Below are positions 1 through 64,000 of a stretch of DNA of 64,000 nucleotides, piece by piece. Source of the stretch: Candidatus Moraniibacteriota bacterium (GTDB taxonomy: Bacteria > Patescibacteriota > Minisyncoccia > Moranbacterales > GCA-2747515). The DNA is taken from the NCBI GenBank assembly GCA_023133275.1, contig JAGLWU010000021.1, positions 1,341 through 65,340 on the forward strand. The letters run 5' to 3'. The first letter of the stretch is position 1; every line of letters begins with the position of its first letter. The notes below the pieces were generated by a model, which had not been told where the DNA came from, ran no database searches, and saw nothing but the letters and a program-made list of their open reading frames with translations. The translations under genes were made by a program, and so were the position numbers.

Positions 1-1683
1 TGACTATTATCAAATTCACCTCGCCCACGATTCACCGCACTTAATTCAAAAGTCGTTAAAATTCCCGTCGCATCAATTTTATTCTTTTCATAAAAATTCA
101 TTAATTTTGGTTGAATTGCCATCACACCATCACTTTCATATTTTTGAATAGCTGTTCGCATTTCTTTTATATAATTTTCATCCGCCTTTACATCGTTGTT
201 CAAAGTTATGATATATTTTATATTTGGATTTAAAAACGCCATTCTCATTCCAATATTATTAGGATTTGCGAAACCAGTATTTTTTTTCAAACGAATAATT
301 GAAACTTGCGGAAAATTATTTTTTATAAAATTAACTGAGTCATCCGTCGATCCGTTGTCCACTAAAATGATTTGAAAATTTTGATCCGTCTGACTTTGCA
401 ATGACTGAAAACAAGTTTCCAAATATTTCTTACCGTTCCAATTTGCAATCACAACTACCGTATCAATTTCTAAATTTTCTGATTTAACTAAATTAATTTC
501 CTGAATTTCATCAATTGCATTTTTCAAAAAGTTATAATATTCATTTTTATTTTTAGAAGAAGTAGTGTATTTTTGCAAAGCAGTTTCAAAAGCCTGTCTT
601 CCCATTTTTTCACGCAAATTTTTATTTTGAATTAAAGTGATTAATTTTTTATACCATTCATTTAAATCACTTGCAATAAAACCATCCTTTCCATCTTGAA
701 TAGATTCTTGAAATGTTTGTGTACCACTCACCACCACAGGATTTTTCACAATCGCTGACTCAAAAAACTTCAACTCAGATTTTGACTCACAAAACGGATC
801 ACCAACCTCCAACGGTGCAATCGTAACATCACATTTTGCTAATTCATGAAAATATTTTTCTCGCCTAATTAAAGATTTCCGAGTAATTTGATTCTCATAT
901 TTTTCAAATTTCTTACTTATTTCCAAAGCTCCCACGAGATAAAGTTGCACATTTTTATTTTCTTTCAAAATTCGCAAAAGCACATCCGACACCACAGCAA
1001 AATCTCGATCATGCGATTTGGAGCCGCTAAAATATCCAATAGTTATTTTTTCATTATTTTTTTTAACATTCCTTCTCGCAAATTTAGCATCTGATAAATC
1101 TTTTTCGGAAAGTTTATTTGGAATTACAAAAACTTTTTTATTGTATTTTTTTAATCGCTCTGCCAAATAAGTAGTCGTAGTAGTCGCAAATTTAACTGCT
1201 GAATTTTCTAACAAAAAATTATTTTCTTCATATTGTTTTTTTTCTAACTCTGTTAAATTTTTATAAGCGTTTGTTTTTTGAAATATTTGTTTTTCAAAAG
1301 TTAAATCATCAGTTTCAAAAATTATTGTTTTTTTATTTTTTTCTAATTTTGAAATAAATTTTTCTAACTTTTCTGTTTTTGTTGCATGATGAAAAATGAA
1401 GACTTGAAATCGTTTTGCTTGTTTTTGTAAAAGCGGACTGGATTGATGAATTATAGAAACTTTAAATTTTTGGTTTTTTAATTCTTCGGCAATGTGAAAG
1501 ACTCTGTGTAATGTACTTGCTCCAGAGGCGCCAGAGGCTACAAATAAAATTTCGCCTCGTCGCACCACCATCATTTTGGAAATTTGAAAAAGTCCTCGCA
1601 GAAACATGGATAATCCTGAGATCAAGCCTTCGTTTTTTACAATTCCAACAACTTTTCCAAATAGTATTGATATTATTTTCATG
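1..1683 (-). CDS. Bifunctional glycosyltransferase fusion: N-terminal GT4-like (glycosyl transferase group 1) half and C-terminal GT2 half. The 3' end runs off the window edge.
   Basis: ATG at 1681-1683 on the minus strand opens a reading frame that is still open at position 1. It translates as MKIISILFGKVVG...FVASGASGASTLHRVFHIAEELK, then a GT4-like segment (GYFSGSKSHDRDFAVV...). It ends with a GT2 signature, NFQIILVDNGSTDDSVNFIKNNFPQVSIIRLKKNTGFANPNNIGM (DxD and nucleotide-binding region). Confidence 0.7.
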
Positions 1684-1691
1684 ATTTTATT

Positions 1692-2234
1692 TTAATATTC
1701 TATTTTCAAATTTTTATAAAAACCCCAACTAGCCAAAACATGAACATGAATAATTTCACCACTTTTAATCTTTTTATCAATAATATTCTCCTGAACCCAA
1801 TGATTCAACAAATCCTCTTCAGTAGCATCTCGATTCCCTTTCAAATCAGCCACTTCCAAATCTTCCGCCAAAAATACATACATAAAAGATTTTGAACGTC
1901 GATTATTCATCAAATACTTACCAATTTGAGTCAATTTATTGCTCTTATAACCCAATTCCTCCATCAACTCCCTATTAGCACCGTCTTCAATATTTTCACC
2001 ACAAGGAACAAACCCACCAGGAAATTGATAAAGACTTTTTCTTATTGGATAAGAAAATTCTTTTTGCAAATTAATTTTGCCCTCTTCATTTCTACAAATA
2101 ATCGTTACACAATCACCTTTATCTTCAAATAATAAATATTTACTTTTCGTTCCATTAGGTAACTGAATATCATCCTCGATCAAAGTTAATCGAGAATGTT
2201 CAAATATCTTTTTAGAATTTAAAGTTTTCCACAT
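1692..2234 (-). CDS. NUDIX hydrolase
   Basis: Canonical Nudix box GGFVPCGENIEDGANRELMEELGY (GX5EX7REUXEEXGU). Compact 180 aa size. Confidence 0.85.
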   Translation of the reverse strand: MWKTLNSKKIFEHSRLTLIEDDIQLPNGTKSKYLLFEDKGDCVTIICRNEEGKINLQKEFSYPIRKSLYQFPGGFVPCGENIEDGANRELMEELGYKSNKLTQIGKYLMNNRRSKSFMYVFLAEDLEVADLKGNRDATEEDLLNHWVQENIIDKKIKSGEIIHVHVLASWGFYKNLKIEY

Positions 2235-2255
2235 ATTTTTTTAATTAAAAATTCA

Positions 2256-4220
2256 CTACTCAAAAATCTGTCTCCACAAATATCTAACTTGAGCACTCGA
2301 GCTAAATTTTGGATCACGATCTTTCGGTTTAAAAACTTTTCTATCATCCGTAATAAATTCCCCTTTCGGCTTCAATTCATACAAAGTCAAAGTCCCAAAA
2401 ACTTTTTTCTCCACGACATCCATCCCCACAACAAATTTCTCCAAATAATTTTTCGCATTAGATTGCGTACGAATAATAATAAAATAATTCCCCTCACGAT
2501 ATAAAGGCTTCAAATCACCTGAAATATGATCACGTGGAATATCACGCACATCAATCCGCTCCCAAAACGCCCGTTTAAATTCCGCCTGTGCATCCAAAAA
2601 AATCGGGTAATTATTTTCTTCATACTTACTGACCATATACTCAACAATTTCTTCCATCTGTTCCAAAGTCATTCGATTCTTCTCCTTCAAAATATGATCA
2701 GTTTTAATTCTCAAATCTGGATTACTTTTTGCCTGCGACAATTCATTGAAATACAAAAATACAAAAATTAAATTAGAAATTATAAAACCAGCAGTAATTA
2801 ACCAAATAATAATTCGCAAATATTTATTTTTACTTTGCGAAACAACTTTCAAAACCATTCCCCACAAAACTAAAACTAACGGACCGCTGAGCAAAAAAAA
2901 TCTCGGTGCTAAATCATAAGACAACGGAATGTATGCCATAAAATTAATCCCCAGCCATAAAAGAATTATTATTAAAAAGTTTTTTCTCTCATCTTTTTTT
3001 TCTTTCCAATAAAGATAAACCCCTGAAATTAAACCTAACAATAATATCACAAAAGAAATGATTCCTCTAAAAAATCCGTCTTTACAATCTTGATCACATT
3101 TAATATCCTTATCGCTAATTTGAGGCAATTCCGCTCGCTGATCGCCTGTTAAAATTAACCAATTATATTGTGTGTGTTCTCCACCATTTCGCACAAATTT
3201 TTCAAAAAGAGAGTGTTTATTAATTTCTTTTCCAGTTTCTGGATCAAGTATTTTTTTATCAGATTTTTTTAAAACAGCTGAAATAAAAGCCTTGTAATTT
3301 TCACCGTCAGTTTTAATATCGTTAATAATCAAAGGAATATTCAGAAAAATAAAAATCGCAATTGCTCCCAGCCAATATTTCAAAGCAATTTGTGGTCGTG
3401 TCCAAATAAGATAAACAACTGCTACAACTGGTGCAATCGTAAAAGCTAAAAAGTGCATATTACTCAAAAACGCCAAAGAAATACTTACCACCATCAACCA
3501 CCAACCATTTTGTTTTTTAGGATTATTTTGAAAATGATTAGAAACACTTTCAACTTTTTTTTCAATAATGTTTAAACTTTTTGCGACAAACCTTGTAAAT
3601 TTATTTTTGCAACAATCACTTTCTACAATAATTTTAAATTGCCTGAAAAAATTTAAAGTTCTACCTAAACAATTTTTATTCTTACTTGTAGCTTGCAATA
3701 AACTATACACAAAAGCTAGCATGAAAAAAGGCATTAAATTTGGATTCCACCCAAAGCGACTGTAAGTTACGAAAAAAATTGAGACTGAAAAAATTGTCAT
3801 CAATGCTAAAGAAATTTTTTGATTGAAAAATTCTCGCACAAAAATATAAAAAAGTGGAATGGTCAAAAATGAAAAAATTAAAATTAAGACAATGCTGCCC
3901 ACTGGAGTGTCGCCAAAAATTAATGCACTAACATATTCCATGTAATAAAAAAGCGGTCCTAAACGTAATGTTGTTTTGTCATCAGCAATGTCAGATCCTT
4001 TTGATTTAATCATTACATTCCCCGCTGCTTTTGGTCCTTGTAACGGAAGTTCGCCAACACCGTATTTTATCGCAGAATGGATAATTCGAAAATCTCGTGC
4101 TTGATCTAGCTGATAATGCATCCAGTCATTGAATTTGAATGCTCGCAAAAAAAATCCTAAACTTAAAATTACGATAAAAATTATAGCGATTTTATTTTTT
4201 TTGAATGTATTTTTTTTCAT
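2256..4220 (-). CDS. PMT/ArnT-type GT-C membrane glycosyltransferase (GT39/GT83-like), paralog 1
   Basis: Polytopic N-terminal half with the loop-1 acidic motif YQLDQARD. Basic Cys-containing insert (ESDCCKNKFTRF) and a C-terminal soluble domain. Clearly paralogous to 11723..13843 and 14626..16488. Confidence 0.65.
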   Translation of the reverse strand: MKKNTFKKNKIAIIFIVILSLGFFLRAFKFNDWMHYQLDQARDFRIIHSAIKYGVGELPLQGPKAAGNVMIKSKGSDIADDKTTLRLGPLFYYMEYVSALIFGDTPVGSIVLILIFSFLTIPLFYIFVREFFNQKISLALMTIFSVSIFFVTYSRFGWNPNLMPFFMLAFVYSLLQATSKNKNCLGRTLNFFRQFKIIVESDCCKNKFTRFVAKSLNIIEKKVESVSNHFQNNPKKQNGWWLMVVSISLAFLSNMHFLAFTIAPVVAVVYLIWTRPQIALKYWLGAIAIFIFLNIPLIINDIKTDGENYKAFISAVLKKSDKKILDPETGKEINKHSLFEKFVRNGGEHTQYNWLILTGDQRAELPQISDKDIKCDQDCKDGFFRGIISFVILLLGLISGVYLYWKEKKDERKNFLIIILLWLGINFMAYIPLSYDLAPRFFLLSGPLVLVLWGMVLKVVSQSKNKYLRIIIWLITAGFIISNLIFVFLYFNELSQAKSNPDLRIKTDHILKEKNRMTLEQMEEIVEYMVSKYEENNYPIFLDAQAEFKRAFWERIDVRDIPRDHISGDLKPLYREGNYFIIIRTQSNAKNYLEKFVVGMDVVEKKVFGTLTLYELKPKGEFITDDRKVFKPKDRDPKFSSSAQVRYLWRQIFE

Positions 4221-4255
4221 AGAAAATTTTAGTAAATTAATCTAATTATCTTCAA

Positions 4256-5833
4256 TTAGAAAAACTTTTTTATAAACCAATTATCACAGTCAACATCCAC
4301 TCTTGAATTTTCTTGAGTAACTTTAGGACAATCATTATCATTTATAATTTTGATGTCTAATGAATTCTCTATCTCAAAAAAAGGAATACTTACATTTTTA
4401 AAATTAATATTATTTATATCCTTTAATTTTACAAAAATTTTCTCTCCTTCAACCTGAATATTTTTAAATAATACACCATTAACTTTATTTTTAAATCCCT
4501 TAAATCTAATAATCGTCTTTTTCCCATTATTAATAATTTTAATATCACAAAACTCAATATTTCTCATTTCAGGCTCCTTAGTTGTTTCAGAGTCTTCACC
4601 ACCATAACGAAAATTTATTTTTATAGCTTCTTTATCAGAATTTTTAATAAGAATATTTCTAAATACTACATTTTCTATTATACCACTTCTACCAGCTTTA
4701 GTTTTTATTCTTAAACCGTTATTAGATTTTTCAACTATCAAATCTTCAACAAATACATTTCTAACATCACCAGACATTTCACTTCCAATCGTAACTGCTC
4801 CATGACTTTCTTCAACGATATTATTTCTAATCACAATATTTTCGGATGACTTGCCTACTCTCCAACCATCTTTATCCCTTCCAGATTTTATTACAATTGC
4901 ATCATCCCCGCTTCTAATATTGTTATTTTCAATTAATACATTTTTTGATGAATCTATTGCAATCCCATCAGTATTTGGAGCACTCGTTTCTATATTTACA
5001 TTCCGTATAATCAAATTTTCTGTATACAAAGAATGAATTGTCCACATAGGACCATCCTTAACAGTAACATTTTCAATTAATACATTTTTTGAATTATAAG
5101 GCTGTATGAAAGAAGTTCTTATATAATCATCAACTTTACCAAAAATTCTATTTTCTACTGCGACATCTTCCAAAAACATATTGTATAATCTTCTTTTTGC
5201 CTCAGTTTCCTTTTCTTTAAAATCATTCCAACCATTAGGATTATTATTTTTTTGAATAATTCCTTTTCCTGTAATAGCTACATTCACACAATCAGGTATA
5301 TATATCATGAGCGAAAAATTCATTAATTCCATCCCTTCATAACGAGTTTTTACAACTGGAATATAATCGGTTGGCTCTGAAGAAAAAGTAATTATTGACC
5401 CTTCTTCTAAAAATAAGTTAATATTACTTTTAAAGTGAATTGGACCATTAAGCAGCCATTCACCAACTGGAACTTTTACTGTCCCACCCCCTTTATTTGA
5501 ACAATCTTCAATGGCTTTTTTAAAAGATTCTACATTGTGATTTTCAACTTCACTGTTAATTTTTATAGCACCGTAATCAGAAATATTACAAATATTATTT
5601 GGAAATATTGGAGAACTAATATTTTCAACAAAATCAACGAAAGTTAAATCTATTTCAACATATTTACTGCTTAAGTCACTATTTAAATCAATATCTTCTT
5701 TTGTAAACTTATTCTTAGTATTATTTATAAAAATAAAACAAAGTAAGCTAATTAATACAATTATAAAGTAAACTAAATAATTGGAATTTAAAAATTTTTT
5801 AATTTTTTCTTTTAGCATAAAAAATTTAATCAT
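4256..5833 (-). CDS. Membrane-anchored GH28-like (polygalacturonase family) beta-helix glycoside hydrolase, paralog 1
   Basis: N-terminal TM anchor. All four GH28 signature segments are present: NTDGIAIDSS, SGDDAIVIKSG, ESHGAVTIGSEMSGDVRNV and RIKT. Also the CSNKGGGTVKVPVGEW N-cap typical of pectate-lyase-fold enzymes. Confidence 0.75.
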   Translation of the reverse strand: MIKFFMLKEKIKKFLNSNYLVYFIIVLISLLCFIFINNTKNKFTKEDIDLNSDLSSKYVEIDLTFVDFVENISSPIFPNNICNISDYGAIKINSEVENHNVESFKKAIEDCSNKGGGTVKVPVGEWLLNGPIHFKSNINLFLEEGSIITFSSEPTDYIPVVKTRYEGMELMNFSLMIYIPDCVNVAITGKGIIQKNNNPNGWNDFKEKETEAKRRLYNMFLEDVAVENRIFGKVDDYIRTSFIQPYNSKNVLIENVTVKDGPMWTIHSLYTENLIIRNVNIETSAPNTDGIAIDSSKNVLIENNNIRSGDDAIVIKSGRDKDGWRVGKSSENIVIRNNIVEESHGAVTIGSEMSGDVRNVFVEDLIVEKSNNGLRIKTKAGRSGIIENVVFRNILIKNSDKEAIKINFRYGGEDSETTKEPEMRNIEFCDIKIINNGKKTIIRFKGFKNKVNGVLFKNIQVEGEKIFVKLKDINNINFKNVSIPFFEIENSLDIKIINDNDCPKVTQENSRVDVDCDNWFIKKFF

Positions 5834-5845
5834 TTTAAAAATTAA

Positions 5846-7144
5846 CTACAAAAACACATTAATATCCTTATTTACAAAAATAACATAAGAAATAATTAAA
5901 GAAAGAACACCTCCGTAAACAATTTGATAATTCAACGATTTAGTCTTATGTCTCACAGTAATAAAAGTCAAAATCAAAGGAATAATATAATACCTAAATT
6001 CAAATAACCAATGCAATGAAAGAAATAAAAAGGAAAAAGGAATAATTAAAGAATATTTATTCTTAATAAATGGCTTAGTAAAAAAATATCCAATTGCTAA
6101 AACAAAGAGTGAATATCCAAATATTGAAAAAAATAAATTCTCCTGCAAATAATACAACACCCAATTGTGCATAAATCTAAGTTTCACATTATAAACATGC
6201 GGTTCCAAAACTAAAGTTCTAACAAAAACAAAATACCCAGTGAACATCAAAACTAAAGTAATTATTGATCTTTTTAAATCTCTAAAATAAAAGTTATAAA
6301 TCTTTTTAATATTAGAAATAACGACTGGAAAAAACATAAATGAAAATAATATTAGAAATCCATAAATATTCCCAAAATGAAGACTCATCGATGGATGTCT
6401 GGATTTATCACCTGTCGCTATCCCCTCATTGAAAACATAAAACATAACAAATAAAAACATAACCACAAAATATGATGCACTTTTAGAAATAAAATCCACA
6501 AGAAGACTCTTATTTATTTTTTTATCATTTTCAACAAAAATATCTAATGCCAATAAAGTCATTAACAAGCCTAACCACAATATATTATCCTGACGTACTA
6601 ATAAAGATAATAATAAAAATAAAGCCGACGCATCATAACGCTTATATAAATAAAATACAAAAGCAGAACTAACGAGAACTAATGACCAAACATCCGTATA
6701 AACCAAAAAAAACAACGGTGCTAAAGTTGGCACTGATAAAATAGCTAATATTGTTCGTTGATTTTGCTTAAGTTTTTTATTAGCAAAGAATAAAACAATT
6801 GGCAAAAGTAAAGCTAAAATAACTTGAAAAACTCGAAGCCATTGATCGCTTGGATGTCCTTTTTTTGTTTTATAATCAATAAAAGGATCTGCAATCTTTC
6901 CTATAAAAGCTAGTGTATAATGATAACCTGGTATTGTTGTTAGCTGTTTAACGGGTCTATTAGTTTCTCCTCTGAAAATTCTTTTAACTTGCAAAGTGTG
7001 AGAATTTTCATCTGTAAATCTACCAGGTGCTAATTTGTAAACATACATTGCCCCACCTGTAATTAAAATTAGTGCAATCACTAAAATTATTTTTTCTAAA
7101 TCATCTCTCATTATAAACTTTTTGATTTGCTCTATTTTTTGCAT
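5846..7144 (-). CDS. Polytopic GT-C membrane protein, ALG10/DIE2-like (GT59-like) candidate
   Basis: More than 10 predicted TM segments. The first luminal loop FTDENSHTLQVKRIFRGE...KQLTTIPGYHY matches the ALG10 pattern DEIFHxPQAQ...ITTxPGLY. Confidence 0.45.
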   Translation of the reverse strand: MQKIEQIKKFIMRDDLEKIILVIALILITGGAMYVYKLAPGRFTDENSHTLQVKRIFRGETNRPVKQLTTIPGYHYTLAFIGKIADPFIDYKTKKGHPSDQWLRVFQVILALLLPIVLFFANKKLKQNQRTILAILSVPTLAPLFFLVYTDVWSLVLVSSAFVFYLYKRYDASALFLLLSLLVRQDNILWLGLLMTLLALDIFVENDKKINKSLLVDFISKSASYFVVMFLFVMFYVFNEGIATGDKSRHPSMSLHFGNIYGFLILFSFMFFPVVISNIKKIYNFYFRDLKRSIITLVLMFTGYFVFVRTLVLEPHVYNVKLRFMHNWVLYYLQENLFFSIFGYSLFVLAIGYFFTKPFIKNKYSLIIPFSFLFLSLHWLFEFRYYIIPLILTFITVRHKTKSLNYQIVYGGVLSLIISYVIFVNKDINVFL

Positions 7145-7278
7145 GTTTTTAACTTTATTAATTATTTTTTCTAATTTTAAATTATTTTTCTATTTTATCA
7201 CATTCTGACATATTAACTACCTTACACGTTCTTATAACAAATTTTTTTACAAAAATGATTATTCTATAAAATTAGGTG

Positions 7279-8913
7279 TTAAATTTCTAATTTTTTATCC
7301 ATATTATTCTGTATCCACCTATAAACACTAATCCGTCCTCGAACTAATGATGAATCCGTAACTTTCTCAAAATTATCATCAAAATATTCTCTCGCTTCTT
7401 TTGTAATAAAATCCCTATCATTATCAGAAAAAACCACCCAACCGCTCGGATTTTCACTAACGATTTCTTTAACATATTCAAGAGTAATTTTATGAACTTT
7501 CCCCTCTTTCTCAATATCCTCCACGCTCCGCTCAGAACCAAAATCAAAAACAGGAATATCCAACTTATTATAATAATAATTCCGAAAATTACGAGTAATC
7601 ATTACGTCGCCCTTCTGATAATTTCTTTTCACATAATCAAAAACTTTCCTGTAATTTGGCGTGTCTGACGAAGAAGTTAAATGGTAAGTATTATTTTCTT
7701 GAAAAAAATAACTAACATTCAAAGTTAAAATTAAAAATATTCCAACAATAATTGACATCCATTGTTTTTCATTCAGTTTAATCTTTTTACTGAAAATTTT
7801 AATTGAACGAGAAGAAATTGTTTCAACAATAAATTTAGCTAAAACGAAAATTCCACTTGCTGTTAAAATTAAACCGAAACTTTGAATAAAGAAAATATAT
7901 TGAGGTCCAACATTTCTCGCCCAGACAAAAACTGCTGCTAACAATATTGCCATAAAATTTAAAAATATCCACAATCCACTTTTCGAGATTTCTTTTTTAC
8001 GCATTAAATACCACGATCCCATAAACATTAAAAACCACCCAACTACAGCATTCCCATAATTTAAACCAATATGATTAAAATAATTCCAATGATCCTCAAA
8101 GAAAACTAAAGTTTTTTTAAGCCATTCGAATTGTGTTTTCGCCGCTATAGAAAAAATCACAATAACAAAAATCATTCCCGTAACATAAAAAATGTAACGA
8201 TTTAATTTATTCTTTTTTCTGTATTCAACAAAAAATCTAATCAAACAATAGACAAAAATCGCCAAAGTAATATTTCCAGTCAATTGATGTAAATGTGCAG
8301 CTAATAATCCAAAAAATAAAACTGGCAACAAATAAACCCACCTGAAATTAAAAAAAGACTTAAATAAAGTTTTTGTTTTCTGTTTACTTATTTCTATAAA
8401 TTGAAAAATTGTCCAAGATAATATTAAAAATATCGGTGCAAACATTGAGTACATTCTGATTTTTCGATTTATTTCAATGGCTGGCACGCTCGTCGCCCAG
8501 AGAAATGCTGAAATTAGTGCGATCCAACGATTTTTTGTGAAACTTAATGTTACAAAATATAAAATTGCAATGGTAAAAATTCCCCACAACGCACTGACCA
8601 AACGAATTGTAAATTCTGTTGGTGGAAAATACTTAAATTTGTACAATTGACTAACTTGCCATCGGTAAACCCACGCTCTTTTGTCGCTTAATTTATTATC
8701 ACGGACGCTTTCTTGATTGTGATTGAAATCCCATGCTTGCCACTCTCCTAGTTTGTGATAACCGTAAGTTGCGTTTACGTCTAAAAATTCATCAGCGACA
8801 AATGAGTTTTCTCCTAAATTATATAATCGTAAAAATGATCCTAATATTATTACTGTTAATAAAGCAACGTAAATATATTTGTAATTTTTTAATTCGTTTA
8901 AGATTTTGTTCAT
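7279..8913 (-). CDS. GT-C membrane glycosyltransferase (PMT/ArnT-like) with C-terminal soluble domain
   Basis: N-terminal TM followed by an acidic loop FVADEFLD (the DE motif of GT39/GT83). Polytopic core of about 380 aa. C-terminal roughly 150 aa hydrophilic domain. Confidence 0.55.
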   Translation of the reverse strand: MNKILNELKNYKYIYVALLTVIILGSFLRLYNLGENSFVADEFLDVNATYGYHKLGEWQAWDFNHNQESVRDNKLSDKRAWVYRWQVSQLYKFKYFPPTEFTIRLVSALWGIFTIAILYFVTLSFTKNRWIALISAFLWATSVPAIEINRKIRMYSMFAPIFLILSWTIFQFIEISKQKTKTLFKSFFNFRWVYLLPVLFFGLLAAHLHQLTGNITLAIFVYCLIRFFVEYRKKNKLNRYIFYVTGMIFVIVIFSIAAKTQFEWLKKTLVFFEDHWNYFNHIGLNYGNAVVGWFLMFMGSWYLMRKKEISKSGLWIFLNFMAILLAAVFVWARNVGPQYIFFIQSFGLILTASGIFVLAKFIVETISSRSIKIFSKKIKLNEKQWMSIIVGIFLILTLNVSYFFQENNTYHLTSSSDTPNYRKVFDYVKRNYQKGDVMITRNFRNYYYNKLDIPVFDFGSERSVEDIEKEGKVHKITLEYVKEIVSENPSGWVVFSDNDRDFITKEAREYFDDNFEKVTDSSLVRGRISVYRWIQNNMDKKLEI

Positions 8914-8931
8914 AAGTTTAAAAATTAATTT

Positions 8932-9585
8932 TTATAATTTTCCTTCCCATTCTTTATAAAACTCATCTAAATATTGTTTCATAAATTCATGTCTGTGTTC
9001 AGCAATTTTTCTACCAGTCTCTGTATTCATTCGATCTTTTAATAATAAAAGCTTTTCATAAAAATGATTAACAGTTGTAGAGTTTCCTTTTTTATATTCT
9101 TCTTTATTCATATTGAGATTCGACTTTATACTTGGATCATGAAGAGGACTATTTATATATCCTCCATAATTAAAAGTTCTTGCAATTCCCATTGCGCCCA
9201 TCGCATCTAGTCTATCTGCATCTTGAACAACACCTAATTCAAGAGATTTAAAATTTTGAACATAACTACCTCCTTTGAAAGAGATATTATCAATAATCTT
9301 TCCAATATGATCAATAATCTCTTCATCAACATTAAGCGACTGCAAAAAATTTCTTGCTTTTTTTGGACCAATTGTCTCATCTCCATCATGAAATTTTGAA
9401 TCTGCAATGTCGTGAAGTAACGCACCTAATTCAACAATAAATAAATTAACTTTTTCATCTTTAGCGATGTGTTTTGATAATTTCCAAACACGATAAATAT
9501 GCCACCAATCATGACCGCTTTCAGCATTTTTCAATTCTTCTTTTACAAATTCTATCGTTTTATCTATTACTTTAGCTTTATCCAT
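8932..9585 (-). CDS. HD-domain phosphohydrolase
   Basis: Shows the H...HD...D metal-binding pattern: HDWWHIYRVWKLSKHIAKDE...LHDIADSKF...DADRLDAMGA. Confidence 0.8.
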   Translation of the reverse strand: MDKAKVIDKTIEFVKEELKNAESGHDWWHIYRVWKLSKHIAKDEKVNLFIVELGALLHDIADSKFHDGDETIGPKKARNFLQSLNVDEEIIDHIGKIIDNISFKGGSYVQNFKSLELGVVQDADRLDAMGAMGIARTFNYGGYINSPLHDPSIKSNLNMNKEEYKKGNSTTVNHFYEKLLLLKDRMNTETGRKIAEHRHEFMKQYLDEFYKEWEGKL

Positions 9586-9630
9586 TTTTTTAATAACTTT
9601 TTAATTTAATTAAAATAAATTTCTAAAAAT

Positions 9631-10614
9631 TTACTCAAATTCATTCTCAAAATCAATCTCTATTTTACCACCATTTTCCAAATCAGTGTAGAACATCTTA
9701 ACATCCATTTCTCCATCCTCAATAATTAATTCGTAAAAAGATCCTGGATATTCTAAACTTTTTTTAGTTCCTGTAAAAGAATAATATTTAACATCATTTT
9801 TTTCTCTGAAATAATTAAATTCAATATGTCCACTAAATATTGCCTTGACATTATACTTTTCAAGCAACTCTATTAAATGTTCTCCATTCCCCACAACTCT
9901 ATCAATTCCCTCACCTCTCCCCAAAGCAGGCTGATGTGTAAAAACAAAAACCTGTTTATCAGTTTGCAAATACGGTTCTAACCAAGTGAAAATATGATCA
10001 GGGATATGTCCACCAATCGAAGAATGTCCCGGCTCTGAAGTACTTTCATCAGGAAAAAAATTTGTATCCATAATTATAAAACGATAATCACCTTGATCAA
10101 TAATTTGATTTTCACTTTCTAAATTTAACGTTTCTCGAAATTGCGTTTTAGTAACACTTCTCAAATCATGATTTCCCACCACAAGATAAACTGGTGAACC
10201 AACTCTGCTCAATTCTTTCTTTACTAATTGTATTCCCATAATGCTGACAAAATCTTTATCATTAGTTCCCTCAACAATATCGCCTAAATGAAAAATTAAA
10301 TCTGGCTGGAATATTTTCATTTGTTCGTTAAATTCATTCAAAGGTTTTATGTTTTTTTCTGAAAGGTAACGAGGTGCGTCATCTGCTTTATTTTCTCGAA
10401 CGATTCTTTTGGCGTGAACGTGGGTGTCGGTTATTATTCCGATTTTTATGTCTTGTTGGGTTTTGATTTTTCGTTCCCAAATTGGTTTTAGTTTTGGTAA
10501 TGGGAAAAATCCTCGATGTTCGTAGTCGGGCGTGTCGTATTTATTGAAGTACCAAAGACTTGCTCCGCCAACTGGTATTAGGAATATGAATAATGTTAGG
10601 ATTATTTTTTTCAT
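9631..10614 (-). CDS. Secreted or anchored metallophosphoesterase (calcineurin-like)
   Basis: Signal/TM N-terminus. MPE motifs GIITDTHVH, HLGDIVEG, GNHD and GHIEF, in the order D-x-H, GD, GNH, GH. Confidence 0.8.
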   Translation of the reverse strand: MKKIILTLFIFLIPVGGASLWYFNKYDTPDYEHRGFFPLPKLKPIWERKIKTQQDIKIGIITDTHVHAKRIVRENKADDAPRYLSEKNIKPLNEFNEQMKIFQPDLIFHLGDIVEGTNDKDFVSIMGIQLVKKELSRVGSPVYLVVGNHDLRSVTKTQFRETLNLESENQIIDQGDYRFIIMDTNFFPDESTSEPGHSSIGGHIPDHIFTWLEPYLQTDKQVFVFTHQPALGRGEGIDRVVGNGEHLIELLEKYNVKAIFSGHIEFNYFREKNDVKYYSFTGTKKSLEYPGSFYELIIEDGEMDVKMFYTDLENGGKIEIDFENEFE

Positions 10615-10683
10615 GTTTTTTTGGTAATGTTTAATGTGTTTATTATATCATAGTTATGTTTTTTGTTTTTTTGGATAAAAAAA

Positions 10684-10720
10684 GTAGGCACTCAGAAATC
10701 TAAGTGCCTACATTATTCTT
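10684..10720 (-). terminator. Rho-independent terminator overlapping the end of ORF 10700..11266
   Basis: On the minus strand: GTAGGCAC-ttagatttctga-GTGCCTAC then TTTTTTTATCC. Confidence 0.5.
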
Positions 10721-11266
10721 CCTCCTTTTCCTCAGCTTTACACACCAAGGAATAAAAACGAAAAAATAAATCAATAAACTGCCAATAATTTTATACTCTA
10801 TGCTAAGAGCAATAAAAAACAACAGCCTCCCTTTATAAATCCAATAAAGAATCTTCCCTAACAATAGGAAAACGTTCTTCATTGTTGTTTTGACGTAAAT
10901 CACGCCGCTCCAGAATTTCTTCCAAACCTTCCTAACTTTCTCAAAAAAATCTGAAATCTTCTTTCGGATTTTTCTTATAATTAGAATTAAGGCTTTTATT
11001 TTTTTCTTAACTCTTTTCAAAAAATCAAAAATTTCACTCCAAAATTTTTTTATCATTAAAACTAAAATAATAAAAAAAATGAATGCAAAAAAATAAATAA
11101 ATATTTCTCTTTTAAAAAAGAAGATTAATACTCCTATCCCCCAAATAATAAAAAATATATTAGAATATTTTTTATGAAGATCTTCTTTCATTACATTTTC
11201 TCCTTCATTCAAGAGATTATCAATTAAAGCTGTCCCAAACCGATATTTTTTGATTTCCTGATTCAT
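10700..11266 (-). CDS. Hypothetical Lys-rich membrane protein
   Basis: ORF only. Low-complexity, hydrophobic segments. Overlaps the next ORF by 47 nt. Ends inside a terminator hairpin. Confidence 0.3.
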   Translation of the reverse strand: MNQEIKKYRFGTALIDNLLNEGENVMKEDLHKKYSNIFFIIWGIGVLIFFFKREIFIYFFAFIFFIILVLMIKKFWSEIFDFLKRVKKKIKALILIIRKIRKKISDFFEKVRKVWKKFWSGVIYVKTTMKNVFLLLGKILYWIYKGRLLFFIALSIEYKIIGSLLIYFFVFIPWCVKLRKRRKNNVGT

Positions 11267-11639
11267 AAGAAGAATCTACATAACATCCAGCGAAAAGAAG
11301 AGCTATAACGATAATAACCGCAATGACATAACGGATGTTTTCAAACATAAATACAATAGCCCTGAAAAAAAATTTAATGATTTTTCCAATGCCAACAAAT
11401 ATGGAAATTATCACATTTATCGTACCGATTATTATAGGCCAAATTTGAACAATAGCCCAAATAATTCCAATAAGCAAGGCAAATAATAATGCTTCTGGTA
11501 AAAAAATACCAAGTGAACATACTATAAACAACCCTATCAGAACAATATAAATCATTCCGCTATTATTGTCTACAAAGTCTTTATTTTTTGCCAATGCTTT
11601 ATTCATAGGCGGACCAAGTTGCAATTTATTGTTTTTCAA
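11220..11639 (-). CDS. Hypothetical small polytopic membrane protein
   Basis: ORF with 3-4 hydrophobic helices. No recognisable motif. Confidence 0.3.
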   Translation of the reverse strand: MKNNKLQLGPPMNKALAKNKDFVDNNSGMIYIVLIGLFIVCSLGIFLPEALLFALLIGIIWAIVQIWPIIIGTINVIISIFVGIGKIIKFFFRAIVFMFENIRYVIAVIIVIALLFAGCYVDSSYESGNQKISVWDSFN

Positions 11640-11722
11640 AATATTTCTCCTATAAATATTTTTAATTTAAAAGAACACAACAATTAATAATATATCCAAA
11701 CCCAAAAAAAGTCAATAGCGAA

Positions 11723-13843
11723 TCACCTCACAAAACACCCCTGCAAATTCCCACCACCCACATCACCAGCCCCAACAACATCATCCCCCAACATCAACAC
11801 ATACAATTTCAAAGTCCCAAAAGACCTCTCATCCACAATCATATGATTCACCAACATCTCATCATTAACATGCACCCCCGTCTTCTCCCGAACCAGCAAA
11901 TAAAAATTCCCACCCGAAACAATCTCTTTTTCAAAACCGCCCCGCTTTACATAACACAACAACCCCTCACCCTCACTTTTAGAATTAACCAAATAAAAAA
12001 TCGCCCGAGCATACCGATTATCACCCACCACAATTTTACCAACATCATTATTTCCGCTTTTATTTTCCGATTCCAAAATATAATCCGCCACATCCCGCAA
12101 CTGACTTAAAATAATTCTGTCCGACCTTTTTAAAACAAGATCCCGACTAGATTCAATATTTTCCGTTCTCGATAAATGCAATTCCGTAAAACCAATTTTA
12201 ATATTAAACAAATTTATCACTATAAAAATAATTGTTAATCCTATCGTAATAAATTTTCCAAATCTCCGAAAAACTTTTTCAATAAAATAAAAAACAGATC
12301 CCAGTAAAATCAAAAATGGCGGATACATAAAAAGAAAAAATCGTGGAGAAATTTGATAAGCTACCAAAATTAAAAACAAACCGCCCATCACTAACCACGG
12401 CAAAATTAAAAATATCGCCGAATGTTTTTTTCTGAACAAAGAGTTGCAATTCCTTGTTAAGTTTTTACAAAATTTCCTACTTCTTCTGAACAAGAGGTCA
12501 TGACCCCTTGTTGAAATTCTGAAATATTCCTTCACACGAGAGAATGAAAAGTTTTTTAAATAAATTCTCACAGCAAATAAAGTTCGCCGAAAAAATAATT
12601 TGATCGATTTTCTATCTCTGCGCAAACCACTTTTTTTATAAACAACATAAAAATTCCTTTTAAAAATATAAAAGAAAAAAGTCGCCAAAGAAATTAAAAA
12701 TAAAATTATTGCCAAAATTAAATAAAGTAATCTCTCCTTGCAAGTCTTATCACAAATCAAAGGAAAATAACCCTGTGTTTGTTTTTTAGTAATTAATAAA
12801 TCCCGACCATGCTGATCGCCCGTAAAAATCGTGAAGAAAAAAGTACTACTTTCTTGAAAAGCTCGAAAAGTTTTTTCCGCTAAATCATGTTTATCATTTT
12901 TATCTTCCGTAACTGAAGCAATTAAACCTTTCGTATTCTTCCCGCCAGTTTTGTACTCGTTAACAATGACTGGAAAAAATAAAAGGATAATTAAACTTAA
13001 TGAAATTAAAATCGTTTGCCAAGAAATTCGTATTTTTGAAAAGATAAAATAAATTATAAAAACCACAGGAAAACATAAAAACGCAATAAAATGAAGTTGT
13101 AATAAAATTGCTGTTGAAAAAATTGCGAGAATAAACCACCGAGATATTTTTTTATTTGCAAAAAATTTATTTACAAACCAATTCTTAAAATTTATTAAAA
13201 ATTTATTAAAAAAATTGTGCTTGCCGCACGGGCAAAATACCTTTTCACAATCGTTCACTGATTTTCCATCAGCTTTTTTAAAATTAAAAAATAGTTTTTG
13301 ATTGTAAAAACGTTTTGGCAAAATATCTTTACCTAAAAAATTTCCACACCGCAACAAAGAATACGCCGCCAACATTAACCAAAAAGGCATTGAATTTGGA
13401 TTCCATGCAAATCGCCCGTAAATAATTAAAAAATAAGAAAAAGATGTTATCGTGAAAAGTAAAAAACTAATTCTTCTAGAAAAAAATTGTCGTGCGAAAA
13501 AATAGGATAACGGAATTGTTAAAATTGAAAATAGTAAATCTGGAAATGCAACAGCAACTGGCAAAGAAGTATTTTGCCAAAACATATTTCTTGCAAAAAT
13601 CTTCGCAGAAAAAAATTGGAAGTAATAAAAAATAGGACCAAGTTGTAATTCTCGCCCTCGTGCTTGTGGACCGAGTAATGGCAAATCTCTCGTTCCATCG
13701 ATCGCATCTGAAATTATGAAAACGTCTCGTGCCTGATCCAATTCAAAATGCAACCAATCTGTAAAATGATAAGTTCGTAAAAATATTCCGACAATGAATA
13801 TCGCAATTGCTAAATATATTATTTTGTTTTTTGTGTTAAACAT
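11723..13843 (-). CDS. PMT/ArnT-type GT-C membrane glycosyltransferase, paralog 2. Carries in-frame repeat-element insertions.
   Basis: N-terminus FELDQARD...PLLGPQARG is paralogous to 2256..4220. At 706 aa it is longer than its paralogs. Two stretches match the intergenic repeat family. Bases 13219-13235 encode CPCGKHNFF, and 12431-12524 encode HDLLFRRSRKFCKNLTRNCNSLFRKKHS. Confidence 0.65.
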   Translation of the reverse strand: MFNTKNKIIYLAIAIFIVGIFLRTYHFTDWLHFELDQARDVFIISDAIDGTRDLPLLGPQARGRELQLGPIFYYFQFFSAKIFARNMFWQNTSLPVAVAFPDLLFSILTIPLSYFFARQFFSRRISFLLFTITSFSYFLIIYGRFAWNPNSMPFWLMLAAYSLLRCGNFLGKDILPKRFYNQKLFFNFKKADGKSVNDCEKVFCPCGKHNFFNKFLINFKNWFVNKFFANKKISRWFILAIFSTAILLQLHFIAFLCFPVVFIIYFIFSKIRISWQTILISLSLIILLFFPVIVNEYKTGGKNTKGLIASVTEDKNDKHDLAEKTFRAFQESSTFFFTIFTGDQHGRDLLITKKQTQGYFPLICDKTCKERLLYLILAIILFLISLATFFFYIFKRNFYVVYKKSGLRRDRKSIKLFFRRTLFAVRIYLKNFSFSRVKEYFRISTRGHDLLFRRSRKFCKNLTRNCNSLFRKKHSAIFLILPWLVMGGLFLILVAYQISPRFFLFMYPPFLILLGSVFYFIEKVFRRFGKFITIGLTIIFIVINLFNIKIGFTELHLSRTENIESSRDLVLKRSDRIILSQLRDVADYILESENKSGNNDVGKIVVGDNRYARAIFYLVNSKSEGEGLLCYVKRGGFEKEIVSGGNFYLLVREKTGVHVNDEMLVNHMIVDERSFGTLKLYVLMLGDDVVGAGDVGGGNLQGCFVR

Positions 13844-13887
13844 TTTTAAAATACAGAACCTTTAATTTTTTTATTAATTTAACAATT

Positions 13888-14619
13888 TCAAATTTTATAA
13901 CTCTCAGGAACACAAGAATTTATAAAGAGTTTCCCAAAAGAAGTTACTTTTATGTCACTATTTATAAAGACTCCTACTTGCGTTTTACCATCATCGCTAC
14001 TAATAATTTCCTGATTTCCATTTTGCCACACGCCTGCAATATTCAAACTATACAAGTGATCCATATAAATAAAAAAGTTCTCTGGAAATTGCAATTTATC
14101 AATGGGAAATTCATTTTTAATAATTTTTTTATTAAAAAACAAATGCTTATTATGATCAAACTCTGACTGTTGCCTTAATTTATATAATTGTTTCTTTTTC
14201 AAAAAATACAGGATTACAGCTTCATCATGAGATAATTGTTGTATAATTTTTGGAAATGCTGGATGAACTAATCCTTGTTTTGTTTTATCTACTGAATTAG
14301 CTAATAAATTTACAAACATATCACACAACAAAGTATTTTCATAAGAAAGTGCTAATCCTTCTAGTACTGGAACAACAATTTGAGGATGCCCCTTAATAAG
14401 ATTTTTTTCTTCTACTTTTTCTGCAATATTTTTCAAATATCTCTCCCACCTACTACGATAAGCTGCAACATATTCAACTGGTGCCAACAAAAAACGCCCA
14501 GCTTTTACAGTATTACCTAAAGCCTTCCCTATTTCCTTCATGGCAGGACTCAGTCCATCATCATAGATTTTTTCTACAGGAGCTTCTTCAAGTATTTTTT
14601 TAGTAATTTCTTCTTCCAT
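13888..14619 (-). CDS. Hypothetical soluble protein (weak resemblance to DUF4393/Abi-alpha-type helical proteins; unverified)
   Basis: 243 aa ORF between two GT39 paralogs. No TM and no catalytic motif recognised. Confidence 0.35.
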   Translation of the reverse strand: MEEEITKKILEEAPVEKIYDDGLSPAMKEIGKALGNTVKAGRFLLAPVEYVAAYRSRWERYLKNIAEKVEEKNLIKGHPQIVVPVLEGLALSYENTLLCDMFVNLLANSVDKTKQGLVHPAFPKIIQQLSHDEAVILYFLKKKQLYKLRQQSEFDHNKHLFFNKKIIKNEFPIDKLQFPENFFIYMDHLYSLNIAGVWQNGNQEIISSDDGKTQVGVFINSDIKVTSFGKLFINSCVPESYKI

Positions 14620-14625
14620 AAAAAT

Positions 14626-16488
14626 TTATTTAAAAATAAACTTCAAATCCCGCAACGAACATTTTGCCCTTTCCTCTATTCCCAATTCTAACATAAAACA
14701 CCTATTTACACTTACTTCATAACCATTATTATTCAACCTATTTTTTTCAACAAAGTTATCCTTATTTTTCAAATCTAACTCAATCAAAATCACAGTTCCA
14801 AAATCAATCTCCTCAACAATTTCAAATTTATCTTTTAAATCTTTCGGCAATTTCACTTTATTTTTAAATTTATCAGCCTCTCGCAAAAGAAAATATAAAC
14901 CCTTTCTATCCAAATTTTCAACATTAATTTCAGTAACTGGCAATTCCTTTTCAATTTGCAAAAGATATAAAAGTGAACGAATATGATACGGGGAAGAATG
15001 TACATAGATATTCGAAAATTCATTTTCATCAAATCTATTTTCAATCACATCAGTAATTTTTTTCCACTGCTTATTTGTAACTAAATAATACGGCTCCAAA
15101 ATAAATTCATTTATTTCAACATCTTTTTTATCATCATTATCAATCATTTTGAGCCAACTGAAAGATTGCCAAAAATTCAAAATTATTAAAAACAACATTC
15201 CCACAAAAATTATCTTTTTACCATATTTTGGAAAATACTTTTCAAATAAAATTATCGCAAAACCCAATAAAATAAACGGTACAAATAAAACAACCAGAAA
15301 ATAACGCGAATCAACATCCAGCGACAACGGATAAAATAAAAATAAATAAACTACCTGCCAAATTAACATTAATAAAACAAAACGATTTTTCTGAATATTA
15401 ATTTTAGAAAAATTATCTTTTAATTTAGAGAAATAATTTCTCGCAAAAAAGTAAAAACTTATCATTAAAAAGATAAAAATTAAAATTGCTTTAAAAATAT
15501 TATTTTGTAAAACGCTGTTAGAAAAATTCTTTGTCATCAAATCATTTAAACCATCACTACTCTCAACTCTAATCGGATCACTGATAAAATTTTTCGACAC
15601 TAAAATATTTGTATAAAATCTGGTGAAATTGTAAACATTCATGAAAGATTTTTTTGGCATCGTCGCTTGTTCATCTGAAGCATTTCTTCTGATAGTTGCC
15701 TTTAGAAATTCCTGTGTATTTTCTCCTTTGGTTAAAATGTCATTACAAATCAGAGGAAAAAATAAAAAAATACTCACTGATCCAAAAATCGCAAAATGTT
15801 TTAAAGAAATTTTTACTCTAGTAATTATAAAATATAGAAATAATATTATTGGCAATCCGATCAGTGCGACTGTGTGAAGTTGCATCGCCCAAGCTGTTGA
15901 AAAAGCGAATGGAATAATCCAAAAAGTTTTATTGTCTAAGTTTTTTAGAAGATTTTTAATTTTTAGGAACAAAAAATTATGACTTTTTATTATTTTAATT
16001 TTTTTATTTTCTGCTCGAGAATAACGTAAAAGAGAGTAGAAAGATAATACTAAAAAAAACGGAATTGAATTTGGATTCCAAGAAAAATATGTATATTCCA
16101 CTACAAAAAGTGAAACTGAAAATAAGGCAATGAGATATAAAGAAATTCTTTTTGAAAAAAATTCTTTGAGTAAAAAGTAAAATGCTGGGATTGTTAAAAT
16201 TGAAAAAATCAATTCTGGTAAAACCATTGAAAAAACACTCAAACCGAAAATTTTACTACTGATTAAAGCTGGTAAATAAAATAATGATCCTAAACGAAAA
16301 AATGTTCCGCCTGCTTTTGGACCGACTAGTGGAAATTCGCCGATGCCGTTAGTTAAAACTTTATCGATGATTCTGTAATCTCGAGCTTGATCGATTTCGA
16401 AAAAGATGTTGTTGCTAAAATTATAGGTTCGTAAAAATATTCCTACGCAACAAATTGCTATTAAAATTATTATTGTTTTATTTTTCAT
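14626..16488 (-). CDS. PMT/ArnT-type GT-C membrane glycosyltransferase, paralog 3
   Basis: N-terminus FEIDQARDYRI...PLVGPKAGG is paralogous to the other two. Polytopic. C-terminal soluble domain. Confidence 0.65.
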   Translation of the reverse strand: MKNKTIIILIAICCVGIFLRTYNFSNNIFFEIDQARDYRIIDKVLTNGIGEFPLVGPKAGGTFFRLGSLFYLPALISSKIFGLSVFSMVLPELIFSILTIPAFYFLLKEFFSKRISLYLIALFSVSLFVVEYTYFSWNPNSIPFFLVLSFYSLLRYSRAENKKIKIIKSHNFLFLKIKNLLKNLDNKTFWIIPFAFSTAWAMQLHTVALIGLPIILFLYFIITRVKISLKHFAIFGSVSIFLFFPLICNDILTKGENTQEFLKATIRRNASDEQATMPKKSFMNVYNFTRFYTNILVSKNFISDPIRVESSDGLNDLMTKNFSNSVLQNNIFKAILIFIFLMISFYFFARNYFSKLKDNFSKINIQKNRFVLLMLIWQVVYLFLFYPLSLDVDSRYFLVVLFVPFILLGFAIILFEKYFPKYGKKIIFVGMLFLIILNFWQSFSWLKMIDNDDKKDVEINEFILEPYYLVTNKQWKKITDVIENRFDENEFSNIYVHSSPYHIRSLLYLLQIEKELPVTEINVENLDRKGLYFLLREADKFKNKVKLPKDLKDKFEIVEEIDFGTVILIELDLKNKDNFVEKNRLNNNGYEVSVNRCFMLELGIEERAKCSLRDLKFIFK

Positions 16489-17113
16489 TCAATTCCCTTT
16501 CTATTTTGTGTTTCTCTACATCTTCACATTTTAACATGTCAACAATATCACCATATTCATAACAATTATTTTTATCTTTTGCATAATTAAGTTCATCATA
16601 ATAATCTTCAACAAGCTGAAAAGTTTTTGGATCAGCTCCTTCTATTATGCTAGTTACAGCGTAAACGTTATTTTTATCTATTGAGTAAAAATAATTCAAA
16701 GATTCAAAAGTGTTTGAATCTGCATTTTTTATAATTTTATCTTCATGGTAAACAAAATTTTTATCTATTGAATAATTATATTTTAAAGGTTTAAAAGTCT
16801 TTGCATCAGCTTCTTTTATTTTTTGCATAAAATAAGAATCTAATTTATTATAGTCTCTTACATAAACATTGCTTTTATCAACTGCATAATATTTATGTAT
16901 TTTCCTAAAAGTCAAAGAATCAGCTCCTTCTACTATTTTTTCATTATAATAAACACTACCATTTTTATACCCTACAAATTCTCTTCCAATAGAATAAGTA
17001 ATATTGTTTTTTATATTAATAATTTCTCTCAAATTATAATAAGCCAGTAAAATAAAAATAAGCCAAACTACAATTAAAACTATATATTTATACTTTTTTA
17101 AAAATTTTTTCAT
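16478..17113 (-). CDS. DKNYY-family repeat protein, N-terminally membrane anchored
   Basis: N-terminal TM. Four repeats of the form GADxxTF...(Y/L)xxDKNxVY: DKSNVYVRD, DKNFVYHED, DKNNVYAVT, DKNNCYEYG. Confidence 0.7.
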   Translation of the reverse strand: MKKFLKKYKYIVLIVVWLIFILLAYYNLREIINIKNNITYSIGREFVGYKNGSVYYNEKIVEGADSLTFRKIHKYYAVDKSNVYVRDYNKLDSYFMQKIKEADAKTFKPLKYNYSIDKNFVYHEDKIIKNADSNTFESLNYFYSIDKNNVYAVTSIIEGADPKTFQLVEDYYDELNYAKDKNNCYEYGDIVDMLKCEDVEKHKIERELNEK

Positions 17114-17162
17114 AAAATTACTCTAAATAATTATTTCAATCACTATACCCCGAAACACAAAA

Positions 17163-18188
17163 TCAATCAAACAACCACCCAAACAAACTAAATTTATTTT
17201 TCTCTTTCAAAACAAACTTATCAATATTTTCATTTAACTCTTTAATTTCTTTTTTATCTTCATTCAACAACTCAATCGAACCCTGATTTTCAGTCTGTCG
17301 CAACAACTCATCCAATTCATCAATATGATTTTTATAACTCTCAATTTTCCCATCCAATTCATTCAGTTTATCATAATCAGAACCAATCAAAAAAGTCTTC
17401 AACTTCGAACGATTTTGCACCGCTGTCTGAATAATTTGCCTATCGACCTCGTCCACTAAAAATTCATAATAGCCCTTTTCAATTTTATCCTCTAACGTTT
17501 CAGTTCTCAAAGCATTAAATTTCATCTCATCAGAAAATTTACAGGAGCTATGAAAATTACCCAGCTCATTGCCACGAATCAAATTTGCATTCATTTCCTC
17601 AATTGAGTCCGACCAATATTTTCCACCCGGCGATCCACCTCTCGGTCGAGTACAATTTATTCCATTTCTCTGATTATTTAAAATCGTATTATTGTTTATT
17701 TTAAATTCACCTGTCGCATCCGCATCTTTATAATATTGAAAAAGAATTCCGTTCGCCACATTGTTAGAAATAATATTATTAGAAATATCTATTTTAGTAA
17801 AACCCATCACAACTTCAATCCCACTTAAATCATTATTTTCAATTTTATTATTTGAAATTACGCCTCTTACATCATCTCTAATATCAATCCCTTCCTCAAA
17901 ATTATCAGAAATATTTGAATTGGCGATATTAAAATCCCTACCTTTTTTAATATAAACTGCTTTAGCTGTTTTCGTAACTTTAGAATCTTCCAAATTAAAC
18001 TGACCTTTTCCATCCGTCTCAATGCCAATTTTTCCCCCAGACACAATTATATTTTTGATCGTAACATTAGACCCATTACCAACCCATATATTTACCTCGT
18101 TTTTCAAATACGAATTTAAATACCATTCATCTCCTGATTTCTTTTCCAGAATTGACGAAATATTTTCTAATCGTGAATTACCCGCCAT
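17163..18188 (-). CDS. Right-handed parallel beta-helix repeat protein (NosD/pectin-lyase fold) with C-terminal coiled coil. The 5' end appears truncated.
   Basis: PbH1-type repeats (ISDNFEEGIDIRDD, ISNNKIENNDLSGIEV, ISNNVANGILF, ILNNQRNGINC). Lacks a signal peptide. Upstream, in frame but behind a TGA, lies a typical beta-helix N-cap (see findings). Confidence 0.6.
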   Translation of the reverse strand: MAGNSRLENISSILEKKSGDEWYLNSYLKNEVNIWVGNGSNVTIKNIIVSGGKIGIETDGKGQFNLEDSKVTKTAKAVYIKKGRDFNIANSNISDNFEEGIDIRDDVRGVISNNKIENNDLSGIEVVMGFTKIDISNNIISNNVANGILFQYYKDADATGEFKINNNTILNNQRNGINCTRPRGGSPGGKYWSDSIEEMNANLIRGNELGNFHSSCKFSDEMKFNALRTETLEDKIEKGYYEFLVDEVDRQIIQTAVQNRSKLKTFLIGSDYDKLNELDGKIESYKNHIDELDELLRQTENQGSIELLNEDKKEIKELNENIDKFVLKEKNKFSLFGWLFD

Positions 18189-18581
18189 TATTATTTTACC
18201 TTTAATAATTGTTTTTTCTCGATCTTCACCAATTAAATTAGCATCTGAAAAAATTATATCATCTTCATAAACACCGTTGGCAACATGAATATTTTTCGCT
18301 CCACCTCAACAGCCTGTGAAATTTTTTTAAAAGGTCATTCTTTACTTCCATCACCTTGATAAAAATAATTAATGTCTACATAACAACCCTCTCCATTCAA
18401 AAAACAACAACATTGATTTGCTAAAATTGTTTTTGGAAAAATATAAAATAAGCTAAAAAAAATTACAAAACACAAAACTATTTTTTTTATTCATAAAAAA
18501 TTATTAAATCATTTACTATTTACTCTAAATATACTAAGATTCATATAAAGACATTATCATTATATTAGAACAATAAATTTT

Positions 18582-20825
18582 ATGCAAACAATTCTATTAA
18601 AAGTTAAACCACTTTGGCTAAACATTTCTCTAACATTATCAATCACAATAATTTTAATCCACAAAATCGATTTATTAAATAATTTAAGATTTTTAAACTC
18701 ATTGAAAATATTTTATCTATTATTTTTAATTTCACTTTTTGGAATAATATTTTTAAAATTGTTGAAAGTTATAAATAATAAATCACTAATTTTACACACG
18801 CTTCCCACTCAAATTATTTTATTCATCGGAATTCATTCAACTGAAAATTTACATTATATTTTTAATTTACTCGTTGGCATATGGCTAATCTTCGGCGGAA
18901 TTTTAATTGTAAAAAAAATTACAAAACAAAATAATCACCAAAAATCATACTCAAAAAGTTTCACCAAACAAAGTGTATTTTTTTTAATTTTAATAATTTC
19001 TTGCCAACTATTTTTTGCACTTTATCAAGTTGACAAAGCACTTTACATCGATGAAAAACTCTGGACTTACAGCAAAGAAAAACGAATTGAAAAATATTGG
19101 AATAACATTTTTGAACAAGATTGGAAAAATACCCGACCCAGCGACAAACCTGGAGTAACTTTAGCCATCATTTCTGGAATTGGATTATTTTGGGAAACAC
19201 CTTCAGATTTTTTAAATATTGAAGAAAATAATTATTCAAAAGACGAATTTTTAAAAATGCTTTTCAGAATGAGATTGCCAGTAATTCTTTTTGCCTCACT
19301 AAATTTAATCATTTTTTATTTTCTGTTTTCAAAATTATTTAATAATAAAACTGGATTACTTACCACTACACTGATTGGACTTTCCCCGCTGTTGATTGGA
19401 ATAAGTCGAGTGATAAATCCAGACGCTTTCAGTTGGATTTTAATGTCGCTCACAATAATCACTTATTTCATTTATCAAAAAAACAACAAACCAAAATATC
19501 TCTATGCAACAGGAATTTTACTCGGATTATCTTTACTCACAAAATATATTGCCAATTTGTTAATTCCATTTTTTCTAGCAGAAATTTTCATTCAAACAAT
19601 TTTATTTAACGTAAACGAAAAAGATTTACCAAAAATTTTAAAGAAAAAATTTCTCAATTTTATTGAAATTATTATTTTAGCGTTAATCACTTTTTACATT
19701 CTTTACCCTGGAACGTGGGTCGCCCTAGACAGATTGTTAAAAGGAACATTGTGGAGTCAAGCTTTCGAACCATTTTGGAAACCGTTTATTACTTTCATAT
19801 TTTTATTTACAGTCGATTTATTCTGGCTCAACTCAAAATTTTTCTCTTCAATTATTCTAAAGCTCCAAAAATTTAAAAAAGTTTTATTTTTTTCTGTGCC
19901 AACAATTTTTACTTTTTCAATATTATTCACTCTATTAAATGTTTACACTCAAATGAGTTTTATCAATTTTGAATATTTTATAGCATCACCAAAAAGTGCA
20001 GGTGGCGAAAGTTTAATTTCCGTTTTTTTCTCAGGATTTTATAGTTTAATTTTCGGCATCACACCTTTAGTTTTCTTCGGACTTTTGCTAACTTTATTTT
20101 TTGTTTTAAGAAAAATTAAGAAAAATAAAAACACTCTAAAAATTAATTTCCAAAATTATTTCATCTGGCAAATATTGTTCTTCATTTTTATTTTTTATCT
20201 ATCTTCTGCATTCAGTGAAGTAGTTCCCATGGTTCGTTACCAAATTATAATTTATCCACTCACAATAATTTTAGCAACTTTAGGCTACACACAATTATTT
20301 GAAATGGAAAAACTAAAAAACTTTTCTAAAAAAATATTTCCAATCTTTTTACTTTTTGTTATTTTTACAAACTGTTTTATTTTATGGAATTTAAAACCTA
20401 ACTTTTTTAGTTACAATAGTTTTCTACTCCCGAAAAAATATATTATTAATCCAAAAGATATTGGCGATGGAAATTATGAAGTCGCTCAATTTTTAAATAA
20501 ATTGCCAAATGCAAAAAATTTAAAAATCTGGTCTGACAAAAATGGTATTTGTAATTTATTTATTGGAAAATGTTATTCTGTTGAACATCCTGAGGATTTT
20601 GAATTTCACGGTCCCGATTATGATTATTTTGTTATTTCTCGTGGGCGAAAAAGTAAGATTGTGAGATTGACTAATCAAAGACTTGACGGTAATCCTGATT
20701 ATGAATTGCGATTGGATAGACTTTATTTTACCGACAAAATTTTAAAAGAGTTTAACCCAGGTAATCGTAAGGTTAATTTTATTCGTGTAATTGAGAGTGA
20801 TGATGTGAAAGTTTGGGAAAAGTAA
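18582..20825 (+). CDS. Large polytopic GT-C-like membrane glycosyltransferase candidate with C-terminal soluble domain
   Basis: 747 aa with more than 12 TM. Acidic loop ALYIDEKLWTYSKEKRIE after the first TM cluster (a DE-type motif). C-terminal roughly 150 aa hydrophilic. Confidence 0.45.
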   Translation: MQTILLKVKPLWLNISLTLSITIILIHKIDLLNNLRFLNSLKIFYLLFLISLFGIIFLKLLKVINNKSLILHTLPTQIILFIGIHSTENLHYIFNLLVGIWLIFGGILIVKKITKQNNHQKSYSKSFTKQSVFFLILIISCQLFFALYQVDKALYIDEKLWTYSKEKRIEKYWNNIFEQDWKNTRPSDKPGVTLAIISGIGLFWETPSDFLNIEENNYSKDEFLKMLFRMRLPVILFASLNLIIFYFLFSKLFNNKTGLLTTTLIGLSPLLIGISRVINPDAFSWILMSLTIITYFIYQKNNKPKYLYATGILLGLSLLTKYIANLLIPFFLAEIFIQTILFNVNEKDLPKILKKKFLNFIEIIILALITFYILYPGTWVALDRLLKGTLWSQAFEPFWKPFITFIFLFTVDLFWLNSKFFSSIILKLQKFKKVLFFSVPTIFTFSILFTLLNVYTQMSFINFEYFIASPKSAGGESLISVFFSGFYSLIFGITPLVFFGLLLTLFFVLRKIKKNKNTLKINFQNYFIWQILFFIFIFYLSSAFSEVVPMVRYQIIIYPLTIILATLGYTQLFEMEKLKNFSKKIFPIFLLFVIFTNCFILWNLKPNFFSYNSFLLPKKYIINPKDIGDGNYEVAQFLNKLPNAKNLKIWSDKNGICNLFIGKCYSVEHPEDFEFHGPDYDYFVISRGRKSKIVRLTNQRLDGNPDYELRLDRLYFTDKILKEFNPGNRKVNFIRVIESDDVKVWEK

Positions 20826-20902
20826 AAAATTACGTTAGAAGAAGCTATAAACTTATTTAAATGGTATAATAAAAAAGATAAAAAATTTAAATCTAAAAAA
20901 TC

Positions 20903-22483
20903 ATGGAAAAACCTAATTTCAAAAAAATGAGCAAATCAAAAATCACTAAAGTAATCGCAATAAGTTTCACTATAATTTTAGCAACTTCAATCATTTGGAA
21001 AATCCTAAATAAAAAAACCACCGAAACAAATATTGATTTATCTTTTGTCCAAAAAGTAGAAAATATCACGCCCCCAACTTTTCCAGATAATGTTTGTAAT
21101 GTTGTTGATTATGAAGCAGTTCCAAATCTTACAAAAACATTAGAAACGGCACAATATTTGTCATCAAAAGAACAATTTGAAAAAATGATAAAAGGAGCTA
21201 AAGAAGGAGAAAAGCAAAATTTTCAAGCATTTCAAAAAGCCGTAGAAGACTGCTCAAATAAAGGTGGCGGGACAGTAAAGATTCCGGCTGGTGAATGGAA
21301 AGTCGGCGGACCAATTCATTTGAAAAGCAATATTAATTTACATTTAGAAGAAAACGCCGTAATTTCATTTTCAAGCAATCCCGATGACTTTTTACCAGTT
21401 GTGAAAACTCGATATGCAGGTTTAGAGCTGTACAACTATTCCCCGATGATTTACGCACTAGATTGTGAAAATATTGCCATCACCGGAAAAGGAACGATCC
21501 GCGGAATTACTGAACCAAATAATTGGAAACCTTTTATAAAAAATAAAAAGAAGGCTGAAAAACGACTTTACAAAATGGCAAATAATAATATTCCGCTTGA
21601 AGAAAGGATTTTTGGAACTGTGGAAGATTCACTGCGACCATCAATGATTCAACCTTACAATTGCAATAATATTTTGATCGAAGGAATAAAAATTGAAGAA
21701 GGTCCGATGTGGACACTCCATGTACTTTACACAAATAATTTAATTATTCGTGATTTAAATATTGAAACAAGAAGCACAAACAACGACGGAATTGTTATAG
21801 ATTCCTCAACAAATGTTTTGATTGAAAATAATAATTTAGCGACTGGCGATGATGCGATTGCCATAAAATCTGGAAAAGATAGAGACGGCTGGCGAGTTGG
21901 AAAACCGTCAGAAAATATTGTAATCAGAAATAATAAAGTTACCGAAGCTCATGCTGGTGTAGCGATTGGTAGCGAGATGTCTGGTGATGTACGAAATGTT
22001 TTGATTGAAAATTTGAATGTTGAACAGGCTGATCGTGGCATTAGAATTAAAAGTCGAGTTGGGCGTGGTGGCACTGTAGAAAATATTCTTGTTCAAAATA
22101 GTATTATTAAAAATTCCGGAAGAAAAGAACCCCTTCAAATTAATTTTGATTACGGATCAAAATCTACCCAACCAAAAACTAAGAAAAAACCTGAAATTCG
22201 AAATGTCGAATTTAGAAATATTGAAATTGATAGTGATGCAGAAAATGCTATTGAAATTGTTGGACTTAAAAATCAAATGTCTTCTATTTTATTTAAAGAT
22301 ATTGAAATTAAAAATACTAATCAATTTGTAAGAGTTGATAATGCTGAATTTATTAAATTTGAAAATATTACTGGCGTTTTTTTCAAAATGAAGAATTCTG
22401 CCAATCTTGAAATTGTGAATGATGCTTGTCCAAAAGTTGAACAGGGAAAATCTGAAAATATTATTATTGACTGTAAAAAATAA
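20903..22483 (+). CDS. Membrane-anchored GH28-like beta-helix glycoside hydrolase, paralog 2
   Basis: Colinear with 4256..5833 (CSNKGGGTVKIPAGEW; NNDGIVIDSS; TGDDAIAIKSG; AHAGVAIGSEMSGDVRNV; RIKS). N-terminal TM. Confidence 0.75.
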   Translation: MEKPNFKKMSKSKITKVIAISFTIILATSIIWKILNKKTTETNIDLSFVQKVENITPPTFPDNVCNVVDYEAVPNLTKTLETAQYLSSKEQFEKMIKGAKEGEKQNFQAFQKAVEDCSNKGGGTVKIPAGEWKVGGPIHLKSNINLHLEENAVISFSSNPDDFLPVVKTRYAGLELYNYSPMIYALDCENIAITGKGTIRGITEPNNWKPFIKNKKKAEKRLYKMANNNIPLEERIFGTVEDSLRPSMIQPYNCNNILIEGIKIEEGPMWTLHVLYTNNLIIRDLNIETRSTNNDGIVIDSSTNVLIENNNLATGDDAIAIKSGKDRDGWRVGKPSENIVIRNNKVTEAHAGVAIGSEMSGDVRNVLIENLNVEQADRGIRIKSRVGRGGTVENILVQNSIIKNSGRKEPLQINFDYGSKSTQPKTKKKPEIRNVEFRNIEIDSDAENAIEIVGLKNQMSSILFKDIEIKNTNQFVRVDNAEFIKFENITGVFFKMKNSANLEIVNDACPKVEQGKSENIIIDCKK

Positions 22484-22637
22484 AGTTTAATTAAAATTTT
22501 AAAAATATAGATTTTAACAAAAAGTCTGAAACTAAAAAAATTATAAACTTATCAAAAAAGTTTTTAAATAAACTAATATTCCCCATCAAATTATCTTATT
22601 GATTGCAGAAAAATTTATTGGATTTTCTAAATTAAAT

Positions 22638-24443
22638 TTATTCAACTTTGTAAATCAAAAAAGAAGTTCCAACTTGAGCAATCGGTTTATACTTTAAAGT
22701 CCAACGATAAGAATTATCATCTGACAGTTCCGAATTATAAATAGAGCCTTGAAGATGATTCACAGAAATAGCATAGTAACCTTTTTCAATCGGACGTTTA
22801 GAATCCCACCACTCAATAAATCTATCCTCGCCTAATCTATTACTTGGTCGATCACCACCAAAATAATGCACATGAATTTTATCAATTTCAGGATGTTCAT
22901 TTAAATATTTTTCAAGTCGTTTCAAGTCTTGCCCCCAATCAGCATTCGAATCAGTCATAATTTTATAACCATTTTTCGGACCGCCAACTGTTTGATTAAA
23001 ATAAGAAATATAATAAGGATAAGCCCAAATCACCTCAGTAATCATTAGCGAAATCATAGCAATAAAAACATAACGAATAGCAATAATTCCCTTTCCATTG
23101 ATTAACTTACTATAAATATTTACACAAACTCTGGCGGTAATTAAATAAATTAAAGGCATTATCGGAAATAAATGACGAAAACCAATATTTAAATTTCCCG
23201 TGATTGAAATGTAAAGATAAAAAATAATAAATAAAATAAGAGAAATTTCGGTAAAATTATGTAAGATATATTTTCGTCCGCCACTCAATGATTTTGTAAT
23301 TTTTTGCGAAAAAAGTTTTAAAATATCTTGATAAATTAAAATCAAGAAAGTGCTAATGGCAAAAACATAAAAGAAAAGATGAAATAATGTCTGTTTTGTT
23401 ATAAAAGCAACAGGAAAATAAGTAGGAAAAGATTGGTTAGCAACTTGTCCCATAAAATATGCACCATTGCCTCCAGCTACTCTATTTTTTACATACATAA
23501 CGCCGTACACATAAGTTCCCAACGATCGAGTAAGTGAATTTTTGTTTGTTAAAATTATAAAATTAAATGCTTGTTGATCAATAATTCCATCATCAGGATT
23601 TATTTTTGCGGGTGTGAGAGTGGAGAGAACTTCCGTCGGCATATTGTAAGTAAATGGAATATAAGTAAGCCAAATTACAAAAAATATAGTAAATCCTATC
23701 AAAATACTTTTCTTAAAATAATTCAAAATAAAACGAAATTTGTGATTTTCTATTTCAAATAATTTAAAAATTATAAAAGTAATCAGTAATAATACAAAAA
23801 ATATAACAAGAAGTATTGCTGAAAATTTTGTAATTTGGGCGATTCCTAGAGTGAGTCCAGTCAAGAAAGCATTTTTCCAGCTAGGATGCCGAACGAAAGA
23901 TAAAAAGAAATAAAAAGCAAAAACCATTGCAGCTGCAATTCCGATGTCAGTGGTAACTAAATGATTATGTCCTAAAATATTTGGATCGAAAACACAAAGC
24001 AAAAGTGCAAAAATCCCTGTGGCTGTTCCGCCAATTTTTTTACCCCATTGAAAAAGTAGAAGAGCAAGTCCGATTGAAATTAAAATAATTGGCAAACGAG
24101 CGAAAAAAGTAATTTGATCGACATTATTTCCTACTTCGTGAAGGAGGTGATGTCCGGCTTGCCATTGTTTGTATTCTCCCCACTGATTAGTTTCGTTCCA
24201 TAAATTTTGGCTAGTTTCAAAGTTTAAATTTAAAAATAATAATGGAATTCCTGAAAGAACTTTGACTAATGGTGGATGTTCAGGATTTAATCGGTAGTCG
24301 AATTCTGAAACGTAACTGTATCCAGCGGGAATGTGAGCGACTTCATCAAAAGTTAGTGAATCGTCGTTGGCTAATTTTACTGAAACGATTGTTAAAAAAA
24401 GTATTGCGAGAGTGATAATTATTTTATAATGCTTAGTGAACAT
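22638..24443 (-). CDS. GT39-type (protein O-mannosyltransferase-like) GT-C membrane glycosyltransferase
   Basis: Loop-1 motif TFDEVAHIPAGYSY matches the PMT FDEVH signature. Polytopic, with a C-terminal soluble domain. Start moved to the internal ATG (MFTKHYKIII...). The longer extension would overlap the neighbouring gene and its terminator. Confidence 0.7.
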   Translation of the reverse strand: MFTKHYKIIITLAILFLTIVSVKLANDDSLTFDEVAHIPAGYSYVSEFDYRLNPEHPPLVKVLSGIPLLFLNLNFETSQNLWNETNQWGEYKQWQAGHHLLHEVGNNVDQITFFARLPIILISIGLALLLFQWGKKIGGTATGIFALLLCVFDPNILGHNHLVTTDIGIAAAMVFAFYFFLSFVRHPSWKNAFLTGLTLGIAQITKFSAILLVIFFVLLLITFIIFKLFEIENHKFRFILNYFKKSILIGFTIFFVIWLTYIPFTYNMPTEVLSTLTPAKINPDDGIIDQQAFNFIILTNKNSLTRSLGTYVYGVMYVKNRVAGGNGAYFMGQVANQSFPTYFPVAFITKQTLFHLFFYVFAISTFLILIYQDILKLFSQKITKSLSGGRKYILHNFTEISLILFIIFYLYISITGNLNIGFRHLFPIMPLIYLITARVCVNIYSKLINGKGIIAIRYVFIAMISLMITEVIWAYPYYISYFNQTVGGPKNGYKIMTDSNADWGQDLKRLEKYLNEHPEIDKIHVHYFGGDRPSNRLGEDRFIEWWDSKRPIEKGYYAISVNHLQGSIYNSELSDDNSYRWTLKYKPIAQVGTSFLIYKVE

Positions 24444-24507
24444 ATTTTTGTTATTTTTTATTTTGTTAGTTTTAATTTGTAATTTAATTATAACATTGTT
24501 TTTTGTA

Positions 24508-24552
24508 AAAATAAAAATCCGTGCCAGCGATGGTTCCGCCAGCACAGATTTT
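24508..24552 (-). terminator. Rho-independent terminator of the zinc-ribbon gene
   Basis: On the minus-strand RNA the stem is CUGUGCUGGCGG-AACCAU-CGCUGGCACGG (with G-U pairs), followed by AUUUUUAUUUUU. Confidence 0.5.
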
Positions 24553-24747
24553 TTACCATATTTCTTCATTCCCATCTTCTGCGTTTACGCTACGTTTACG
24601 TTCATAACATACAGGACATATTTTTGTTTGAGGGATTTCTCCTCCCAAAAATATTCCCTCACATTTAGGACAAGTATAACTCGTAGCAGGTAACTCCTGA
24701 AAATACCCCCACCAAGTTACAGTCTCGCCTTTTTTATTTTTATACAA
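24553..24747 (-). CDS. Small zinc-ribbon protein
   Basis: CPKC...x17...CPVC. TTG start preceded by AGGAGA 8 nt upstream. Own terminator downstream. Confidence 0.5.
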   Translation of the reverse strand: MYKNKKGETVTWWGYFQELPATSYTCPKCEGIFLGGEIPQTKICPVCYERKRSVNAEDGNEEIW

Positions 24748-25051
24748 AATTTTATCTCCTATAATTTATAAATAAAAAAACATAAACAAAAAAACCGATC
24801 GATATCGGCTTATATTTACTAACAAGAAGTTTTAAAAAAGTATTTTTACAAACAAAAACAAGCCGACCTCTGATATGATCGCCACCACCAAACTTGTTTA
24901 TCAATTGTCTGTTTATTCAAATTCATAATACCATCATACACAACAAAAAAAATCTCGTCAACCCAACATAAACAAAAAAAGACTGATCTCCCGCTTGAGA
25001 CCAGCCTATTTTTACCAATAAAAAACAATAATCATTTTTTACAAACAACCT

Positions 25052-25378
25052 CTAGCCCCTACTAAAAACTAATCTCTCCAATTTAATCATTCTTTTTTCA
25101 AGAGCATTAAACTCATCTCGATCAACCTTTTCCGACAATTTATGTTTAATCTCAGTAACATCTTCCTGCAAAACATCAACCTTCTCTTCAACATTACCCA
25201 ATCTATCTTTTACTTCCACCATATCAGTTTTTAAAATTGAAACATCTTTTTCAATATTATTCAAATGTCTATTAGTTATATCATTCTGATCAAAAGCAAG
25301 CTGAACTGTGCTAGTTAAAGCTTCAATCATAGATCCAACTTCATCAATATTATAAGTTTTTTTATTTTCTTTTTTCAT
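25052..25378 (-). CDS. Small coiled-coil protein, hypothetical
   Basis: 108 aa. Heptad-rich with charged residues. No motif. Confidence 0.4.
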   Translation of the reverse strand: MKKENKKTYNIDEVGSMIEALTSTVQLAFDQNDITNRHLNNIEKDVSILKTDMVEVKDRLGNVEEKVDVLQEDVTEIKHKLSEKVDRDEFNALEKRMIKLERLVFSRG

Positions 25379-25527
25379 ATCTTTATTATAAAATATCTTA
25401 TAACTTATTTTATTTTCTCTTATGCTTATAATATACCTCTAATTAAAATAAAAGTCAAAAAAATAAAAGTAAATTTTAAAAATCTACTTTTATTTTCACA
25501 TTTCAATTGTATCTTTTTTACAAAAAA

Positions 25528-26559
25528 CTAAATTAAATGAGCTTTAATCATCAAACGCCTATCATTCGTACCAAGTGGCCAACAAGTCGTCAACGTCAAA
25601 ACCTGCAATTGAGTATTAGCAAAGATACGCGGATCATCATCATTAACTTCAAGCTTTTCACTCACCTCATATTCATAATTAAAAGTCTTTCCATTTTTTT
25701 GCGTAACCGTAAGCGTAATTTTATCACCAACATTTAAATTATTTAAATTTTGAAAAATAAAATTATAACTTCCTGCTGACCAAGAATAATTACTACTGTG
25801 CCCTGCAATGTAAGTATTTCCACGTTGACCCGGCATCGCTGTTTTCGGATAATGAACAACGCCACCCTCCAAATCTTTTTGCAAAGCATCCTCTGAACCA
25901 TCATTCGATAAAATCACAGGAGCATCAATACCAATTTTTTTAATTTTAATTTCCACTTTTGGACGTACAGTACCCAAAGCCACTGGATCATAACCATTTT
26001 CAATTTCAGTTAAATCATCGTAACCATCACCGTCTGTATCAGCTTTATTTGGATCAGTGCCATGAGCTTTTTCCAAATCATTACTCAAACCATCATTATC
26101 AAAATCATCTTCATTACGATTTTCGTCATCCAATTTTACAGTTAAACTTTCACTAGATTTTTCATCTTTAACTATTTGAGCATCATCTAATTTTCCATCT
26201 CCAGTTGGAGAATTTCCATTAACAATTTCTTCGCCATCTTTATACCCATCGCCGTCAGTGTCGTCGCTAAATGGATTGGTTAAATATAAATATTCTTGTT
26301 CCAAAGTTAATCCATCATTATCTGCATCAGCCTGTGCGTCTTCCATTGAACTAATTGAAATTTGATAACGATCTAACCAATACGGTGAAATACCAAAATT
26401 TTGTTCAGCTAATTTATCCATCAGTTGAGTTGTCGTTATAGTTGTTTTTTTGTCTGTTTTCATCAAATTCTGCATCCGAGTGATTCCGCCTCCGAAAATA
26501 AAATACATTAAACTGAATACTATGATGAAAATTATAATTGTTGGTAAATATTTTTTCAT
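25528..26559 (-). CDS. Sortase-family transpeptidase with N-terminal TM and thrombospondin-type-3-like Ca-binding repeats
   Basis: C-terminal sortase fold with His (YIAGHSS), Cys (LTLTTCWP) and Arg (RRLMIKA). Upstream region carries DADNDGLTLEQEY, DDTDGDGYKDGEEI and DFDNDGLSNDLE...DTDGDGYDDLTEIENGYDP repeats. Confidence 0.75.
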   Translation of the reverse strand: MKKYLPTIIIFIIVFSLMYFIFGGGITRMQNLMKTDKKTTITTTQLMDKLAEQNFGISPYWLDRYQISISSMEDAQADADNDGLTLEQEYLYLTNPFSDDTDGDGYKDGEEIVNGNSPTGDGKLDDAQIVKDEKSSESLTVKLDDENRNEDDFDNDGLSNDLEKAHGTDPNKADTDGDGYDDLTEIENGYDPVALGTVRPKVEIKIKKIGIDAPVILSNDGSEDALQKDLEGGVVHYPKTAMPGQRGNTYIAGHSSNYSWSAGSYNFIFQNLNNLNVGDKITLTVTQKNGKTFNYEYEVSEKLEVNDDDPRIFANTQLQVLTLTTCWPLGTNDRRLMIKAHLI

Positions 26560-26748
26560 TTAAAATAGTTATTGGTTTTTTAATACTAACCGTAAACTAT
26601 AGCATTTTAAATGTTGTTTGTCAATAGGTGTATAATTTTAGTTTCATCTCGCTATCATTATGCTCGAAATACTAATATAAAAAGTTTTTAAGAAATCTGC
26701 TTAACTAAATTACAATTTTTTTGTCAAAGAAAATTTTTAGATTTTTTT

Positions 26749-26930
26749 GTGCTCGTCGCACGGGCTTTTGAGGTTTGCCAATGGCAAACCACTACAGATT
26801 TTTAAACTCCCTCAGACATATCATTCCAGAAAATAACTTTATAATAAAATGGAAAAATTATTTATCCGAAATCTATATTTTAAGATTTAAGAAAATTTAA
26901 AGCATAACATTCTTTCAGAATAACACACTA
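26749..26930. repeat. Mosaic palindromic intergenic repeat element (modules A+F+C+D), copy R1
   Basis: GTGCTCGTCGCACGGGC (26749-26765). Palindrome GGTTTGCCAATGGCAAACC (26772-26790). ATTTATCCGAAATCTATATTTTAAGATTTAAGAAAATTTAAA (a near-identical copy is at 45568-45609). CATTCTTTCAGAATAACAC. Confidence 0.8.
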
Positions 26931-27008
26931 AAAAAATTTTGAAAAATCACAATCACTACCAAATATCTCAAATAAAGAAATTGAAAATAGTTAAGTCAAT
27001 GATCAAAT

Positions 27009-28157
27009 TTATTCCTCTTTTTTAAAAGTCAAAAGAAAAAGCCCAACAATTATTGCTCCCACGAAAATAATCAAAGTCATTGGCAACCAAGAATGTCTTG
27101 CAAAAAATCGATTTTCTTCTTCATCGCAAACATCTCCAATGCCGTCGACATCTTCATCTTTCTGATAACGATTTGGATTATTTGGACAATTGTCATCAGG
27201 ATTCAAAACCCCATCACGATCAAAATCATCACACGCATCTCCCCGATCATTTCCATCAATATCCTTCTGATTTTCATTAGCAATTAAAACGCAATTATCA
27301 ATTTCATCTGAAATACCATCCTCGTCAGAATCCGCTTTTTTGTAAATAGAATTTAAATTAATGGTAACATTATTAATTTTCAAAATATCTTTATTACTTC
27401 GCAAATTTGGCATTTCACCAGTTTCAACTTTTGTATAAATATCCGCATTGTAATAAATACTGTAAGACTTTTCAGAATAAGCTAAAAACCTAACAGATTT
27501 ATTAACTTGCTGTAAATCAGTCGGATTAAAACTTATTTCTCTAATTCGCAAAGGTTGCGAGTACTCTAATTCAATCTTAAAATCTTTTGCAAATACTTTT
27601 GGAAAATTAATTGTACTAGATTTCATCGGAGATTTAGCAAAAATAATTTTTTCAGCTTGACTTTCCTTGTCGTAAATAGAAATTTTAATCGTCTTTGGTA
27701 AAGCAACATATTTGTCAAAATTAAAAGTCAATGAAAAAGTTGAGACATTCTTGTCCGCAGAAATATTTATAGAAACTTTACTAATTTGTCCATCATCAGA
27801 AACAGAATATTCTTCAAAAGTATCTTTATTCTCATCCACTAATTGTGAATCATATTTACTTTTAAAATTAACTTTTTTAACTTCGCTTTTGGAAATAACT
27901 AAACTTGGCACAAATGAATTATCTGAATCATCCACTGTTGCCACGCTATTTAAAATTTCTTTTTCAAAATTTATCGGAACTTCTACCACTGTTGGCACTT
28001 TGATATTTTGTTTTGAAACACTTATTACAGATTGAAAAGATTCTAACGAATTTTCCTCCACTTTTTTATCATTAACATCACTTTTTTTATTTTCAGCTAA
28101 AACCAATGAACTGAAACTAAAAAATATCAACAAAAAACCTAAAAAAATTTTATTCAT
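27009..28157 (-). CDS. Secreted thrombospondin type 3 repeat (Ca-binding) protein with C-terminal LPMTL + hydrophobic + KKEE anchor
   Basis: Signal peptide. C-terminal DSDEDGISDEIDNC...DIDGNDRGDACDDFDRDGVLNPDDNCPNNPNRYQKDEDVDGIGDVCD (TSP3 DxDxDGxxDxxDNC repeats). Ends WLPMTLIIFVGAIIVGLFLLTFKKEE. Confidence 0.65.
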   Translation of the reverse strand: MNKIFLGFLLIFFSFSSLVLAENKKSDVNDKKVEENSLESFQSVISVSKQNIKVPTVVEVPINFEKEILNSVATVDDSDNSFVPSLVISKSEVKKVNFKSKYDSQLVDENKDTFEEYSVSDDGQISKVSINISADKNVSTFSLTFNFDKYVALPKTIKISIYDKESQAEKIIFAKSPMKSSTINFPKVFAKDFKIELEYSQPLRIREISFNPTDLQQVNKSVRFLAYSEKSYSIYYNADIYTKVETGEMPNLRSNKDILKINNVTINLNSIYKKADSDEDGISDEIDNCVLIANENQKDIDGNDRGDACDDFDRDGVLNPDDNCPNNPNRYQKDEDVDGIGDVCDEEENRFFARHSWLPMTLIIFVGAIIVGLFLLTFKKEE

Positions 28158-28198
28158 AAAAACGTAAATTTAAATTTTATAGCTACACAAATTTTTAT

Positions 28199-30076
28199 TT
28201 ATTTCTTTTTTCTCTCCAAAAAAACTGTGCTAATCAATAATCCACCGACAATAAATAATGTGATAATTCTCTGCACAATATCCATCTCCCAAAATTCCAC
28301 AAAGAATACTCGGGCAATCACAATTGCAAACAATAAATCTCCCACAATTCTCAAAGCCATATTACCACCTGTCTTTCCAACAACATAAAAATAAATTCCA
28401 ACTAAAGTATAAATAATCAAAGAAATCATTATGGCGATTTCAGTATTTATGTTAAAAGATAGACAAATTAAATGTGCCACGATCCAAACTAAAACAGTCG
28501 CATACATTCCTCCAATCGCCAAAAATGTTCGCAAAACAAATCTTTGTTCGATAGAAATTGACTTATTTTTTCTGGCTGAAAAATATAATATACTAATTCC
28601 AATTAAAAACGTTGCCAAACAAATATAAAATACTACAAATAAATTTTCAGAATTATTTAAATGACTACTTACAGTAGGTGTTGGTTCTTTAATTACAGCT
28701 ATATATTCAAACAATTCTGCAACATTGATTAAAGACATCACCGCTGGAATTCCAAAAATTAAAACGCTGGAAAAATTAATTGAAGGCAACTTTTTACTAA
28801 ATGATAAAGCTATCCAAAAGATAATTACTAACGTAAATTCTGTAATCAAAGCAATAGTTAATGCAAAACCTTCTAATTCAATTGCTGTTGCCGTTGCTAA
28901 TAAAGTTAACGAAACAACTGAATACATTGAAACAGGATGACGTGAAGCGGAAAATTTGTATAAAACGAAAGAACCAACTGCGAAAATAAATGCTCCCAGC
29001 AAAACAAACATACTTATCAAATCTTTAGGAGCTACCATGCCCATCCACATCAAGAATAATAAACCCGTCCCAGCTGAAACAAATAAGTCAGCAAAAGTAA
29101 TTTTTTTGGATGACATTAAAGCAACTACGTTTGCAAAATAGAAAACTGCTGTAAATATAAAAGAAAAAACTAAATTGATAGTATCCCTGTCAAATCCTTT
29201 AACTACATAAAAAATCAAAGAATAAATAGTTACTACAAAAAGTGAAATCACTGTTAAAGTTCGCCACTTAGTTTTATAAACTGTCCATAAAGTTCCTGAA
29301 GTCAAAACGAAAAGATAAAGAAAAAATGTATTTATTTCAATCTTACCTAAAACAAAAACCGGAACGATTGCCCCTAAAAGATAAGTTACCACGCCGAAAG
29401 AAAGATTTTTTTGTTTCATCGACATAGCTGCTAAAAATGTCACCACTAAAAGTGAAACTACAAGTGCCGCCTCCACAGGAAAAAGCTCATAAATTACTAC
29501 ACCTGAAATATTTGCCACTAAAACAGAAATGCCTCCGACAATCATTAATACATTTCCTTGGACTTTACTTTTGAACGAACGAAATGCTCCGATAATTAAA
29601 AGTACAATTCCAAAAAGCAATCCTAGAAAAATCCTTCCCTCTGGACTAATCCAATCATTTCGAAAAGTGTAAGACACAAACCAACCGATTGCCGAAATTA
29701 CCAAAAAAGCCCCGACTTTCATTGGCCAATCTTTCGCCAGCCAAATGAAAAACTTTGTGATAAAATCTTCTTCATATTTTTTCTCCACAAAATTATTTTC
29801 AGTTTCAAGACTCTTTTTAAGATTTTGTTGGATTTCGTGATATTCATCTTTTCCCTCATTAAATCCATCGCTAGAAATTGGTCGAGAAAGAAAACCTTTT
29901 TCAATATTAACGGGCTTCGTGAAATCTGAAATATTTTTAGTAGACATTTTACTTTCCGCAAAATTTTTTGCTTGTTTTTTAATTAAACTTTCTAGCTTAT
30001 CTATTCTGTTATTTAAATTAGTATAAATTATGATTATCATTACACTAACCATAATTACCAATATTACTCCAATCAT
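28199..30076 (-). CDS. Large polytopic membrane protein with N-terminal coiled coil (DUF2339-like?)
   Basis: 625 aa. TM1, then a coiled coil (NRIDKLESLIKKQAKN), then about 16 TM helices. Family assignment from memory only. Confidence 0.35.
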   Translation of the reverse strand: MIGVILVIMVSVMIIIIYTNLNNRIDKLESLIKKQAKNFAESKMSTKNISDFTKPVNIEKGFLSRPISSDGFNEGKDEYHEIQQNLKKSLETENNFVEKKYEEDFITKFFIWLAKDWPMKVGAFLVISAIGWFVSYTFRNDWISPEGRIFLGLLFGIVLLIIGAFRSFKSKVQGNVLMIVGGISVLVANISGVVIYELFPVEAALVVSLLVVTFLAAMSMKQKNLSFGVVTYLLGAIVPVFVLGKIEINTFFLYLFVLTSGTLWTVYKTKWRTLTVISLFVVTIYSLIFYVVKGFDRDTINLVFSFIFTAVFYFANVVALMSSKKITFADLFVSAGTGLLFLMWMGMVAPKDLISMFVLLGAFIFAVGSFVLYKFSASRHPVSMYSVVSLTLLATATAIELEGFALTIALITEFTLVIIFWIALSFSKKLPSINFSSVLIFGIPAVMSLINVAELFEYIAVIKEPTPTVSSHLNNSENLFVVFYICLATFLIGISILYFSARKNKSISIEQRFVLRTFLAIGGMYATVLVWIVAHLICLSFNINTEIAIMISLIIYTLVGIYFYVVGKTGGNMALRIVGDLLFAIVIARVFFVEFWEMDIVQRIITLFIVGGLLISTVFLERKKK

Positions 30077-30168
30077 ATTTTGTTATTTATTATAATTAAA
30101 TTTTTTTATACTGTTCATCACACACTTAAAATGATTTAAAAAAACATACAAAAATAAAATTTAAAAAA

Positions 30169-31128
30169 TTATTTTGTTAATTCTTTTTTTATTCTAACAA
30201 GTTCCATCGGTTCTGTAAAATTCAAATTTTCCTCGTCAAAAACTAATTCTTCATGTTCCGCACCTTGCTCAGCGAAATATTTAACAATCTCCTGAACACG
30301 ATATTCCGGAGCACTCGCACCCGAAGTCAATCCTAAAATCTTTTTATTTTTAAACCAATTTTCATCAATCTCCCCCACTTCATCAATCAAATAAGTATTC
30401 ACCCCATCATCTCGAGCCAACTCCGCCAAACGATTTGAATTAGAAGAAGTCTTTGAACCCACTACTAAAACTACATCCACATGTTTAACTAATTCTTTAA
30501 CTGCATTTTGCCGATTAGTCGTCGCATAACAAATATCTTCCGCTGGCGGCTCAATAACATTTTTATATTTTTGCTTAATCGCTTCAATAATTTTTTTAGT
30601 TTTATTTATATTTAAAGTTGTTTGAGTTAATATTGCAATTTTTTCATCAGTAGAATATTTTAAATTTTCCACTTCATCAATATTATCTATCACTGGAATT
30701 TGAACATTCATTTTTTCCGCCTCACCCAAAACACCCAAGCCCTCCACATGACCATGATGTCCAATGTAAATAATTTTAAAACCTTCCTTAATATATCGAA
30801 TTATTTCAATGTGAACTTTTGTAACCAATGGACAAGTTGCATCAATCACTTGAATATTTCTTTTTCTCGCTTTTATAAAATGTTCTGGCGGAGATCCGTG
30901 AGCACTAAAAATCGCCACTGTTTCTTCAGGAATTTCCGAAACTTTTTCTACTGTAATCATTCCTTTTTTTTCTAAATCTGAAACGACTGTTTTGTTGTGT
31001 ACAATTTCGTGCTTGACATAAATTGGCGATCCGAAAATTTTCAGGCAATCTTCTACTACTTTTATAGATCGAGTTACTCCTGCACAAAATCCTCGAGGCT
31101 TAACTGTAATTATTTTTTCTATGTTCAT
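30169..31128 (-). CDS. ispH: 4-hydroxy-3-methylbut-2-enyl diphosphate reductase (IspH/LytB)
   Basis: GFCAGVTRSIKVVE, HEIVHNKTVV, ATCPLVTKVH and the three conserved Cys positions of IspH. 319 aa. Confidence 0.9.
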   Translation of the reverse strand: MNIEKIITVKPRGFCAGVTRSIKVVEDCLKIFGSPIYVKHEIVHNKTVVSDLEKKGMITVEKVSEIPEETVAIFSAHGSPPEHFIKARKRNIQVIDATCPLVTKVHIEIIRYIKEGFKIIYIGHHGHVEGLGVLGEAEKMNVQIPVIDNIDEVENLKYSTDEKIAILTQTTLNINKTKKIIEAIKQKYKNVIEPPAEDICYATTNRQNAVKELVKHVDVVLVVGSKTSSNSNRLAELARDDGVNTYLIDEVGEIDENWFKNKKILGLTSGASAPEYRVQEIVKYFAEQGAEHEELVFDEENLNFTEPMELVRIKKELTK

Positions 31129-31295
31129 AAAATTATATTTTTTAAAATTTAACCTTTTTTATTATACTACATAATTTTACTGAATAAATTTATTTCACTT
31201 AATTTAAGTGATCAAAAGAAGAAGTCAAACGAAAAATTTTAAATTTAACTATGATATAATAAAATCAATCTAAAAAATCCTAAACAAAAAAACCA

Positions 31296-32117
31296 ATGAA
31301 AACCAATGAAAAAAATCTCCTCATCGTTGCCTTATTTGGAATAAGTTTTATCTTTATTTGGACATTTTCCAATTACCGAGAAATGAAACAAGAAAAAACC
31401 AAAATCGAAAACCAAAAGATCGAGAAAGAATTTATAAAAACCGAAAAAGAAACTGAAGCAGAATCACTCCCATCAATAACCCCAGCGAAACTAAAAATTA
31501 AAATGTTTAAAGAAAACCCCCCTCTGATTGTCGATACGAGAAGTAACATTCTTTACCAAAAAAGTCACATTCTTAACAGTATTCAATTAAACGATTTAAA
31601 TCCTACTCAAAATAATAAAAATATCGTTTTAGTTACCAATAATGAAAATGATTCCACTCTCGTTTCACTTCACAAATCCTTGACCAGTGCTGGTAATCAA
31701 GTTCACATACTCACTGGCGGACTCGATGCATGGAAAAATTCTGGCGGAACAATAATTTCTTTTGGAGATCCCGAATCATTCATCGATCAATCTAAAGTGA
31801 AATTAGTAGAACCTCGTGATGTCAACAAAGTTCGTACTGAAAATCCTGAAAATATACTTATCATAGATGTTCGCCGAGAAGGAAATTTCAAGAAAAGTCA
31901 TATCCCCAACGCAATAAATATCCCCCTTTTAGAATTAGAAAAAAAACATCGTGATATTTCCATGAAAAAAAATATTTATGTTTACGGAGCTGATGAATTA
32001 ACGAGTTTTAGTGCAGGCGTTATACTTTATGATCTCGGTTTTTTTAATGTAAAAACTATTAACGGTGGTTTTATCGCTTGGGAAAAATATGAGTATCCCG
32101 TTGAAGCTAACAAATAA
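31296..32117 (+). CDS. Tandem rhodanese-like domain protein with N-terminal TM
   Basis: Two rhodanese-fold segments (PLIVDTRSNILYQKSHILNSIQL; ILIIDVRREGNFKKSHIPNAINIP). No catalytic Cys in the active-site loop position (YVYGADELTS), so likely non-catalytic. Confidence 0.6.
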   Translation: MKTNEKNLLIVALFGISFIFIWTFSNYREMKQEKTKIENQKIEKEFIKTEKETEAESLPSITPAKLKIKMFKENPPLIVDTRSNILYQKSHILNSIQLNDLNPTQNNKNIVLVTNNENDSTLVSLHKSLTSAGNQVHILTGGLDAWKNSGGTIISFGDPESFIDQSKVKLVEPRDVNKVRTENPENILIIDVRREGNFKKSHIPNAINIPLLELEKKHRDISMKKNIYVYGADELTSFSAGVILYDLGFFNVKTINGGFIAWEKYEYPVEANK

Positions 32118-32150
32118 GAAGAATTAAAACTTTTTTGTAAAAAATAAAAA

Positions 32151-32325
32151 GTGCTCGCCGCACGGGCTTTTCTGAACAAGAGATTACAACTCCTTGTTGA
32201 AATTCTAAAATATTTTTGTTATCTAAATTTTCCGTTATTTAAGTTTACTGTCATTCTGAACGGATTTAATTCTTCACTACATAATTTTTATTTCATAAAA
32301 ATTACTTCATTCAGAATGACAAATT
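32151..32325. repeat. Mosaic palindromic intergenic repeat element (modules A+B2+C/C' inverted pair), copy R2
   Basis: GTGCTCGCCGCACGGGC at 32151-32167. TTCTGAACAAGAGATTACAACTCCTTGTTGAAATTCTAAAA. CTGTCATTCTGAACGG (32249) and its inverse CATTCAGAATGACA (32308). Confidence 0.8.
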
Positions 32326-32402
32326 AAAATACCAAAAAACAAAAAGAACTAGTTATAAAACTAGTTCCTGCAAAATCATAAAACCACTTATTTCAAAAGA
32401 TA

Positions 32403-32603
32403 CTATTCATCCTTTTCACTTGAATCATTTTTTATTTTAAGATGAGGATGTGTACTTTGAATAATTCTTTTATTCATCTTTCCAAATCTATAAGAAATTC
32501 TACCAGAAGTAATATCTCCTTCCCCAGATCGCTCATCATCAGCTCTCTGCAATTCCTCAGCATCACCTTTTAACTTTGACCAATAATTTTCAAAACTGCT
32601 CAT
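32403..32603 (-). CDS. Small hypothetical protein, translationally coupled to the upstream phosphatase gene
   Basis: 66 aa ORF starting 1 nt after the stop of 32605..35115. Charged, no motif. Confidence 0.3.
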   Translation of the reverse strand: MSSFENYWSKLKGDAEELQRADDERSGEGDITSGRISYRFGKMNKRIIQSTHPHLKIKNDSSEKDE

Positions 32604-32604
32604 A

Positions 32605-35115
32605 CTATTTTTTCTCTAATTTAAATTTTAAAACTTGTTTAGAAGTGTTAACAATAGCCGTTTTAGTTTTTTCATCTATCACAAAAGAAACAGCATTTTT
32701 AATATCATCATGAGTAAACTTATCCATCAATTTTCCCGTACTCTTATTAAATTTATAAATAGTAGCCTCTTCCTTATTCACCAACCACAAATAATTCATC
32801 CTCCCTCTAATATAAACTAAATCACCAACCTGATCATTTTCCAATTTAAAATTATTCTTTTTATACTTAAAAAAAGCCTCAATCTTTTTATTATTAGAAA
32901 CATAAATAGTTCCATTGATAGCAATATTTTTAATATTCGATGTGTCATACTCCTCCTTGAGCCAATTATTTCCCTCGCTAAAACCACCAACTTTTCGAGT
33001 ATGTCGAATAATACCATCATCAGTTACAACATAAAGATTCGTCGTATATGCACCGACAGTTTTAACATTTTTATTATCAATATTTAAACTTTGACTTTCA
33101 AACTTTTTAGAAACTGGACTGAAAGAAAATAATTTATCTTTATCTGTAAGCAAAAAAACTAAATTCAAATCATCCATTACAGTCGCATGTTTTATCGCTC
33201 CAGAATCAGTCGGGAGAGAATATTTAATATTTTCATCATCCAAAATAATTACACTATCTTTCGTAATCGCCACATCATATTTATTCACTTTATCCGCATA
33301 AATCAAAGCCACTCCCTTGTAAATCTCCTCAGGATCATTTATATTCCCCTCAATTTTAGGCTCCTCAACAACATCAACAGCTGGTGCATTTTCATTATTT
33401 TCTTGATTACTATTATCATTTTCAGTTTGAATATTTTCACTTTCTTCGGTTGTTAAATTTTGATCTTTATTTTCCGTATCATTTCCTTTATTATTTATAA
33501 AAATCAATGGAACAGCCAAAATTAGAGCCAACAAAGTTAAACCAATAATTTTATTTTTTCCACTCACTTTTTTCCAAGATTGTTTTGAAACAGTAAAAAA
33601 GCTAAAAGATTTTTTATCAACTGACGGCTTATTTTTTTCTTGTCTCGATTTTGAATGCACATTTTTCACTTTTGTAAAAAACTTATTTGAAATTCCTGTA
33701 AATACTTTTTTCAAAGAAATGGAAGTTTTTCCAAAAAAATTAATTATTCTACCTTGAGAAGATTGTGAACTATTTTTATCTTTAGTTAAAACTGAATTAT
33801 TTTTTTCACTTCGCCTAATTACGTCCAAACTAAATTTACCATCTTCACTATCATTAAACAGTTTTTCTTTTTTATTTTGAACAACATTTATTTTGATTGA
33901 TTTTGAATTACGCTCAATTCCATCTCGCACGCCTATCTCCTTTTTCAATTTGACAATTTCATCATTAACATTAGCTGGCATTACTGAATCAATTTGAGTT
34001 TTATTTTCCTCTTTCCGAGATTCTATAAATTTTTTAATTTTTTTCCTTACCCTTCTAAATTTCTTTTTAGTACCTTCCTTAATATTACGAGTCAAATCTT
34101 TAAAACCATCAGAAATTGATGACCATAATCGATTAGTCCCCTCTTCATCTTCTTCACCCTGCAAATAAATATGCCCTGTTCTCTTGTCAACATATTCACC
34201 CGCCTCCTCATCTTCCATAGCAGATTCAGTTTCATCGTTAATTTTTTTGTCATTTAAATTTTCTTCTTTTTGTTGTTGCTCTTCAATTTCACCCTCAAAA
34301 ACCTGAGCACTAAAAACATTATCAGGAATAGGCATTTCCTCTACTTTTTCCTCATTTGCTTCTTGAATAATATTTCTATTAATATTAACCTCGGCAACTG
34401 GGCTTATTTTTTCATTAATGTCGATTATAGAAGTAACTGCCATTTTACATTCATTGGTAAGAACAGTATTTATAAATTGAACAAAATTATCTCTCCCCAA
34501 TCGCAAAGCATTTCTCTGTAATTCATCAAAAGAAATTAAATCTAACAGCTCAGGTGAAGTAATAATAATTTTATCACCAGCCATCAACTGACCACTTGAA
34601 ATATCTATAAAAGTTTTCAATGGATGTTGTTTAGCTTCATCAGACGTTAACCCTTCGCTAATATCCATTATATTTTCTCCTCGCATCAGTAAAACTGCAG
34701 CTCCACCCGTAACACTAAAATACATATCCGTTTCATCAACTGCACAAACAGCACCATCAATTGATCCTAACCAATCAACATTTCCCACATTAGCAACTTC
34801 CGCTAAAGCTCGGTTGACTCTGTGAAGAGCTGTCTCAAAACTCTCAGCGATCCCTCGTTTCGGAAAAGCAAAATATTCTTTTTTAATTTCGGCGGTTAAA
34901 AAGTTTACTATATTTGCTGAAGATGCTGATGAATCACGAACGATAAAAAAACCTAAAAATGTTCCTAATTTTTTTTGAGTGAAATTAACGCCTTTATGTT
35001 TGAATTGTTCTACGTATGCTCTTCGTTTGGAATTTTGCACAACAAAAACATCGGATACTTCTGCATCTAATAAAGTGTTTTTTTTCTTTTGTGTTATTTG
35101 TTCATCTTTTTTCAT
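32605..35115 (-). CDS. Transmembrane PP2C/SpoIIE-like Ser/Thr phosphatase with acidic linker and extracellular beta-propeller-like domain
   Basis: N-terminal PPM-like core (DGAVCAVDETDMYFSVTGGAAVLLMRG...AGDKIIITSPELLDLISFDELQ). Long charged low-complexity linker. Single TM (KIIGLTLLALILAVPLIF). C-terminal roughly 300 aa beta-rich repeats. Confidence 0.55.
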   Translation of the reverse strand: MKKDEQITQKKKNTLLDAEVSDVFVVQNSKRRAYVEQFKHKGVNFTQKKLGTFLGFFIVRDSSASSANIVNFLTAEIKKEYFAFPKRGIAESFETALHRVNRALAEVANVGNVDWLGSIDGAVCAVDETDMYFSVTGGAAVLLMRGENIMDISEGLTSDEAKQHPLKTFIDISSGQLMAGDKIIITSPELLDLISFDELQRNALRLGRDNFVQFINTVLTNECKMAVTSIIDINEKISPVAEVNINRNIIQEANEEKVEEMPIPDNVFSAQVFEGEIEEQQQKEENLNDKKINDETESAMEDEEAGEYVDKRTGHIYLQGEEDEEGTNRLWSSISDGFKDLTRNIKEGTKKKFRRVRKKIKKFIESRKEENKTQIDSVMPANVNDEIVKLKKEIGVRDGIERNSKSIKINVVQNKKEKLFNDSEDGKFSLDVIRRSEKNNSVLTKDKNSSQSSQGRIINFFGKTSISLKKVFTGISNKFFTKVKNVHSKSRQEKNKPSVDKKSFSFFTVSKQSWKKVSGKNKIIGLTLLALILAVPLIFINNKGNDTENKDQNLTTEESENIQTENDNSNQENNENAPAVDVVEEPKIEGNINDPEEIYKGVALIYADKVNKYDVAITKDSVIILDDENIKYSLPTDSGAIKHATVMDDLNLVFLLTDKDKLFSFSPVSKKFESQSLNIDNKNVKTVGAYTTNLYVVTDDGIIRHTRKVGGFSEGNNWLKEEYDTSNIKNIAINGTIYVSNNKKIEAFFKYKKNNFKLENDQVGDLVYIRGRMNYLWLVNKEEATIYKFNKSTGKLMDKFTHDDIKNAVSFVIDEKTKTAIVNTSKQVLKFKLEKK

Positions 35116-35221
35116 TTTGTATTAGTCTACTTTAAATTATACAGAATTTTTTTGATCTTGACAAAGCCTGTTAATTATTTGAATGTTAAAAAATATAATA
35201 ATTAAATTGTAACATAAAAAA

Positions 35222-35256
35222 TTGACTTGACATAATAATAATAATATAAATTTACA
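35222..35256 (+). promoter_or_regulatory. Promoter cassette copy a: TTGACtTGACA + (AAT)4 + TATAAAT
   Basis: cTTGACAtaataataataatataaat. Same cassette at 44122, 52582, 57121 and 62421. Confidence 0.55.
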
Positions 35257-35300
35257 CTGGAGCTTTAGTTATCATACTAACTTTTACCAAAGAGGATGTT

Positions 35301-35645
35301 ATGAAAACATTTACTAAAACTGAATATTTCTTTCAGCAAGTTCTTTTGAGTATCAAAGAGTTAAAAAAAAGAACTTTTAGCCCAGGTATTAAAGTGACGC
35401 GTTTTTATGAAAAAAATAAATGTACAGGGATCTCGATGAATTTCATCGAGATAAATGGGAGGCATGAGGAAATAAAAGAAATTGAAGAAAGTATTGAAAT
35501 AAACTGTCCAATGAAATATTGGGAATGCAACAACGCATTTTTCAATTATCAAGGTTTTCATAATTCTCCAAATCGAAGTTATCCAAAATTTGGAAAAACC
35601 GAGGATGGAAGAAGTTGGGAATCACAACTTCAAGTTCCTATGTAG
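35301..35645 (+). CDS. Hypothetical small Cys-containing protein (cassette-driven ORF a)
   Basis: 114 aa. AGAGGA RBS-like sequence. Followed by the terminator at 35666-35707. Confidence 0.45.
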   Translation: MKTFTKTEYFFQQVLLSIKELKKRTFSPGIKVTRFYEKNKCTGISMNFIEINGRHEEIKEIEESIEINCPMKYWECNNAFFNYQGFHNSPNRSYPKFGKTEDGRSWESQLQVPM

Positions 35646-35665
35646 CTGACTACAACCAGCAAAAA

Positions 35666-35707
35666 GCCCGCAAACCTCGAAAGGAATGCGGGCATCTTTT
35701 ATTTTTG
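35666..35707 (+). terminator. Rho-independent terminator
   Basis: GCCCGCA-aacctcgaaaggaa-TGCGGGC followed by ATCTTTTATTTTTG. Confidence 0.7.
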
Positions 35708-35736
35708 AATCTTAAAAACTTTTTACTTTAAATTTC

Positions 35737-36924
35737 CTAACTAATTATAATCTTCCGAAAAAACTTTTTCCCAACTTTCAAAACTTTTTCATTGTCATTT
35801 TCAGAAATAATATATTTTACATCAGAAACTTTTTCACCATCAATAGAAACACCACCTTGTTCAATCTTCCGCCTCGCATCACCTTTACTATTTGCTCCAC
35901 CAGAATTAACCAAAAAATCTAAAATACTTTCACCATTTTTAACTTTAAATTTCTCAACATCATCAACAACATTCTTTTCAATAAATTTCTTTCGCAAAAA
36001 TTCCGTTTCGCCACCTGCAATTTTCTCATCATAATAAATAGAAATAATAGCTTGAGCCAATTTAATTTTCTGCTTCCGTTTATCCTCTATTTTTAAAATT
36101 TCCGCAACTTCGCCCAAATCAATCCGTGTACAATGCACAAAATAATCCTCAATAACATCATCAGGCATGTTCATAATTTTCTCACCCATCTCCCTCGCAG
36201 GATCCGTAAGATTAATCGTATTTCCCCAACTACTACTCATCTTCCGACCATCCATCCCAGAAATAATATTAGTCATTATAATATCTTGTGGCTCTTGATC
36301 AAATTTACCCTGCAAAGTTCGCCCCGCCAAAAGATTGAAACGCTGATCAGTTCCACCCAATTCAACATCCGCCCGCACAGCTACACTGTCATAGCCCTGC
36401 ATTAACGGATATAAAACTTCACGCAAAGAAACTCGCTTCCCCGCGTCTAAACGCTTCTTAATATTATCTCGAGAAATAAATTCATGCACAGAAAAACAAT
36501 CAGCATGTTCACCAATTTCTTTGTAACTCAATTTATCTAACCAATCTGCATTATAAACAACTTCAACTTTTTTAATGTCTAAAATTTTTGCCGCCTGTTC
36601 TTTATAGCTTTTCATATTTTCTTCAACCATTTCATGAGTTAACATTGGTCGCTCCGAATCTTTATCAGAAGTATCACCAATCACACCCGTCGCATTTCCA
36701 ACAAGTAAAACAATTTGATGACCAAGTTTTTGAAAGTCTAAAAGCTTAAGTAAAGGCACAGCTCTTCCCAAATGCAAATTTGAACTTGTCGGATCAATTC
36801 CAAATTTAATTCTCAATTTTTCTCCAGACAAAAGTTTTTTTCGTAAATTTTCTTTTCCAATAATCTCATCCGCTCCCCGCTCTAAAATTTCATCAACTTT
36901 TTTTTCCAATTCTTTTTTATCCAT
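35737..36924 (-). CDS. tyrS: Tyrosyl-tRNA synthetase with C-terminal S4 domain
   Basis: Class I HIGH-type motif (SSNLHLGRAV). KMSKS variant (KMSSS). GTDQ. C-terminal S4-like RRKIEQGGVSIDGEKV. Confidence 0.9.
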   Translation of the reverse strand: MDKKELEKKVDEILERGADEIIGKENLRKKLLSGEKLRIKFGIDPTSSNLHLGRAVPLLKLLDFQKLGHQIVLLVGNATGVIGDTSDKDSERPMLTHEMVEENMKSYKEQAAKILDIKKVEVVYNADWLDKLSYKEIGEHADCFSVHEFISRDNIKKRLDAGKRVSLREVLYPLMQGYDSVAVRADVELGGTDQRFNLLAGRTLQGKFDQEPQDIIMTNIISGMDGRKMSSSWGNTINLTDPAREMGEKIMNMPDDVIEDYFVHCTRIDLGEVAEILKIEDKRKQKIKLAQAIISIYYDEKIAGGETEFLRKKFIEKNVVDDVEKFKVKNGESILDFLVNSGGANSKGDARRKIEQGGVSIDGEKVSDVKYIISENDNEKVLKVGKKFFRKIIIS

Positions 36925-37008
36925 ACAATATCAATTAACTTATTTTCTAATTCGTAGAGACAAGGCATGCCTTGTCTCTACAGTCAAAAAACAATTCGAA
37001 TTACCAAT

Positions 37009-37584
37009 CTAATAATTTTCCACAAAAAGTTCAAAGTGAGCCTGCGAATGAGCACATGACGGGCATTCCTCTAAAGCATCAGTTCCCTCATGTAAATAAC
37101 CACAATTTTGACATTTCCAAATAACTTTCTCCTCCCGTTTAAAAACCTTTCCGTTCTCAACATTTGCCAACAACTTCAAATAACGAGTTTCATGAGCCTT
37201 TTCAACTTTCGCGATATTTCGCCAAACCATCGCAATATCCACAAAACCCTCTTCCTCCGCAATATCCGCAAAAGCTGGATACAATTCCGTCCATTCTTCA
37301 TTTTCACCTTCAACCGACGCTTTCAAATTTTCCGCAGTCGTTCCAATTTTTCCCGCTGGATAAGTTGCTGTAATTTCCACCATTCGCCCTTCTAAAAACT
37401 TAAAAAAACGTTTTGCATGTTCTTTTTCATTTAAAGCTGTTTCTGCAAAAAATACTGAGATTTGTTCAAAGCCGTCTTTTTTCGCCTGCTTTGAAAAATA
37501 GTCATAACGCATCCGAGCTTGTGATTCTCCTGCAAATGATTTTAATAAATTTTGCTCCGTCTGTGTTCCTTTTAAACTTTCCAT
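37009..37584 (-). CDS. rbr: Rubrerythrin
   Basis: Ferritin-like diiron four-helix region (EKEHAKRF...EGENEEWTELY...EKAHETRY). C-terminal rubredoxin-like CQNCGY...CPSC. Confidence 0.85.
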   Translation of the reverse strand: MESLKGTQTEQNLLKSFAGESQARMRYDYFSKQAKKDGFEQISVFFAETALNEKEHAKRFFKFLEGRMVEITATYPAGKIGTTAENLKASVEGENEEWTELYPAFADIAEEEGFVDIAMVWRNIAKVEKAHETRYLKLLANVENGKVFKREEKVIWKCQNCGYLHEGTDALEECPSCAHSQAHFELFVENY

Positions 37585-37663
37585 AGTTTTATTTTTTAAT
37601 AATTATTTTACTGTAATTAATAGTATCATCTCTTGAAAAATAAATAAAGAGAGAAAATTTCAT

Positions 37664-37692
37664 TTGACTTATTTTAAAAATTTAGTTATATT
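37664..37692 (+). promoter_or_regulatory. Canonical sigma70-type promoter for the 28-aa peptide gene
   Basis: TTGACT (37664-37669), a 17-nt spacer, then TATATT (37687-37692). SD AAGGAGG lies 6 nt before the ATG. Confidence 0.6.
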
Positions 37693-37726
37693 TACTTATC
37701 ATCAAAAAAATAAAAGGAGGCACATT

Positions 37727-37813
37727 ATGGATTTTGGAGAATGGATCCTGCTCACTGTTGCAACACCAATAATAGCGTACACACTGTATCGTGTTTTCAC
37801 TCTTAAAGGGTGA
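37727..37813 (+). CDS. 28-aa hydrophobic peptide (type I toxin-like small membrane protein)
   Basis: MDFGEWILLTVATPIIAYTLYRVFTLKG. Perfect SD. Noticeably higher GC than its surroundings. An antisense ORF-like frame on the minus strand. Confidence 0.5.
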   Translation: MDFGEWILLTVATPIIAYTLYRVFTLKG

Positions 37814-37916
37814 ACTCCTGATGAATGTTCCTCAGGTGAAGAACAAAAAGACAATAACGCATGAGTTGCCAGCAGTTTGTAACACATGCATTTTTTAATT
37901 TATTTTCAAAAAAAGT

Positions 37917-37960
37917 GCTCGCCACACAGGTTTTTAAAACTACAAGCCCAATTTAAACAA
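37917..37960. repeat. Repeat module A2 (GTGCTCGCCACAnnnnTTTTnAAAAnTACAAGnC), copy R3
   Basis: About 80% identical to 56090-56135. Confidence 0.6.
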
Positions 37961-38398
37961 ACTTAAGTCACCACTTAATTCACTCTTTATCAAACTTTCA
38001 ATATTAATATTATCAGCTAATTTTATATTAAAATTAAAAGTAAAATTATCTTTAGCCTCTTTATCATCTCTTTCAATACCTTCTATTATATCTACACCAT
38101 GAGCTATAACATGAATATTATAAAATATTTCTCTACCATCTTTTGAAAAAAAATTATAAGAAATAAATCCTTTTTCCTCAAGATATTGTAAAGAATTATA
38201 AAGATTATAGAAGTTATTATCAGATATAATTAATAAATCCTTTTCTTCATCTTTCAATGGCTCAAATTTTAATTCATCTTTATCATTTATGAATTCAAGA
38301 TCAAAATTTAAACTAATATCATTTTCAATCCCTCTTCTACGTTTACGTTCATAAAAATACAAAAGTAAATCACCCGAAATTTTCTTAATCGTTTTCAT
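37940..38398 (-). CDS. Hypothetical protein
   Basis: 152 aa ORF. No motif recognised. Confidence 0.4.
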   Translation of the reverse strand: MKTIKKISGDLLLYFYERKRRRGIENDISLNFDLEFINDKDELKFEPLKDEEKDLLIISDNNFYNLYNSLQYLEEKGFISYNFFSKDGREIFYNIHVIAHGVDIIEGIERDDKEAKDNFTFNFNIKLADNINIESLIKSELSGDLSLFKLGL

Positions 38399-38423
38399 AA
38401 AATCTAAATTATTAATTACAAAT

Positions 38424-39473
38424 TTATTTAATCACTAACTTTTCAATCCCCAGCATCTCTTCCCCAATCAAAAAACTCAACATCGCACCACCACCAGTCG
38501 ACACAAAAGAAATATCCTCCCAATAACCACTCTCCGCCAAAGCCTGCACACTCTCCCCACCACCAATCAAACTAAAAGCATCTTTATTCCCCGCTACAAA
38601 CTTAACCAATTCCCGAGTTCCAATATCATAAGGCTTTTCCTCAAATTTACCCATCGGACCATTCCACACAATCGTTTTCGCCTGCTCAATTTTTTCCCGA
38701 AAAAGCTCAATCGTTTTTGGACCAATATCCAAAGTTTCGCCCGTAAAATCCACTGGCAAAATAACCTTTTCCGAAAAATTAATCCCCTGTTCAATTGCTT
38801 CAACCGCCACTCGTCCACCAACCAAAACATAATTATAACTTTTTTCAAACATCTTAATCAAAGGTAATTTAGTCGCAATTTTTGACCCACCAATAATCGC
38901 CACCGCTGGACGTTTTTGTAAATTTTTAACTTTTTCTAAATTTTCAATTTCCTTTTGTAACCAAATTCCACCAAATGATGGAAGAATATCAGTAATTACA
39001 TAAAGAGACGCATGTCCACGATGATCAACGCCAAAAGAATCATTCACATAAATATCAAATGGTTCAGCCAACTTTTTTGCAAATTTAACATCACCTTTTT
39101 TCTCGCCAGAATAAAAACGAACATTTTCCAAAAGAATAATTTGATTTTCACCATTTTCAATTTCACCTTTCACTTTTTCACCAATACAATCATTCGCAAA
39201 AAAAACTTTTCTTTTCAAAATTCTTTCAACATCGTCAGCAATTTGTTTTACCGAAAATTCTGGTTTAATCTCACCATCCGGACGACCAAAATGAGTCAAC
39301 AAAGCAATTTTTCTCGCTCCATTTTCAATTAACCATTCTAAACTTTCTTTGGCAGCAAGAATTTTATGCGACTCAATCACATCACCTTTTTCATCAAGCG
39401 AAACATTAAAATCAACTCTCAATAAAACATTTTTTCCATTCACATCAGCGTTTTGTATTTTTTTAATATTCAT
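38424..39473 (-). CDS. pgk: Phosphoglycerate kinase
   Basis: N-terminal LLRVDFNVSL. Substrate-binding and hinge motifs. C-terminal IGGGESVQA...GGGAML. Start set at the internal ATG (MNIKKIQ...). The longer ORF would overlap dfx. Confidence 0.85.
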   Translation of the reverse strand: MNIKKIQNADVNGKNVLLRVDFNVSLDEKGDVIESHKILAAKESLEWLIENGARKIALLTHFGRPDGEIKPEFSVKQIADDVERILKRKVFFANDCIGEKVKGEIENGENQIILLENVRFYSGEKKGDVKFAKKLAEPFDIYVNDSFGVDHRGHASLYVITDILPSFGGIWLQKEIENLEKVKNLQKRPAVAIIGGSKIATKLPLIKMFEKSYNYVLVGGRVAVEAIEQGINFSEKVILPVDFTGETLDIGPKTIELFREKIEQAKTIVWNGPMGKFEEKPYDIGTRELVKFVAGNKDAFSLIGGGESVQALAESGYWEDISFVSTGGGAMLSFLIGEEMLGIEKLVIK

Positions 39474-39508
39474 AAATATTCTAAATTTAAAAAATTTATC
39501 ATTAAAAA

Positions 39509-39889
39509 TTATTTTATCGCTTTCCATAAACCATGCAAATTACAATACGCTCGAACTACAAAATCATCTGATTTGATAGCGAAAAATACCTCTGGCTGAT
39601 CACCAACTTTCAAAAAAACTTTCTGATTTTCACCACCAGCAATAATTTCAATCCACTCAATAAAATGATCCTCTTCCATCGGATGTGCCACTTCACCAAC
39701 TTTAATTTTAATTCCCCCCTTAATTTTTTCAACAACTGGAACATGCTTTTCAATCGTTGCATCTTCAATATTTTCAATCTGCAAATTCATCAGTTGATTG
39801 CAACAAACCAATTCCCCCACTCCAACATGATTAATTTGAACAATATTTCCACAAATTAAACATTTATAAACCTGATGTTTCTCAGTCAT
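39509..39889 (-). CDS. dfx: Desulfoferrodoxin (2Fe superoxide reductase)
   Basis: N-terminal desulforedoxin-like CxxC...CC (CLICGN...VCCN). SOR centre EKHVP...HPMEEDH...CNLHG. Confidence 0.85.
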   Translation of the reverse strand: MTEKHQVYKCLICGNIVQINHVGVGELVCCNQLMNLQIENIEDATIEKHVPVVEKIKGGIKIKVGEVAHPMEEDHFIEWIEIIAGGENQKVFLKVGDQPEVFFAIKSDDFVVRAYCNLHGLWKAIK

Positions 39890-39964
39890 ATTTTTATATT
39901 TTGAAAAATTACCATTTTATTATAACACAAACTTTTTACAAAAATTTTTAAATTATTTCCAATT

Positions 39965-40125
39965 GTGCTCGCCGCACGGACTTTTCACCATTTAACTTTT
40001 TTCGAAATTCTGAAACATTTCCGTAATATCTCTTGTCATTCAAATTACCTGTCATTCTGAACGTAGTAAATTTATTGCAGATAAATTTATGTAGTGAAGA
40101 ATCCCCCACAGAGAATCATAAAACT
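39965..40125. repeat. Mosaic repeat element (modules A+C+E), copy R4
   Basis: GTGCTCGCCGCACGGAC. CCTGTCATTCTGAACG. TTATGTAGTGAAGAATCCCCCACAGAGAATCATAAAAC (module E, also at 55949-55985). Confidence 0.75.
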
Positions 40126-40148
40126 TTAAAATTAAACAAAAAGTGAAT

Positions 40149-40865
40149 TTACTTCATCACCTGATTTTTCCAATCCTTCGGCATTTTCTCAATCGCATAA
40201 CGCAGAGCCGTTCGAGGCATAATTTTCTTATTTTTCAAAACAAAATCAAAAACTTCCTGAGAATAAATATTAGCTGCTTCTTTCAAAGTCCAACCATAAC
40301 CTTTTTGAACAAGATCGTCTTCATCTTGAATATCAATAAAATATTGCGAAACTTCAAAAATATTTTTTAAATAAATTTTTTCTTTTTGCTTTATGGAATG
40401 AATAAAAATAATACTCGCCGCCCGTCTCACCCAACGATTTTTTGACCTTCTCCATTTTTCAGTTTTCAATAAAAGTTCTGGAAAGGTAAAAATTAATTCG
40501 CCAAAAGCGTGCGTGCAAAAATCATCACATTTACTCCAAGTGTTTACATATTTTTTCAACCAATTTTCAAAAATAATAAAATCTGACTTTTTAAATTCGT
40601 CTTTTTTCTTTCTCGCCCAAGTAAAAGTGATTGTTGATTCTTCTAAATAATTTGATTTTAAAAGTTCTTCGCAAAGATTAAAAATTTCTTTTTTATTTAA
40701 ATCTTTTATTTTTTTCCAATGTTTGCTGGCAATTTTCCGCACAATTCCAGCACGCACACCATAAAGTTCAATCGGTTCTTTGAAAAATCTTTCTAAACCT
40801 TTCTTGTATTCTAAATCAATATTTTCTTTTAATTCTTTCCGAACTTTTTGTAAGTTTTTTTTCAT
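40149..40865 (-). CDS. DNA alkylation repair (AlkC/AlkD-like HEAT-repeat) protein
   Basis: Length and helical-repeat character. Motif region WVRRAASIIF...VQKGYGWTLKEAA is typical of the DNA_alkylation family. Confidence 0.55.
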   Translation of the reverse strand: MKKNLQKVRKELKENIDLEYKKGLERFFKEPIELYGVRAGIVRKIASKHWKKIKDLNKKEIFNLCEELLKSNYLEESTITFTWARKKKDEFKKSDFIIFENWLKKYVNTWSKCDDFCTHAFGELIFTFPELLLKTEKWRRSKNRWVRRAASIIFIHSIKQKEKIYLKNIFEVSQYFIDIQDEDDLVQKGYGWTLKEAANIYSQEVFDFVLKNKKIMPRTALRYAIEKMPKDWKNQVMK

Positions 40866-41127
40866 TTTACCTAAAATAATTTAGTTTATTTTAAACTTAG
40901 GACGCTTTTTTCTTTTAAAATAAACTTCTTCATCTAATTTTGGCAATTCAACAATACCTTTCTCTAACTCTACATTATTTTTCTCCTCATTATTATCAAC
41001 ATCAAATATCTTTCTTTGAATAAAATCTAATCTTTTTAAATCTAAAGTATTTGAAGACTTAATTGCAGCCACCATACTTTCACACAAATCTTCATTTGGA
41101 CTTATTTTAGCATAATCACTTATACGT

Positions 41128-41790
41128 CTATCGGAATCTTGACATTCGTAAATTTGTCTCGCCCCCCCCTTCTAATAATATTGGAACTTCTAGTTCTTTC
41201 CATCCAAAAGCATCTTTCCAATCATTTATTAATTGTTTGGAAAAATTATGCGATAGCTCATGAATCAAAGTTCCCTCAAAATTAGAAGCCTCTGGAATTC
41301 TATGAGGTTCAAAACTTTTTCCTGCTGGATAAATTTTTAATGAATTACACTTTTCCCAATTTTGCCCATTCATATCACTGCCAATATTTGGATTTATCTG
41401 CTGAATATTATCTAATAATATATATTTAATTTTTGACAAAGGATTTTCATCTTTCATTCTTGCAAATGCTTCGATTATATCTTCCAACTCTTGAATATGT
41501 CTACTTTCTAAAGTATTAGAAAAATTATATAATTCAATAGTACCAAAACTAGTTTTAATAATTATTTTTTCTCTTGGCTCACCTTTTTCTTTCCAGTAAT
41601 CTTGTAACCACCAGTTGTTTTCTTTTAATTTTTCAATAACTTTTTTCTCTATAATTTTTCTAGGATCATCTGCGTCAGAAAAAATTTCAATAACATTTAA
41701 ATCATCTTTGTCTTCAAAAACTTCCACTAGTTCTGGTTTGTATTTTTCTATAACTACATTTTCCATGCGTCTTTCTAAAATTTCATTCAT
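41128..41790 (-). CDS. Hypothetical protein with C-terminal HExxH (putative metallopeptidase-like)
   Basis: TLIHELSHNF near the C-terminus. A G8 homopolymer encodes GGG nine codons before the stop. Confidence 0.4.
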   Translation of the reverse strand: MNEILERRMENVVIEKYKPELVEVFEDKDDLNVIEIFSDADDPRKIIEKKVIEKLKENNWWLQDYWKEKGEPREKIIIKTSFGTIELYNFSNTLESRHIQELEDIIEAFARMKDENPLSKIKYILLDNIQQINPNIGSDMNGQNWEKCNSLKIYPAGKSFEPHRIPEASNFEGTLIHELSHNFSKQLINDWKDAFGWKELEVPILLEGGGETNLRMSRFR

Positions 41791-41804
41791 AAATCAAAAA
41801 TTAT

Positions 41805-44012
41805 TCATTTCCCCACAACCACAATCACATCAACCCCATACTTCTTCGCAACATCATCAGACTCCTCCAACCTAACCTCGCCATACCCACTCGAAATATT
41901 TTTAGCCAGCACCATAACCTCTTTATCCAAACCACTTTTATAATAAACCACCACACCCGCAACATTATTATTAGCATTAGCAGCAGTCTTAATTTGATAA
42001 TTTTTATTCTTAAAAATATTCGTCAAATCACCAGCAATACCAGATTTAGCACCACCATTTAAAACCTGAACTGAAATTTCAGATGGAATCACCAAATCAT
42101 TCGCATCACTCTCAGCTTTATCATTATCATCTTCAACACTTTCACTATCTGGATTGTTAGAATCAACATTCGATTGATCGTCATTTTCATTCGTCTTTTC
42201 ATTCTCATCAACTTCCTTTTCAACCTCATTATCAGTTTCATTATCTGTTTCCTCTTGATTATCTGACGCTAACAAATCATTAATGGAAGACTTATTCGTT
42301 GACAACTCATTACTCATTCCATACTGATAAAACCACCAAGCAACCAAACCCAACAACCCAATTATAACTACAATGAAAATTTTAATTTTAAAATTGATCG
42401 CTCGCACTTCATCTTGCATAGCATCATCAAAAGCATCATCGTCTTCATGCATCCACCTAATATCCATACCTCTCTTCGGTACACCACCATTCACAGATTG
42501 CTGTTGATTTCTCAAATCAATGTTGCGAGAAGATTTTTCTCTATTTAAATTTTCCGTTGATCTAACTGTTGAAGATTTTGTAGAATCACGAAAATTAGAC
42601 TCCCTATTATTCACACTCTTTCTTTCAGAAATATTTTGTTCAGCCATTTGCGAAACATTTTTACCATCTTCACCTTTTACATTAACTTTTATTTGATTTA
42701 AAAATGATTTTTTTTGAACACTTTTTTTACCCTGATTCTCGAAATAATTTTTGTTTTGCATAAACGTATTTTTAAAAACTTTTTTAGGTCTTGGTGGTAC
42801 CATTATAACATTTCCCGAGATTAATGTATACGGCGGATTTATTTTATTTTTATAAATCAACTCTTTCCAAGAAATTCCGTATCGGTAAGACACACTCATT
42901 ATATTATCGTTCTGTTTAATTTTATATTTAACCCAAGAAATTCCACCCACCACATTACTCAAATCCTCTTTTTTTCTCCACATCATAATTAAAGCAAAAG
43001 ACAAAATTAAAAGAACTGCAATAATTTCTCTCACAGGAATTATAAAATATGTAATTTTTTCACTAACAAACTCTTGAACTTTTTCTCCTTCACCCATTTT
43101 AATTCCACCTAATATCTCAACTTTACCAAACCACGGCATCAACACCTTAATATTATAAATATTACTTTCACCCGCTTTAGTTATCACATCCAGTTTGTAA
43201 AATTTTTCTTTATCAGAAGATTTTACTTTTACAAAAGTCTGATGACTTACTTCTAAATTATCATCACCGTCAACAACAAATTCAGCCAAATGTTCTTCTC
43301 TCCTACCCGCCTTCCACCAAGGAATAATATTAAACAAAGAAAAAGATCTTTTAAATGTAAAAGATTCAAATTTTACTTCACCAACTTCAACTTTTTCCAC
43401 TGGAATTTGATAAATTAATTTTTCTTGAGCTAAAACTTTATCATCATATTTATCTTCTAAAACTGCCGTAACGTATGCTTGATGATTTTGTGCATCCTGA
43501 GAAATTTTAATAGTGAAAGGAATGTGTTCTGACGTACCTGCTTTTACAGTTAACGTTGTACTTCGATCGCCCTCGCACCATTTTTTTAAAGCTTTGTCAT
43601 CAAAAGCCTTATCATTATTCGCTTTATTTTCATCGCATAGAATAGTAATATTACCACCATTATCTTTTAATAAATTTTGGTATTTTTCTGGCGGTGCATC
43701 GAAATAAAAAAGTGTATTAAAAAATAAATCATTACCTTCTTTCGCTTTCATTGTTTCGACTAAAGTGGTTTTTTCATCTGGAGCAATAAATAAGACAATG
43801 TCAATGTCGTCTTCGCTTTTATTGTGAACAATTAATTCTCCTGTGTGCTGACTGTCTGGCGAAACGGAAAAAATTAAATCTTTGAATTTATTGGTTCCTG
43901 ATTTTATTTCTATTTTTTCGTTTTCTGCGAGTGCAAAATTGTTATTTAGTAAACAGAAAATGAAAAGAAAAATGATGAAAGTATTTGAAAGATATTTTTG
44001 AATTTTAAACAT
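41805..44012 (-). CDS. Envelope protein with signal peptide, LysM domain, second TM, acidic linker and C-terminal LytR_C domain
   Basis: LysM (YKIKQNDNIMSVSYRYGISWKELIYKNKINPPYTLISGNVIMVP). C-terminal VQVLNGGAKSGIAGDL...VVVYYKSG...DVIVVVGK (LytR_C pattern). Confidence 0.6.
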   Translation of the reverse strand: MFKIQKYLSNTFIIFLFIFCLLNNNFALAENEKIEIKSGTNKFKDLIFSVSPDSQHTGELIVHNKSEDDIDIVLFIAPDEKTTLVETMKAKEGNDLFFNTLFYFDAPPEKYQNLLKDNGGNITILCDENKANNDKAFDDKALKKWCEGDRSTTLTVKAGTSEHIPFTIKISQDAQNHQAYVTAVLEDKYDDKVLAQEKLIYQIPVEKVEVGEVKFESFTFKRSFSLFNIIPWWKAGRREEHLAEFVVDGDDNLEVSHQTFVKVKSSDKEKFYKLDVITKAGESNIYNIKVLMPWFGKVEILGGIKMGEGEKVQEFVSEKITYFIIPVREIIAVLLILSFALIMMWRKKEDLSNVVGGISWVKYKIKQNDNIMSVSYRYGISWKELIYKNKINPPYTLISGNVIMVPPRPKKVFKNTFMQNKNYFENQGKKSVQKKSFLNQIKVNVKGEDGKNVSQMAEQNISERKSVNNRESNFRDSTKSSTVRSTENLNREKSSRNIDLRNQQQSVNGGVPKRGMDIRWMHEDDDAFDDAMQDEVRAINFKIKIFIVVIIGLLGLVAWWFYQYGMSNELSTNKSSINDLLASDNQEETDNETDNEVEKEVDENEKTNENDDQSNVDSNNPDSESVEDDNDKAESDANDLVIPSEISVQVLNGGAKSGIAGDLTNIFKNKNYQIKTAANANNNVAGVVVYYKSGLDKEVMVLAKNISSGYGEVRLEESDDVAKKYGVDVIVVVGK

Positions 44013-44121
44013 ATTTAAATAAGTTTATTTTGATAAAAAAATTTTAAACGACTTATTTAAATAATAGTTTATAAATTGCCTTTTGTAAATTTATTTAAAG
44101 TTTTAAATCAAAAAATTCTAC

Positions 44122-44150
44122 TTGACATAATAATAATAATAATAATAATG
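44122..44150 (+). promoter_or_regulatory. Promoter cassette copy b: TTGACA + (AAT)7 + GTAAAC
   Basis: cTTGACAtaataataataataataataatgtaaac. Longest microsatellite of the five copies. Confidence 0.55.
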
Positions 44151-44235
44151 TAAACTTAATTGTTAGTTTCTGATTAAATAATCAGAGTAAAAAAATTCTA
44201 ACTTTATTATTCTCTTTAAATAAATTGGAGAAAGT

Positions 44236-44373
44236 CATGAGAATGAAAGAAATGAGAGAATTAATCATTGTATTGCTTTGTCTATCAATACTATTCTTTT
44301 ATAAGGAAAACGATACTAATCCACCTAATACTACAACAAAAAAAATATTCAACTCTCGCACATCAAATAAGTA
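44236..44373 (+). CDS. 45-aa small secreted/membrane peptide (cassette-driven ORF b)
   Basis: MRMKEMRELIIVLLCLSILFFYKENDTNPPNTTTKKIFNSRTSNK. GGAGAAAG RBS. Terminator hairpin CCTAAAGCATA...TGCTTTAGG + T-run at 44380-44420. Confidence 0.5.
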
Positions 44374-44437
44374 AAACAAGCCTAAAGCATATAGATATTA
44401 TGCTTTAGGTTCTTTTTTATTAAAAAAGAAAAATTAT

Positions 44438-45400
44438 TTAACCTCTCAAAACTGCAAAAAGAATATAAGCCACATAAAGCAAAACAAAAAATATACCTTG
44501 CGATTTCTCCAAAACTTTCTTTTTCCCAATAAACATAAAAACAAAAAGAATAACGCTAACCAAAACTAAAAACAACGCATCAATAATATTATCCCCAGTA
44601 AACGCCAAATCCCCCACTGTTGCCGTAACACCCAAAGCAAAAAGAGCATTAAAAATACAACTACCCACAATTCCACCAACTACCAAATCAACATGACCTT
44701 TCCTCGCACCTATCGCTGACATAACAATTTCTGGCAAAGATGTTCCAATCGCCACAATCGTTAAACCAATTAAATTTTCAGAAATATTCAAAGAAACCGC
44801 GATCTCTGTCGCAGCTGAAACAACAAAATTTCCACCCAAAACTAACGCAAAAATTCCACCAATTGTATAAAAAATTGATTTAACTAAACTGATATTTTCT
44901 ATTTCATCACCATTCTCACCAGATTTTTCCACGCTTGCTAAACCAAAAGTATAAACAATAAACAAAATAAAAAATCCCAGCAGAGCCAAACCATCAATTC
45001 TAGTAATTACATTTTCTCCCACACCCTCAATAAATCGATCACTTCCAAAAATAAAAATCATTATCGCCGCCAATAAAGAAAAAGGAATCTCCTTCCAAAC
45101 CGTTCGCTTTTCAATCGATAACGGAACAATAATTGCCGAAATCCCAAGTCCCAACAAAATATTAATAACATTACTTCCCAAAATATTTCCAATAGAAAGT
45201 TCTGTCGATCCTTTCAAAACCGCACTAACATTTACAAATAATTCCGGTGCCGAAGTCCCAATCGCCACGATCGTCAATCCAACCACAAAAGCCGACATCC
45301 CCAATTTTACCGCAATCGACGCCGCTCCTTTAACAAAATAATCCGCTCCTTTAATTAAAATTCCAAAAGAAATTAAAACTATAATAATATTCAACAACAT
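44438..45400 (-). CDS. CaCA-family Na+/Ca2+ (K+-dependent) exchanger, YrbG-like
   Basis: Two alpha-repeats with GTSAPELFVN and GTSLPEIVMS. About 10 TM. Confidence 0.8.
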   Translation of the reverse strand: MLLNIIIVLISFGILIKGADYFVKGAASIAVKLGMSAFVVGLTIVAIGTSAPELFVNVSAVLKGSTELSIGNILGSNVINILLGLGISAIIVPLSIEKRTVWKEIPFSLLAAIMIFIFGSDRFIEGVGENVITRIDGLALLGFFILFIVYTFGLASVEKSGENGDEIENISLVKSIFYTIGGIFALVLGGNFVVSAATEIAVSLNISENLIGLTIVAIGTSLPEIVMSAIGARKGHVDLVVGGIVGSCIFNALFALGVTATVGDLAFTGDNIIDALFLVLVSVILFVFMFIGKKKVLEKSQGIFFVLLYVAYILFAVLRG

Positions 45401-45429
45401 ATTTTATTTTATAAATTAAAAATTAAATT

Positions 45430-45640
45430 GTGCTCGCCGCACGGGCTTTTCTGAACAAGGGGTCATAACCCCTTGTTTAACCCCTACAAAATTATACGAC
45501 CCCCCGACCTGTCATTCCGAAAAATATATTTTCTTTCAGAGCGTAGTGATGAACTAGAAAATAATTTATCCGGAATCTATACTTTAAGATTAAAGAAAAT
45601 TTAAAATACAATACACTTCCTAAATTCCGGATAATTTTTT
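45430..45640. repeat. Mosaic repeat element (modules A+B1+C+D), copy R5
   Basis: GTGCTCGCCGCACGGGC. TTCTGAACAAGGGGTCATAACCCCTTGTTTAACC. CCTGTCATTCCGAAAAATA. ATTTATCCGGAATCTATACTTTAAGATTAAAGAAAATTTAAA. ATTCCGGATAA is the inverse of TTATCCGGAAT. Confidence 0.8.
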
Positions 45641-45879
45641 AAGTTTTTCGTAGAAAAATTTAAAAAATTTCCAAAGTGACAAGAGGGAAAGCATCAGAAA
45701 AACTTATTAGGATTTCTGTCTGCCTGTTGCAATAGGTAGACTTCACTTCTTTATTTTTTCTTACGAAAAAATAAATCCGCCTATCTGCCAACAAAGGCAA
45801 GTTTAGAATGACATGAAGTTTCAAAGTTTTAAATAAAATTTAACAAAATCAATAACAAAAAACAACCTTTCCAAAAAAT

Positions 45880-47790
45880 CTACTCCTTTTCAACTTGCTT
45901 AATCATATCACGAACCCCTGCAAAATCAATTTCCTTTTTAGAATTAGAAAACTTTTTCGGCTCCATGTGTTGCATCTGAGAAAAATTCAAAGGCTTATCT
46001 TTTGAAACATAAACATTTTCCTTAACTTCCTCATTTTGATTCAAATTATCGCCAGTATTTTCCCCTTGCCCTTTTCTTGAATCACCTTTTTTAACATCAT
46101 CATTCTGATCTTGATTTTTAGTTTCTTTAACTTTAGCAACTGCCCTTTGATAATCTTTCAAACAATCCTTACAAAAAACTGGACGCTTTCCATCTGGTTT
46201 AAACGGAATTTCAATTGCCTCATCACAAGTATCACAATTAACTGGATAAAATTGTCGTTTAGGTTTTTGGACTTCAGTTTTTCTCTCTTCTCGAAGATCT
46301 CTTCGCTTTTCTGAAAAATTAGAATTTGAATTATCATTTGGAGTTTGTCGCGAAACCACTTTAGGCTTTTCATAAACTTTTCGTTCTGAAACTTGAGGCT
46401 TTGAAAATTTTGGAGTAAATTTCTTTGGTTTTGAATTTCTGGAAAAATCTCTGGTCTCTTTTACTCTTGAGCTTGAATATTGTCGATCTTCTCGTGAACT
46501 CGCCAAATCATCTTCTGATAACATCCCACTACTACGAGCAATTTTTTCCTCGACTTCTTTTCTAGGAGTTGCATATTTTTCTCGAGAAAGTTGAATAATC
46601 TGTTCCGTGCTATCTGATTCCAATCTTTCAATTGGTGGCAAAGTCGTCGCACTGAAAGCATCTCCAGCAATTCCATCAATCATCAATTTAAGATAAATAT
46701 TATACTTCGGCAAATTCACAATATCATTCATCATAAAAACTGGTTCAAATTCTTTTTCTAAAAATTCTGCATCAAACGCTCCGACCCGAAAAGAAACAAT
46801 CGTTCCCGCATTACCAAAAATAGCATCTCGAACCGTTTCATCCAACTGAGTAATATACTGATTCGCTAAAATTAAATTCAAGCGATATTTACGAGCCTCT
46901 GAAAGAATGTTCGCAAAAGATTCTGTCGCAAAGTTTTGAAACTCATCAACGTAAAGATAAAAATCTTTTCGATCTTCCTCAGGAGTGTCTACCCGACCCA
47001 TCGCTGCCAACTGAATTTTAGTAATAATCATCGCTCCAATCAACGCACTGTTATCCTCCCCAATCCGTCCTTTTGACAAATTCATAATGAGAATTTTTTT
47101 GTCATCCATTATTGTTCGCAAATCAAAAGCTGATTTATTCTGACCAACAACATTTCGAATTACTGGACTGGTCAAAAACTGTCCAACTTTATTTTGAATT
47201 GGAGAAATAACTTCTTGTAAAACACGCTCATTCCATTGCGGAAATTCGTCTACCCAAAAAGAACGTACTACTGGATCAGTGATTTTACTCGATACTCTTT
47301 TCCGATAATTTTTATCTACTAAAATACGCATCACTCCCAATAAATTACTTCCAGGATATTCTAAAAGTGCTAAAAGTGCATTTCGTAAAATATATTCCAA
47401 ACGAGGACCCCATGAATCTGCCCACAATTTTTGAAAAACTCCAATTAAGCCTGATGCAACTAATGGACGAAATTCTGGAGCGACTTTTTCCATCACGTTA
47501 AAAGCTAGTGGAAAATCTTGATCAGCGGGATTGAAATAAATTACATCATCTAATCGATCGCTCGGAATCATACTGATTAATTTTTCTGCTGTATCTCCAT
47601 GTGGATCGACAAAAGCTACTCCGTGTCCGTTGCGAATATCTTGAATTGCCATGTTTTCTAAAAGGTTGGTTTTACCCATACCTGTTTTTCCGATTGCGTA
47701 AAAATGTCGACGTCGATCATCGGTTTTTATTCCAAAGGTTGCTTCTTTGTTTCTAAAATTTGTTTTTGCAAATGCGATTACTTCTGACAT
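45880..47790 (-). CDS. VirD4/TraG/TraD-like (T4CP-like) P-loop ATPase lacking an N-terminal TM, with charged tail and C-terminal zinc ribbon
   Basis: Walker A AIGKTGMGKT. Walker B LYVDEFQNF. T4CP-type ANQYITQLDETVRDAIFGNAGTIVSFRVGAFD (cf. VirD4 AQSxxQLxxxYG...FLRxxD). C-terminal CDTC...x17...CKDC. Confidence 0.6.
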   Translation of the reverse strand: MSEVIAFAKTNFRNKEATFGIKTDDRRRHFYAIGKTGMGKTNLLENMAIQDIRNGHGVAFVDPHGDTAEKLISMIPSDRLDDVIYFNPADQDFPLAFNVMEKVAPEFRPLVASGLIGVFQKLWADSWGPRLEYILRNALLALLEYPGSNLLGVMRILVDKNYRKRVSSKITDPVVRSFWVDEFPQWNERVLQEVISPIQNKVGQFLTSPVIRNVVGQNKSAFDLRTIMDDKKILIMNLSKGRIGEDNSALIGAMIITKIQLAAMGRVDTPEEDRKDFYLYVDEFQNFATESFANILSEARKYRLNLILANQYITQLDETVRDAIFGNAGTIVSFRVGAFDAEFLEKEFEPVFMMNDIVNLPKYNIYLKLMIDGIAGDAFSATTLPPIERLESDSTEQIIQLSREKYATPRKEVEEKIARSSGMLSEDDLASSREDRQYSSSRVKETRDFSRNSKPKKFTPKFSKPQVSERKVYEKPKVVSRQTPNDNSNSNFSEKRRDLREERKTEVQKPKRQFYPVNCDTCDEAIEIPFKPDGKRPVFCKDCLKDYQRAVAKVKETKNQDQNDDVKKGDSRKGQGENTGDNLNQNEEVKENVYVSKDKPLNFSQMQHMEPKKFSNSKKEIDFAGVRDMIKQVEKE

Positions 47791-47799
47791 ATTTTTGTT

Positions 47800-48231
47800 T
47801 TAACTAAGGATAAAATTATTTAATAAATAAATTTCTAATTGTTTTATTAAAAACCCCAAACAAATCATTAAAGACAAAATAAAAGAATAAAAATAAGATT
47901 TACAGAAAAAATGTTTTAAATTTTTATCTTTATAGTCAACAAATAATAAAGATAGTGAACCAAACAAAACAATAGGAGATAAATAAAAAAATATTACAAA
48001 AAATATAAGCCCTAAATCCAAATAATTTATGAATTTTTCAATTGCAAAATTATTACAATACATATAATTACTATCGCTTCCAAATTCTAAATAACATCTT
48101 CCTTTTTCAAATGCAAAATTAAAAATAAATAAACTACCTAATGATAAAAGTAATCCTGTAGTATAAAAAATACTAATTATATTTAAAAGTCTCTTGGTAT
48201 TTTTTTTCTTAAGTCTTTCTTTAAATTTCAT
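47800..48231 (-). CDS. Small polytopic membrane protein (partner of the ATPase)
   Basis: 143 aa, 4 TM. Gene ends 9 nt before the ATPase start. Confidence 0.45.
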   Translation of the reverse strand: MKFKERLKKKNTKRLLNIISIFYTTGLLLSLGSLFIFNFAFEKGRCYLEFGSDSNYMYCNNFAIEKFINYLDLGLIFFVIFFYLSPIVLFGSLSLLFVDYKDKNLKHFFCKSYFYSFILSLMICLGFLIKQLEIYLLNNFILS

Positions 48232-48274
48232 AAAACAAAAATTTTAAAATTAATCAAGTAATTATACCCCAAAA

Positions 48275-49546
48275 TTAAGTCGTCGGCAAGTTAGTCGGGG
48301 CACCACCACGGCGAGCAGAAGAAAACTGAACACTCGGCGACACAATCGACATATCTGGCAAATGAAAAACCGTCGCCAACTCAGTCGTACTCAAATGAAA
48401 AGTTACCCCCGAATCATCCCGATCACGATACCGCTCCAAAATCCGCCTCATTCGAGAACCTTTCCGAGCATCAACATTCACATAATCCGCATAAGTCTTA
48501 CTTCTATCTACAGGAATAAATTGATTAGTATGATTATCTGAAAATTCTTTAAGCATCGCACTTGCTCCTGCCACATTAATCATTGAAAAATTTTCCTTAC
48601 GTCCAATGCAAAGTATTCTTGCCTTTACTGAAAACATCGACTTCGCAATATTTTCCTCCAAAGACGCAAGAGTTTGTTTTTCACCCGGAGTCAATCTAAA
48701 TTCAAGAGGTTGTTCATCAGTCGCTGGAGATTCTAAAGAAGAAAATTCCACTGGACCAAAAAGAGCTGGGAAAATATTTTTAACAATTTCCTTAACGTCA
48801 TAAAAAAAACGATCAAAAAAACCAAACTTTTCATTATTCTTTCCAAGAAATTCATCAACTGTTGTTTTCCCCCATTCATCAAACCATTGTGGTCTATCTG
48901 GCTGAACTACGTATTGTAACCAAAGATGCTGATTCGGTCCTAAAGTACTAATAATTTCCATATAATTTGCCAAAGGATCAATCATTTTCCCCGTAACATC
49001 CTCATCAAAATATTTATAAGTTTTAATTGGATAAGCATCATCTTTTAATAACGTCCAATCTGCTCCCCAAAGTGTCCACTCATCATTCGGAATTAAAGCA
49101 GGAATATTACCAGTATAATCATCCACCTGAAAAATTTCAACTCCTTGATATTGAGCGTACAAAGCACTTTCCACTAAATCCCGAAAAAAAGCTGGCGTAC
49201 GAATATAAAAATGAGCCGCTCCTTCAGACCCCACAAGTTCCAAACTAAAATAAGGATTCATTTTTCCTAAAGCATATTGAGCAAATTTATTCATTCCAGC
49301 ATCAGTCGCCGCCAATGCGTTAAAAAAACCTTCCATTATTTTTGGACTTTTTTCGACATCTTGAGGCGGAATAATTTCTAAAAGAATATCATTCTGCGTC
49401 ATCAACCAACCAATCGCTGCATGTCGTCCCCACAAATTTTTAAAAAGAAACCATGAAAACGTTGGTAAAATTAAAAACCAAACTTTTCCAAAAATTAAAA
49501 ATATTCGAATAAAAAAATCAAAAAATGACGATAGCTCGCTAAACAT
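48275..49546 (-). CDS. Membrane-anchored hypothetical protein (first gene of the ATPase trio)
   Basis: 423 aa. Two N-terminal TM, then a soluble domain. Same strand and tight spacing with the next two genes. Confidence 0.45.
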   Translation of the reverse strand: MFSELSSFFDFFIRIFLIFGKVWFLILPTFSWFLFKNLWGRHAAIGWLMTQNDILLEIIPPQDVEKSPKIMEGFFNALAATDAGMNKFAQYALGKMNPYFSLELVGSEGAAHFYIRTPAFFRDLVESALYAQYQGVEIFQVDDYTGNIPALIPNDEWTLWGADWTLLKDDAYPIKTYKYFDEDVTGKMIDPLANYMEIISTLGPNQHLWLQYVVQPDRPQWFDEWGKTTVDEFLGKNNEKFGFFDRFFYDVKEIVKNIFPALFGPVEFSSLESPATDEQPLEFRLTPGEKQTLASLEENIAKSMFSVKARILCIGRKENFSMINVAGASAMLKEFSDNHTNQFIPVDRSKTYADYVNVDARKGSRMRRILERYRDRDDSGVTFHLSTTELATVFHLPDMSIVSPSVQFSSARRGGAPTNLPTT

Positions 49547-49751
49547 CTATTTTTATTTTAATTTAACTTAAATCTAAATTTATTATACAACATTTTTAAC
49601 AATTAGTAGAGCCACAATTTGTAAAAACGTTTTACCAAAATGTTTCTACTTGTCTATTTTCAAAAAAACCTTATAATTAAATTATTCGTAATTTATATAA
49701 ATTTAAAAGTTACGAATTTAAAAGTTATAAAATAATTATTTTAAAAAAATT

Positions 49752-51050
49752 ATGAAAAAAAATAATCCAAGTCAGAAAGAAAAAGAAACAGTTTGCGTTG
49801 TAGGTTTAGGATATGTTGGTTTGCCACTAGCAGTTCGAACAAAAGAAAAAGGATATAATGTAATCGGTTTAGAATTAGATAAAAAAAAGATTGAATTAAT
49901 AAATAAAAAACAATCGCCGATCGAAGAAGTGTATCTTTATGAAAATCTTCCTAAACATCCGATTCGAGCAACAGACAATGCAAAGGAAATAAAAAAAGCA
50001 GATATCGTTTTAATCTGCGTACCAACGCCAGTTGATGAATATTATAATCCTGATTTAACACTGGTTCAAAAATCTTGCGAAATGGTAGCTAAAAATTTAA
50101 AAAAAGGAGCCTTGGTAGTCTTAGAGTCAACAGTAAATCCGGGAGTTTCCGAGGAAGTTGTTCATCCAATTTTTGAAAGTTTCGGACATAAAATTGGTTC
50201 TGATGTTTTTATCGCCCATTGCCCCGAAAGAATTAATCCCGGTGATTCAAAATGGAATGTAACAAATATTCCACGTGTCGTCGGAGCTTTCACGCAAAAA
50301 GGATTGAAAAAATCTGTTGAATTTTACGAGGACATAATTGATGGAGAAATTCGTCCGATGAAACATATCCGTGAAGCCGAAGCTTGCAAAGTTGTAGAAA
50401 ATTCTTTTCGTGATGTAAACATTGCCTTTGTCAATGAGTTGGCAAAATCTTTTGACGCCCTTGATATTGATATTAAAGATGTGATTGATGGAGCGAGTAC
50501 GAAACCTTTTGCGTTTATGCCTCACTATCCATCTTGCGGAATTGGCGGGCATTGTATTCCAGTTGATCCTTATTATTTAATTGAGAGAGCTAAACGTGCT
50601 GGTTTTGATCATAAATTTTTGCGAACTTCTCGAGCGATTAACAACTCTATGCCAGCTTACACCGTTGAACTTTTACAGGATAAATTAAATGAAGTGAAAA
50701 TGCCTTTAAATGGAACGAACGTTGGAATTTTAGGAATTGCTTATAAGCCCAATGTAGATGATGACCGAGAATCGCCTTATTATGACATTGTAAATGCTTT
50801 GGAAAAACATGGTGCAAAAATTCATTCTTTCGACCCGCACATTAAAGAAAAATCTTCAGTGAAAACTTTAGCAACATTATTAAAAAAATCTGATGCAATA
50901 ATTCTTGTTACTAATCATAAAGAGTTTGATGAGATCAATGGAAAGTTGTTAAAGAAAAATAAGATAAAAGTTATTATTGACGGTAAAAATACTTTGAATA
51001 AAAAAGATATAGAAAAAAATGGTGTTGTTTATAAGGGGATTGGGAGATAA
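49752..51050 (+). CDS. Nucleotide-sugar dehydrogenase (UDP-glucose/UDP-ManNAc/GDP-mannose dehydrogenase family)
   Basis: N-terminal Rossmann VCVVGLGYVGLPLAV. Catalytic Cys region (PHYPSCGIGGHCIP). Central and C-terminal UDPG_MGDP_dh domains. Confidence 0.85.
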   Translation: MKKNNPSQKEKETVCVVGLGYVGLPLAVRTKEKGYNVIGLELDKKKIELINKKQSPIEEVYLYENLPKHPIRATDNAKEIKKADIVLICVPTPVDEYYNPDLTLVQKSCEMVAKNLKKGALVVLESTVNPGVSEEVVHPIFESFGHKIGSDVFIAHCPERINPGDSKWNVTNIPRVVGAFTQKGLKKSVEFYEDIIDGEIRPMKHIREAEACKVVENSFRDVNIAFVNELAKSFDALDIDIKDVIDGASTKPFAFMPHYPSCGIGGHCIPVDPYYLIERAKRAGFDHKFLRTSRAINNSMPAYTVELLQDKLNEVKMPLNGTNVGILGIAYKPNVDDDRESPYYDIVNALEKHGAKIHSFDPHIKEKSSVKTLATLLKKSDAIILVTNHKEFDEINGKLLKKNKIKVIIDGKNTLNKKDIEKNGVVYKGIGR

Positions 51051-51070
51051 GCAAAGGAAATAATATCATA

Positions 51071-51101
51071 AGAGCAGGTTTTACAACCTGCTCTTTTTTT
51101 A
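51071..51101 (+). terminator. Rho-independent terminator
   Basis: AGAGCAGGTT-ttac-AACCTGCTCT + TTTTTTT. Confidence 0.75.
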
Positions 51102-51213
51102 ATATTTTTAAGATAAAATTATTTATTTATAAAAGCAATTCAACTTTCTATTTATAAAAATAAAATTAAGTTTATTAGCTTCTCAAAATATTGATTTTTA
51201 AATTTTATTTAAA

Positions 51214-52515
51214 CTATAATTTATCTTTATAATTTTTTGACCAATACATAACGTCATTTGCATAATCCACACATACCTTACGAGAAAGACGTGACCCACA
51301 ATAATATTTTCGTGCTGCATCGTATTCTCCACTTTTACTTGTAGCTCCATCATTTGCTAATTTTATTGCCATCGCCATTACACCATCAGTAAGACTCCAA
51401 GGATCTGCTGGGGAATGACCTGTGTATTTTTCAATTTTTAATTCATACCCTTGCCATGTTGTTGGTATAAATTGAGCCACTCCCATTGCTCCCCCATAAT
51501 ATTTTCCCTCTACACCACAAGAAACTTTTTTTTCTTTTGATTTATAATCTAAATCAGACATAATTCTTTTAAAAACAGGTATATCATAAGAATGCATATT
51601 AGCTTTTTTATAAGTACATCCACCAGTATAACGTCCCAGATCTGTTTCCTGAATTAATTCACCAAAAAGAAAAGCTTTGCGAACACCTGTTTTTTTACTA
51701 GCTATTTCAACTGCCTCCACAATATCCCCCGCTTCAACTGACTCACCCAACAAACCAGAAAGATCTGATTCAACAGCCGCCAATTTTGCATTCAATTCTG
51801 AAATTGTAGCATTTTTAGAAATTATTTGAGCTTGCGTTTGATTTTTTTCAGACACTAAAGAATTTTCTTGTTGCTTTTGAGACAATAAAAGTGTCTCTTT
51901 CTCTTTTTTTACATCTTCAATAGATTCCTTTTTATCTTGTGTAACACGCTTCGTTTCATTTATTTCATCAACTAAATTTAAAACTTCATTCCTCAAATTA
52001 TCAAAACTATCAGAAGAACCTAAAAACTTAGAATTTCCTTCATTCTTAAAAGCTAAATAAACTGCCGATTCATTCTGTTGATAATAAAAATTTCTCAGCG
52101 CCGAAGCTAATGCCTCTTGATAAAGTTTATTTTTTTGATTAAGTAATTCAATTTGTTTGTTGTGTCGATTAATTTCGTGTTCTTTATTTTTAATTTCATC
52201 TTTGGTCTGTTCTAAAGATTGTTGAGTAGAATTTAAAGATTGTTGAACGATGTTTAAATCTTTTTGTAAGTTATTTTTTTGATTTTCTTCTTTTTCAATT
52301 TTATCTTCAATTTTATCTTTTTTTTCTTCAAGCTCTTCTTCTTTTTCTTCCTCCTCTTCTTTTTTCTTCTCAAGTTCTTCTTTTTGTTCTTCAGTCAATT
52401 CTGTTTCTTCGTCATCATTTCCAGCTAATGAAAAATGACTTACATTCAAAAAAGTGATTGAAAATATCAAAAGTAAAAATAAAATATATTTTGTTTTTTT
52501 GTTTAAGTTTTTCAT
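51214..52515 (-). CDS. Secreted coiled-coil protein with C-terminal lytic transglycosylase (SLT_2/MltB-like) domain
   Basis: Signal peptide. About 250 aa E/K/Q-rich coiled coil. C-terminal GGAMGVAQFIPTTW (MltB AMGxxQFMPxT signature). Confidence 0.6.
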   Translation of the reverse strand: MKNLNKKTKYILFLLLIFSITFLNVSHFSLAGNDDEETELTEEQKEELEKKKEEEEEKEEELEEKKDKIEDKIEKEENQKNNLQKDLNIVQQSLNSTQQSLEQTKDEIKNKEHEINRHNKQIELLNQKNKLYQEALASALRNFYYQQNESAVYLAFKNEGNSKFLGSSDSFDNLRNEVLNLVDEINETKRVTQDKKESIEDVKKEKETLLLSQKQQENSLVSEKNQTQAQIISKNATISELNAKLAAVESDLSGLLGESVEAGDIVEAVEIASKKTGVRKAFLFGELIQETDLGRYTGGCTYKKANMHSYDIPVFKRIMSDLDYKSKEKKVSCGVEGKYYGGAMGVAQFIPTTWQGYELKIEKYTGHSPADPWSLTDGVMAMAIKLANDGATSKSGEYDAARKYYCGSRLSRKVCVDYANDVMYWSKNYKDKL

Positions 52516-52581
52516 TGATAAAAAAATTTTAATATTCTTAACTAAGTTCTATAATAACATGAATTTTAAATGAAAAAAAGC

Positions 52582-52606
52582 TTGACATAATAATAATAAT
52601 AATATA
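52582..52606 (+). promoter_or_regulatory. Promoter cassette copy c: TTGACA + (AAT)5 + ATAAAA
   Basis: gcTTGACAtaataataataataatataaaatg. Confidence 0.55.
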
Positions 52607-52722
52607 AAATGAAATATTACGATTTCTTAAATTAGCGATCGTAAATAGTTTCTTAAAAATAAGAAATAAAGTTTTTCAACGATTGATTTATTTTTCATAA
52701 ACAAATTCAATAGGAGTAAAAG

Positions 52723-53001
52723 ATGAGTGAAATAAAAAGAGTACTCGGAAATCCAGACATTATTTTCAGAAAAATGATAAAAGAAAAAGGACATGAGAGG
52801 CTTATAAAACTCGCCATTGTAACTTGGTGTCCTAATGAAGCTGCAAAACCAGTAGAATTTCAATACCAAATTGTAGGTGTCGCCGATGAAGAAAGAAATA
52901 GCATCTCTCTTAAAGGACGACTTGTTGATAATTATGATTTGGCAGAACATCAAGGAACCAAAGCCTTTAAGGCAATAGAATTAGCTCTGATCAATTCATA
53001 A
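52723..53001 (+). CDS. Hypothetical small protein (cassette-driven ORF c)
   Basis: 92 aa. AGGAG RBS 7 nt upstream. Two downstream hairpins. Preferred over the antisense ORF 52627..52953. Confidence 0.45.
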   Translation: MSEIKRVLGNPDIIFRKMIKEKGHERLIKLAIVTWCPNEAAKPVEFQYQIVGVADEERNSISLKGRLVDNYDLAEHQGTKAFKAIELALINS

Positions 53002-53093
53002 TGTGATTTGATTAGATTGAGAAGTCAGACCTCAAAAATCTGACTTCAGTAATTAAGCATTTCAAATTAATTTTTGGAATATTTATAGCTAAT

Positions 53094-53126
53094 AAAAAAC
53101 CACCAAATTTACTCGGTGGTTTTTTA
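53094..53126. terminator. Bidirectional rho-independent terminator between ORF c (+) and rplY (-)
   Basis: AAAAAACCACC-aaatttactc-GGTGGTTTTTT. U-runs on both strands. Confidence 0.7.
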
Positions 53127-53150
53127 TTTTTAAGAAGTTTTCAAAAAAGA

Positions 53151-53828
53151 TTATTTTTTCTCTTCTTTCTTTTCACCATTTTCATCTCCCTCAGGCACAT
53201 CTTCCGCAGCACCCTCAACTTTAGAAACATCAGCATCAACTTCCTCATCAAGAGATTCCATTTCAGCATCCGTTCGAGGCGGAGTTACCGAAGCAATCGT
53301 ATTTTTCTCATCAAGTAATAATTTAACTTTATCACCAACTTTAATATCACTAACAACAATATGATCTTCAAAATCAACAATTTTACTCAAATCAACCTCA
53401 ATTTCACTCGGCAAATCATCTGGCAAAGCCTCAACAACAACATGATCAAAACTCTTCACCAAAGTTCCACCTTTTTCCTTAACTGCTGGAGACTCCCCAA
53501 CAAAAACCAAAGGCACTTCAGCTTCTGTAGCTTCATTCATATTCACCTGAAGAAAATCAACATGCCTAATTTCATCAGAAACTGGTTCAGCCTGAAAATC
53601 ATGAATTAAAACATTCAACGCTTTTTCTTTACCAATTTTAAGTTCTACCACCGTATTTTTACCAGCTTCACCGAAAACTTGTATAAAATCATTTTTATCA
53701 ACCCAAACAACATTAGATTCCATTCCGACACCATAAACAATTGCAGGAATACGCTCTCCTACTAATTTACGCATAGGTCTTCCTGTTTCCTCACGTTTTT
53801 CTGCATTAAGCACTATTTTTTTACTCAT
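53151..53828 (-). CDS. rplY: 50S ribosomal protein L25 / general stress protein Ctc, with acidic C-terminal tail
   Basis: N-terminal LNAEKREETGRPMRKLVGERIPAIVYG. bL25 beta-barrel plus Ctc-type C-domain. Confidence 0.8.
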   Translation of the reverse strand: MSKKIVLNAEKREETGRPMRKLVGERIPAIVYGVGMESNVVWVDKNDFIQVFGEAGKNTVVELKIGKEKALNVLIHDFQAEPVSDEIRHVDFLQVNMNEATEAEVPLVFVGESPAVKEKGGTLVKSFDHVVVEALPDDLPSEIEVDLSKIVDFEDHIVVSDIKVGDKVKLLLDEKNTIASVTPPRTDAEMESLDEEVDADVSKVEGAAEDVPEGDENGEKKEEKK

Positions 53829-53877
53829 AATATTTTTTTAAAAAATTTACAACTGATTATTTATTCTACTTATTTTA

Positions 53878-54210
53878 TTATTTTAAATTACAAATATCGC
53901 CAGTAGCCCCGCTAAAATCATTAAGATATTCATACATATCGATAATGTCGTCATCTGACACAGGAGTAGCTCCAAAAAAGTTTTTTGCTTCTCTGGCATT
54001 GACATCGGTTAAAACACCCATGGTTATGATCCCCATTTCATTTTGGGTGATAAAAAATACTATGGACGCTAGACATTTTTCACACGACACATAAATAGCT
54101 GTACGAGTTTTGTCTCTGCCGACTGGTTCGTAAGTTAAATTGTCTCGTTGTGATCCGCACACGGGACATTTTTTTGGTATTATGCGATCGTATTCTCGTG
54201 AAATATTCAT
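53878..54210 (-). CDS. Zinc-ribbon-containing hypothetical protein
   Basis: CPVCGS...x24...CEKC. Confidence 0.4.
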   Translation of the reverse strand: MNISREYDRIIPKKCPVCGSQRDNLTYEPVGRDKTRTAIYVSCEKCLASIVFFITQNEMGIITMGVLTDVNAREAKNFFGATPVSDDDIIDMYEYLNDFSGATGDICNLK

Positions 54211-54282
54211 AAGATTATTTTAATATATTTACAGAAAAAAAGCAAATTGGAAACTAAAGAATTACGATTTAAGATTTATGAA

Positions 54283-54516
54283 TTATTTACTATTTTCATC
54301 ATTTTTTATTTTTGACTGCAAAATTTTAAAAACTTTTTTATTATAAAACAAACCTGGAAGAACAGTTAAAACACTCTCCGAATTTTCATCAGTGTATTTA
54401 ATCTTAATTCCAAAATGTGGAAGCTTATTTCTAGAAATATCTTTTATATCCTCGTACTTCAAAATTAAATTTTTAAAAGAAGATTTAATAATAATAAAAT
54501 CATCATAAATCGACAA
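54283..54516 (-). CDS. Hypothetical small protein
   Basis: ORF only. Confidence 0.25.
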   Translation of the reverse strand: MSIYDDFIIIKSSFKNLILKYEDIKDISRNKLPHFGIKIKYTDENSESVLTVLPGLFYNKKVFKILQSKIKNDENSK

Positions 54517-54712
54517 TTCTGCAAAAGAATCTTGAACCGAAGCCCAATTTCCAAAAATACAATTAACCCTATCCTTAAATAATGGTATTTTACCTTCTTC
54601 TATTTCTAAAAGTTTTTTTCTTCTAGAAATAAATTTATAAATAAAAAAATACTCCTATAATAACTAAAGATAATAATTCAAATAAAATTTCCATAAATAT
54701 CATTTTTAAAAT

Positions 54713-55798
54713 TTATTCCTCAATCTCCCGCAACTTCTCAATCAATTTCTTTTCCTTTCGAGAAAGTTTAGTCGGCACATCAACAATAACCTTAACCAAA
54801 TGATCACCTCGCCCAAACCCACGCAACTTCGGCACACCCTTCGAACGAATACGGTAAATCTCACCAGATTGAGTCCCTGCCGGCACTTTCATCTTCACCG
54901 AACCCTCAACCGTCTCCACATCAATCTTATCCCCCAAAGCTGCCTGAGCAAAACTCACATGAACCGTACTATTAATATCATCACCATCCCGTTCAAACCT
55001 CTCATCTCGAACAACAGAAATCGTAACCAATAAATCACCCGCAGGAGCACCATTTTCACCCGCCTCACCCTTACCGCCAACCGCCAATGTTTGACCAGAA
55101 TTAATCCCGGCTGGCACTTCTATTTTTTCAGCAACTTCTTCCTTATGTCGACCATCACCACCACACTGACTACATTTTTTATCAAAAGTTTTTCCTTTGC
55201 CTTTACAATCATGACACACAACATTTTGAGCAAAATTTCCCAACATTGTTCGCATCATTTTTTTAATTTTTCCACTACCTTTACAAGTTTTACAATTTTC
55301 TTCTTTACTCCCAACCTCACCACCATTCCCGCCACATTTTTTACAAACAATTGCCTTATAAAGTTTAATTTCTTTCTGAACACCAGAAATCATTTCCGCA
55401 AAAGTAATCTCCACCTCAACCTGAATATCTCGTCCTCGCGACTGTCTCCCACCGCTTCCACCACCACCGAAAATATCTGAGAAAATATCACCAAACCCCT
55501 CTCCGCCACCAAAATTAAATTCAAAACCACCATCTTGACCTCTAAATTGATTAGGATCAAAACCGCCACCCTGACCACCACCAGCACCGTTGAAAGTTTG
55601 ACCGAACTGATCATATTGCGATCTTTTTTGCTTGTCCGACAAAACTTGATATGCTGAATTAATTTCCTTAAATTTAGCCTCATCACCGCCCTTTTTGTCA
55701 GGATGATGTTTATGAGCCAATTTCCGATACGCCTTTTTAATTTCATCATCAGACGCTCCCCGATCAACTCCTAAAATTTTATAATAATCTTCTGCCAT
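54713..55798 (-). CDS. dnaJ: Chaperone DnaJ
   Basis: J domain with HPD ([14 protein letters not shown]). G/F-rich region. Four CxxCxGxG zinc-finger repeats. Start placed at [11 protein letters not shown]. The upstream extension contains repeat module A. Confidence 0.9.
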
Positions 55799-55828
55799 AT
55801 TGTTTATTTTAAAGTTTAAAAAATAATT

Positions 55829-55985
55829 GTGCTCGCCGCACGGGCTTTTCTGAAACAATGGATCATGACCCCTTGTTGAAATTCTAAAAATTTTCTGTCA
55901 TTTTTACTGTCATTCTGAACGGAATAATTTTTATAAAATAAAAATTATGTAGTGAAAAATCCCCCACAGAACACCACGAAACATT
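55829..55985. repeat. Mosaic repeat element (modules A+B1+C+E), copy R6
   Basis: GTGCTCGCCGCACGGGC. TTCTGAAACAATGGATCATGACCCCTTGTTGAAATTCTAAAA. TGTCATTCTGAACGG. TTATGTAGTGAAAAATCCCCCACAGAACACCACGAAAC. Confidence 0.8.
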
Positions 55986-56089
55986 CACTTTCCTCTTCAC
56001 AAGTTTACTACCAATCTATCATAAATAAAAAAAATTAGCAATCTCTATGTTCGAGTGCCAATTTATAGTCTATTTAAAAAATCAAAAAA

Positions 56090-56135
56090 GTGCTCGCCAC
56101 AGAAACTTTTGAAAATACAAGTCAATTTCATGATT
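56090..56135. repeat. Repeat module A2, copy R7
   Basis: GTGCTCGCCACAGAAACTTTTGAAAATACAAGTCAATTT. Compare 37917-37960. Confidence 0.6.
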
Positions 56136-56167
56136 TCAAAATATTTAAAAATTATATCTTCCTAATT

Positions 56168-57127
56168 TTAATTTTTAACATCCAAATAAGCCCTCCTAAC
56201 CGCCAAATTAATTTTTGTCGGTCGAAATTTAACATCCAAATAATTCTTAAGCTTTCGCAAAAATAAATAAATATTCAAATAAATTTTCCAAAAACCCTTA
56301 CCGTGTTTACGAAAAAATAAAATACCTGATAAAACTAACCAATAAATTTTCTGCGACTGATTTTCCTCGCTTTGCTCTTGATGATAAACTTTTGCACTCG
56401 GAACAATCAAATTTTTCAATTCAGCTTTTTTCACTCGCAAAGATAAATCTGCATCCTCATAATAAAGAAAAAAAAATTCATCAAATAATCCAACTTTCTC
56501 AAAAACTTTTTTACTAATCAACATCGCACAACCTGTTACATATTCTGTTTCTTCTACATCTGTGTAGGGAACGGTTTGAAACCGTTCCCTACCAAACACG
56601 ACTTGAAACCATTTCCTACCAAACAATGATATACAATCAAAATGTTCCGCCCTCATTTTCCACCAATTTATTTTTCCACCACAGAACCAAATATTTTTAT
56701 ATTTTAAATCTGAATAAATCACAGGACTTACTAATCCAATTTCACTTTCATCTTTAATAGAATCAATCAATTTTGAAATTGTGTTTTTTCGCACCAATGC
56801 ATCATTGTTCAAAAGAAAAACATAATCTGCGCTATTTTCAAAAGCAAATTTTATACCAACATTATTTCCCGCTCCGAATCCGAGATTTTTTTTGTTTTTA
56901 ATAAAATAAATTTTTGAAAAGTTTTTTTCACTTGAACAATGGGTTGCAACCCATTGTTCAGCTAGATTTAAAGAATTGTCAGTAGAATTATTATCCACTA
57001 AAATTATTTCTAAATTTTGATAATTTGAATCAACTACACTTTTAATAGTTTTTAGTAAATCTGTTCCGCCATTGTAATTTAGAATTATGACAAATATTTT
57101 TGGTTTTTTTGGAATTGTACTTGACAT
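56168..57127 (-). CDS. GT2-family glycosyltransferase carrying an in-frame palindrome/tandem-repeat insert
   Basis: KIFVIILNYNGGTDLLKTIKSVVDSNYQNLEIILVDNNSTDNS (GT2 N-terminus). DxD YYEDAD. N-terminus MSSTIPKKPK shared with 61255..62427. Confidence 0.8.
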   Translation of the reverse strand: MSSTIPKKPKIFVIILNYNGGTDLLKTIKSVVDSNYQNLEIILVDNNSTDNSLNLAEQWVATHCSSEKNFSKIYFIKNKKNLGFGAGNNVGIKFAFENSADYVFLLNNDALVRKNTISKLIDSIKDESEIGLVSPVIYSDLKYKNIWFCGGKINWWKMRAEHFDCISLFGRKWFQVVFGRERFQTVPYTDVEETEYVTGCAMLISKKVFEKVGLFDEFFFLYYEDADLSLRVKKAELKNLIVPSAKVYHQEQSEENQSQKIYWLVLSGILFFRKHGKGFWKIYLNIYLFLRKLKNYLDVKFRPTKINLAVRRAYLDVKN

Positions 57128-57145
57128 AATAATAATAATTTAAAC
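57101..57145 (+). promoter_or_regulatory. Promoter cassette copy d (TTGACA + (AAT)4 + TTTAAAC), overlapping the divergent GT2 start codon
   Basis: tggtttttttggaattgtacTTGACAtaataataataatttaaac. The GT2 ATG is the reverse complement of the CAT inside TTGACAT. Confidence 0.55.
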
Positions 57146-57197
57146 TTACTTATTGGTGATAAACTGAACATTAACAAAAACATTAACGGAGGTCATC

Positions 57198-57596
57198 ATG
57201 TCATCTGATTATCCAGAAATTAATCATAATCTCGGAGAAAACGGCTACGTCATCTACGGAGAAACATACTCCTCTTTCATTAAATATGAATATCAGCTAA
57301 TACTAGGTATGATATTTACTTGCTTTGTAAGAGAGGGTTCATGGTCATTGAAGGTGAAATGGTCAGATAAAATTATAGAACCTGGCCACATCTTAAATAC
57401 CACAGAAATCCCATTTATTGATGTATTATTTGATTATCCAGTTATTAATGATTTTCTTGGATCCCAACCTTATGTGCTTCATTGTTTTAAAAGTTATGGA
57501 TACAAAAAAATACTCAAAGAGATGGATAAATATCGATTGATCTCATATACTAACAAACCAACAATTATGACTATATATATATATCTCCTCACGTAG
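57198..57596 (+). CDS. Hypothetical protein (cassette-driven ORF d)
   Basis: 132 aa. GGAGG RBS 7 nt upstream. Confidence 0.45.
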   Translation: MSSDYPEINHNLGENGYVIYGETYSSFIKYEYQLILGMIFTCFVREGSWSLKVKWSDKIIEPGHILNTTEIPFIDVLFDYPVINDFLGSQPYVLHCFKSYGYKKILKEMDKYRLISYTNKPTIMTIYIYLLT

Positions 57597-57741
57597 CCCG
57601 ACTCTATTTTGAGAATTTCTTCAAAAGACCTGTAGATAAGAATCTCATTTTGGAACCTATCAGAGTCTAAACCTGCACAATGTTCACGCCACCAACAAAA
57701 ACAGGTCTTGCAAAATCATGCGGAACCCGTTTTTAAATTTC

Positions 57742-58116
57742 CTAACTCTTAATCCCCAACCTCTTTTTCGCAATTTTATATTGTTTAGAATTCAACTGAC
57801 CTGCCTCACGCATTTCCTCGATTTGCTTCAACATTTTTTCCTTGTCTTCCCCACCTTTCTGACCCATCTTCCCAAACGCCTGAGCAAAAACTTCTTTCCG
57901 TTTTTCAGGACTCATTTTTTTCAAACCTTTAATTGCCATTTTTTGCATCATTCCCAATTTTGGCATTCCAGGCATTTCTCCTGCCAAAATCTGATCAATC
58001 ATTTCATCTGAAATTTCTGGAAGTTGTCCTCCCATAAAATCTTCTGCCTGTTTTTTAACCTGCACTGGATCAATATTTTGATCTTTTTTCTTCTTAAACA
58101 AATCTGTTATTCCCAT
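57742..58116 (-). CDS. Small Met/Lys-rich hypothetical protein downstream of secDF
   Basis: 124 aa. GMPKLGMMQKMAIKGLKKM low-complexity. No confident family. Confidence 0.35.
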   Translation of the reverse strand: MGITDLFKKKKDQNIDPVQVKKQAEDFMGGQLPEISDEMIDQILAGEMPGMPKLGMMQKMAIKGLKKMSPEKRKEVFAQAFGKMGQKGGEDKEKMLKQIEEMREAGQLNSKQYKIAKKRLGIKS

Positions 58117-58148
58117 ATTTTTAATGTTAAATTATTAATTCTTAGTTA

Positions 58149-60770
58149 CTATTTCTTATCTTTCTTATATCTAAAAATGCTAGCAATAAAAGCTGTTGCC
58201 ACGAACATTGATGAATAAGTCCCTGCAATCACACCAACTAACATTGCAATCGCAAAACTCTGCAATGACTCACCACCGAACAAAATAACTGATACCAACA
58301 CAACAACCACCGTAAGCGAAGTATTCATTGATCTCGCCAAAGATTCATTCAACGAACGATTCAACAACTTCTCAAATTTTCCAGTCTCTCGTGTACGAAT
58401 AACATTTTCCCGAATACGATCATAAACCACAATCGTATCATTCACAGAATAACCTAAAATTGTCAGCAAAGCCGCAACAAATGGAATTCCAATTTCAATA
58501 TTGTAAAAATAACCCAAAAATGCAAATACTCCCAACACAATAATTATATCATGAGTCAACGCCAATACCGCTCCAATACCATAATTCCAAGATGAAACAG
58601 GAAAAGAAACTTTACGAAAAGCTATAGCAATGTAAATCAGAATAGCTATCACCGAAAGAATAATCGCTTTGAACGCCCCGCTTTTTAATTGTTCAGAAAT
58701 AGTCGCTCCGATAAAATCAGTTCGTAATTGCTCAGCCTGAGGATCGATTTCTCTCACTGCCGTTAAAACTCTTTGATTAAATTCTTCACTCGCTTGTTTG
58801 TATCGAATAATAATGTGATTATTATCACTCTCTTGCAAAGTAAAACTTTCATTGCAACCATCTTCACCTATGATTTGACAAACTTTTTCCGTATCTGGCA
58901 TTCCAATACCATCTGAAATTTTAAACTCAGTCAAAGTTCCACCAACAAAATCAATTCCTAATTTTAAGCCGAAATTTGAAAGTGCAAAAATACTTATTCC
59001 AATCAAACCAGCTGAAAAAATGTAAGTAAACTTTCTCTTATTAATAATTTGCAAAAACTTTTTTTCTTTAGCATTTTCAATTTCAACCTTTTTCTTAAAA
59101 CCAAAAATTAACCAAGTATTATTTTCTAACCAATCTCGAGAAATAAATTTAACAATAATTTTCACTAAAACAATCGCCGTGAACATTGAAATCAACACAC
59201 CAATAATCAAAATTAAAGCAAAGCCTTTCACAAAACCAGCGCCGATCATCATCAAGATGAAAGATGTAATAATCGTAGAATAATTACCATCACGAATAGA
59301 TGACCACGCACGTTCAAAACCTTCGTTCACTGAATATTTCAAAGATTTTCCTTTTTTCAATTCTTCCTTGATTCTTTCAAAAATGAGAATATTTGCATCC
59401 ACCGCCATACCAACGGATAAAATAAGTCCCGCAATTCCTGCTAAAGTTAAAGTAATTGCCATTCCTTGAGGCATCGTTCCTGAAATTTTAAAAATTGAAA
59501 CAATGGTCGTTGCATAAATCATCAAAGCTACTGCCGCCACAACACCAAATACTCGATAATAAAAAATCATGTAAATCATCGTCAAAATCAAACCGATCAA
59601 TCCAGCTTTCAGTCCCATAGCCAAGGATTCCATTCCCAATGATGCTCCAATACTCTGCTGTGAAACTAATTTAATTGGCACTGGCAATGCACCCTCATTC
59701 ATTCTTTTCACTAAATTTTTTGCCTCTTCAACCGTAAAATTTCCACTAATCACCGCTTGACCTGTTGTAATTTCATCGTTGACAACTGGTGCACTTATTA
59801 CTTCATTATCAAGAAAAATAGCTACCGTTTTTTCTAAATTTCGTTTTGTAATTTCTGCAAAAAGTTTTGTACCCTCATCATTAAATTCTAAACTAACACT
59901 TGGAGTACCTAATCCAACTCCGCCACCAGAAAAACTAACATCCGCTCGCTCCAAGTGTTTTCCATCCAAATCAGTCGCTTTATATTTTTCTGGAACTTTT
60001 TTAAAAAAATCTAAAGAATATAAAATTTTTGCTTTAATTTTTTTTTCTTCTCCCTCACCTTGAGTCTCTAATTTCTTAACAAGCAAATAACTTTCGTCTG
60101 TTTCAAGTATTCCATTGTACACAGAACCATTATTTAAATCATCTGAAAAAATAACATCATCAATAGAACTTGATAATTGTCCTTTTTCAAAAAATTGCAA
60201 ATCCTCATCAGAAATATTTAAACCAATCTTTGTATTTTCTTCATTGTAAATATCATCAAAATTCTCACCATTATTAATTCTATCCAAAACTGCTTGAGCA
60301 TTCTTTTTTACAAATTGCTCATTCACAGAAACATAAATTTTCTTTTCTTCCTCCAATTCTTCCTCAGTTTTTTCCTCTCTAAATTGTAAAAATGGAGTTT
60401 TATCAATCACATTTTTCACATCTGCAACATCCTCCGCTCCAGGAAATTCTACAATAAGAAAATTCTGATCACCACGTTTTGCATGCTGAACAACTGGCTC
60501 ACCAACACCATAAGCATTTACTCGCCGCTCAACAACCGCTTGCACAGAATCAATCGCTTCACCTTTTTTATCATCAGGAACTTGCGACAAATCCATTTCA
60601 TATTCAAGGTGTAATCCTCCCTGTAAATCAAGTCCCAAATTAATTTGAAATTTATCTAAACTCTCTTGAGCTTTCGCGGGTAAGTATGGTATTTTCGGCA
60701 CTGCAATTCCGCCCACCAATATTGCGAAAAGTACCACTAAAATAAACTTTTGTCTAATTTTCTTATTCAT
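58149..60770 (-). CDS. secDF: Protein translocase subunit SecDF (fused)
   Basis: SecD N-terminus (LGLDLQGGLHLEYEMD). Large periplasmic domain. Two 6-TM bundles. SecF start region GIDFVGGTLTEF. 873 aa. Confidence 0.9.
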   Translation of the reverse strand: MNKKIRQKFILVVLFAILVGGIAVPKIPYLPAKAQESLDKFQINLGLDLQGGLHLEYEMDLSQVPDDKKGEAIDSVQAVVERRVNAYGVGEPVVQHAKRGDQNFLIVEFPGAEDVADVKNVIDKTPFLQFREEKTEEELEEEKKIYVSVNEQFVKKNAQAVLDRINNGENFDDIYNEENTKIGLNISDEDLQFFEKGQLSSSIDDVIFSDDLNNGSVYNGILETDESYLLVKKLETQGEGEEKKIKAKILYSLDFFKKVPEKYKATDLDGKHLERADVSFSGGGVGLGTPSVSLEFNDEGTKLFAEITKRNLEKTVAIFLDNEVISAPVVNDEITTGQAVISGNFTVEEAKNLVKRMNEGALPVPIKLVSQQSIGASLGMESLAMGLKAGLIGLILTMIYMIFYYRVFGVVAAVALMIYATTIVSIFKISGTMPQGMAITLTLAGIAGLILSVGMAVDANILIFERIKEELKKGKSLKYSVNEGFERAWSSIRDGNYSTIITSFILMMIGAGFVKGFALILIIGVLISMFTAIVLVKIIVKFISRDWLENNTWLIFGFKKKVEIENAKEKKFLQIINKRKFTYIFSAGLIGISIFALSNFGLKLGIDFVGGTLTEFKISDGIGMPDTEKVCQIIGEDGCNESFTLQESDNNHIIIRYKQASEEFNQRVLTAVREIDPQAEQLRTDFIGATISEQLKSGAFKAIILSVIAILIYIAIAFRKVSFPVSSWNYGIGAVLALTHDIIIVLGVFAFLGYFYNIEIGIPFVAALLTILGYSVNDTIVVYDRIRENVIRTRETGKFEKLLNRSLNESLARSMNTSLTVVVVLVSVILFGGESLQSFAIAMLVGVIAGTYSSMFVATAFIASIFRYKKDKK

Positions 60771-60955
60771 ATTGTTTGTAATTTATTAAATTTCTTTGAA
60801 AAAAATTCTGCTTTATCATAAAACATTTTCGCAAACTATCTTTTGTAATTTTAACTAAGATGAATTTAAAAATATTTATCACACGATAAAAACAAAACTC
60901 GATAATTTCAAGCTTTTTTTATTCTACTATAAAAACTTAAGATTGTCATATTTTG

Positions 60956-61262
60956 TGCTCGCCGCACGGGCTTTTCAACAAAAGGTCATGGTCCCTTGTT
61001 GAAATTCTAAAACATTTTTGTTATCAAAATTTTAGGTTTGCCACTGGCAAACCCCTACAATTTTTTATCATTTAAGTTTCTTGTCATTCTAAACGGATTT
61101 ATTTTTTCTTTAGAAAAAATAAAGGAATGAAGATTCCCTCACGAAAAATCATTAAACTTTAAATTTACTAAAAGTATCAGAAAAACTTATCTAGATTCTT
61201 CACTTCATAAATTTTTTTACAAAAAATTTATTTCGTTCAGAATGACAGGAAATTTTAAAATT
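60956..61262. repeat. Mosaic repeat element (modules A+B1+F+C/C' inverted pair), copy R8
   Basis: GTGCTCGCCGCACGGGC. TTTTCAACAAAAGGTCATGGTCCCTTGTTGAAATTCTAAAA. GGTTTGCCACTGGCAAACC. TGTCATTCTAAACGG (61092) and inverse CGTTCAGAATGACAGG (61237). Confidence 0.8.
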
Positions 61263-62427
61263 TAATCTTCTCCTCCACAAACTCCAAAATTCTATCTTTA
61301 AAAACATCTTTATCAAACTTCTCCGCAGATTTTTTAATAATATTTTTATCATAAAAATTCTCATTATCCAAAAATCGTCGCACACCATCCGCCAAAACCT
61401 CAACCGTCGGAGCATTAAAAAACTCTCCCGTAACACCTTCCTGAACAATCTCCCTCGCTCCACCTTTCCGCAAAGCAATCACTGGCAATCTAGCATTCAA
61501 CGCCTCCACGCACACAATTCCAAAATCATCCTCAGACGGAAAAATAAACGCCCGAGAATTATTTAAAATTTTCTGTTTTACCTTTTCATCCACCCAACCT
61601 AAAATTTGAATATTTTTACCAGCAATTTTTTCTAAATGTTTTCTCTCCTCACCATCACCAATCACAATCAACGGCAAATTTAATTTATTAAAAGCTTTCA
61701 CAGTCAACACCACATTTTTATAAGTAGAAAGCCGAGAGATAATCATGAAAGGTTTTTTTGAGTTTTTTCCGCATCCTCCCTTTTCTGAACAAGGGGTCAT
61801 GACCCCTTGTTCATCAAAATAATTTTCTACAAATTCAACTGGTGGATAGATAATTTCTGAATCACGTCGATAATATTTAGAAATTCTCGCTTGAGTGTAT
61901 TTTGAATTTGCAATTAAAAAATCTGGTCGCTTACTCGCCTGTGCATCCCAAATCCGCAAATAACTTAAAATTTGTCGCACAATAAAATTACTTTTAAAAT
62001 TTTTATTTCGCTTTAGATATTTTTCATTTTCATCCCAAATAAAACGCATTGGCGAATGAATGTAAGCGATGTGTTTCGTGTCAACTCGAGTTACAATTCC
62101 CTTACTCCACGCTCCCGAACTGGAAATCACCAAATCAAAATCTCGCAAATTGTAAGTTTCCACTGCCGAAGCGTAAAAAGGTAAAAGCCACCGATGATGT
62201 TTTCGAATAAACTTTGGAAATTTTTGTAAAAAAGAAGTATGGATTTTTTTGTCTTCAAACATTTTCTTCATGTTTTTTTCGTCATAAAGCAAAGTGTAAA
62301 TCGGTGCTTCGGGAAATATTTCGCAAAGTGTTTCTAATACTTTTTCCGCCCCTCCTTGATAAATTAAAAAATCATGAACAAGAGCAATTTTTAAGTTTTT
62401 AGTTTTTTTTGGATTTGTACTTGACAT
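61255..62427 (-). CDS. GT4-family (glycosyl transferase group 1) glycosyltransferase with in-frame B1-repeat insertion
   Basis: Start at MSSTNPKKTKNLKIALVHDF (internal to the longer ORF). GT4 C-domain (AFIFPSEDDFGIVCVEAL). Bases 61779-61813 match repeat module B1 and encode EQGVMTPCSEKGGCG. Confidence 0.75.
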   Translation of the reverse strand: MSSTNPKKTKNLKIALVHDFLIYQGGAEKVLETLCEIFPEAPIYTLLYDEKNMKKMFEDKKIHTSFLQKFPKFIRKHHRWLLPFYASAVETYNLRDFDLVISSSGAWSKGIVTRVDTKHIAYIHSPMRFIWDENEKYLKRNKNFKSNFIVRQILSYLRIWDAQASKRPDFLIANSKYTQARISKYYRRDSEIIYPPVEFVENYFDEQGVMTPCSEKGGCGKNSKKPFMIISRLSTYKNVVLTVKAFNKLNLPLIVIGDGEERKHLEKIAGKNIQILGWVDEKVKQKILNNSRAFIFPSEDDFGIVCVEALNARLPVIALRKGGAREIVQEGVTGEFFNAPTVEVLADGVRRFLDNENFYDKNIIKKSAEKFDKDVFKDRILEFVEEKIKF

Positions 62428-62446
62428 AATAATAATATAAAATTCA
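62401..62446 (+). promoter_or_regulatory. Promoter cassette copy e (TTGACA + (AAT)3 + ATAAAA), overlapping the divergent GT4 start codon
   Basis: agtttttttttggatttgtacTTGACAtaataataatataaaattc. Confidence 0.55.
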
Positions 62447-62512
62447 ATATTAGCTAACTCCTCACAAAATTGAGGAAAATTGTTCATTTAAAGAAAGAGG
62501 GAGATATAAAAA

Positions 62513-62749
62513 ATGGAATTATTAAAAGAAACTATAACTAATACCTATTGGGAATCAGGAAAAAAGGGATTTATCGCTTATTTGTTCACATCTTTCAGCA
62601 TTATATTTCCGATTGTAATATGGTTAATTTCTTCTGAAATTTCTTCTGCAGAATCCTGTGGTATAGCGGGAATATCACTTGGCATTGGTTTGCTTTTATC
62701 CGCAACAATTATAGAGCAAAATATGTACAAAAAAGCGAAAGCTGACTGA
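62513..62749 (+). CDS. Small 2-TM membrane protein (cassette-driven ORF e)
   Basis: 78 aa. GAGGGAG RBS. Terminator GGCTATCTT-cctgc-AAGATAGCC + GTTTTTATTTTT at 62797-62831. Confidence 0.5.
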   Translation: MELLKETITNTYWESGKKGFIAYLFTSFSIIFPIVIWLISSEISSAESCGIAGISLGIGLLLSATIIEQNMYKKAKAD

Positions 62750-62796
62750 AAAAAAGTGTCATTCAATCAATCAACATCCTCGAAAGTATACTCCAA

Positions 62797-62831
62797 GGCT
62801 ATCTTCCTGCAAGATAGCCGTTTTTATTTTT
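62797..62831 (+). terminator. Rho-independent terminator
   Basis: 9-bp stem, 5-nt loop, then a T-run. Confidence 0.7.
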
Positions 62832-62859
62832 AAAAGTCTGTTTATCTAAAACAATCTAT

Positions 62860-63963
62860 CTATCCCATCCGCAAAACTTTTGCCATTAACTTCGCACAAC
62901 GATCCCAACTAAATCTCTTAATATTCTCATAGCCCCTATTAATAACATCATTCCGCTTTTCCTGATCACTAATCAAAACATGAATCTTCTCCGCAATTTC
63001 CGCTGGCACGTGAGGATCCGCCATCAAAGCACTTTCCAGAGCCGTCTCCTTCAACGAAGAATGATCAGAAGTAACCACTGGCACACCAACTTGCTGAGCT
63101 TCTAAAATCGGTAAACCAAAGCCTTCGTACAAAGTCGGAAAAACAAAAACCGAAGCATTTCGTAAAAAAGCCCACTTCTCTTGATCAGTCACAAAACCAG
63201 TCAAAAGAATATCATCCTTATATTCATGTTCTTCCAATTCCTCTTCAATATATTTCCAACCAAAACCAGTCTTTCCCGCTAAAACCAATTTATGAGGCAT
63301 ACGAAAATGAGTCTTTAAAATCTCAAACGCTTTTAAAATATTCACAATATTCTTCCGCTCCTCTAAACGCCCTACAAAAAATAAATACTTTTTTCTTTCC
63401 AATCCATTTCTTTGTAGTAAAATTGTATCGTAATGTTCCTCACTTTCGCAAACAGGATTCACACCTTCATAAATTACCCGCATTTTAGTTTCAGGTACTT
63501 TGTAATAATCAACCAAATCCTTTTTCGTATTATTCGAAACACAAATAATTCGTTTTGCCCACTTACAAGAATTTCGAATTCCTCGCCGCATTGTTCGATA
63601 CTCTTTTTTAGAATAAGCCTCAGGATAAATTTCATATTCAATTCCGTGAATAACCGTTGTTGTATTTTTTGGATGAATTGGCGGAACAATATGACTAGAA
63701 ATCAAAAGTCGATCTGGCCAATGAAAAAGAATTTCCCAAGAAAGTCGCCAATAAGTCCAAAACCGTCTCGCCGCCAATTCCTTAACCTCCCAATTCGGTG
63801 GTAAATTAAAATCAATATTCTCCTCAGTCCCTTTTCGCAAATACAAAATGACCTGTTCATCCAATAAATACTTTCTCAAATGTTTAATAAGTTGATAAGA
63901 ATATTCCTCAATCCCAGTTCGCTCATGAAGAAAAGCTTTCGAAGCATCAATCGCAATACGCAT
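62860..63963 (-). CDS. GT4-family glycosyltransferase
   Basis: EX7E-type motif region FFVGRLEERKNIVNILKAF...FPTLYEGFGLPILEAQQVGVPVV. Confidence 0.8.
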   Translation of the reverse strand: MRIAIDASKAFLHERTGIEEYSYQLIKHLRKYLLDEQVILYLRKGTEENIDFNLPPNWEVKELAARRFWTYWRLSWEILFHWPDRLLISSHIVPPIHPKNTTTVIHGIEYEIYPEAYSKKEYRTMRRGIRNSCKWAKRIICVSNNTKKDLVDYYKVPETKMRVIYEGVNPVCESEEHYDTILLQRNGLERKKYLFFVGRLEERKNIVNILKAFEILKTHFRMPHKLVLAGKTGFGWKYIEEELEEHEYKDDILLTGFVTDQEKWAFLRNASVFVFPTLYEGFGLPILEAQQVGVPVVTSDHSSLKETALESALMADPHVPAEIAEKIHVLISDQEKRNDVINRGYENIKRFSWDRCAKLMAKVLRMG

Positions 63964-64000
63964 ATTTTATTTTTATTATTTAGATTTATATATTATAGCA

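What the first reader, a model, noticed from the sequence alone, without database searches (positions are those of the whole stretch)
1..24575. Dense surface-glycosylation island with eukaryote-like PMT/ALG10-type GT-C enzymes and paired GH28 hydrolases
Within 24.5 kb there are a GT4+GT2 fusion glycosyltransferase, NUDIX/HD/metallophosphoesterase hydrolases and five PMT/ArnT-type GT-C proteins. Three of these are clear paralogs with the (E/Q)(L/I)DQARD loop. One has a yeast-PMT-like FDEVAH motif. There is also an ALG10/DIE2-like GT-C protein, two paralogous membrane-anchored GH28-like beta-helix enzymes on opposite strands, a DKNYY-repeat protein and a NosD-like beta-helix protein. Lipid-linked-sugar-dependent GT-C enzymes combined with beta-helix glycanases suggests assembly and trimming of a glycosylated surface layer or glycoprotein. 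The paralog expansion within one locus is notable for a reduced genome. The UDP-sugar dehydrogenase at 49752 and GT2/GT4 genes at 56-64 kb probably feed the same pathway.
Basis: partly seen in the sequence, partly recalled or inferred. Interest (0 to 1): 0.6.

Follow-up and report, generated by a model that had tools for sequence, protein, structure and literature searches.

The report
Glycan-building enzymes paired with a hydrolase
In this tiny-genome bacterium (Moranbacteria) and its relatives, a pectin-cutting-type enzyme (GH28) is always encoded beside, and sometimes fused to, membrane glycosyltransferases that build sugars onto the cell surface, which suggests it edits the cell's own envelope glycan rather than digesting plant pectin.

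Summary
Window 1-24575 encodes seven GT-C-type membrane glycosyltransferases: three DQARD paralogs, the types I call C18, C22 and C72, and one ALG10-family protein. It also encodes two GH28 hydrolases with intact catalytic motifs, NUDIX, HD, a metallophosphoesterase, DKNYY, a beta-helix protein and a partial GT4+GT2 fusion.

"Eukaryote-like" is mostly a naming artefact, because PMT_2 proteins are common in bacteria. The ALG10-family hit is real, with a full-length Pfam match of 101.8 bits.

The main result comes from comparison with other genomes.
- The source is a Candidatus Moranbacteria MAG.
- In 24 of 25 related Patescibacteria GH28 loci, the GH28 gene lies within 359 bp of a GT-C gene and inside an array of 1-7 GT-C genes.
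- None of about 55 non-Patescibacteria GH28 loci has a GT-C gene. Their neighbours are pectin-catabolism genes.
- Seven diverged protein clusters are natural GT-C::GH28 fusions, and they are polyphyletic within the GH28 tree.
- Relatives add an ArnC-like GT2, a flippase-like protein, a TuaD-like UDP-glucose dehydrogenase and a GT4 in conserved order.

The most likely function is assembly, outside the membrane, of an envelope glycan that may contain uronic acid, with a dedicated trimming hydrolase. The donor sugar and the acceptor are inferred, not shown.

NUDIX, HD, DKNYY and the beta-helix protein are not conserved parts of the system. The dehydrogenase at 49752 is not the ortholog of the one linked to the cluster in relatives.

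The parts
18582..20825 (+). C18-type GT-C glycosyltransferase (747 aa), the usual partner of GH28. The DE motif is at residues 157-158, just after core TM1. It has a C-terminal soluble domain. The 125-aa N-terminal extension is of low confidence.
20903..22483 (+). GH28b, a membrane-anchored GH28 hydrolase resembling exo-alpha-galacturonidases. It starts 77 bp after C18 on the same strand.
   Evidence: Pfam Glyco_hydro_28 115.6 bits. One N-terminal TM at residues 17-35. Catalytic D295, D316, D317 and K383 are conserved in 33 of 33 Patescibacteria and fusion sequences.
4256..5833 (-). GH28a, a lineage-specific duplicate of GH28b (52% identical). It lies between the ALG10-like gene (12-bp gap) and DQARD paralog 1 (35-bp gap).
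   Evidence: Pfam 111.6 bits. PDB 3JUR, the T. maritima exo-poly-alpha-D-galacturonosidase, E 2.3e-85. NCBIfam alpha-D-galacturonidase BT4155 302 bits, below the 800-bit cut-off. Sister to GH28b in the NJ tree.
5846..7144 (-). ALG10/DIE2-family GT-C (432 aa) with a DExxHxxQ motif at residues 45-52 and a TTIPGYH motif at 69-75.
   Evidence: Pfam DIE2_ALG10 101.8 bits, full length. AlphaFold2 pLDDT 92.8. The nearest solved folds are all GT-C enzymes: AftB, ArnT, STT3, Pmt4, ALG3 and ALG12. All 50 homologs carry PF04922 only. Conserved columns are listed.
2256..4220 (-). DQxRD-type GT-C, paralog 1 (QLDQARD at residue 39).
   Evidence: PMT_2 31.4 bits. Family alignment A4: D39 and D43 invariant, R42 nearly invariant. 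hhalign against C18: probability 95%, E 2e-8.
11723..13843 (-). DQxRD-type GT-C, paralog 2 (ELDQARD at residue 36).
   Evidence: No Pfam hit of its own. 32-35% identical to paralogs 1 and 3. 36 of 42 family members hit PMT_2.
14626..16488 (-). DQxRD-type GT-C, paralog 3 (EIDQARD at residue 33).
   Evidence: PMT_2 30.3 bits. BLASTP to its paralogs.
7279..8913 (-). C72-type probable GT-C (544 aa, about 10 TM, ADEFLD motif at residues 40-45).
   Evidence: No Pfam or NCBIfam hit. hhalign against C18: probability 77-78%, E about 2e-5. Orthologs sit in GT-C arrays next to GH28 in L014, L016, L025, L038 and L041.
22638..24575 (-). C22-type GT-C with an FDEVAH motif. It converges on GH28b.
   Evidence: PMT_2 39.2 bits and PMT 29.1 bits. 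No ortholog in the related loci.
9631..10614 (-). Membrane-anchored metallophosphoesterase, a recurrent accessory gene.
   Evidence: Metallophos 58.5 bits. One N-terminal TM. Orthologs lie inside the GT-C/GH28 arrays of 6 of 25 related loci.
1..1682 (-). Cytoplasmic GT4+GT2 fusion glycosyltransferase. It is partial here and 758 aa on the contig. It possibly makes a lipid-linked precursor.
   Evidence: Pfam; full length seen. Related proteins occur in only 1 of 25 related loci, so the link is weak.

Best explanation
The island is this genome's copy of a glycan-assembly system that works outside the membrane and is conserved across Moranbacteria.

Proposed mechanism:
1. Several GT-C enzymes take sugars from polyprenyl-phosphate carriers. 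They are the C18, DQxRD and C72 types, plus here a C22 type and an ALG10-family member. They add the sugars to an envelope glycopolymer on the outer face of the membrane.
2. A GH28 hydrolase is tethered to the membrane. It has an intact catalytic centre and resembles exo-alpha-galacturonidases. It works with a C18-type GT-C on the same glycan, trimming, editing or releasing it. Hydrolases inside exopolysaccharide operons play this role in other bacteria.
3. In relatives the donor is supplied by a conserved block: TuaD-like UDP-glucose dehydrogenase, ArnC-like GT2, flippase-like protein and GT4. This points to a glycan containing uronic acid.

Shown here: the domain identities, the GT-C folds, conservation of the GH28 catalytic residues, conserved gene neighbourhood, and repeated gene fusion.

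Inferred: outward orientation (from crude hydropathy and the architecture of the fusions), the donor sugar, the acceptor, and the role of the hydrolase.
For: Domain and fold evidence:
- Pfam assignments are above the curated cut-offs.
- An acidic motif follows the first core TM helix in all seven GT-C proteins.

Genomic context:
- All 24 GH28 genes in Patescibacteria-type loci lie 0-359 bp from a GT-C gene, within arrays of 1-7 GT-C genes.
- About 55 non-Patescibacteria GH28 loci contain no GT-C. Their 86 flanking ORFs are sulfatases, GDSL esterases, altronate dehydratase, rhamnogalacturonan lyase, GH88, GH43 and pectinesterase.
- C18-type genes are 37% of the GT-Cs in these loci, yet they are the nearest GT-C for 17 of 24 GH28 genes. 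The binomial p is 7e-4, without correction for shared ancestry.

Fusions:
- Seven clusters at 50% identity are full-length GT-C::GH28 fusions of 1036-1208 aa, 37-43% identical to the query. All pass the Pfam cut-offs for both domains.
- No TM helix separates the two domains.
- The fusions never form one clade in the GH28 tree (0 of 200 bootstraps).

GH28 enzyme:
- D295, D316, D317 and K383 are conserved in 33 of 33 sequences, H350 in 29 of 33 and R381 in 28 of 33.
- The best solved relative is the exo-poly-alpha-D-galacturonosidase 3JUR, E 2.3e-85.

Donor supply in relatives:
- The GT2 matches ArnC at E 4e-46 over its full length and has two C-terminal TM helices.
- The dehydrogenase scores 538 bits against TuaD, and the flippase-like protein matches TIGR00374.
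- The order GT2, dehydrogenase, GT4, flippase-like is conserved in 7 distinct loci.

Precedent: bactoprenyl-phosphate-GalA synthase RgtE with GalA transferases RgtD and RgtF (PMC7663294).
Against: - No ArnC-like GT2, flippase-like gene or Wzx-like gene lies anywhere on the 77.9-kb contig of this genome. The donor-supply half is therefore unseen here.
- The window's dehydrogenase (49752) is a different subfamily from the one linked to the cluster in relatives.
- The epimerases near related loci are GalE-type, not UDP-GlcA 4-epimerase-type. Nothing shows that UDP-GalA is made.
- Support for a single Patescibacteria GH28 clade is moderate (135 of 200 bootstraps).
- GH28-adjacent C18 genes do not form their own subclade.
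- Because GH28 sits inside dense GT-C arrays, immediate adjacency alone is weaker evidence than it looks.
- Related loci are not phylogenetically independent.
- There are no expression or biochemical data.
Confidence: 0.62

Rival explanations
1. The GH28 enzymes are ordinary catabolic exo-polygalacturonases that scavenge environmental pectin. Their position next to GT-C genes has no functional meaning.
For: They are 40-48% identical to pectinolytic GH28s of Bacteroidota, Bacillus and Halanaerobiales. The full-length match to exo-polygalacturonase 3JUR has E 2.3e-85. The literature lists GH28 in Patescibacteria as a polysaccharide-degrading function (PMC9868632).
Against: 24 of 24 Patescibacteria GH28 genes are embedded in GT-C arrays, against 0 of about 55 elsewhere. 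No pectin-catabolism neighbours of the kind seen in non-Patescibacteria loci are present. Seven independent GT-C::GH28 fusion clusters exist. The Patescibacteria GH28 sequences form their own clade.
Confidence: 0.1
2. The GT-C enzymes are protein O-glycosyltransferases (PMT-like) that modify secreted proteins such as pilins, S-layer proteins or sortase substrates. GH28 trims those protein-linked glycans or is unrelated.
Confidence: 0.15
3. The GT-C/GH28 pair acts on the surface of a host cell. GH28 cuts a host capsule or exopolysaccharide, and the GT-C modifies it during episymbiotic attachment.
For: Patescibacteria are commonly episymbionts (background cited in PMC13386854). Both catalytic domains are predicted to face outward.
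Against: GT-C enzymes need a lipid-linked donor in their own membrane and normally act on acceptors at that membrane. The linked ArnC-like GT2, flippase-like protein, dehydrogenase, GT4 and Wzx-like genes form a self-contained biosynthetic set.
Confidence: 0.08
4. The island is a chance collection of unrelated envelope genes with no shared pathway.
For: Half of the genes in 1-24575 (NUDIX, HD, DKNYY, beta-helix, Abi_alpha and the small TM ORFs) are not conserved in related loci.
Against: The GT-C plus GH28 core recurs across loci whose GC content ranges from 31% to 57% and whose GH28 identity is only 40-48%. The two genes are also found fused.
Confidence: 0.03

Closest known systems
Polyprenyl-phosphate-sugar systems with GT-C transferases: ArnC/ArnT (L-Ara4N on lipid A) and RgtE with RgtD/RgtF (GalA on rhizobial lipid A and LPS core)
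   Same: Relatives pair an ArnC-like GT2 (E 4e-46 to ArnC, two C-terminal TM helices), a flippase-like protein and GT-C enzymes, with a UDP-glucose dehydrogenase next to the GT2. RgtE makes bactoprenyl-phosphate-GalA, which GalA transferases then use (PMC7663294). The Arn pathway also starts from a UDP-glucose dehydrogenase (my own knowledge).
   Different: There is no lipid A or LPS in this lineage. No NCBIfam ArnT or Rgt model is matched. The systems here have up to seven GT-Cs per locus and an obligatory GH28 partner, which Arn and Rgt lack. The ArnC-like gene is not on this contig.
GT-C arrays that build arabinogalactan and lipoarabinomannan in Corynebacteriales (EmbA/B/C, AftA-D)
   Same: Many paralogous GT-C enzymes are encoded together and extend a wall polysaccharide outside the membrane from polyprenyl-phosphate sugars. 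AftA, AftB, AftD and Emb appear among the structural neighbours.
   Different: There is no sequence-level relationship (profile searches against PDB sequences found nothing). The motifs differ (DQxRD, DE). No co-encoded glycoside hydrolase partner or fusion is known to me for those systems.
Hydrolases or lyases encoded inside exopolysaccharide synthesis operons (BcsZ with cellulose synthase, PslG, PelA, AlgL), from my own knowledge
   Same: A glycanase specific for the polymer being made is encoded with, and works beside, the synthesis machinery outside the cytoplasm.
   Different: Those systems use GT-A/GT-2 synthases or Wzy polymerases rather than GT-C enzymes. None uses GH28. Covalent fusion of transferase and hydrolase, as in P0171, P0179 and P0292-P0296, is not a feature of them as far as I know.
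Exo-poly-alpha-D-galacturonosidase of Thermotoga maritima (PDB 3JUR) and the alpha-D-galacturonidase BT4155 family
   Same: Full-length homology (E 2.3e-85; 302 bits). The NTD, GDD, HG and RIK catalytic and carboxylate-binding motifs are conserved.
   Different: The score is below the NCBIfam equivalog cut-off (302 against 800). The protein has an N-terminal membrane anchor or a GT-C fusion instead of being a soluble catabolic enzyme. Its genomic context is biosynthetic rather than pectinolytic.
Eukaryotic ALG10/DIE2 (GT59), the Dol-P-Glc:Glc2Man9GlcNAc2-PP-Dol alpha-1,2-glucosyltransferase
   Same: Full-length match to Pfam PF04922 at 101.8 bits. The N-terminal DExxHxxQ and TT.PG motifs are conserved. 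The fold is GT-C.
   Different: It occurs in bacteria that lack the ER N-glycan pathway. It is shorter (432 aa). Its neighbours are other GT-Cs and GH28. The eukaryotic acceptor does not exist here, so the reaction cannot be the same.

Membership tests
GH28 (CAZy glycoside hydrolase family 28) | Match to the family profile above the curated threshold | tested here: met
   Pfam PF00295: 111.6 and 115.6 bits against a cut-off of 22.9.
GH28 (CAZy glycoside hydrolase family 28) | Catalytic Asp triad (NTD, DD) plus the HG and RIK motifs | tested here: met
   GH28a has NTD, GDD, HG and RIK. GH28b has NND, GDD, HAG and RIK. D295, D316, D317 and K383 are conserved in 33 of 33 related sequences.
GH28 (CAZy glycoside hydrolase family 28) | Hydrolysis of alpha-galacturonide linkages | not testable with these tools
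   Only homology is available: 3JUR at E 2.3e-85. The BT4155 equivalog cut-off is not reached, 302 against 800 bits.
GT-C superfamily (lipid-phosphate-sugar-dependent membrane glycosyltransferases) | GT-C fold: a multi-TM core with a long first outward-facing loop | tested here: met
GT-C superfamily (lipid-phosphate-sugar-dependent membrane glycosyltransferases) | Conserved acidic residue(s) at the start of the first outward-facing loop | tested here: met
   The DQxRD, DE, DExxH and FDEVAH motifs lie 6-12 residues after the first core TM helix. They are invariant in the family alignments. Orientation rests on crude hydropathy and Lys-rich N-termini.
GT-C superfamily (lipid-phosphate-sugar-dependent membrane glycosyltransferases) | A co-encoded polyprenyl-phosphate sugar synthase (GT2 of the ArnC/GtrB/DPM1 type) | tested here: not met
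   None is present on the 77.9-kb contig. One is present in 11 of 25 related loci. The rest of this genome could not be searched.
GT39 / protein O-mannosyltransferase (PMT) | PMT profile plus the C-terminal PMT_4TMC or luminal MIR domains | tested here: not met
   Only 22638-24575 passes PF02366 (29.1 against 22.7 bits). No MIR or PMT_4TMC hit was reported for any protein.
GT83 / ArnT | Match to curated ArnT models | tested here: not met
   No NCBIfam ArnT model was hit by any of the seven proteins at E up to 0.01. Public records name relatives 'ArnT family' only generically.
GT59 / ALG10-DIE2 | Full-length match to the family profile above threshold | tested here: met
   PF04922: 101.8 bits against a cut-off of 27, E 6.5e-29, profile positions 4-389 of 391. 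All 50 homologs carry PF04922 only.
GT59 / ALG10-DIE2 | Role in the Dol-PP-oligosaccharide pathway (adding the third glucose after ALG6 and ALG8) | tested here: not met
   No ALG6/ALG8-type or OST gene lies in the window or the related loci. The neighbours are PMT_2 GT-Cs and GH28, or, in proteobacteria-like contigs, rpoA and dsbB.
GT59 / ALG10-DIE2 | Closer to eukaryotic ALG10 than to any other GT-C family (reciprocal test or phylogeny) | not tested
   The AFDB library was unavailable. No ALG10 structure is among the solved structures matched.

The most novel reading that the evidence does not exclude
C18-type GT-C and GH28 form a single transferase-hydrolase machine, a two-protein unit here and one polypeptide in seven other lineages. 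This machine polymerises and measures an alpha-linked polyuronide on the envelope of Moranbacteria, that is, a bacterial wall polymer resembling homogalacturonan or pectin. Under this reading, GH28 genes counted as 'pectin degradation potential' in Patescibacteria metagenomics are really biosynthetic. Separately, the ALG10-family gene would represent a bacterial lineage of an ER-lumen glycosyltransferase family that the literature treats as specific to eukaryotes (PMC4973528; 10.1101/2024.10.30.621208).
Probability: 0.2. Interest if true: 0.8.

Novelty: new variant of a known kind. Interest (0 to 1): 0.62.

Why it matters
- Patescibacteria make up a large share of bacterial diversity, and the chemistry of their envelopes is almost unknown. 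A conserved gene module that can be tested experimentally gives a concrete entry point: multi-GT-C arrays plus a dedicated GH28, sometimes fused.
- The result changes how CAZyme surveys should be read. GH28 in these genomes should not be scored as pectin catabolism.
- GT-C::GH28 fusions are candidates for structural study of how synthesis and trimming are coupled outside the membrane.
- Bacterial ALG10-family proteins bear on the origin of the eukaryotic ER-lumen glycosyltransferases. Two papers describe these as lacking prokaryotic homologues.

Tried and rejected
1. A genome-contig scan with the single GH28b protein found nothing. It was repeated with alignment A1.
2. Sequence and profile searches of C18, the DQ family and the ALG10-like family against PDB sequences found nothing. 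Only fold comparison worked.
3. The afdb50 fold library was unavailable, so I could not test whether eukaryotic ALG10 models are the closest folds.
4. I tested whether GH28-adjacent C18 GT-Cs form a dedicated subclade. They do not in an NJ tree.
5. I took the window's dehydrogenase at 49752 for the cluster-linked enzyme after a loose phmmer census (8 of 25). I rejected this after NCBIfam and bit-score comparison.
6. I tested whether the GT2 at 56168, or the GT2 beyond the window end, is ArnC/GtrB-like. Neither is: there are no C-terminal TM helices and only weak similarity.
7. I looked for a UDP-GlcA 4-epimerase near the loci. Only GalE-type enzymes were found.
8. hhalign of the ALG10-like family against the C18 family was not significant.
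9. Literature searches for any description of GT-C/GH28 linkage, bacterial PF04922 or Patescibacteria GT-C expansion found nothing relevant.
10. The look-up of P0056 failed because the gene is not on record.

Full report
**Source and setting.** The window has about 30% G+C and almost all genes are on the minus strand. Exact-sequence matches place it on contig DAOVMA010000001.1 (77,884 bp) of assembly GCA_030630955.1, a 'Candidatus Moranbacteria bacterium' MAG. The rest of the window fits a Patescibacteria cell with a Gram-positive-type envelope. It encodes a sortase with TSP3 repeats, fused SecDF, rubrerythrin, desulfoferrodoxin, a TrwB-like ATPase and ribosomal protein L25. An LCP ligase, MreB and further glycosyltransferases lie just beyond position 64000.

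**Check of the observation.**
- Four membrane proteins pass the Pfam PMT_2 cut-off: 2256-4220, 14626-16488, 18582-20825 and 22638-24575. The last also passes PMT.
- 11723-13843 has no Pfam hit of its own. It is 32-35% identical to the other two DQARD proteins. In an alignment of 42 family members, 36 hit PMT_2.
- 7279-8913 is only a probable GT-C: hhalign probability 77-78%, E about 2e-5, against the C18 family. It has an invariant ADEFLD motif after TM1.
- 5846-7144 matches DIE2_ALG10 over the full profile at 101.8 bits.
- Both GH28 proteins score above 110 bits and are 52% identical to each other.
- In all seven GT-C candidates the conserved acidic motif lies 6-12 residues after the first core transmembrane helix. 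This is the position of GT-C catalytic residues.
- The fold does not say which GT-C subfamily these proteins belong to or what their acceptor is.

**What 'eukaryote-like' means here.** PMT_2-type proteins like these are abundant in Moranbacteria, where public records name them ArnT family or GT39. The label comes from the name of the profile. The ALG10-family hit is more notable. Two papers state that the ER-lumen glycosyltransferases, including ALG10, appear unique to eukaryotes or date from the origin of eukaryotes (PMC4973528; 10.1101/2024.10.30.621208). I found no paper discussing bacterial PF04922 members. Even so, 50 prokaryote-type homologs carry only PF04922. Some are named Rhodanobacteraceae or Dokdonella. 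Two sit between rpoA and dsbB on large contigs. The family is therefore established in bacteria and is not peculiar to this island. I could not run the reciprocal test against eukaryotic ALG10 because the AFDB library was unavailable.

**The main finding: GH28 is tied to GT-C genes.** I scanned one genome per species with a GH28 alignment and obtained 80 loci. I then searched their ORFs with the window's seven GT-C proteins.
- In every Patescibacteria-type locus the GH28 gene lies 0-359 bp from a GT-C gene and within an array of 1-7 GT-C genes. This covers 24 GH28 genes. The loci range from 31% to 57% G+C, and their GH28 is 40-48% identical to the window's.
- The one exception (L027) has its GH28 at the contig edge.
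- About 55 non-Patescibacteria loci (Bacteroidota, Bacillus, Verrucomicrobiota and others) contain no GT-C gene.
- A Pfam scan of the 86 ORFs flanking GH28 in those loci returned sulfatases, GDSL esterases, altronate dehydratase, rhamnogalacturonan lyase, GH88, GH43, pectinesterase and sugar-binding proteins. PMT and PMT_2 are not among the 25 commonest families.
- C18-type GT-Cs are 37% of the GT-Cs in the Patescibacteria loci, yet they are the nearest GT-C for 17 of 24 GH28 genes (binomial p 7e-4, ignoring shared ancestry).
- Several of these MAGs are labelled 'uncultured Bdellovibrionales' or 'Micavibrio'. One of them (L009) is 83-88% identical in nucleotide sequence to a Moraniibacteriota locus over 17 kb. 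I treat those labels as errors.

**Fusions.** In L007 a single 1084-aa ORF carries PMT_2 at the N-terminus and GH28 at the C-terminus.
- An exhaustive phmmer search of 1.84 billion representative proteins found seven full-length fusion clusters at 50% identity: P0171, P0179 and P0292-P0296. They are 1036-1208 aa long and the six besides the query are 37-43% identical to it.
- All seven pass the Pfam cut-offs for both domains.
- GH28 directly follows the soluble C-terminal domain of the GT-C, with no intervening membrane helix. In the fusions it thereby replaces the signal-anchor helix that the unfused GH28 proteins carry. This places both catalytic domains on the same side, predicted to be the outer side.
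- In a neighbour-joining tree of 91 GH28 sequences, the Patescibacteria and fusion sequences form one clade (135 of 200 bootstraps). The fusions never form a single clade (0 of 200) and are scattered among unfused lineages. That implies repeated fusion or fission.
- The window's two GH28 genes are sisters. GH28a is therefore a recent duplicate, now placed between the ALG10-like gene and DQARD paralog 1.

**The enzyme itself.** The best solved relative is the exo-poly-alpha-D-galacturonosidase of Thermotoga maritima (3JUR, E 2.3e-85). The best NCBIfam model is alpha-D-galacturonidase BT4155, at 302 bits and well below the 800-bit equivalog cut-off. The three catalytic aspartates and the lysine of the RIK motif are conserved in 33 of 33 Patescibacteria and fusion sequences, the histidine in 29 and the arginine in 28. 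These are predicted to be active glycosidases, not degenerate binding modules.

**What else is conserved.** Gene-order maps of the related loci show three recurring elements.
- Tandem arrays of up to six DQxRD-type GT-Cs are present in 18 of 25 loci. D39 and D43 are invariant in this family and R42 nearly so.
- A Wzx-like Polysacc_synt flippase is present in 9 of 25 loci.
- A block in fixed order, GT2, dehydrogenase, GT4, flippase-like protein, occurs in 7 distinct loci and often abuts GH28.

The GT2 of that block is full-length homologous to ArnC (E 4e-46), GtrB and dolichol-phosphate-mannose synthase, and has two C-terminal membrane helices. The dehydrogenase is TuaD-like UDP-glucose 6-dehydrogenase (538 bits), and the flippase-like protein matches TIGR00374. 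This is the layout of a polyprenyl-phosphate-sugar system feeding GT-C enzymes. The dehydrogenase next to the GT2 suggests a uronic-acid donor. A precedent is bactoprenyl-phosphate-GalA synthase RgtE with GalA transferases RgtD and RgtF (PMC7663294). By contrast, NUDIX, HD, DKNYY and Abi_alpha occur in 0 of 25 related loci, the NosD-like protein in 1, and the metallophosphoesterase in 6.

**Limits for this genome.**
- The donor-supply block is not on the 77.9-kb contig. I could not search the rest of the MAG.
- The dehydrogenase at 49752 scores 299 bits against UDP-ManNAc dehydrogenase and 169 bits against TuaD. It scores only 112-156 bits against the full-length cluster-linked dehydrogenases, which score 390-980 among themselves. 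It is not the ortholog.
- The GT2 at 56168 is not ArnC-like.
- The epimerases near related loci are GalE-type, so UDP-GalA synthesis is not shown.
- The uronide nature of the product rests on GH28 homology plus the TuaD-like enzyme in relatives. I rate that part at roughly even odds.

**Interpretation.** The best-supported reading is that the island encodes the part of an envelope-glycan assembly system that works outside the membrane. Multiple GT-C transferases extend or decorate a wall-associated polymer. A membrane-tethered GH28 works with a C18-type GT-C on the same polymer to trim, edit or release it.
- The catabolic reading of GH28, which is the usual one in metagenomic surveys (PMC9868632), is hard to reconcile with the neighbourhood contrast and the fusions.
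- Protein O-glycosylation remains possible for some of the GT-Cs.
- Action on a host surface is conceivable but fits the self-contained biosynthetic gene set poorly.

**Novelty.** The individual families are known, and so is the principle of a hydrolase encoded with a polysaccharide synthesis system. I did not find three things described in the searchable literature: the pairing and repeated fusion of a GT-C transferase with GH28, its restriction to a Patescibacteria lineage, and the consequence that GH28 there is probably biosynthetic. I therefore class the finding as a new variant of a known kind, of moderate to high interest.

Noticed in passing
window 13888-14619 (-): An Abi_alpha (abortive-infection) gene, Pfam 119.5 bits, sits between DQARD paralogs 2 and 3. 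It is absent from all 25 related loci, so it looks like a defence gene inserted into the glycosyltransferase array.
   Followed up: partly
window 49752-51050 (+): This nucleotide-sugar dehydrogenase resembles UDP-ManNAc dehydrogenase (299 bits) and TviB (237 bits) more than UDP-glucose dehydrogenase (169-186 bits). It probably makes an N-acetyl-hexosaminuronic acid. It is not the ortholog of the TuaD-like enzyme next to GH28/GT-C in relatives.
   Followed up: yes
L007, L009-L012, L017, L020, L024, L025, L043, L082 (genome contigs records): MAGs titled 'uncultured Bdellovibrionales' or 'Micavibrio' carry Moranbacteria-type GT-C/GH28 loci. L009 is 83-88% identical in nucleotide sequence to a Moraniibacteriota MAG (L008) over about 17 kb. 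The submitted taxonomy therefore appears to be wrong.
   Followed up: partly
P0326, P0335, P0376 (relatives of window 18582-20825): Some C18-type GT-Cs of 916-953 aa carry a C-terminal extension of about 320 aa with no Pfam match. This may be another, unknown, outward-facing partner domain fused in place of GH28.
   Followed up: no
L090 6001-7146 and L091 6001-7215: ALG10-family genes on large, proteobacteria-like contigs occupy a conserved position between the rpoA/rplQ end of the ribosomal-protein operon and dsbB, with no GT-C cluster nearby.
   Followed up: partly
window 18582-18956 (+): The C18 ORF has a 125-residue N-terminal extension with three extra predicted helices and pLDDT of only 40-60. 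Most homologs start near residue 125, and there is no ATG, GTG or TTG near that point. It is either a lineage-specific extension or an unusual start.
   Followed up: partly
L038 9800-10297 and 10581-11453: The GH28 gene of this Moranbacteria locus is split into two ORFs. This is either a pseudogene or a sequencing frameshift.
   Followed up: no
window 45880-49546 (-): A TrwB/VirD4-like coupling ATPase with a treble-clef zinc finger is followed by two ORFs with no family match (143 and 423 aa, the latter with one TM). This may be a remnant of a DNA-transfer or uptake apparatus.
   Followed up: no
window 51214-52515 (-): A 433-aa protein has a signal anchor, a long acidic coiled coil and a C-terminal region that looks like a lytic transglycosylase (GVAQFIPTTW). 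It has no Pfam hit at E 0.001.
   Followed up: no
L089 1-9750 (contig beyond window position 64000): The contig continues with two more DKNYY proteins flanking MreB, an S41 protease, an MFS transporter, a 279-aa GT2, an LCP (LytR-CpsA-Psr) ligase and a 456-aa GT4. These are further wall-polymer genes outside the window.
   Followed up: partly
window 10700-11639 (-): Two small, overlapping, very hydrophobic and Lys-rich ORFs have no family match and no counterpart in related loci. The public annotation calls them as 163 and 139 aa.
   Followed up: no

What the first reader, a model, noticed from the sequence alone, without database searches (positions are those of the whole stretch)
12431..13235. 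Intergenic repeat modules inserted in frame inside a PMT/ArnT-type glycosyltransferase gene (RPE-like behaviour)
The 706-aa GT39 paralog (11723..13843) contains two pieces of the GC-rich mosaic repeat family that otherwise sits between genes. Bases 12484-12524 read TTCTGAACAAGAGGTCATGACCCCTTGTTGAAATTCTGAAA (module B1). They are preceded by the B2 variant TCTGAACAAAGAGTTGCAATTCCTTGTTAAG at 12431-12461. Together they are translated in frame as HDLLFRRSRKFCKNLTRNCNSLFRKKHS. Bases 13219-13235, GTGCTTGCCGCACGGGC (module A, 16 of 17 matches to the consensus), encode CPCGKHNFF. This gene is about 50-85 aa longer than its two close paralogs, which have no such segments. In-frame insertion of palindromic elements that preserves the reading frame is the hallmark of Rickettsia palindromic elements. 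It would be unusual to document it in this lineage.
Basis: seen in the sequence. Interest (0 to 1): 0.85.

Follow-up and report, generated by a model that had tools for sequence, protein, structure and literature searches.

The report
Palindromic repeats inserted inside glycosyltransferase genes
Short palindromic repeats that normally lie between genes have been copied, in frame, into flexible loops of three sugar-transferase genes of a Candidatus Moranbacteria genome; this behaviour is known from Rickettsia and a few other bacteria, and I found no report of it for this group in the papers searched.

Summary
Shuffles expect none of them. A codon alignment with five orthologs shows B1 as a clean, window-only 33-nt (11-codon) insertion with TTCTGAA at both ends. 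B2 is a window-only net +12 nt. Module A sits at the same spot in three orthologs and is absent from two. All repeat-derived segments fall in low-confidence loops of an otherwise confident AlphaFold model, and dN/dS is about 0.2, so the gene looks functional. The pattern repeats elsewhere in the window. A GT4 gene (61255..62487) and a GT2 gene (56168..57127) also carry in-frame palindromes, and their orthologs carry different modules at the same sites. The module B core, AACAAGGGGT-NNNN-ACCCCTTGTT, occurs in many phyla. It directly flanks RayT-like Y1 transposase genes, including in two candidate-phyla-radiation genomes, so it is a REP-type element. The closest match is intragenic REPs rather than the Rickettsia elements themselves. 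I rate it a new member of a known kind.

The parts
11723..13843 (-). Host gene: 706-aa GT-C fold, PMT_2/ArnT-like membrane glycosyltransferase
   Evidence: ORF and translation. Orthologs P0002-P0007 carry PF13231. AlphaFold model has pLDDT 86.7 and pTM 0.86. Foldseek matches AglB/STT3, PglB, ArnT, ALG9/12 and Pmt. dN/dS is 0.17-0.21 against five orthologs and 0.11-0.26 in each segment.
12484..12523 (.). Module B1: hairpin AACAAGAGGTCATGACCCCTTGTT plus flank. It is a 33-nt (11-codon, [11 protein letters not shown], aa 441-451) window-only insertion bounded by the direct repeat TTCTGAA (12484-12490 and 12517-12523).
12431..12461 (.). Module B2: a decayed copy with a TTGCAA centre (AACAAAGAGTTGCAATTCCTTGTT, 4 mismatches). 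It encodes LTRNCNSLF and is a net +12 nt relative to all orthologs.
13217..13233 (+). Module A copy (GTGCTTGCCGCACGGGC) in frame, encoding CPCGKH on the minus strand. It has the same orientation as all six intergenic copies.
   Evidence: In the codon alignment, L003 has the perfect consensus at the same site, L004 a decayed copy and L005 an expanded copy, while L002 and L006 lack it. Its five codons are all minority codons, with frequencies 0.20, 0.18, 0.10, 0.19 and 0.27.
13558..13582 (-). Third window-only in-frame insertion (24 nt, MFWQNTSL, aa 87-94). It forms the hairpin TGGCAAA-ATACTTC-TTTGCCA. No other copy was found.
61780..61813 (.). Perfect module B (TGAACAAGGGGTCATGACCCCTTGTTCA) in frame in the interdomain linker of the GT4 gene 61255..62487, encoding EQGVMTPCS.
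56933..56960 (.). Module B, TGCA variant (TGAACAATGGGTTGCAACCCATTGTTCA), in frame in the GT2 gene 56168..57127, encoding EQWVATHCS. It is shared with the ortholog in L008.
56564..56592 (.). GTAG-tagged 29-nt palindrome GTAGGGAACGGTTTGAAACCGTTCCCTAC in frame in the same GT2 gene (GRERFQTVPY). The L008 ortholog has module B at this site instead.
45430..45477 (+). Intergenic A+B mosaic. It is the closest donor-type copy, 97% identical over 32 nt to the GT4 copy.
55829..55877 (+). Intergenic A+B mosaic upstream of dnaJ. The true ATG is at 55798. The mechanical TTG-start ORF that covers the mosaic is an artefact.
32151..32198 (+). Intergenic A+B mosaic, followed by module D palindromes at 32248-32322.
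60955..61053 (+). Intergenic A+B+C mosaic. C is GGTTTGCCACTGGCAAACC.
26749..26790 (+). Intergenic A+C mosaic without B.
39965..39981 (+). Intergenic module A without B or C, which shows that A and B are separable.

Best explanation
Short palindromic repeats of the REP type, which populate the intergenic regions of this Moranbacteria genome as mosaics, have been copied into protein-coding DNA. The copies that persist add a multiple of three bases, contain no stop codon in the frame used, and land in structurally permissive places. In the GT-C enzyme these are loops between transmembrane helices. In GT4 it is the linker between the two Rossmann domains. In GT2 it is two variable segments. There the copies are translated as 4-11 extra residues and are effectively neutral. 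Shown: the insertions themselves, their loop or linker location, the continued purifying selection on the host gene, and the recurrence with different modules at the same sites in orthologs. Also shown: the module B core is the palindrome that flanks RayT-like Y1 (HUH) transposase genes in other bacteria, including two candidate-phyla-radiation genomes. Inferred: that such a transposase, acting in trans on the hairpin formed in single-stranded DNA, originally spread module B in this lineage. Also inferred: that the in-gene copies were seeded from local intergenic copies, because they carry lineage-specific flanks. The final step may have been a microhomology-mediated copy, given the TTCTGAA repeat at both ends of B1.
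For: Repeat family is real: (expected 0 by shuffles). B1 is a clean 33-nt window-only insertion, and B2 and the 24-nt hairpin are also window-only. Module A sits at the identical site in L003 (perfect), L004 and L005, and uses rare GC-rich codons. Loop location: pLDDT is 49-59 for residues 171-210, 59-77 for 391-480 and 75 for 81-90, against 90 or more in most other blocks. Gene is functional: dN/dS about 0.2 in every segment and a GT-C fold. Recurrence: the GT4 linker holds module B in the window, two B copies in L007, one in L009 and module C in L008. The GT2 site holds a GTAG palindrome in the window but module B in L008. REP identity: the core palindrome was found in 118 or more loci from many phyla, with about 81% self-complementary centres. 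It lies next to a Y1_Tnp domain in 5 of 118 loci. Homologs of that domain are mostly 160-190-aa proteins that JGI names 'REP element-mobilizing transposase RayT'. Exact copies flank such genes in a Patescibacteria contig (L155) and a genetic-code-4 CPR contig (L156/L157). In-gene copies carry donor-type flanks. Precedent for intragenic REPs and RPEs: PMC3733652, PMC10969869.
Against: No Y1/RayT gene is present in the about 115 kb of Moranbacteria DNA I could read, so a cognate transposase in this genome is unproven. Module B lacks the GTAG or CGTC tag of the classical REP superfamilies. IS200/IS605-type Y1 transposition does not create target duplications, yet B1 is bounded by a 7-nt direct repeat. 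Module A is a weak hairpin (fold z-score -0.5), has no link to a transposase, and was found only in this clade. There is no transcript or peptide evidence that the inserts are translated. All three host genes are glycosyltransferases (9 of about 45 genes in the window), which a purely neutral model does not predict, although the sample is small.
Confidence: 0.78

Rival explanations
1. Spread without a transposase. The in-gene copies arose by microhomology-mediated template switching or ectopic gene conversion from intergenic copies, driven by hairpin formation during replication. RayT plays no part in this lineage.
For: B1 is bounded by TTCTGAA at both ends, and the intergenic donors have TTCTGAA/TTCTAAA at the same 33-nt spacing. 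The in-gene copies carry 8-13 nt of lineage-specific donor flank beyond the pan-phylum core. No Y1 gene was found in the available Moranbacteria DNA. Y1 transposition does not make target duplications (established knowledge of IS200/IS605).
Against: The same core palindrome flanks RayT genes in CPR and other phyla. Only about 10% of a roughly 1-Mb genome was inspected. This mechanism does not explain how an identical 20-nt stem occurs in many phyla.
Confidence: 0.3
2. The modules inside the genes are selected cis-elements. Possibilities include mRNA hairpins that pause translation during membrane insertion, internal processing or termination signals, or recombination hot spots that diversify envelope glycosyltransferases.
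For: All three host genes are glycosyltransferases. The same loops acquire modules repeatedly in orthologs. The GT4 and GT2 copies are perfect hairpins with fold z-scores of -4.2 to -7.1. Module A has been retained at one site across orthologs that are about 30% divergent.
Against: Different, unrelated modules occupy the same site in different orthologs, so no specific sequence is conserved. B1 and B2 are decaying (1 and 4 mismatches; B1 z-score only -1.9). No U-tract follows the hairpins. Permissive loops alone explain the recurrence.
Confidence: 0.1
3. The segments are ancestral coding sequence, or a chance or convergent resemblance, and are not insertions.
For: Module A and its flanking residues (KSxNDCEKVF-CPCG-H) are shared by four of six orthologs. 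The loops are variable in all paralogs.
Against: B1 and B2 are absent from all five orthologs, with clean codon-phase gaps. Matches to the intergenic copies have an expected count of 0. Codon usage is atypical. The same palindromes occur in unrelated genes and in other phyla.
Confidence: 0.04
4. The gene is a pseudogene, or the region is a metagenome assembly artefact.
For: The source is a metagenome-assembled genome. The 706-aa protein itself has no Pfam hit at E<=0.01.
Against: The reading frame is intact, and dN/dS is 0.11-0.26 on both sides of the inserts. The structure model is confident. Analogous in-frame modules occur in independent assemblies from other samples (L003, L007, L008, L009).
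Confidence: 0.03

Closest known systems
Intragenic REPs ('REP-decorated proteins'; GTAG- and CGTC-tagged palindromic repeats, Di Nocera et al. 2013, PMC3733652)
   Same: Both are 20-40-bp palindromes that are mostly intergenic, with a minority inside ORFs in frame. Inserts are often dimers or doubles within one gene and encode roughly 10-30 aa. They were argued to sit in linkers or loops and to be neutral, and they are linked to RayT Y1 transposases. One in-gene element here (56564-56592) carries the GTAG...CTAC tag.
   Different: Module B has no GTAG or CGTC tag. The hosts here are glycosyltransferases, not the replication and repair genes emphasised in that study. The organism belongs to the candidate phyla radiation. 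The same core is shared across many phyla.
Rickettsia palindromic elements (RPE; Ogata et al. 2000 and 2002, as summarised in PMC10969869)
   Same: Both are palindromic repeats found between genes and in frame within genes, in positions thought compatible with protein fold and function. Both occur in a small, AT-rich, reduced genome.
   Different: RPE-1 type elements are about 100-150 bp and are Rickettsia families with a conserved encoded peptide. The modules here are 17-33 nt with no sequence relationship assessed. RPEs have no accepted transposase, whereas module B is tied to RayT genes elsewhere.
REP/REPIN-RAYT systems and BIMEs (Nunvar 2010, PMC2817692; Bertels and Rainey 2011, PMC3116915; Ton-Hoang 2012, PMC3333891)
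   Same: In L067, L112, L155 and L156 a RayT-like Y1_Tnp gene is flanked by copies of the palindrome. There are many dispersed copies per genome. The intergenic arrangements are mosaics (A-B-C-D), like BIMEs. Doublets are common.
   Different: REPIN-RAYT pairs are described as lineage-specific and vertically inherited. Here one 20-nt stem is shared by many phyla. Most centres are self-complementary, making perfect DNA palindromes. In four loci the Y1 unit sits in frame inside an Eco57I/MmeI-type methylase ORF.
MITEs that make in-frame fusions (ERIC, BOX, Correia and others; review PMC10969869)
   Same: Both are small non-autonomous repeats that occasionally extend or interrupt ORFs in frame.
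   Different: MITEs have terminal inverted repeats around an internal segment, are usually over 100 bp, and make defined target-site duplications. The modules here are single short hairpins.

Membership tests
REP / RAYT-associated palindromic repeats | Short (about 20-40 bp) imperfect or perfect palindrome able to form a stem-loop | tested here: met
   Module B has a 10-14-bp stem. Fold energies are -18 to -26 kcal/mol with z-scores of -4.2 to -7.1 for the perfect copies.
REP / RAYT-associated palindromic repeats | Many dispersed copies per genome, mainly intergenic | tested here: met
   Eight module B and seven module A copies lie in 64 kb. Four of 8 B copies and 6 of 7 A copies are intergenic, although 85% of the window is coding. 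The whole-genome count was not available.
REP / RAYT-associated palindromic repeats | Conserved GTAG or CGTC tetranucleotide at one end | tested here: not met
   Module B begins (TG)AACAAGG and module A has no tag. Only the palindromes at 56564-56592 and 36954-36981 are GTAG...CTAC.
REP / RAYT-associated palindromic repeats | A RayT (Y1 HUH transposase) gene flanked by the same palindrome | tested here: inconclusive
   Met in other genomes: L155 (Patescibacteria), L156/L157 (code-4 CPR), L067 and L112. In L065, L109 and L127 the palindrome was found only on the 3' side of the Y1 domain. No Y1 gene was found in the window or in 50 kb of related Moranbacteria loci, and the rest of this genome could not be searched.
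Rickettsia palindromic elements (RPE) | Membership of one of the RPE sequence families (about 100-150 bp for RPE-1) found in Rickettsia | tested here: not met
   The modules are 17-33 nt and the organism is Candidatus Moranbacteria. No sequence comparison with RPE consensus sequences was run.
Rickettsia palindromic elements (RPE) | The same repeat is present both between genes and in frame within functional genes, at structurally tolerated positions | tested here: met
MITE | Terminal inverted repeats around an internal region, with a defined target-site duplication | tested here: inconclusive
   B1 has a 7-nt direct repeat (TTCTGAA) at both ends, but the element is a single hairpin with no internal region. 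No duplication could be defined for the GT4 or GT2 copies.
GT-C glycosyltransferase (PMT_2 / GT39-GT83-like) - host gene | Multi-span GT-C fold with a conserved acidic motif in the first external loop | tested here: met
   D36 and D40 (ELDQARD) are invariant in 61 homologs. The model has 13 helices and a C-terminal domain. Foldseek finds AglB, STT3, PglB, ArnT, ALG9/12 and Pmt. Orthologs and paralogs hit PF13231, but the 706-aa protein itself gave no Pfam hit at E<=0.01.

The most novel reading that the evidence does not exclude
A single REP/RayT family with the core AACAAGGGGT-NNNN-ACCCCTTGTT has spread horizontally across more than ten bacterial phyla, including the candidate phyla radiation. 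Its transposase is sometimes nested in frame inside Eco57I/MmeI-type restriction-modification genes, which could act as the vehicle. In Moranbacteria the family repeatedly writes itself into loops of cell-envelope glycosyltransferases, so these loops are being remodelled by selfish DNA.
Probability: 0.3. Interest if true: 0.7.

Novelty: new member of a known kind. Interest (0 to 1): 0.5.

Why it matters
The finding extends protein-coding palindromes from Rickettsia and a handful of Proteobacteria and Verrucomicrobia to an ultra-small, reduced candidate-phyla-radiation genome. It also gives unusually clean evidence for the process: an empty-versus-filled orthologous site for B1, and different modules occupying the same loop in sister lineages. 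In practice, such inserts inflate protein lengths, weaken domain detection (the 706-aa protein lost its Pfam hit) and can mislead annotation and structure-based inference in these genomes. Linking module B to RayT genes gives a testable mechanism. The cross-phylum identity of the palindrome bears on the question of whether REP/RAYT systems are strictly vertically inherited.

Tried and rejected
1. Rfam at gathering threshold and ARAGORN on the whole window found nothing, so the modules are not a curated RNA family or tRNA-derived.
2. The metagenome scan for module A (GCCCGTGCGGCGAGCACAA) returned 27 loci, all at 45-74% GC and in unrelated contexts. This gives no evidence that A exists outside the Moranbacteria clade.
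3. The third insertion (13558-13582) and the GTAG palindrome (56564-56592) have no other copy in the window or in the fetched loci.
4. All-against-all clustering of ORFs near 118 palindrome loci gave no dominant neighbouring family. The Y1 link emerged only from ORFs that contain the palindrome.
5. tblastn of the Y1 domains against the window and nine Moranbacteria loci gave no significant hit.
6. A cluster look-up of ten NCBI RayT homologs returned no organism names, so I could not show a Moranbacteria RayT.
7. A PDB sequence search with the GT-C profile gave no hit; the fold search was needed.
8. Literature searches for the palindrome sequence, for CPR plus palindromic in-frame repeats, for Patescibacteria plus RAYT, and for IS200 plus Eco57I found nothing relevant.
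9. I considered the L002 and L006 versions of the module A loop as further repeat remnants, but their DNA shows no convincing palindrome, so I dropped that claim.
10. GGCAAAATAC occurs twice, both times in this gene. That is only weakly above chance, since 2 of 100 shuffles reach the same count.
Full report
**Source and setting**

The window is 30.4% GC. It is identical to part of a 77.7-kb scaffold of a Candidatus Moranbacteria metagenome-assembled genome, ENA ERZ23498525, where the protein is named KAT32_02085. About 85% of the window is coding. It is rich in cell-envelope genes. There are nine glycosyltransferases: five PMT_2-type GT-C enzymes, one ALG10-like, one GT2 and two GT4. It also encodes two GH28 hydrolases, a sortase, SecDF, a LysM/LytR_C-domain protein and housekeeping genes. 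No transposase was detected.

**Checking the observation**

- All three sequences exist. B1 is at 12484-12524 and B2 at 12431-12461, exactly as written.
- Module A is at 13217-13233, two bases lower than stated. It is one substitution away from GTGCTCGCCGCACGGGC.
- That consensus recurs, always on the plus strand, at 26749, 32151, 39965, 45430, 55829 and 60955. Seven matches were found where shuffles expect none.
- The ORF 11723..13843 is on the minus strand and reads through all three without a stop.
- The intergenic copies form mosaics: A then B; A then B then C (GGTTTGCCANTGGCAAACC); or A alone. Longer CTGTCATTCTGAACG palindromes often follow. A, B and C are therefore separable modules.
- I compared every gene in the window with all intergenic DNA. 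The only GC-rich matches were the two places in this gene and one in a GT4 gene.

**Are they insertions?**

The paralogs are only 33-34% identical, so I used orthologs instead. Six proteins are 48-68% identical to the query by BLASTP and 624-639 aa long. I fetched DNA for five of them, which are 67-75% identical over aligned columns. A codon alignment gave the following.

- **B1** is an 11-codon gap in all five orthologs. The extra 33 nt read TTCAGAATTTCAACAAGGGGTCATGACCTCTTG on the coding strand and are followed by a second TTCAGA. On the plus strand this appears as TTCTGAA at 12484 and again at 12517.
- **B2** is also private to the window gene, a net +12 nt within diverged neighbours.
- **A third private insertion** of 24 nt (residues 87-94) forms a 7-bp hairpin but has no other copy.
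- **Module A** behaves differently. L003 has the perfect consensus GCCCGTGCGGCGAGCAC at the same codon positions. L004 has a decayed copy, and L005 has a copy expanded by a further GC-rich hairpin. L002 and L006 lack both the module and its flanking codons.
- The five codons of module A (CCG TGC GGC AAG CAC) are all minority codons in this genome, with frequencies 0.20, 0.18, 0.10, 0.19 and 0.27. That fits a non-coding origin.
- Module A is therefore either an older insertion lost twice or a recurrent one. I cannot tell which.
- Most of the 52-86 extra residues relative to the paralogs come from a long basic loop shared with P0002, not from the modules.

**Is the gene still a gene?**

- dN/dS against each ortholog is 0.17-0.21. 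It is 0.11-0.26 separately for the parts before and after the inserts.
- An AlphaFold model built on 61 homologs has mean pLDDT 86.7 and pTM 0.86, with 13 long helices and a C-terminal domain.
- Foldseek places it with GT-C enzymes: AglB/STT3, PglB, ArnT, ALG9/12 and Pmt.
- The low-confidence stretches are residues 171-210 (holding module A), 391-480 (holding B1 and B2) and 81-90 (holding the third insert).
- From the order of helices and the very basic composition, I infer that the B1/B2 loop is cytoplasmic. This is an inference, not a computed topology.

**The behaviour is general**

- **GT4 gene (61255..62487).** It has a perfect TGAACAAGGGGTCATGACCCCTTGTTCA in the linker between its two Rossmann domains, encoding EQGVMTPCS.
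  - Among close orthologs, L007 has two B copies there, L009 has one, and L008 has module C in frame, encoding GLPLANP.
  - P0122 and P0125 have a different 16-aa segment, which I did not examine at the DNA level.
  - More distant orthologs have unrelated linkers.
- **GT2 gene (56168..57127).**
  - It carries a TGCA-centred B copy (EQWVATHCS) that is shared with its L008 ortholog.
  - At a second site it carries a 29-nt GTAG...CTAC palindrome, where L008 has module B instead.

Overall, four of the eight B copies in the window are inside genes. All four are in frame, and all are in glycosyltransferases.

**What module B is**

These came from Smithella, Ignavibacteria, Chloroflexi, Trueperaceae, Spirochaetes, KSB1, Peribacteria, Patescibacteria, cyanobacteria and others, often with several copies per genome.
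- The centre is TGCA in 72 copies, TTAA in 16 and CATG in 4. About 81% of centres are self-complementary, so these are perfect DNA palindromes.
- The TGCA form has no stop codon in any frame. The CATG form has a TGA in one frame, and that frame is not used in the genes here.
- Sixteen of 121 copies lie in open frames of at least 250 aa. Examples include a methylmalonyl-CoA mutase and a protein with a type IX secretion C-terminal sorting domain (Por_Secre_tail).
- In five loci the palindrome abuts a Y1_Tnp (IS200-like, HUH) domain, and in L067 and L112 it lies on both sides.
- Homologs of that domain are mostly free-standing 160-190-aa proteins that JGI names 'REP element-mobilizing transposase RayT'.
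- In a Patescibacteria contig (L155), exact copies lie 41 nt upstream of such a gene and inside its 3' end. A genetic-code-4 CPR contig (L156/L157) has three copies around its RayT gene.
- Module B is therefore the REP of a RayT family that also exists in the candidate phyla radiation.
- I found no Y1 gene in the roughly 115 kb of Moranbacteria DNA available. That is about a tenth of a roughly 1-Mb genome, so this says little either way.

**Mechanism**

- **Shown:** insertion, in-frame survival, loop or linker location, recurrence at the same sites, and the REP-RayT link elsewhere.
- **Inferred:** RayT-type mobilisation in this lineage.
- **Against a simple Y1 mechanism:**
  - B1 has a 7-nt direct repeat at both ends.
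  - The in-gene copies carry 8-13 nt of lineage-specific flank that matches the local intergenic mosaics. The GT4 copy is 97% identical over 32 nt to 45446-45477, and B1 shares GAAATTCTGAA with the intergenic scaffold.
  - This suggests that at least the last step was a microhomology-mediated copy from an intergenic donor.
  - I keep that as the main rival for the mechanism step.
- **A selected cis-function** is possible but not needed. Different modules occupy the same site in sister lineages, and B1 and B2 are already decaying, with 1 and 4 mismatches and a weak fold for B1.

**Comparison with what is known**

- In-frame palindromic repeats are the hallmark of Rickettsia RPEs (summarised in PMC10969869).
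- Intragenic GTAG/CGTC REPs, often dimers encoding 20-30 aa and argued to sit in loops, were reported in Opitutus, Thauera, Thioalkalivibrio and others (PMC3733652).
- This case works the same way, but it is not an RPE, given the size and the organism. Module B also lacks the GTAG or CGTC tag.
- I found no paper that reports this palindrome, or REP/RayT elements in Patescibacteria. Absence from the searchable library is not proof of novelty.

**Verdict**

This is a new member of a known kind. It is of moderate interest in itself. Two side observations would raise the interest if they hold up: the cross-phylum REP/RayT family, and its nesting inside restriction-modification genes.

Noticed in passing
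L065:2-1804, L109:710-4675 (minus strand), L112:152-4276, L127:3621-6224: A RayT-like Y1_Tnp domain, followed directly on its 3' side by the AACAAGGGGTTGCAACCCCTTGTT palindrome (on both sides in L112), sits in frame inside long Eco57I/MmeI-type restriction-modification methylase ORFs in four unrelated MAGs. In three of them the methylase domains lie on both sides of it; the L065 ORF is cut at the locus start. I found no report of this in the library.
   Followed up: partly
L112:2090-2260 and 1232-1380: 'Onion' arrays: several left half-sites (AACAAGGGGT) at 30-nt spacing are followed by several right half-sites at 27-nt spacing. They are translated as LNKGLQHDLPLNKGLQ...PLVHDSDATPLV. It looks as if the element has inserted repeatedly into the centre of an earlier copy.
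   Followed up: no
L010-L127 (genome scan): The 24-nt palindrome is shared by many phyla, with lineage-specific outer extensions. Examples are palindromes of up to about 36-44 nt (L040, L117) and copies in the Chloroflexi MAG flanked by inverted TTACGCA...TGCGTAA motifs. Sixteen of 121 copies lie in open frames of at least 250 aa, including a methylmalonyl-CoA mutase (L031) and a Por_Secre_tail-domain protein (L050; L047 has the same motif context).
   Followed up: partly
window 36954-36981: A perfect 28-nt GTAG...CTAC palindrome, GTAGAGACAAGGCATGCCTTGTCTCTAC, lies in the intergenic DNA next to the tyrosyl-tRNA synthetase gene. It is another REP-like family, present as a single copy in the window.
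   Followed up: no
window 35216-35251, 44111-44146, 57110-57145, also 52581-52619 and 62418-62452: A repeated promoter-like motif, CTTGACATAATAATAATAAT..., lies upstream of several genes. One copy is inside the mechanically called 410-aa GT4 ORF, whose start in NCBI gives 390 aa.
   Followed up: no
window 54713-55858: The listed TTG-start ORF runs through an intergenic A+B mosaic ([15 protein letters not shown]). The DnaJ domain begins at residue 4 when the ATG at 55798 is used as the start. This apparent N-terminal intragenic repeat is therefore an ORF-calling artefact, and a caution for counting in-gene copies.
   Followed up: yes
L005:85-2004, loop codons of P0006: The module A copy in this ortholog is expanded by an extra GC-rich hairpin (GCCTGCCTGTCACGCCTGTGGCGACATGGCAGACAGGC), encoding CPRGEPACHACGDMADRH. 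This is a repeat nested within a repeat, inside a gene.
   Followed up: partly
window 13231-13240 and 13569-13578: The 10-mer GGCAAAATAC occurs twice in the window, both times in this gene. One copy adjoins module A and the other is inside the third insertion, on opposite strands. The expected count is 0.2, and 2 of 100 shuffles reach 2. This is unexplained and may be chance.
   Followed up: partly
window 1-24600: A dense glycosylation island. It holds five PMT_2-type GT-C paralogs, an ALG10-like GT-C, two GH28 hydrolases, a beta-helix protein, and an Abi_alpha gene wedged between two GT-C paralogs. Transcription diverges at about 18.2-18.6 kb.
   Followed up: no
window 7 module A copies: All seven module A copies, including the in-gene one, are on the plus strand, while nearly all neighbouring genes are on the minus strand. 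Two copies lie about 30 nt upstream of a start codon (45400, 55798). This may indicate a transcription-related role for module A, or an orientation bias.
   Followed up: no

What the first reader, a model, noticed from the sequence alone, without database searches (positions are those of the whole stretch)
18189..18500. Decayed or frameshifted 5' region of the beta-helix gene, including an A8 homopolymer at a remnant signal-peptide start
The annotated beta-helix ORF starts at ATG 18188 with no signal peptide. Immediately upstream, in the same frame, the minus strand reads TGA-GGAKNIHVANGVYEDDIIFSDANLIGEDREKTIIKGKII-MAGNS. That is a typical beta-helix N-cap (IxV..GxYxE...IxGE...TIIxG) separated from the ORF only by upstream stops. 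Further upstream, ATGAATAAAAAAAATAG (an A8 tract) would, with one fewer A, open a frame. That frame encodes MNKKIVLCFVIFFSLFYIFPKTILANQCCCFLNGEGCYVDINYFYQGDGSKE, which is signal-peptide-like. The gene therefore looks recently truncated, pseudogenising, or switched by homopolymer slippage.
Basis: seen in the sequence. Interest (0 to 1): 0.5.

Follow-up and report, generated by a model that had tools for sequence, protein, structure and literature searches.

The report
Recently broken start of secreted beta-helix gene
The first 300 bases of a gene for a secreted sugar-polymer-modifying protein in an uncultured Moranbacteria genome carry three disabling mutations that intact relatives lack, so the annotated 341-residue protein is the leftover of an ordinary, recently broken gene, not a genetic switch.

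Summary
On the minus strand, ATG 18494 is followed by an A8 run. Dropping one A opens a frame that encodes a signal peptide. The stretch just upstream of ATG 18188 encodes beta-helix N-terminal sequence.

Three syntenic orthologues (433-444 aa, 52-70% identical) are intact and cover this whole remnant. Against them the window has three lesions:
- One extra A (A8, where the one orthologue that starts ATGAAT has A7), at 18481-18488.
- TGA where all three have a Gln codon, at 18335-18337.
- One G lost from GTG-GGA, at about 18301-18303.

TGA is a true stop in this genome. The sequence is identical in three assemblies from two sequencing runs.

Restoring A7 alone would give only a 52-residue peptide, so a homopolymer on/off switch is not supported. 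The tract is also not conserved in orthologues. A/T runs of 8 or more are common here (41 in 64 kb, 30 of them inside intact ORFs).

The remnant is no more diverged than intact orthologues are from each other, so the inactivation is recent. The same genome holds an intact paralogue.

Verdict: an ordinary young pseudogene or 5'-truncated gene, annotated as a 341-aa protein. I cannot exclude that the truncated ORF is still used. Interest is low.

The parts
17163..18188 (-). Residual 341-codon ORF, annotated as a right-handed parallel beta-helix repeat protein (MCK4635630.1). It corresponds to residues 95-435 of intact orthologue P0002.
   Evidence: Pfam Beta_helix 1.5e-16 and NosD 1e-8. 71% identical to P0002 over 341 aa.
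18189..18305 (-). 39 open codons in the ORF frame upstream of Met 18188 (GGAKNIHVANGVYEDDIIFSDANLIGEDREKTIIKGKII). They encode the first coils of the beta-helix. There is no start codon in this stretch.
   Evidence: Aligns to GAKNIYVANGIYEE...REKTIIKGKII of P0002. These are strands 60-96 in the AlphaFold model of P0002.
18301..18303 (-). Lesion 3: a 1-nt deletion. The ancestral sequence was GAG GTG GGA GCG (..E V G A..) and is now GAGGTGGAGCG, so one G of a G3 run is lost. This is where the shifted frame and the ORF frame meet.
   Evidence: Orthologues read GAA ATG GGA GCA (L003) and GAA GTG GGT GCA (L006). Adding one G gives QAVEVGAKNIHV, which matches QAVEVGAKNIFI of L006.
18335..18337 (-). 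Lesion 2: an in-frame TGA within GDGSKE-TGA-PFKKISQAV. The three syntenic orthologues have a Gln codon (CAA or CAG) here.
   Evidence: TGA is a true stop in this genome.
18304..18480 (-). Remnant coding sequence that now lies in the +1 frame relative to ATG 18494. It covers the hydrophobic part of the signal peptide, the CCCFLNGEGCYVD segment, the GDGSKE-x-PF motif and the cap helix ISQAVEV.
   Evidence: 65% identity to the N-terminus of the L005 orthologue, E 2e-23. tblastn E 8e-9.
18481..18488 (-). Lesion 1: the A8 run, one A more than the in-frame state (ATG AAT AAA AAA ATA = MNKKI).
   Evidence: Orthologue L006 starts ATGAATAAAAAAATA (A7, MNKKI). Removing one A restores MNKKIVLCFVIFF....
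18492..18494 (-). Ancestral start codon of the full-length gene (443 codons once the two indels are repaired).
   Evidence: Same position relative to the conserved leader as in the orthologues.
18419..18494 (-). Remnant of a Sec-type signal peptide (MNKKIVLCFVIFFSLFYIFPKTILA|NQ), split by the extra A.
   Evidence: Two Lys in the first five residues and a hydrophobic core with hydropathy 3.16, as in the orthologues (2.7-3.1). Helix 2-19 in the model of P0002. No dedicated signal-peptide predictor was available.
18559..18588 (-). Best sigma-70-like promoter match upstream of the gene (TTTGCA-18-TATAAT, 10 of 12). It overlaps the start of the divergent PMT_2 gene.
   Evidence: This is a consensus match only, and the number of such hits in the region is close to the shuffled expectation.
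18511..18542 (-). 5' leader block conserved at DNA level in all four orthologous loci (GAATCTTAGTATATTTAGAGTAAATAGTAAAT). This suggests the upstream control region is still intact.
   Evidence: No Rfam family matches.

Best explanation
This is the 5' end of a recently inactivated gene. The ancestor encoded a secreted protein of about 443 residues. It had a Sec signal peptide, an N-terminal cap, a right-handed parallel beta-helix of the carbohydrate-active type, a helical tail and a conserved C-terminal FSLFGW motif. The gene sits in a conserved envelope and glycan gene cluster of Candidatus Moranbacteria.

In this lineage, three mutations accumulated within about 190 nt:
- Replication slippage added one A to the Lys-codon run behind the start codon (A7 to A8).
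- One codon became TGA.
- One G was lost from a G3 run.

Translation from the original ATG now stops after 13 codons, so the signal peptide, cap helix and first two helix coils cannot be made. The 341-codon ORF that annotation pipelines call is simply the undamaged rest of the gene, read from the first internal Met. That Met is a position where family members often carry Met.

What is shown: the homology, the synteny, the three lesions, their reproducibility and the standard genetic code.

What is inferred: the protein is no longer exported or functional, the loss is tolerated because an intact paralogue exists, and the events are recent.
For: - Syntenic orthologues (PMT_2 divergent, then beta-helix, DKNYY, PMT_2) are intact at 433-444 aa. 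They contain the signal peptide and every segment of the remnant.
- The remnant is significantly homologous, but in a different frame. Repairing the two indels gives a 443-codon frame with a single TGA. The repaired protein also gains a DUF1565 match that spans the N-terminus.
- The code is standard. There are ORFs up to 873 aa without TGA and dense packing under table 11. The beta-helix gene itself ends with TGA at the same residue where the orthologues end. No tRNA gene lies in the window.
- This is not an assembly artefact. The ENA assembly and the Logan assembly of SRR13892600 are 100% identical to the window over 13 and 11.7 kb. The contig from a second run, SRR13892601, is identical across all three lesions. 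Thirty other A/T runs of 8 or more are in frame in intact ORFs.
- The inactivation is recent. Remnant identity to the orthologues (0.58-0.66) equals that among the intact orthologues (0.51-0.69). There is no rate acceleration on the window branch. All family-invariant residues in the remnant are retained.
- There is redundancy. An intact 490-aa paralogue, P0006, occurs in the same MAG (GCA_030630955.1) and in the same runs.
- Structure: in the model of P0002 (pLDDT 89.7), the window's Met 103 maps to residue 95, inside the third rung. The truncated product would therefore lack the signal helix, the cap helix (residues 50-55) and strands 60-89.
Against: - All three lesions fall in the first 23% of the gene, while 1026 nt downstream carry none. 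The naive probability is 0.012. It rises to about 0.05 after allowing that all runs of 7 or more lie in the 5' part and that the nonsense target fraction there is 0.235. This leaves some room for continued selection on the 341-codon ORF.
- The window copy has the fewest lineage-specific amino-acid changes in that part: 5, against 12 and 16.
- The genome hardly uses Shine-Dalgarno motifs. Initiation at the AT-rich context of ATG 18188 therefore cannot be excluded.
- No expression data and no read-level data were available.
Confidence: 0.8

Rival explanations
1. The gene is truncated but still in use. After export was lost, a 341-residue cytoplasmic beta-helix protein is made from ATG 18188 and kept by selection. 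Alternatively, the ORF is kept open only to keep ribosomes on the operon mRNA, avoiding polarity on the downstream DKNYY and PMT_2 genes.
For: - The lesions cluster in the 5' 23% of the gene, and the remaining 1026 nt are unblemished.
- The window lineage has the lowest number of unique amino-acid changes in that part.
- The catalytic-region invariants (NxEEGIDIR and others) are retained.
- The leader and promoter-like sequences are conserved.
- No terminator lies between this gene and the downstream genes.
- The genome is poor in Shine-Dalgarno motifs, so an internal AT-rich start is conceivable.
Against: - The clustering is only borderline (about 0.05) once the hot-spot distribution is considered. 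It is equally explained by very recent inactivation.
- The truncated product starts inside the third rung. It lacks the cap helix and two coils, which general knowledge of beta-helix capping suggests would destabilise it.
- Every homologue found has an N-terminal signal peptide.
- Met at this column is a common family variant, not a new start.
Confidence: 0.1
2. The gene is a phase-variable or recoded gene. Slippage of the A8 run, at the DNA or RNA level, restores the frame and switches on production of the secreted protein.
For: - The A8 run lies directly behind the start codon, and one fewer A restores the signal-peptide frame.
- Homopolymer indels rescued by transcriptional slippage are documented in AT-rich endosymbionts and in tssM (PMC3017870, PMC4256274, PMC5009743).
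Against: - An A7 transcript or allele yields only 52 residues before TGA 18337..18335. A further -1 shift at about 18302 would then be needed, and there is no X XXY YYZ slippery motif there.
- The tract is not conserved: A7, A5 and A4 in the orthologues.
- No length variation was seen in three assemblies from two runs.
- A8 runs are commonplace here, and many genes start ATGAAAAAA.
- The documented cases involve single indels in runs of 9-11 or more, in otherwise intact genes (PMC3017870, PMC4256274).
Confidence: 0.03
3. The lesions are sequencing or assembly errors, and the real gene is intact.
For: - Two of the three lesions are single-base length changes in homopolymers, a classic error type.
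- The source is a metagenome-assembled genome. All full-length assemblies may derive from one sample.
- The second run has low coverage here, with a contig gap at 18272-18298.
Against: - Different assemblers give identical sequence, and so does a second run.
- The TGA is a substitution, not a homopolymer error.
- Thirty other runs of 8 or more, and two of 9, are in frame within intact ORFs of the same window.
- The G2/G3 site is too short to be error-prone.
Confidence: 0.05
4. The organism reads TGA as an amino acid (code 4 or 25), so the TGA is not a lesion.
For: Some candidate-phyla-radiation lineages recode TGA (own knowledge). GC content is 30%.
Against: - Under table 11 the window is densely packed with ORFs of up to 873 aa that lack any TGA.
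- Five long genes end in TGA with normal spacing to the next gene.
- The beta-helix gene ends with TGA exactly where the orthologues end.
- Even if this were true, it would remove only one of the three lesions.
Confidence: 0.01

Closest known systems
Gene erosion that starts with homopolymer frameshifts in AT-rich, reduced bacterial genomes (for example Blochmannia and Buchnera; PMC3017870)
   Same: The genome is AT-rich and full of A/T runs. A +1 indel in a poly(A) run inside Lys codons breaks the frame. The gene otherwise looks fresh, with no rate acceleration.
   Different: The run here is only A8. It is accompanied by a nonsense codon and a second indel, so transcriptional slippage cannot rescue the gene. 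The host is a free-living or episymbiotic CPR bacterium, not an insect endosymbiont.
Phase-variable contingency loci with homopolymeric tracts near the 5' end of surface-protein genes (own knowledge), and transcriptional frameshifting at poly(A) as in Citrobacter tssM (PMC4256274)
   Same: A homopolymer lies directly behind the start codon of a gene for a secreted, envelope-associated protein.
   Different: Changing the tract length does not give a full-length ORF. The tract is not conserved in orthologues. No length polymorphism was seen. The tssM tract is A11, in an otherwise intact gene.
Right-handed parallel beta-helix carbohydrate-active enzymes: mannuronan C5-epimerases AlgE4 and AlgG, GH87 alpha-1,3-glucanase, pectin methylesterase (Pfam Beta_helix PF13229, NosD PF05048)
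   Same: Pfam matches lie above the curated cut-offs. The AlphaFold model of the orthologue is a beta-helix whose best PDB matches are these enzymes (E down to 3e-7).
   Different: Sequence identity is only 10-16%. No catalytic residues could be assigned. The family has its own helical C-terminal tail and FSLFGW motif. The substrate is unknown.

Membership tests
Pseudogene or disrupted gene | Homology along its whole length to intact, longer orthologues at the syntenic position | tested here: met
   Three syntenic loci hold intact genes of 433-444 aa.
Pseudogene or disrupted gene | Disabling lesions relative to the orthologues that prevent synthesis of the ancestral product under the organism's genetic code | tested here: met
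   +1 A, TGA and a 1-nt deletion. The code is standard.
Pseudogene or disrupted gene | The lesions are real and not sequencing errors | tested here: met
   Identical sequence in the ENA assembly, the Logan assembly of SRR13892600 and the Logan assembly of SRR13892601. Raw reads were not inspected.
Pseudogene or disrupted gene | No functional product from the remaining ORF | not testable with these tools
   This needs transcript or protein data. The structural argument (loss of the cap helix and two coils) is inference only.
Phase-variable contingency locus (homopolymer switch) | A change in tract length toggles between a full-length ORF and a truncated one | tested here: not met
   The A7 version stops at TGA after 52 codons, and a second frameshift follows.
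Phase-variable contingency locus (homopolymer switch) | Tract length is polymorphic within or between populations | tested here: inconclusive
   All three assemblies from two runs show A8. Minority alleles in the reads could not be examined.
Phase-variable contingency locus (homopolymer switch) | The tract is conserved or over-represented relative to background | tested here: not met
   Orthologues have A7, A5 and A4. The window has 41 runs of 8 or more in 64 kb, and many genes start ATGAAAAAA.
Frameshift rescued by transcriptional slippage (Buchnera/Blochmannia type) | A single indel in a long poly(A/T) run in an otherwise intact gene | tested here: not met
   Two further lesions lie downstream. 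The run is A8, whereas the cited cases count tracts of 9 or more, up to 11 (PMC3017870, PMC4256274).
Right-handed parallel beta-helix repeat proteins (PF13229, PF05048) | Pfam match above the gathering score | tested here: met
   Beta_helix scores 60.8 bits against a cut-off of 25.9. NosD scores 35.4 bits against 23.6.
Right-handed parallel beta-helix repeat proteins (PF13229, PF05048) | Beta-helix fold | tested here: met
   The AlphaFold model of orthologue P0002 has pLDDT 89.7 and regular three-strand rungs. Foldseek hits AlgE4, AlgG, GH87 and pectin methylesterase.
Sec signal peptide (ancestral N-terminus) | A positively charged n-region, a hydrophobic h-region and a small-residue cleavage motif | tested here: met
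   MNKK, then a hydrophobic core with hydropathy 3.16, then ILA|N, as in the orthologues. This is a simple measure only; no SignalP-type predictor was available.
Alternative genetic code with TGA as a sense codon (tables 4 and 25) | In-frame TGA inside conserved genes, with TGA not used as a terminator | tested here: not met

The most novel reading that the evidence does not exclude
The truncation is not dead weight. After the export signal and N-cap were destroyed, the 341-residue beta-helix plus coiled-coil protein is still made from the internal ATG 18188 and kept by selection. It could be retained as an intracellular protein with a changed role, or as a translated spacer that protects the downstream DKNYY/PMT_2 operon from polarity. 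That would explain why three lesions hit the first 306 nt and none hit the following 1026 nt.
Probability: 0.08. Interest if true: 0.35.

Novelty: already known. Interest (0 to 1): 0.12.

Why it matters
The main value is for annotation. The deposited protein MCK4635630.1 (341 aa) is the 3' three-quarters of a broken gene and should be flagged as a pseudogene or partial gene. It should not be counted as a cytoplasmic beta-helix protein.

The case also gives a small, clean example of how genes start to erode in an AT-rich candidate-phyla-radiation genome: a slip in a Lys-codon A-run behind the start codon, plus a nonsense codon and a second indel. An intact paralogue remains in the genome. It does not open a new question.

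Tried and rejected
- **Alternative genetic code (TGA as Gly or Trp).** Rejected on stop-codon usage, on the long TGA-free ORFs, and on the shared C-terminus with the orthologues.
- **Suppressor tRNA or a structured RNA in the window.** No tRNA and no Rfam family were found.
- **Homopolymer sequencing error.** Rejected because three assemblies from two runs agree, and 30 other long runs are in frame.
- **The contig break in SRR13892601 at 18272-18298 as a sign of a G2/G3 polymorphism.** The two contigs overlap by 27 nt, less than the k-1 = 30 expected if Logan's k-mer size is 31 (own knowledge). Both are identical to the window. This fits a coverage gap rather than a variant bubble, so it is not evidence either way.
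- **P0003 (406 aa, no signal peptide) as a second truncated orthologue.** Rejected. Its ORF is open from ATG 5887 in L005 and encodes a full signal peptide, so the caller merely picked a later GTG.
- **Met 103 as a newly evolved start codon.** Rejected. Met is common at that column in distant homologues.
- **Shine-Dalgarno strength as a test of the internal start.** Uninformative, because the genome hardly uses SD motifs.
- **Searches for closer relatives.** Two scans of GTDB genome contigs found no relative. The first attempt failed for lack of a conserved stretch.
- **Relative-rate tests for relaxed selection.** These showed no acceleration. Synonymous sites are too saturated at 30-50% protein divergence for a meaningful branch dN/dS.

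Full report
**Observation**

All coordinates below are read on the minus strand.

- The ORF 17163..18188 is 341 aa and begins MAGNSRLENISS.
- In the same frame, TGA at 18308..18306 is followed by 39 open codons, GGAKNIHVANGVYEDDIIFSDANLIGEDREKTIIKGKII. These run straight into that Met.
- At 18494, ATGAATAAAAAAAATAG carries an A8 run (18488..18481).
- In the frame of the ATG, translation stops after 13 codons (MNKKNSFVFCNFF*).
- In the +1 frame the sequence reads (MNKK)IVLCFVIFFSLFYIFPKTILANQCCCFLNGEGCYVDINYFYQGDGSKE, then TGA (18337..18335), then PFKKISQAVEV....
- ATG 18494 and ATG 18188 are 306 nt apart, so they share a frame. The stretch between the A run and about 18302 is therefore displaced by one base.

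**Organism and genetic code**

- The window has 30% GC. Its beta-helix protein is identical to MCK4635630.1 from a Candidatus Moranbacteria MAG.
- Under table 11 the window is about 80% covered by 40 ORFs of 150 aa or more, up to 873 aa, with no internal TGA.
- Five long genes end in TGA with normal spacing to the next gene.
- The beta-helix gene ends with TGA exactly where its orthologues end (..FSLFGWLFD).
- TGA is therefore a stop codon in this genome. The window holds no tRNA gene and no Rfam family.

**Orthologues**

I searched with the repaired protein and found full-length relatives:

| Protein | Length | Identity | Query coverage |
|---|---|---|---|
| P0002 | 435 aa | 69% | 100% |
| P0003 | 406 aa (as called) | 65% | 91% |
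| P0004 | 433 aa | 52% | 100% |

More distant Moranbacteria-type homologues of 404-490 aa also turned up.

The loci of the three close relatives are syntenic with the window. Each has a divergent PMT_2 gene, then the beta-helix gene, then DKNYY, then PMT_2, and one locus also has Abi_alpha. P0003 only seemed to lack a signal peptide. Its ORF is open from ATG 5887 in L005 and encodes MCRKWIFVLGFFLFIFCSFTQVSLADECCCFLNGEGCYVD....

All three orthologues therefore share the same layout: a signal peptide, a short Cys/Tyr-rich segment, GSKEQPFNKISQAVE[VMA]G[AS]KNI, and then the helix.

The window's displaced frame matches the L005 N-terminus at 65% identity (E 2e-23). By tblastn, P0002 residues 3-59 hit frame -1 (E 8e-9) and residues 57-435 hit frame -3 (E 2e-177).

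**The three lesions**

1. **A8 run.** L006 starts ATGAATAAAAAAATA (A7, MNKKI). The window has one more A.
2. **Nonsense codon.** The window's TGA aligns with CAA or CAG (Gln) in all three orthologues. This position varies in more distant homologues (Q, D, K, M), so the number of mutational steps to TGA is uncertain.
3. **Single-base deletion.** The orthologues read GAA ATG GGA GCA or GAA GTG GGT GCA, while the window reads GAGGTGGAGCG. Adding one G gives QAVEVGAKNIHV, which matches QAVEVGAKNIFI of L006.

Repairing the two indels gives a 443-codon frame with the single TGA. The repaired protein gains a DUF1565 match spanning residues 48-280, which the 341-aa ORF lacks.

**Are the lesions artefacts?**

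- The ENA assembly (ERZ23498525) and the Logan assembly of SRR13892600 are 100% identical to the window over 13.0 and 11.7 kb.
- A contig from a second run, SRR13892601, covers window 18272..18581 and is identical across all three lesions.
- In that second run the assembly breaks between 18272 and 18298. The two contigs overlap by 27 nt and both equal the window, which looks like a coverage gap rather than a variant.
- Thirty of the window's 41 A/T runs of 8 or more sit in frame inside intact long ORFs.

Error is therefore unlikely, although I could not inspect reads.

**Age of the inactivation**

- Remnant identity to the orthologues is 0.58-0.66. Among the intact orthologues the same region shows 0.51-0.69.
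- Relative-rate tests with L006 as outgroup show no excess change on the window branch. In the N-terminal part the window has 8 lineage-specific changes against 9 for L003, and 4 against 11 for L005. In the 341-codon part the counts are 14 against 28, and 20 against 32.
- All family-invariant residues in the remnant are kept.

The inactivation is therefore young compared with the divergence of these species.

**Is this a switch?**

No.

- An A7 allele or transcript would make only the 52-residue peptide that ends at the TGA. A further -1 shift would then be needed, and there is no slippery motif at that site.
- The tract is not conserved: A7, A5 and A4 in the orthologues.
- A-runs right after ATG are ordinary in this genome, where many genes start ATGAAAAAA.
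- Documented rescue by transcriptional slippage concerns single indels in longer runs in otherwise intact genes (PMC3017870, PMC4256274; review PMC5009743).

**What was lost**

The AlphaFold model of P0002 (pLDDT 89.7) shows these elements:

- a signal helix at residues 2-19
- a strand at 28-31
- a cap helix at 50-55 (ISQAVE)
- beta-helix rungs from residue 60 to about 300
- a helical tail of about 110 residues

The best PDB matches are the mannuronan C5-epimerases AlgE4 and AlgG, GH87 glucanase and pectin methylesterase, at 10-16% identity. The window's Met 103 corresponds to residue 95 of P0002, inside the third rung. A product started there would lack the export signal, the cap and two coils. 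I infer that it would be neither exported nor stable. This rests on general knowledge of beta-helix capping and is not tested here.

**Redundancy**

An intact 490-aa paralogue (P0006, MCK4635809.1) occurs in the same MAG, GCA_030630955.1, and in the same runs. This makes the loss of one copy plausible.

**The residual doubt**

All three lesions lie in the first 23% of the gene, and the remaining 1026 nt have none.

- The naive probability of this is 0.012.
- All homopolymers of 7 or more are in the 5' part, which makes the A-run hit expected there.
- The nonsense target fraction of the 5' part is 0.235, and short runs make up 0.21.
- The joint probability is therefore about 0.05, which is borderline.

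The genome barely uses Shine-Dalgarno motifs, and no terminator separates this gene from DKNYY and PMT_2. A truncated product, or selection to keep the ORF translated, cannot be excluded. I give that about 10%.

**Verdict**

This is an ordinary, recently disrupted gene. Its undamaged 3' part has been annotated as a protein. Novelty: already known. Interest is low.

Noticed in passing
window 17163..17200 (-), and the C-termini of P0002-P0028: Every homologue ends in a nearly invariant motif, (N)KFSLFGW[LIF]F. It follows a helical or coiled-coil tail of about 110 residues behind the beta-helix. It looks like a family-specific anchoring or sorting signal, but its function is unknown.
   Followed up: no
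window 18511..18542 (-); L003 about 2100-2135, L005 about 5750-5785, L006 about 5945-5980: A block of about 32 nt in the 5' leader (GAAT[CT][TC]TAGTATATTTAG..AA.AGTAAA) is conserved at DNA level in all four orthologous loci, although the proteins are only 52-70% identical. L003 and L005 carry a GC-rich insertion (GTGCGGCGAG...) right after it. No Rfam family matches. It could be an operator or a leader element.
   Followed up: partly
whole window: The genome almost entirely lacks Shine-Dalgarno motifs upstream of its genes, and many genes begin ATGAAAAAA. There are 41 A/T runs of 8 or more in 64 kb, 30 of them in frame within intact ORFs. The GC skew of the + strand is strongly negative throughout (-0.2 to -0.5), with nearly all genes on the minus strand.
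   Followed up: partly
window 13888..28157: The neighbourhood is an envelope and glycan cluster. It holds three PMT_2-type glycosyltransferases (14626..16488, 18582..20825, 22638..24575), a GH28 polygalacturonase-like protein (20903..22483), a DKNYY protein (16478..17113), an Abi_alpha protein (13888..14619), a sortase fused to a TSP3 repeat (25528..26559) and a TSP3-repeat protein (27009..28157). The order PMT_2, beta-helix, DKNYY, PMT_2 is conserved in relatives.
   Followed up: partly
L005 1322..2620: One related genome carries a second beta-helix paralogue (432 aa) plus a 223-aa ORF inserted between the GH28 and PMT_2 genes. The family therefore expands and contracts locally.
   Followed up: no
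window 10700..11639 (-): Two ORFs without any Pfam match (139 aa ending in TGA, and 188 aa) overlap by 47 nt. They could be a second split gene or just overlapping small genes.
   Followed up: no
L011 and L013 (run SRR13892601), window 18272..18298: In the second run the assembly breaks 3 nt downstream of the deletion site. The two contig ends overlap by 27 nt and are identical to the window. This is most likely a coverage gap, but read-level inspection at this spot would be worthwhile.
   Followed up: partly
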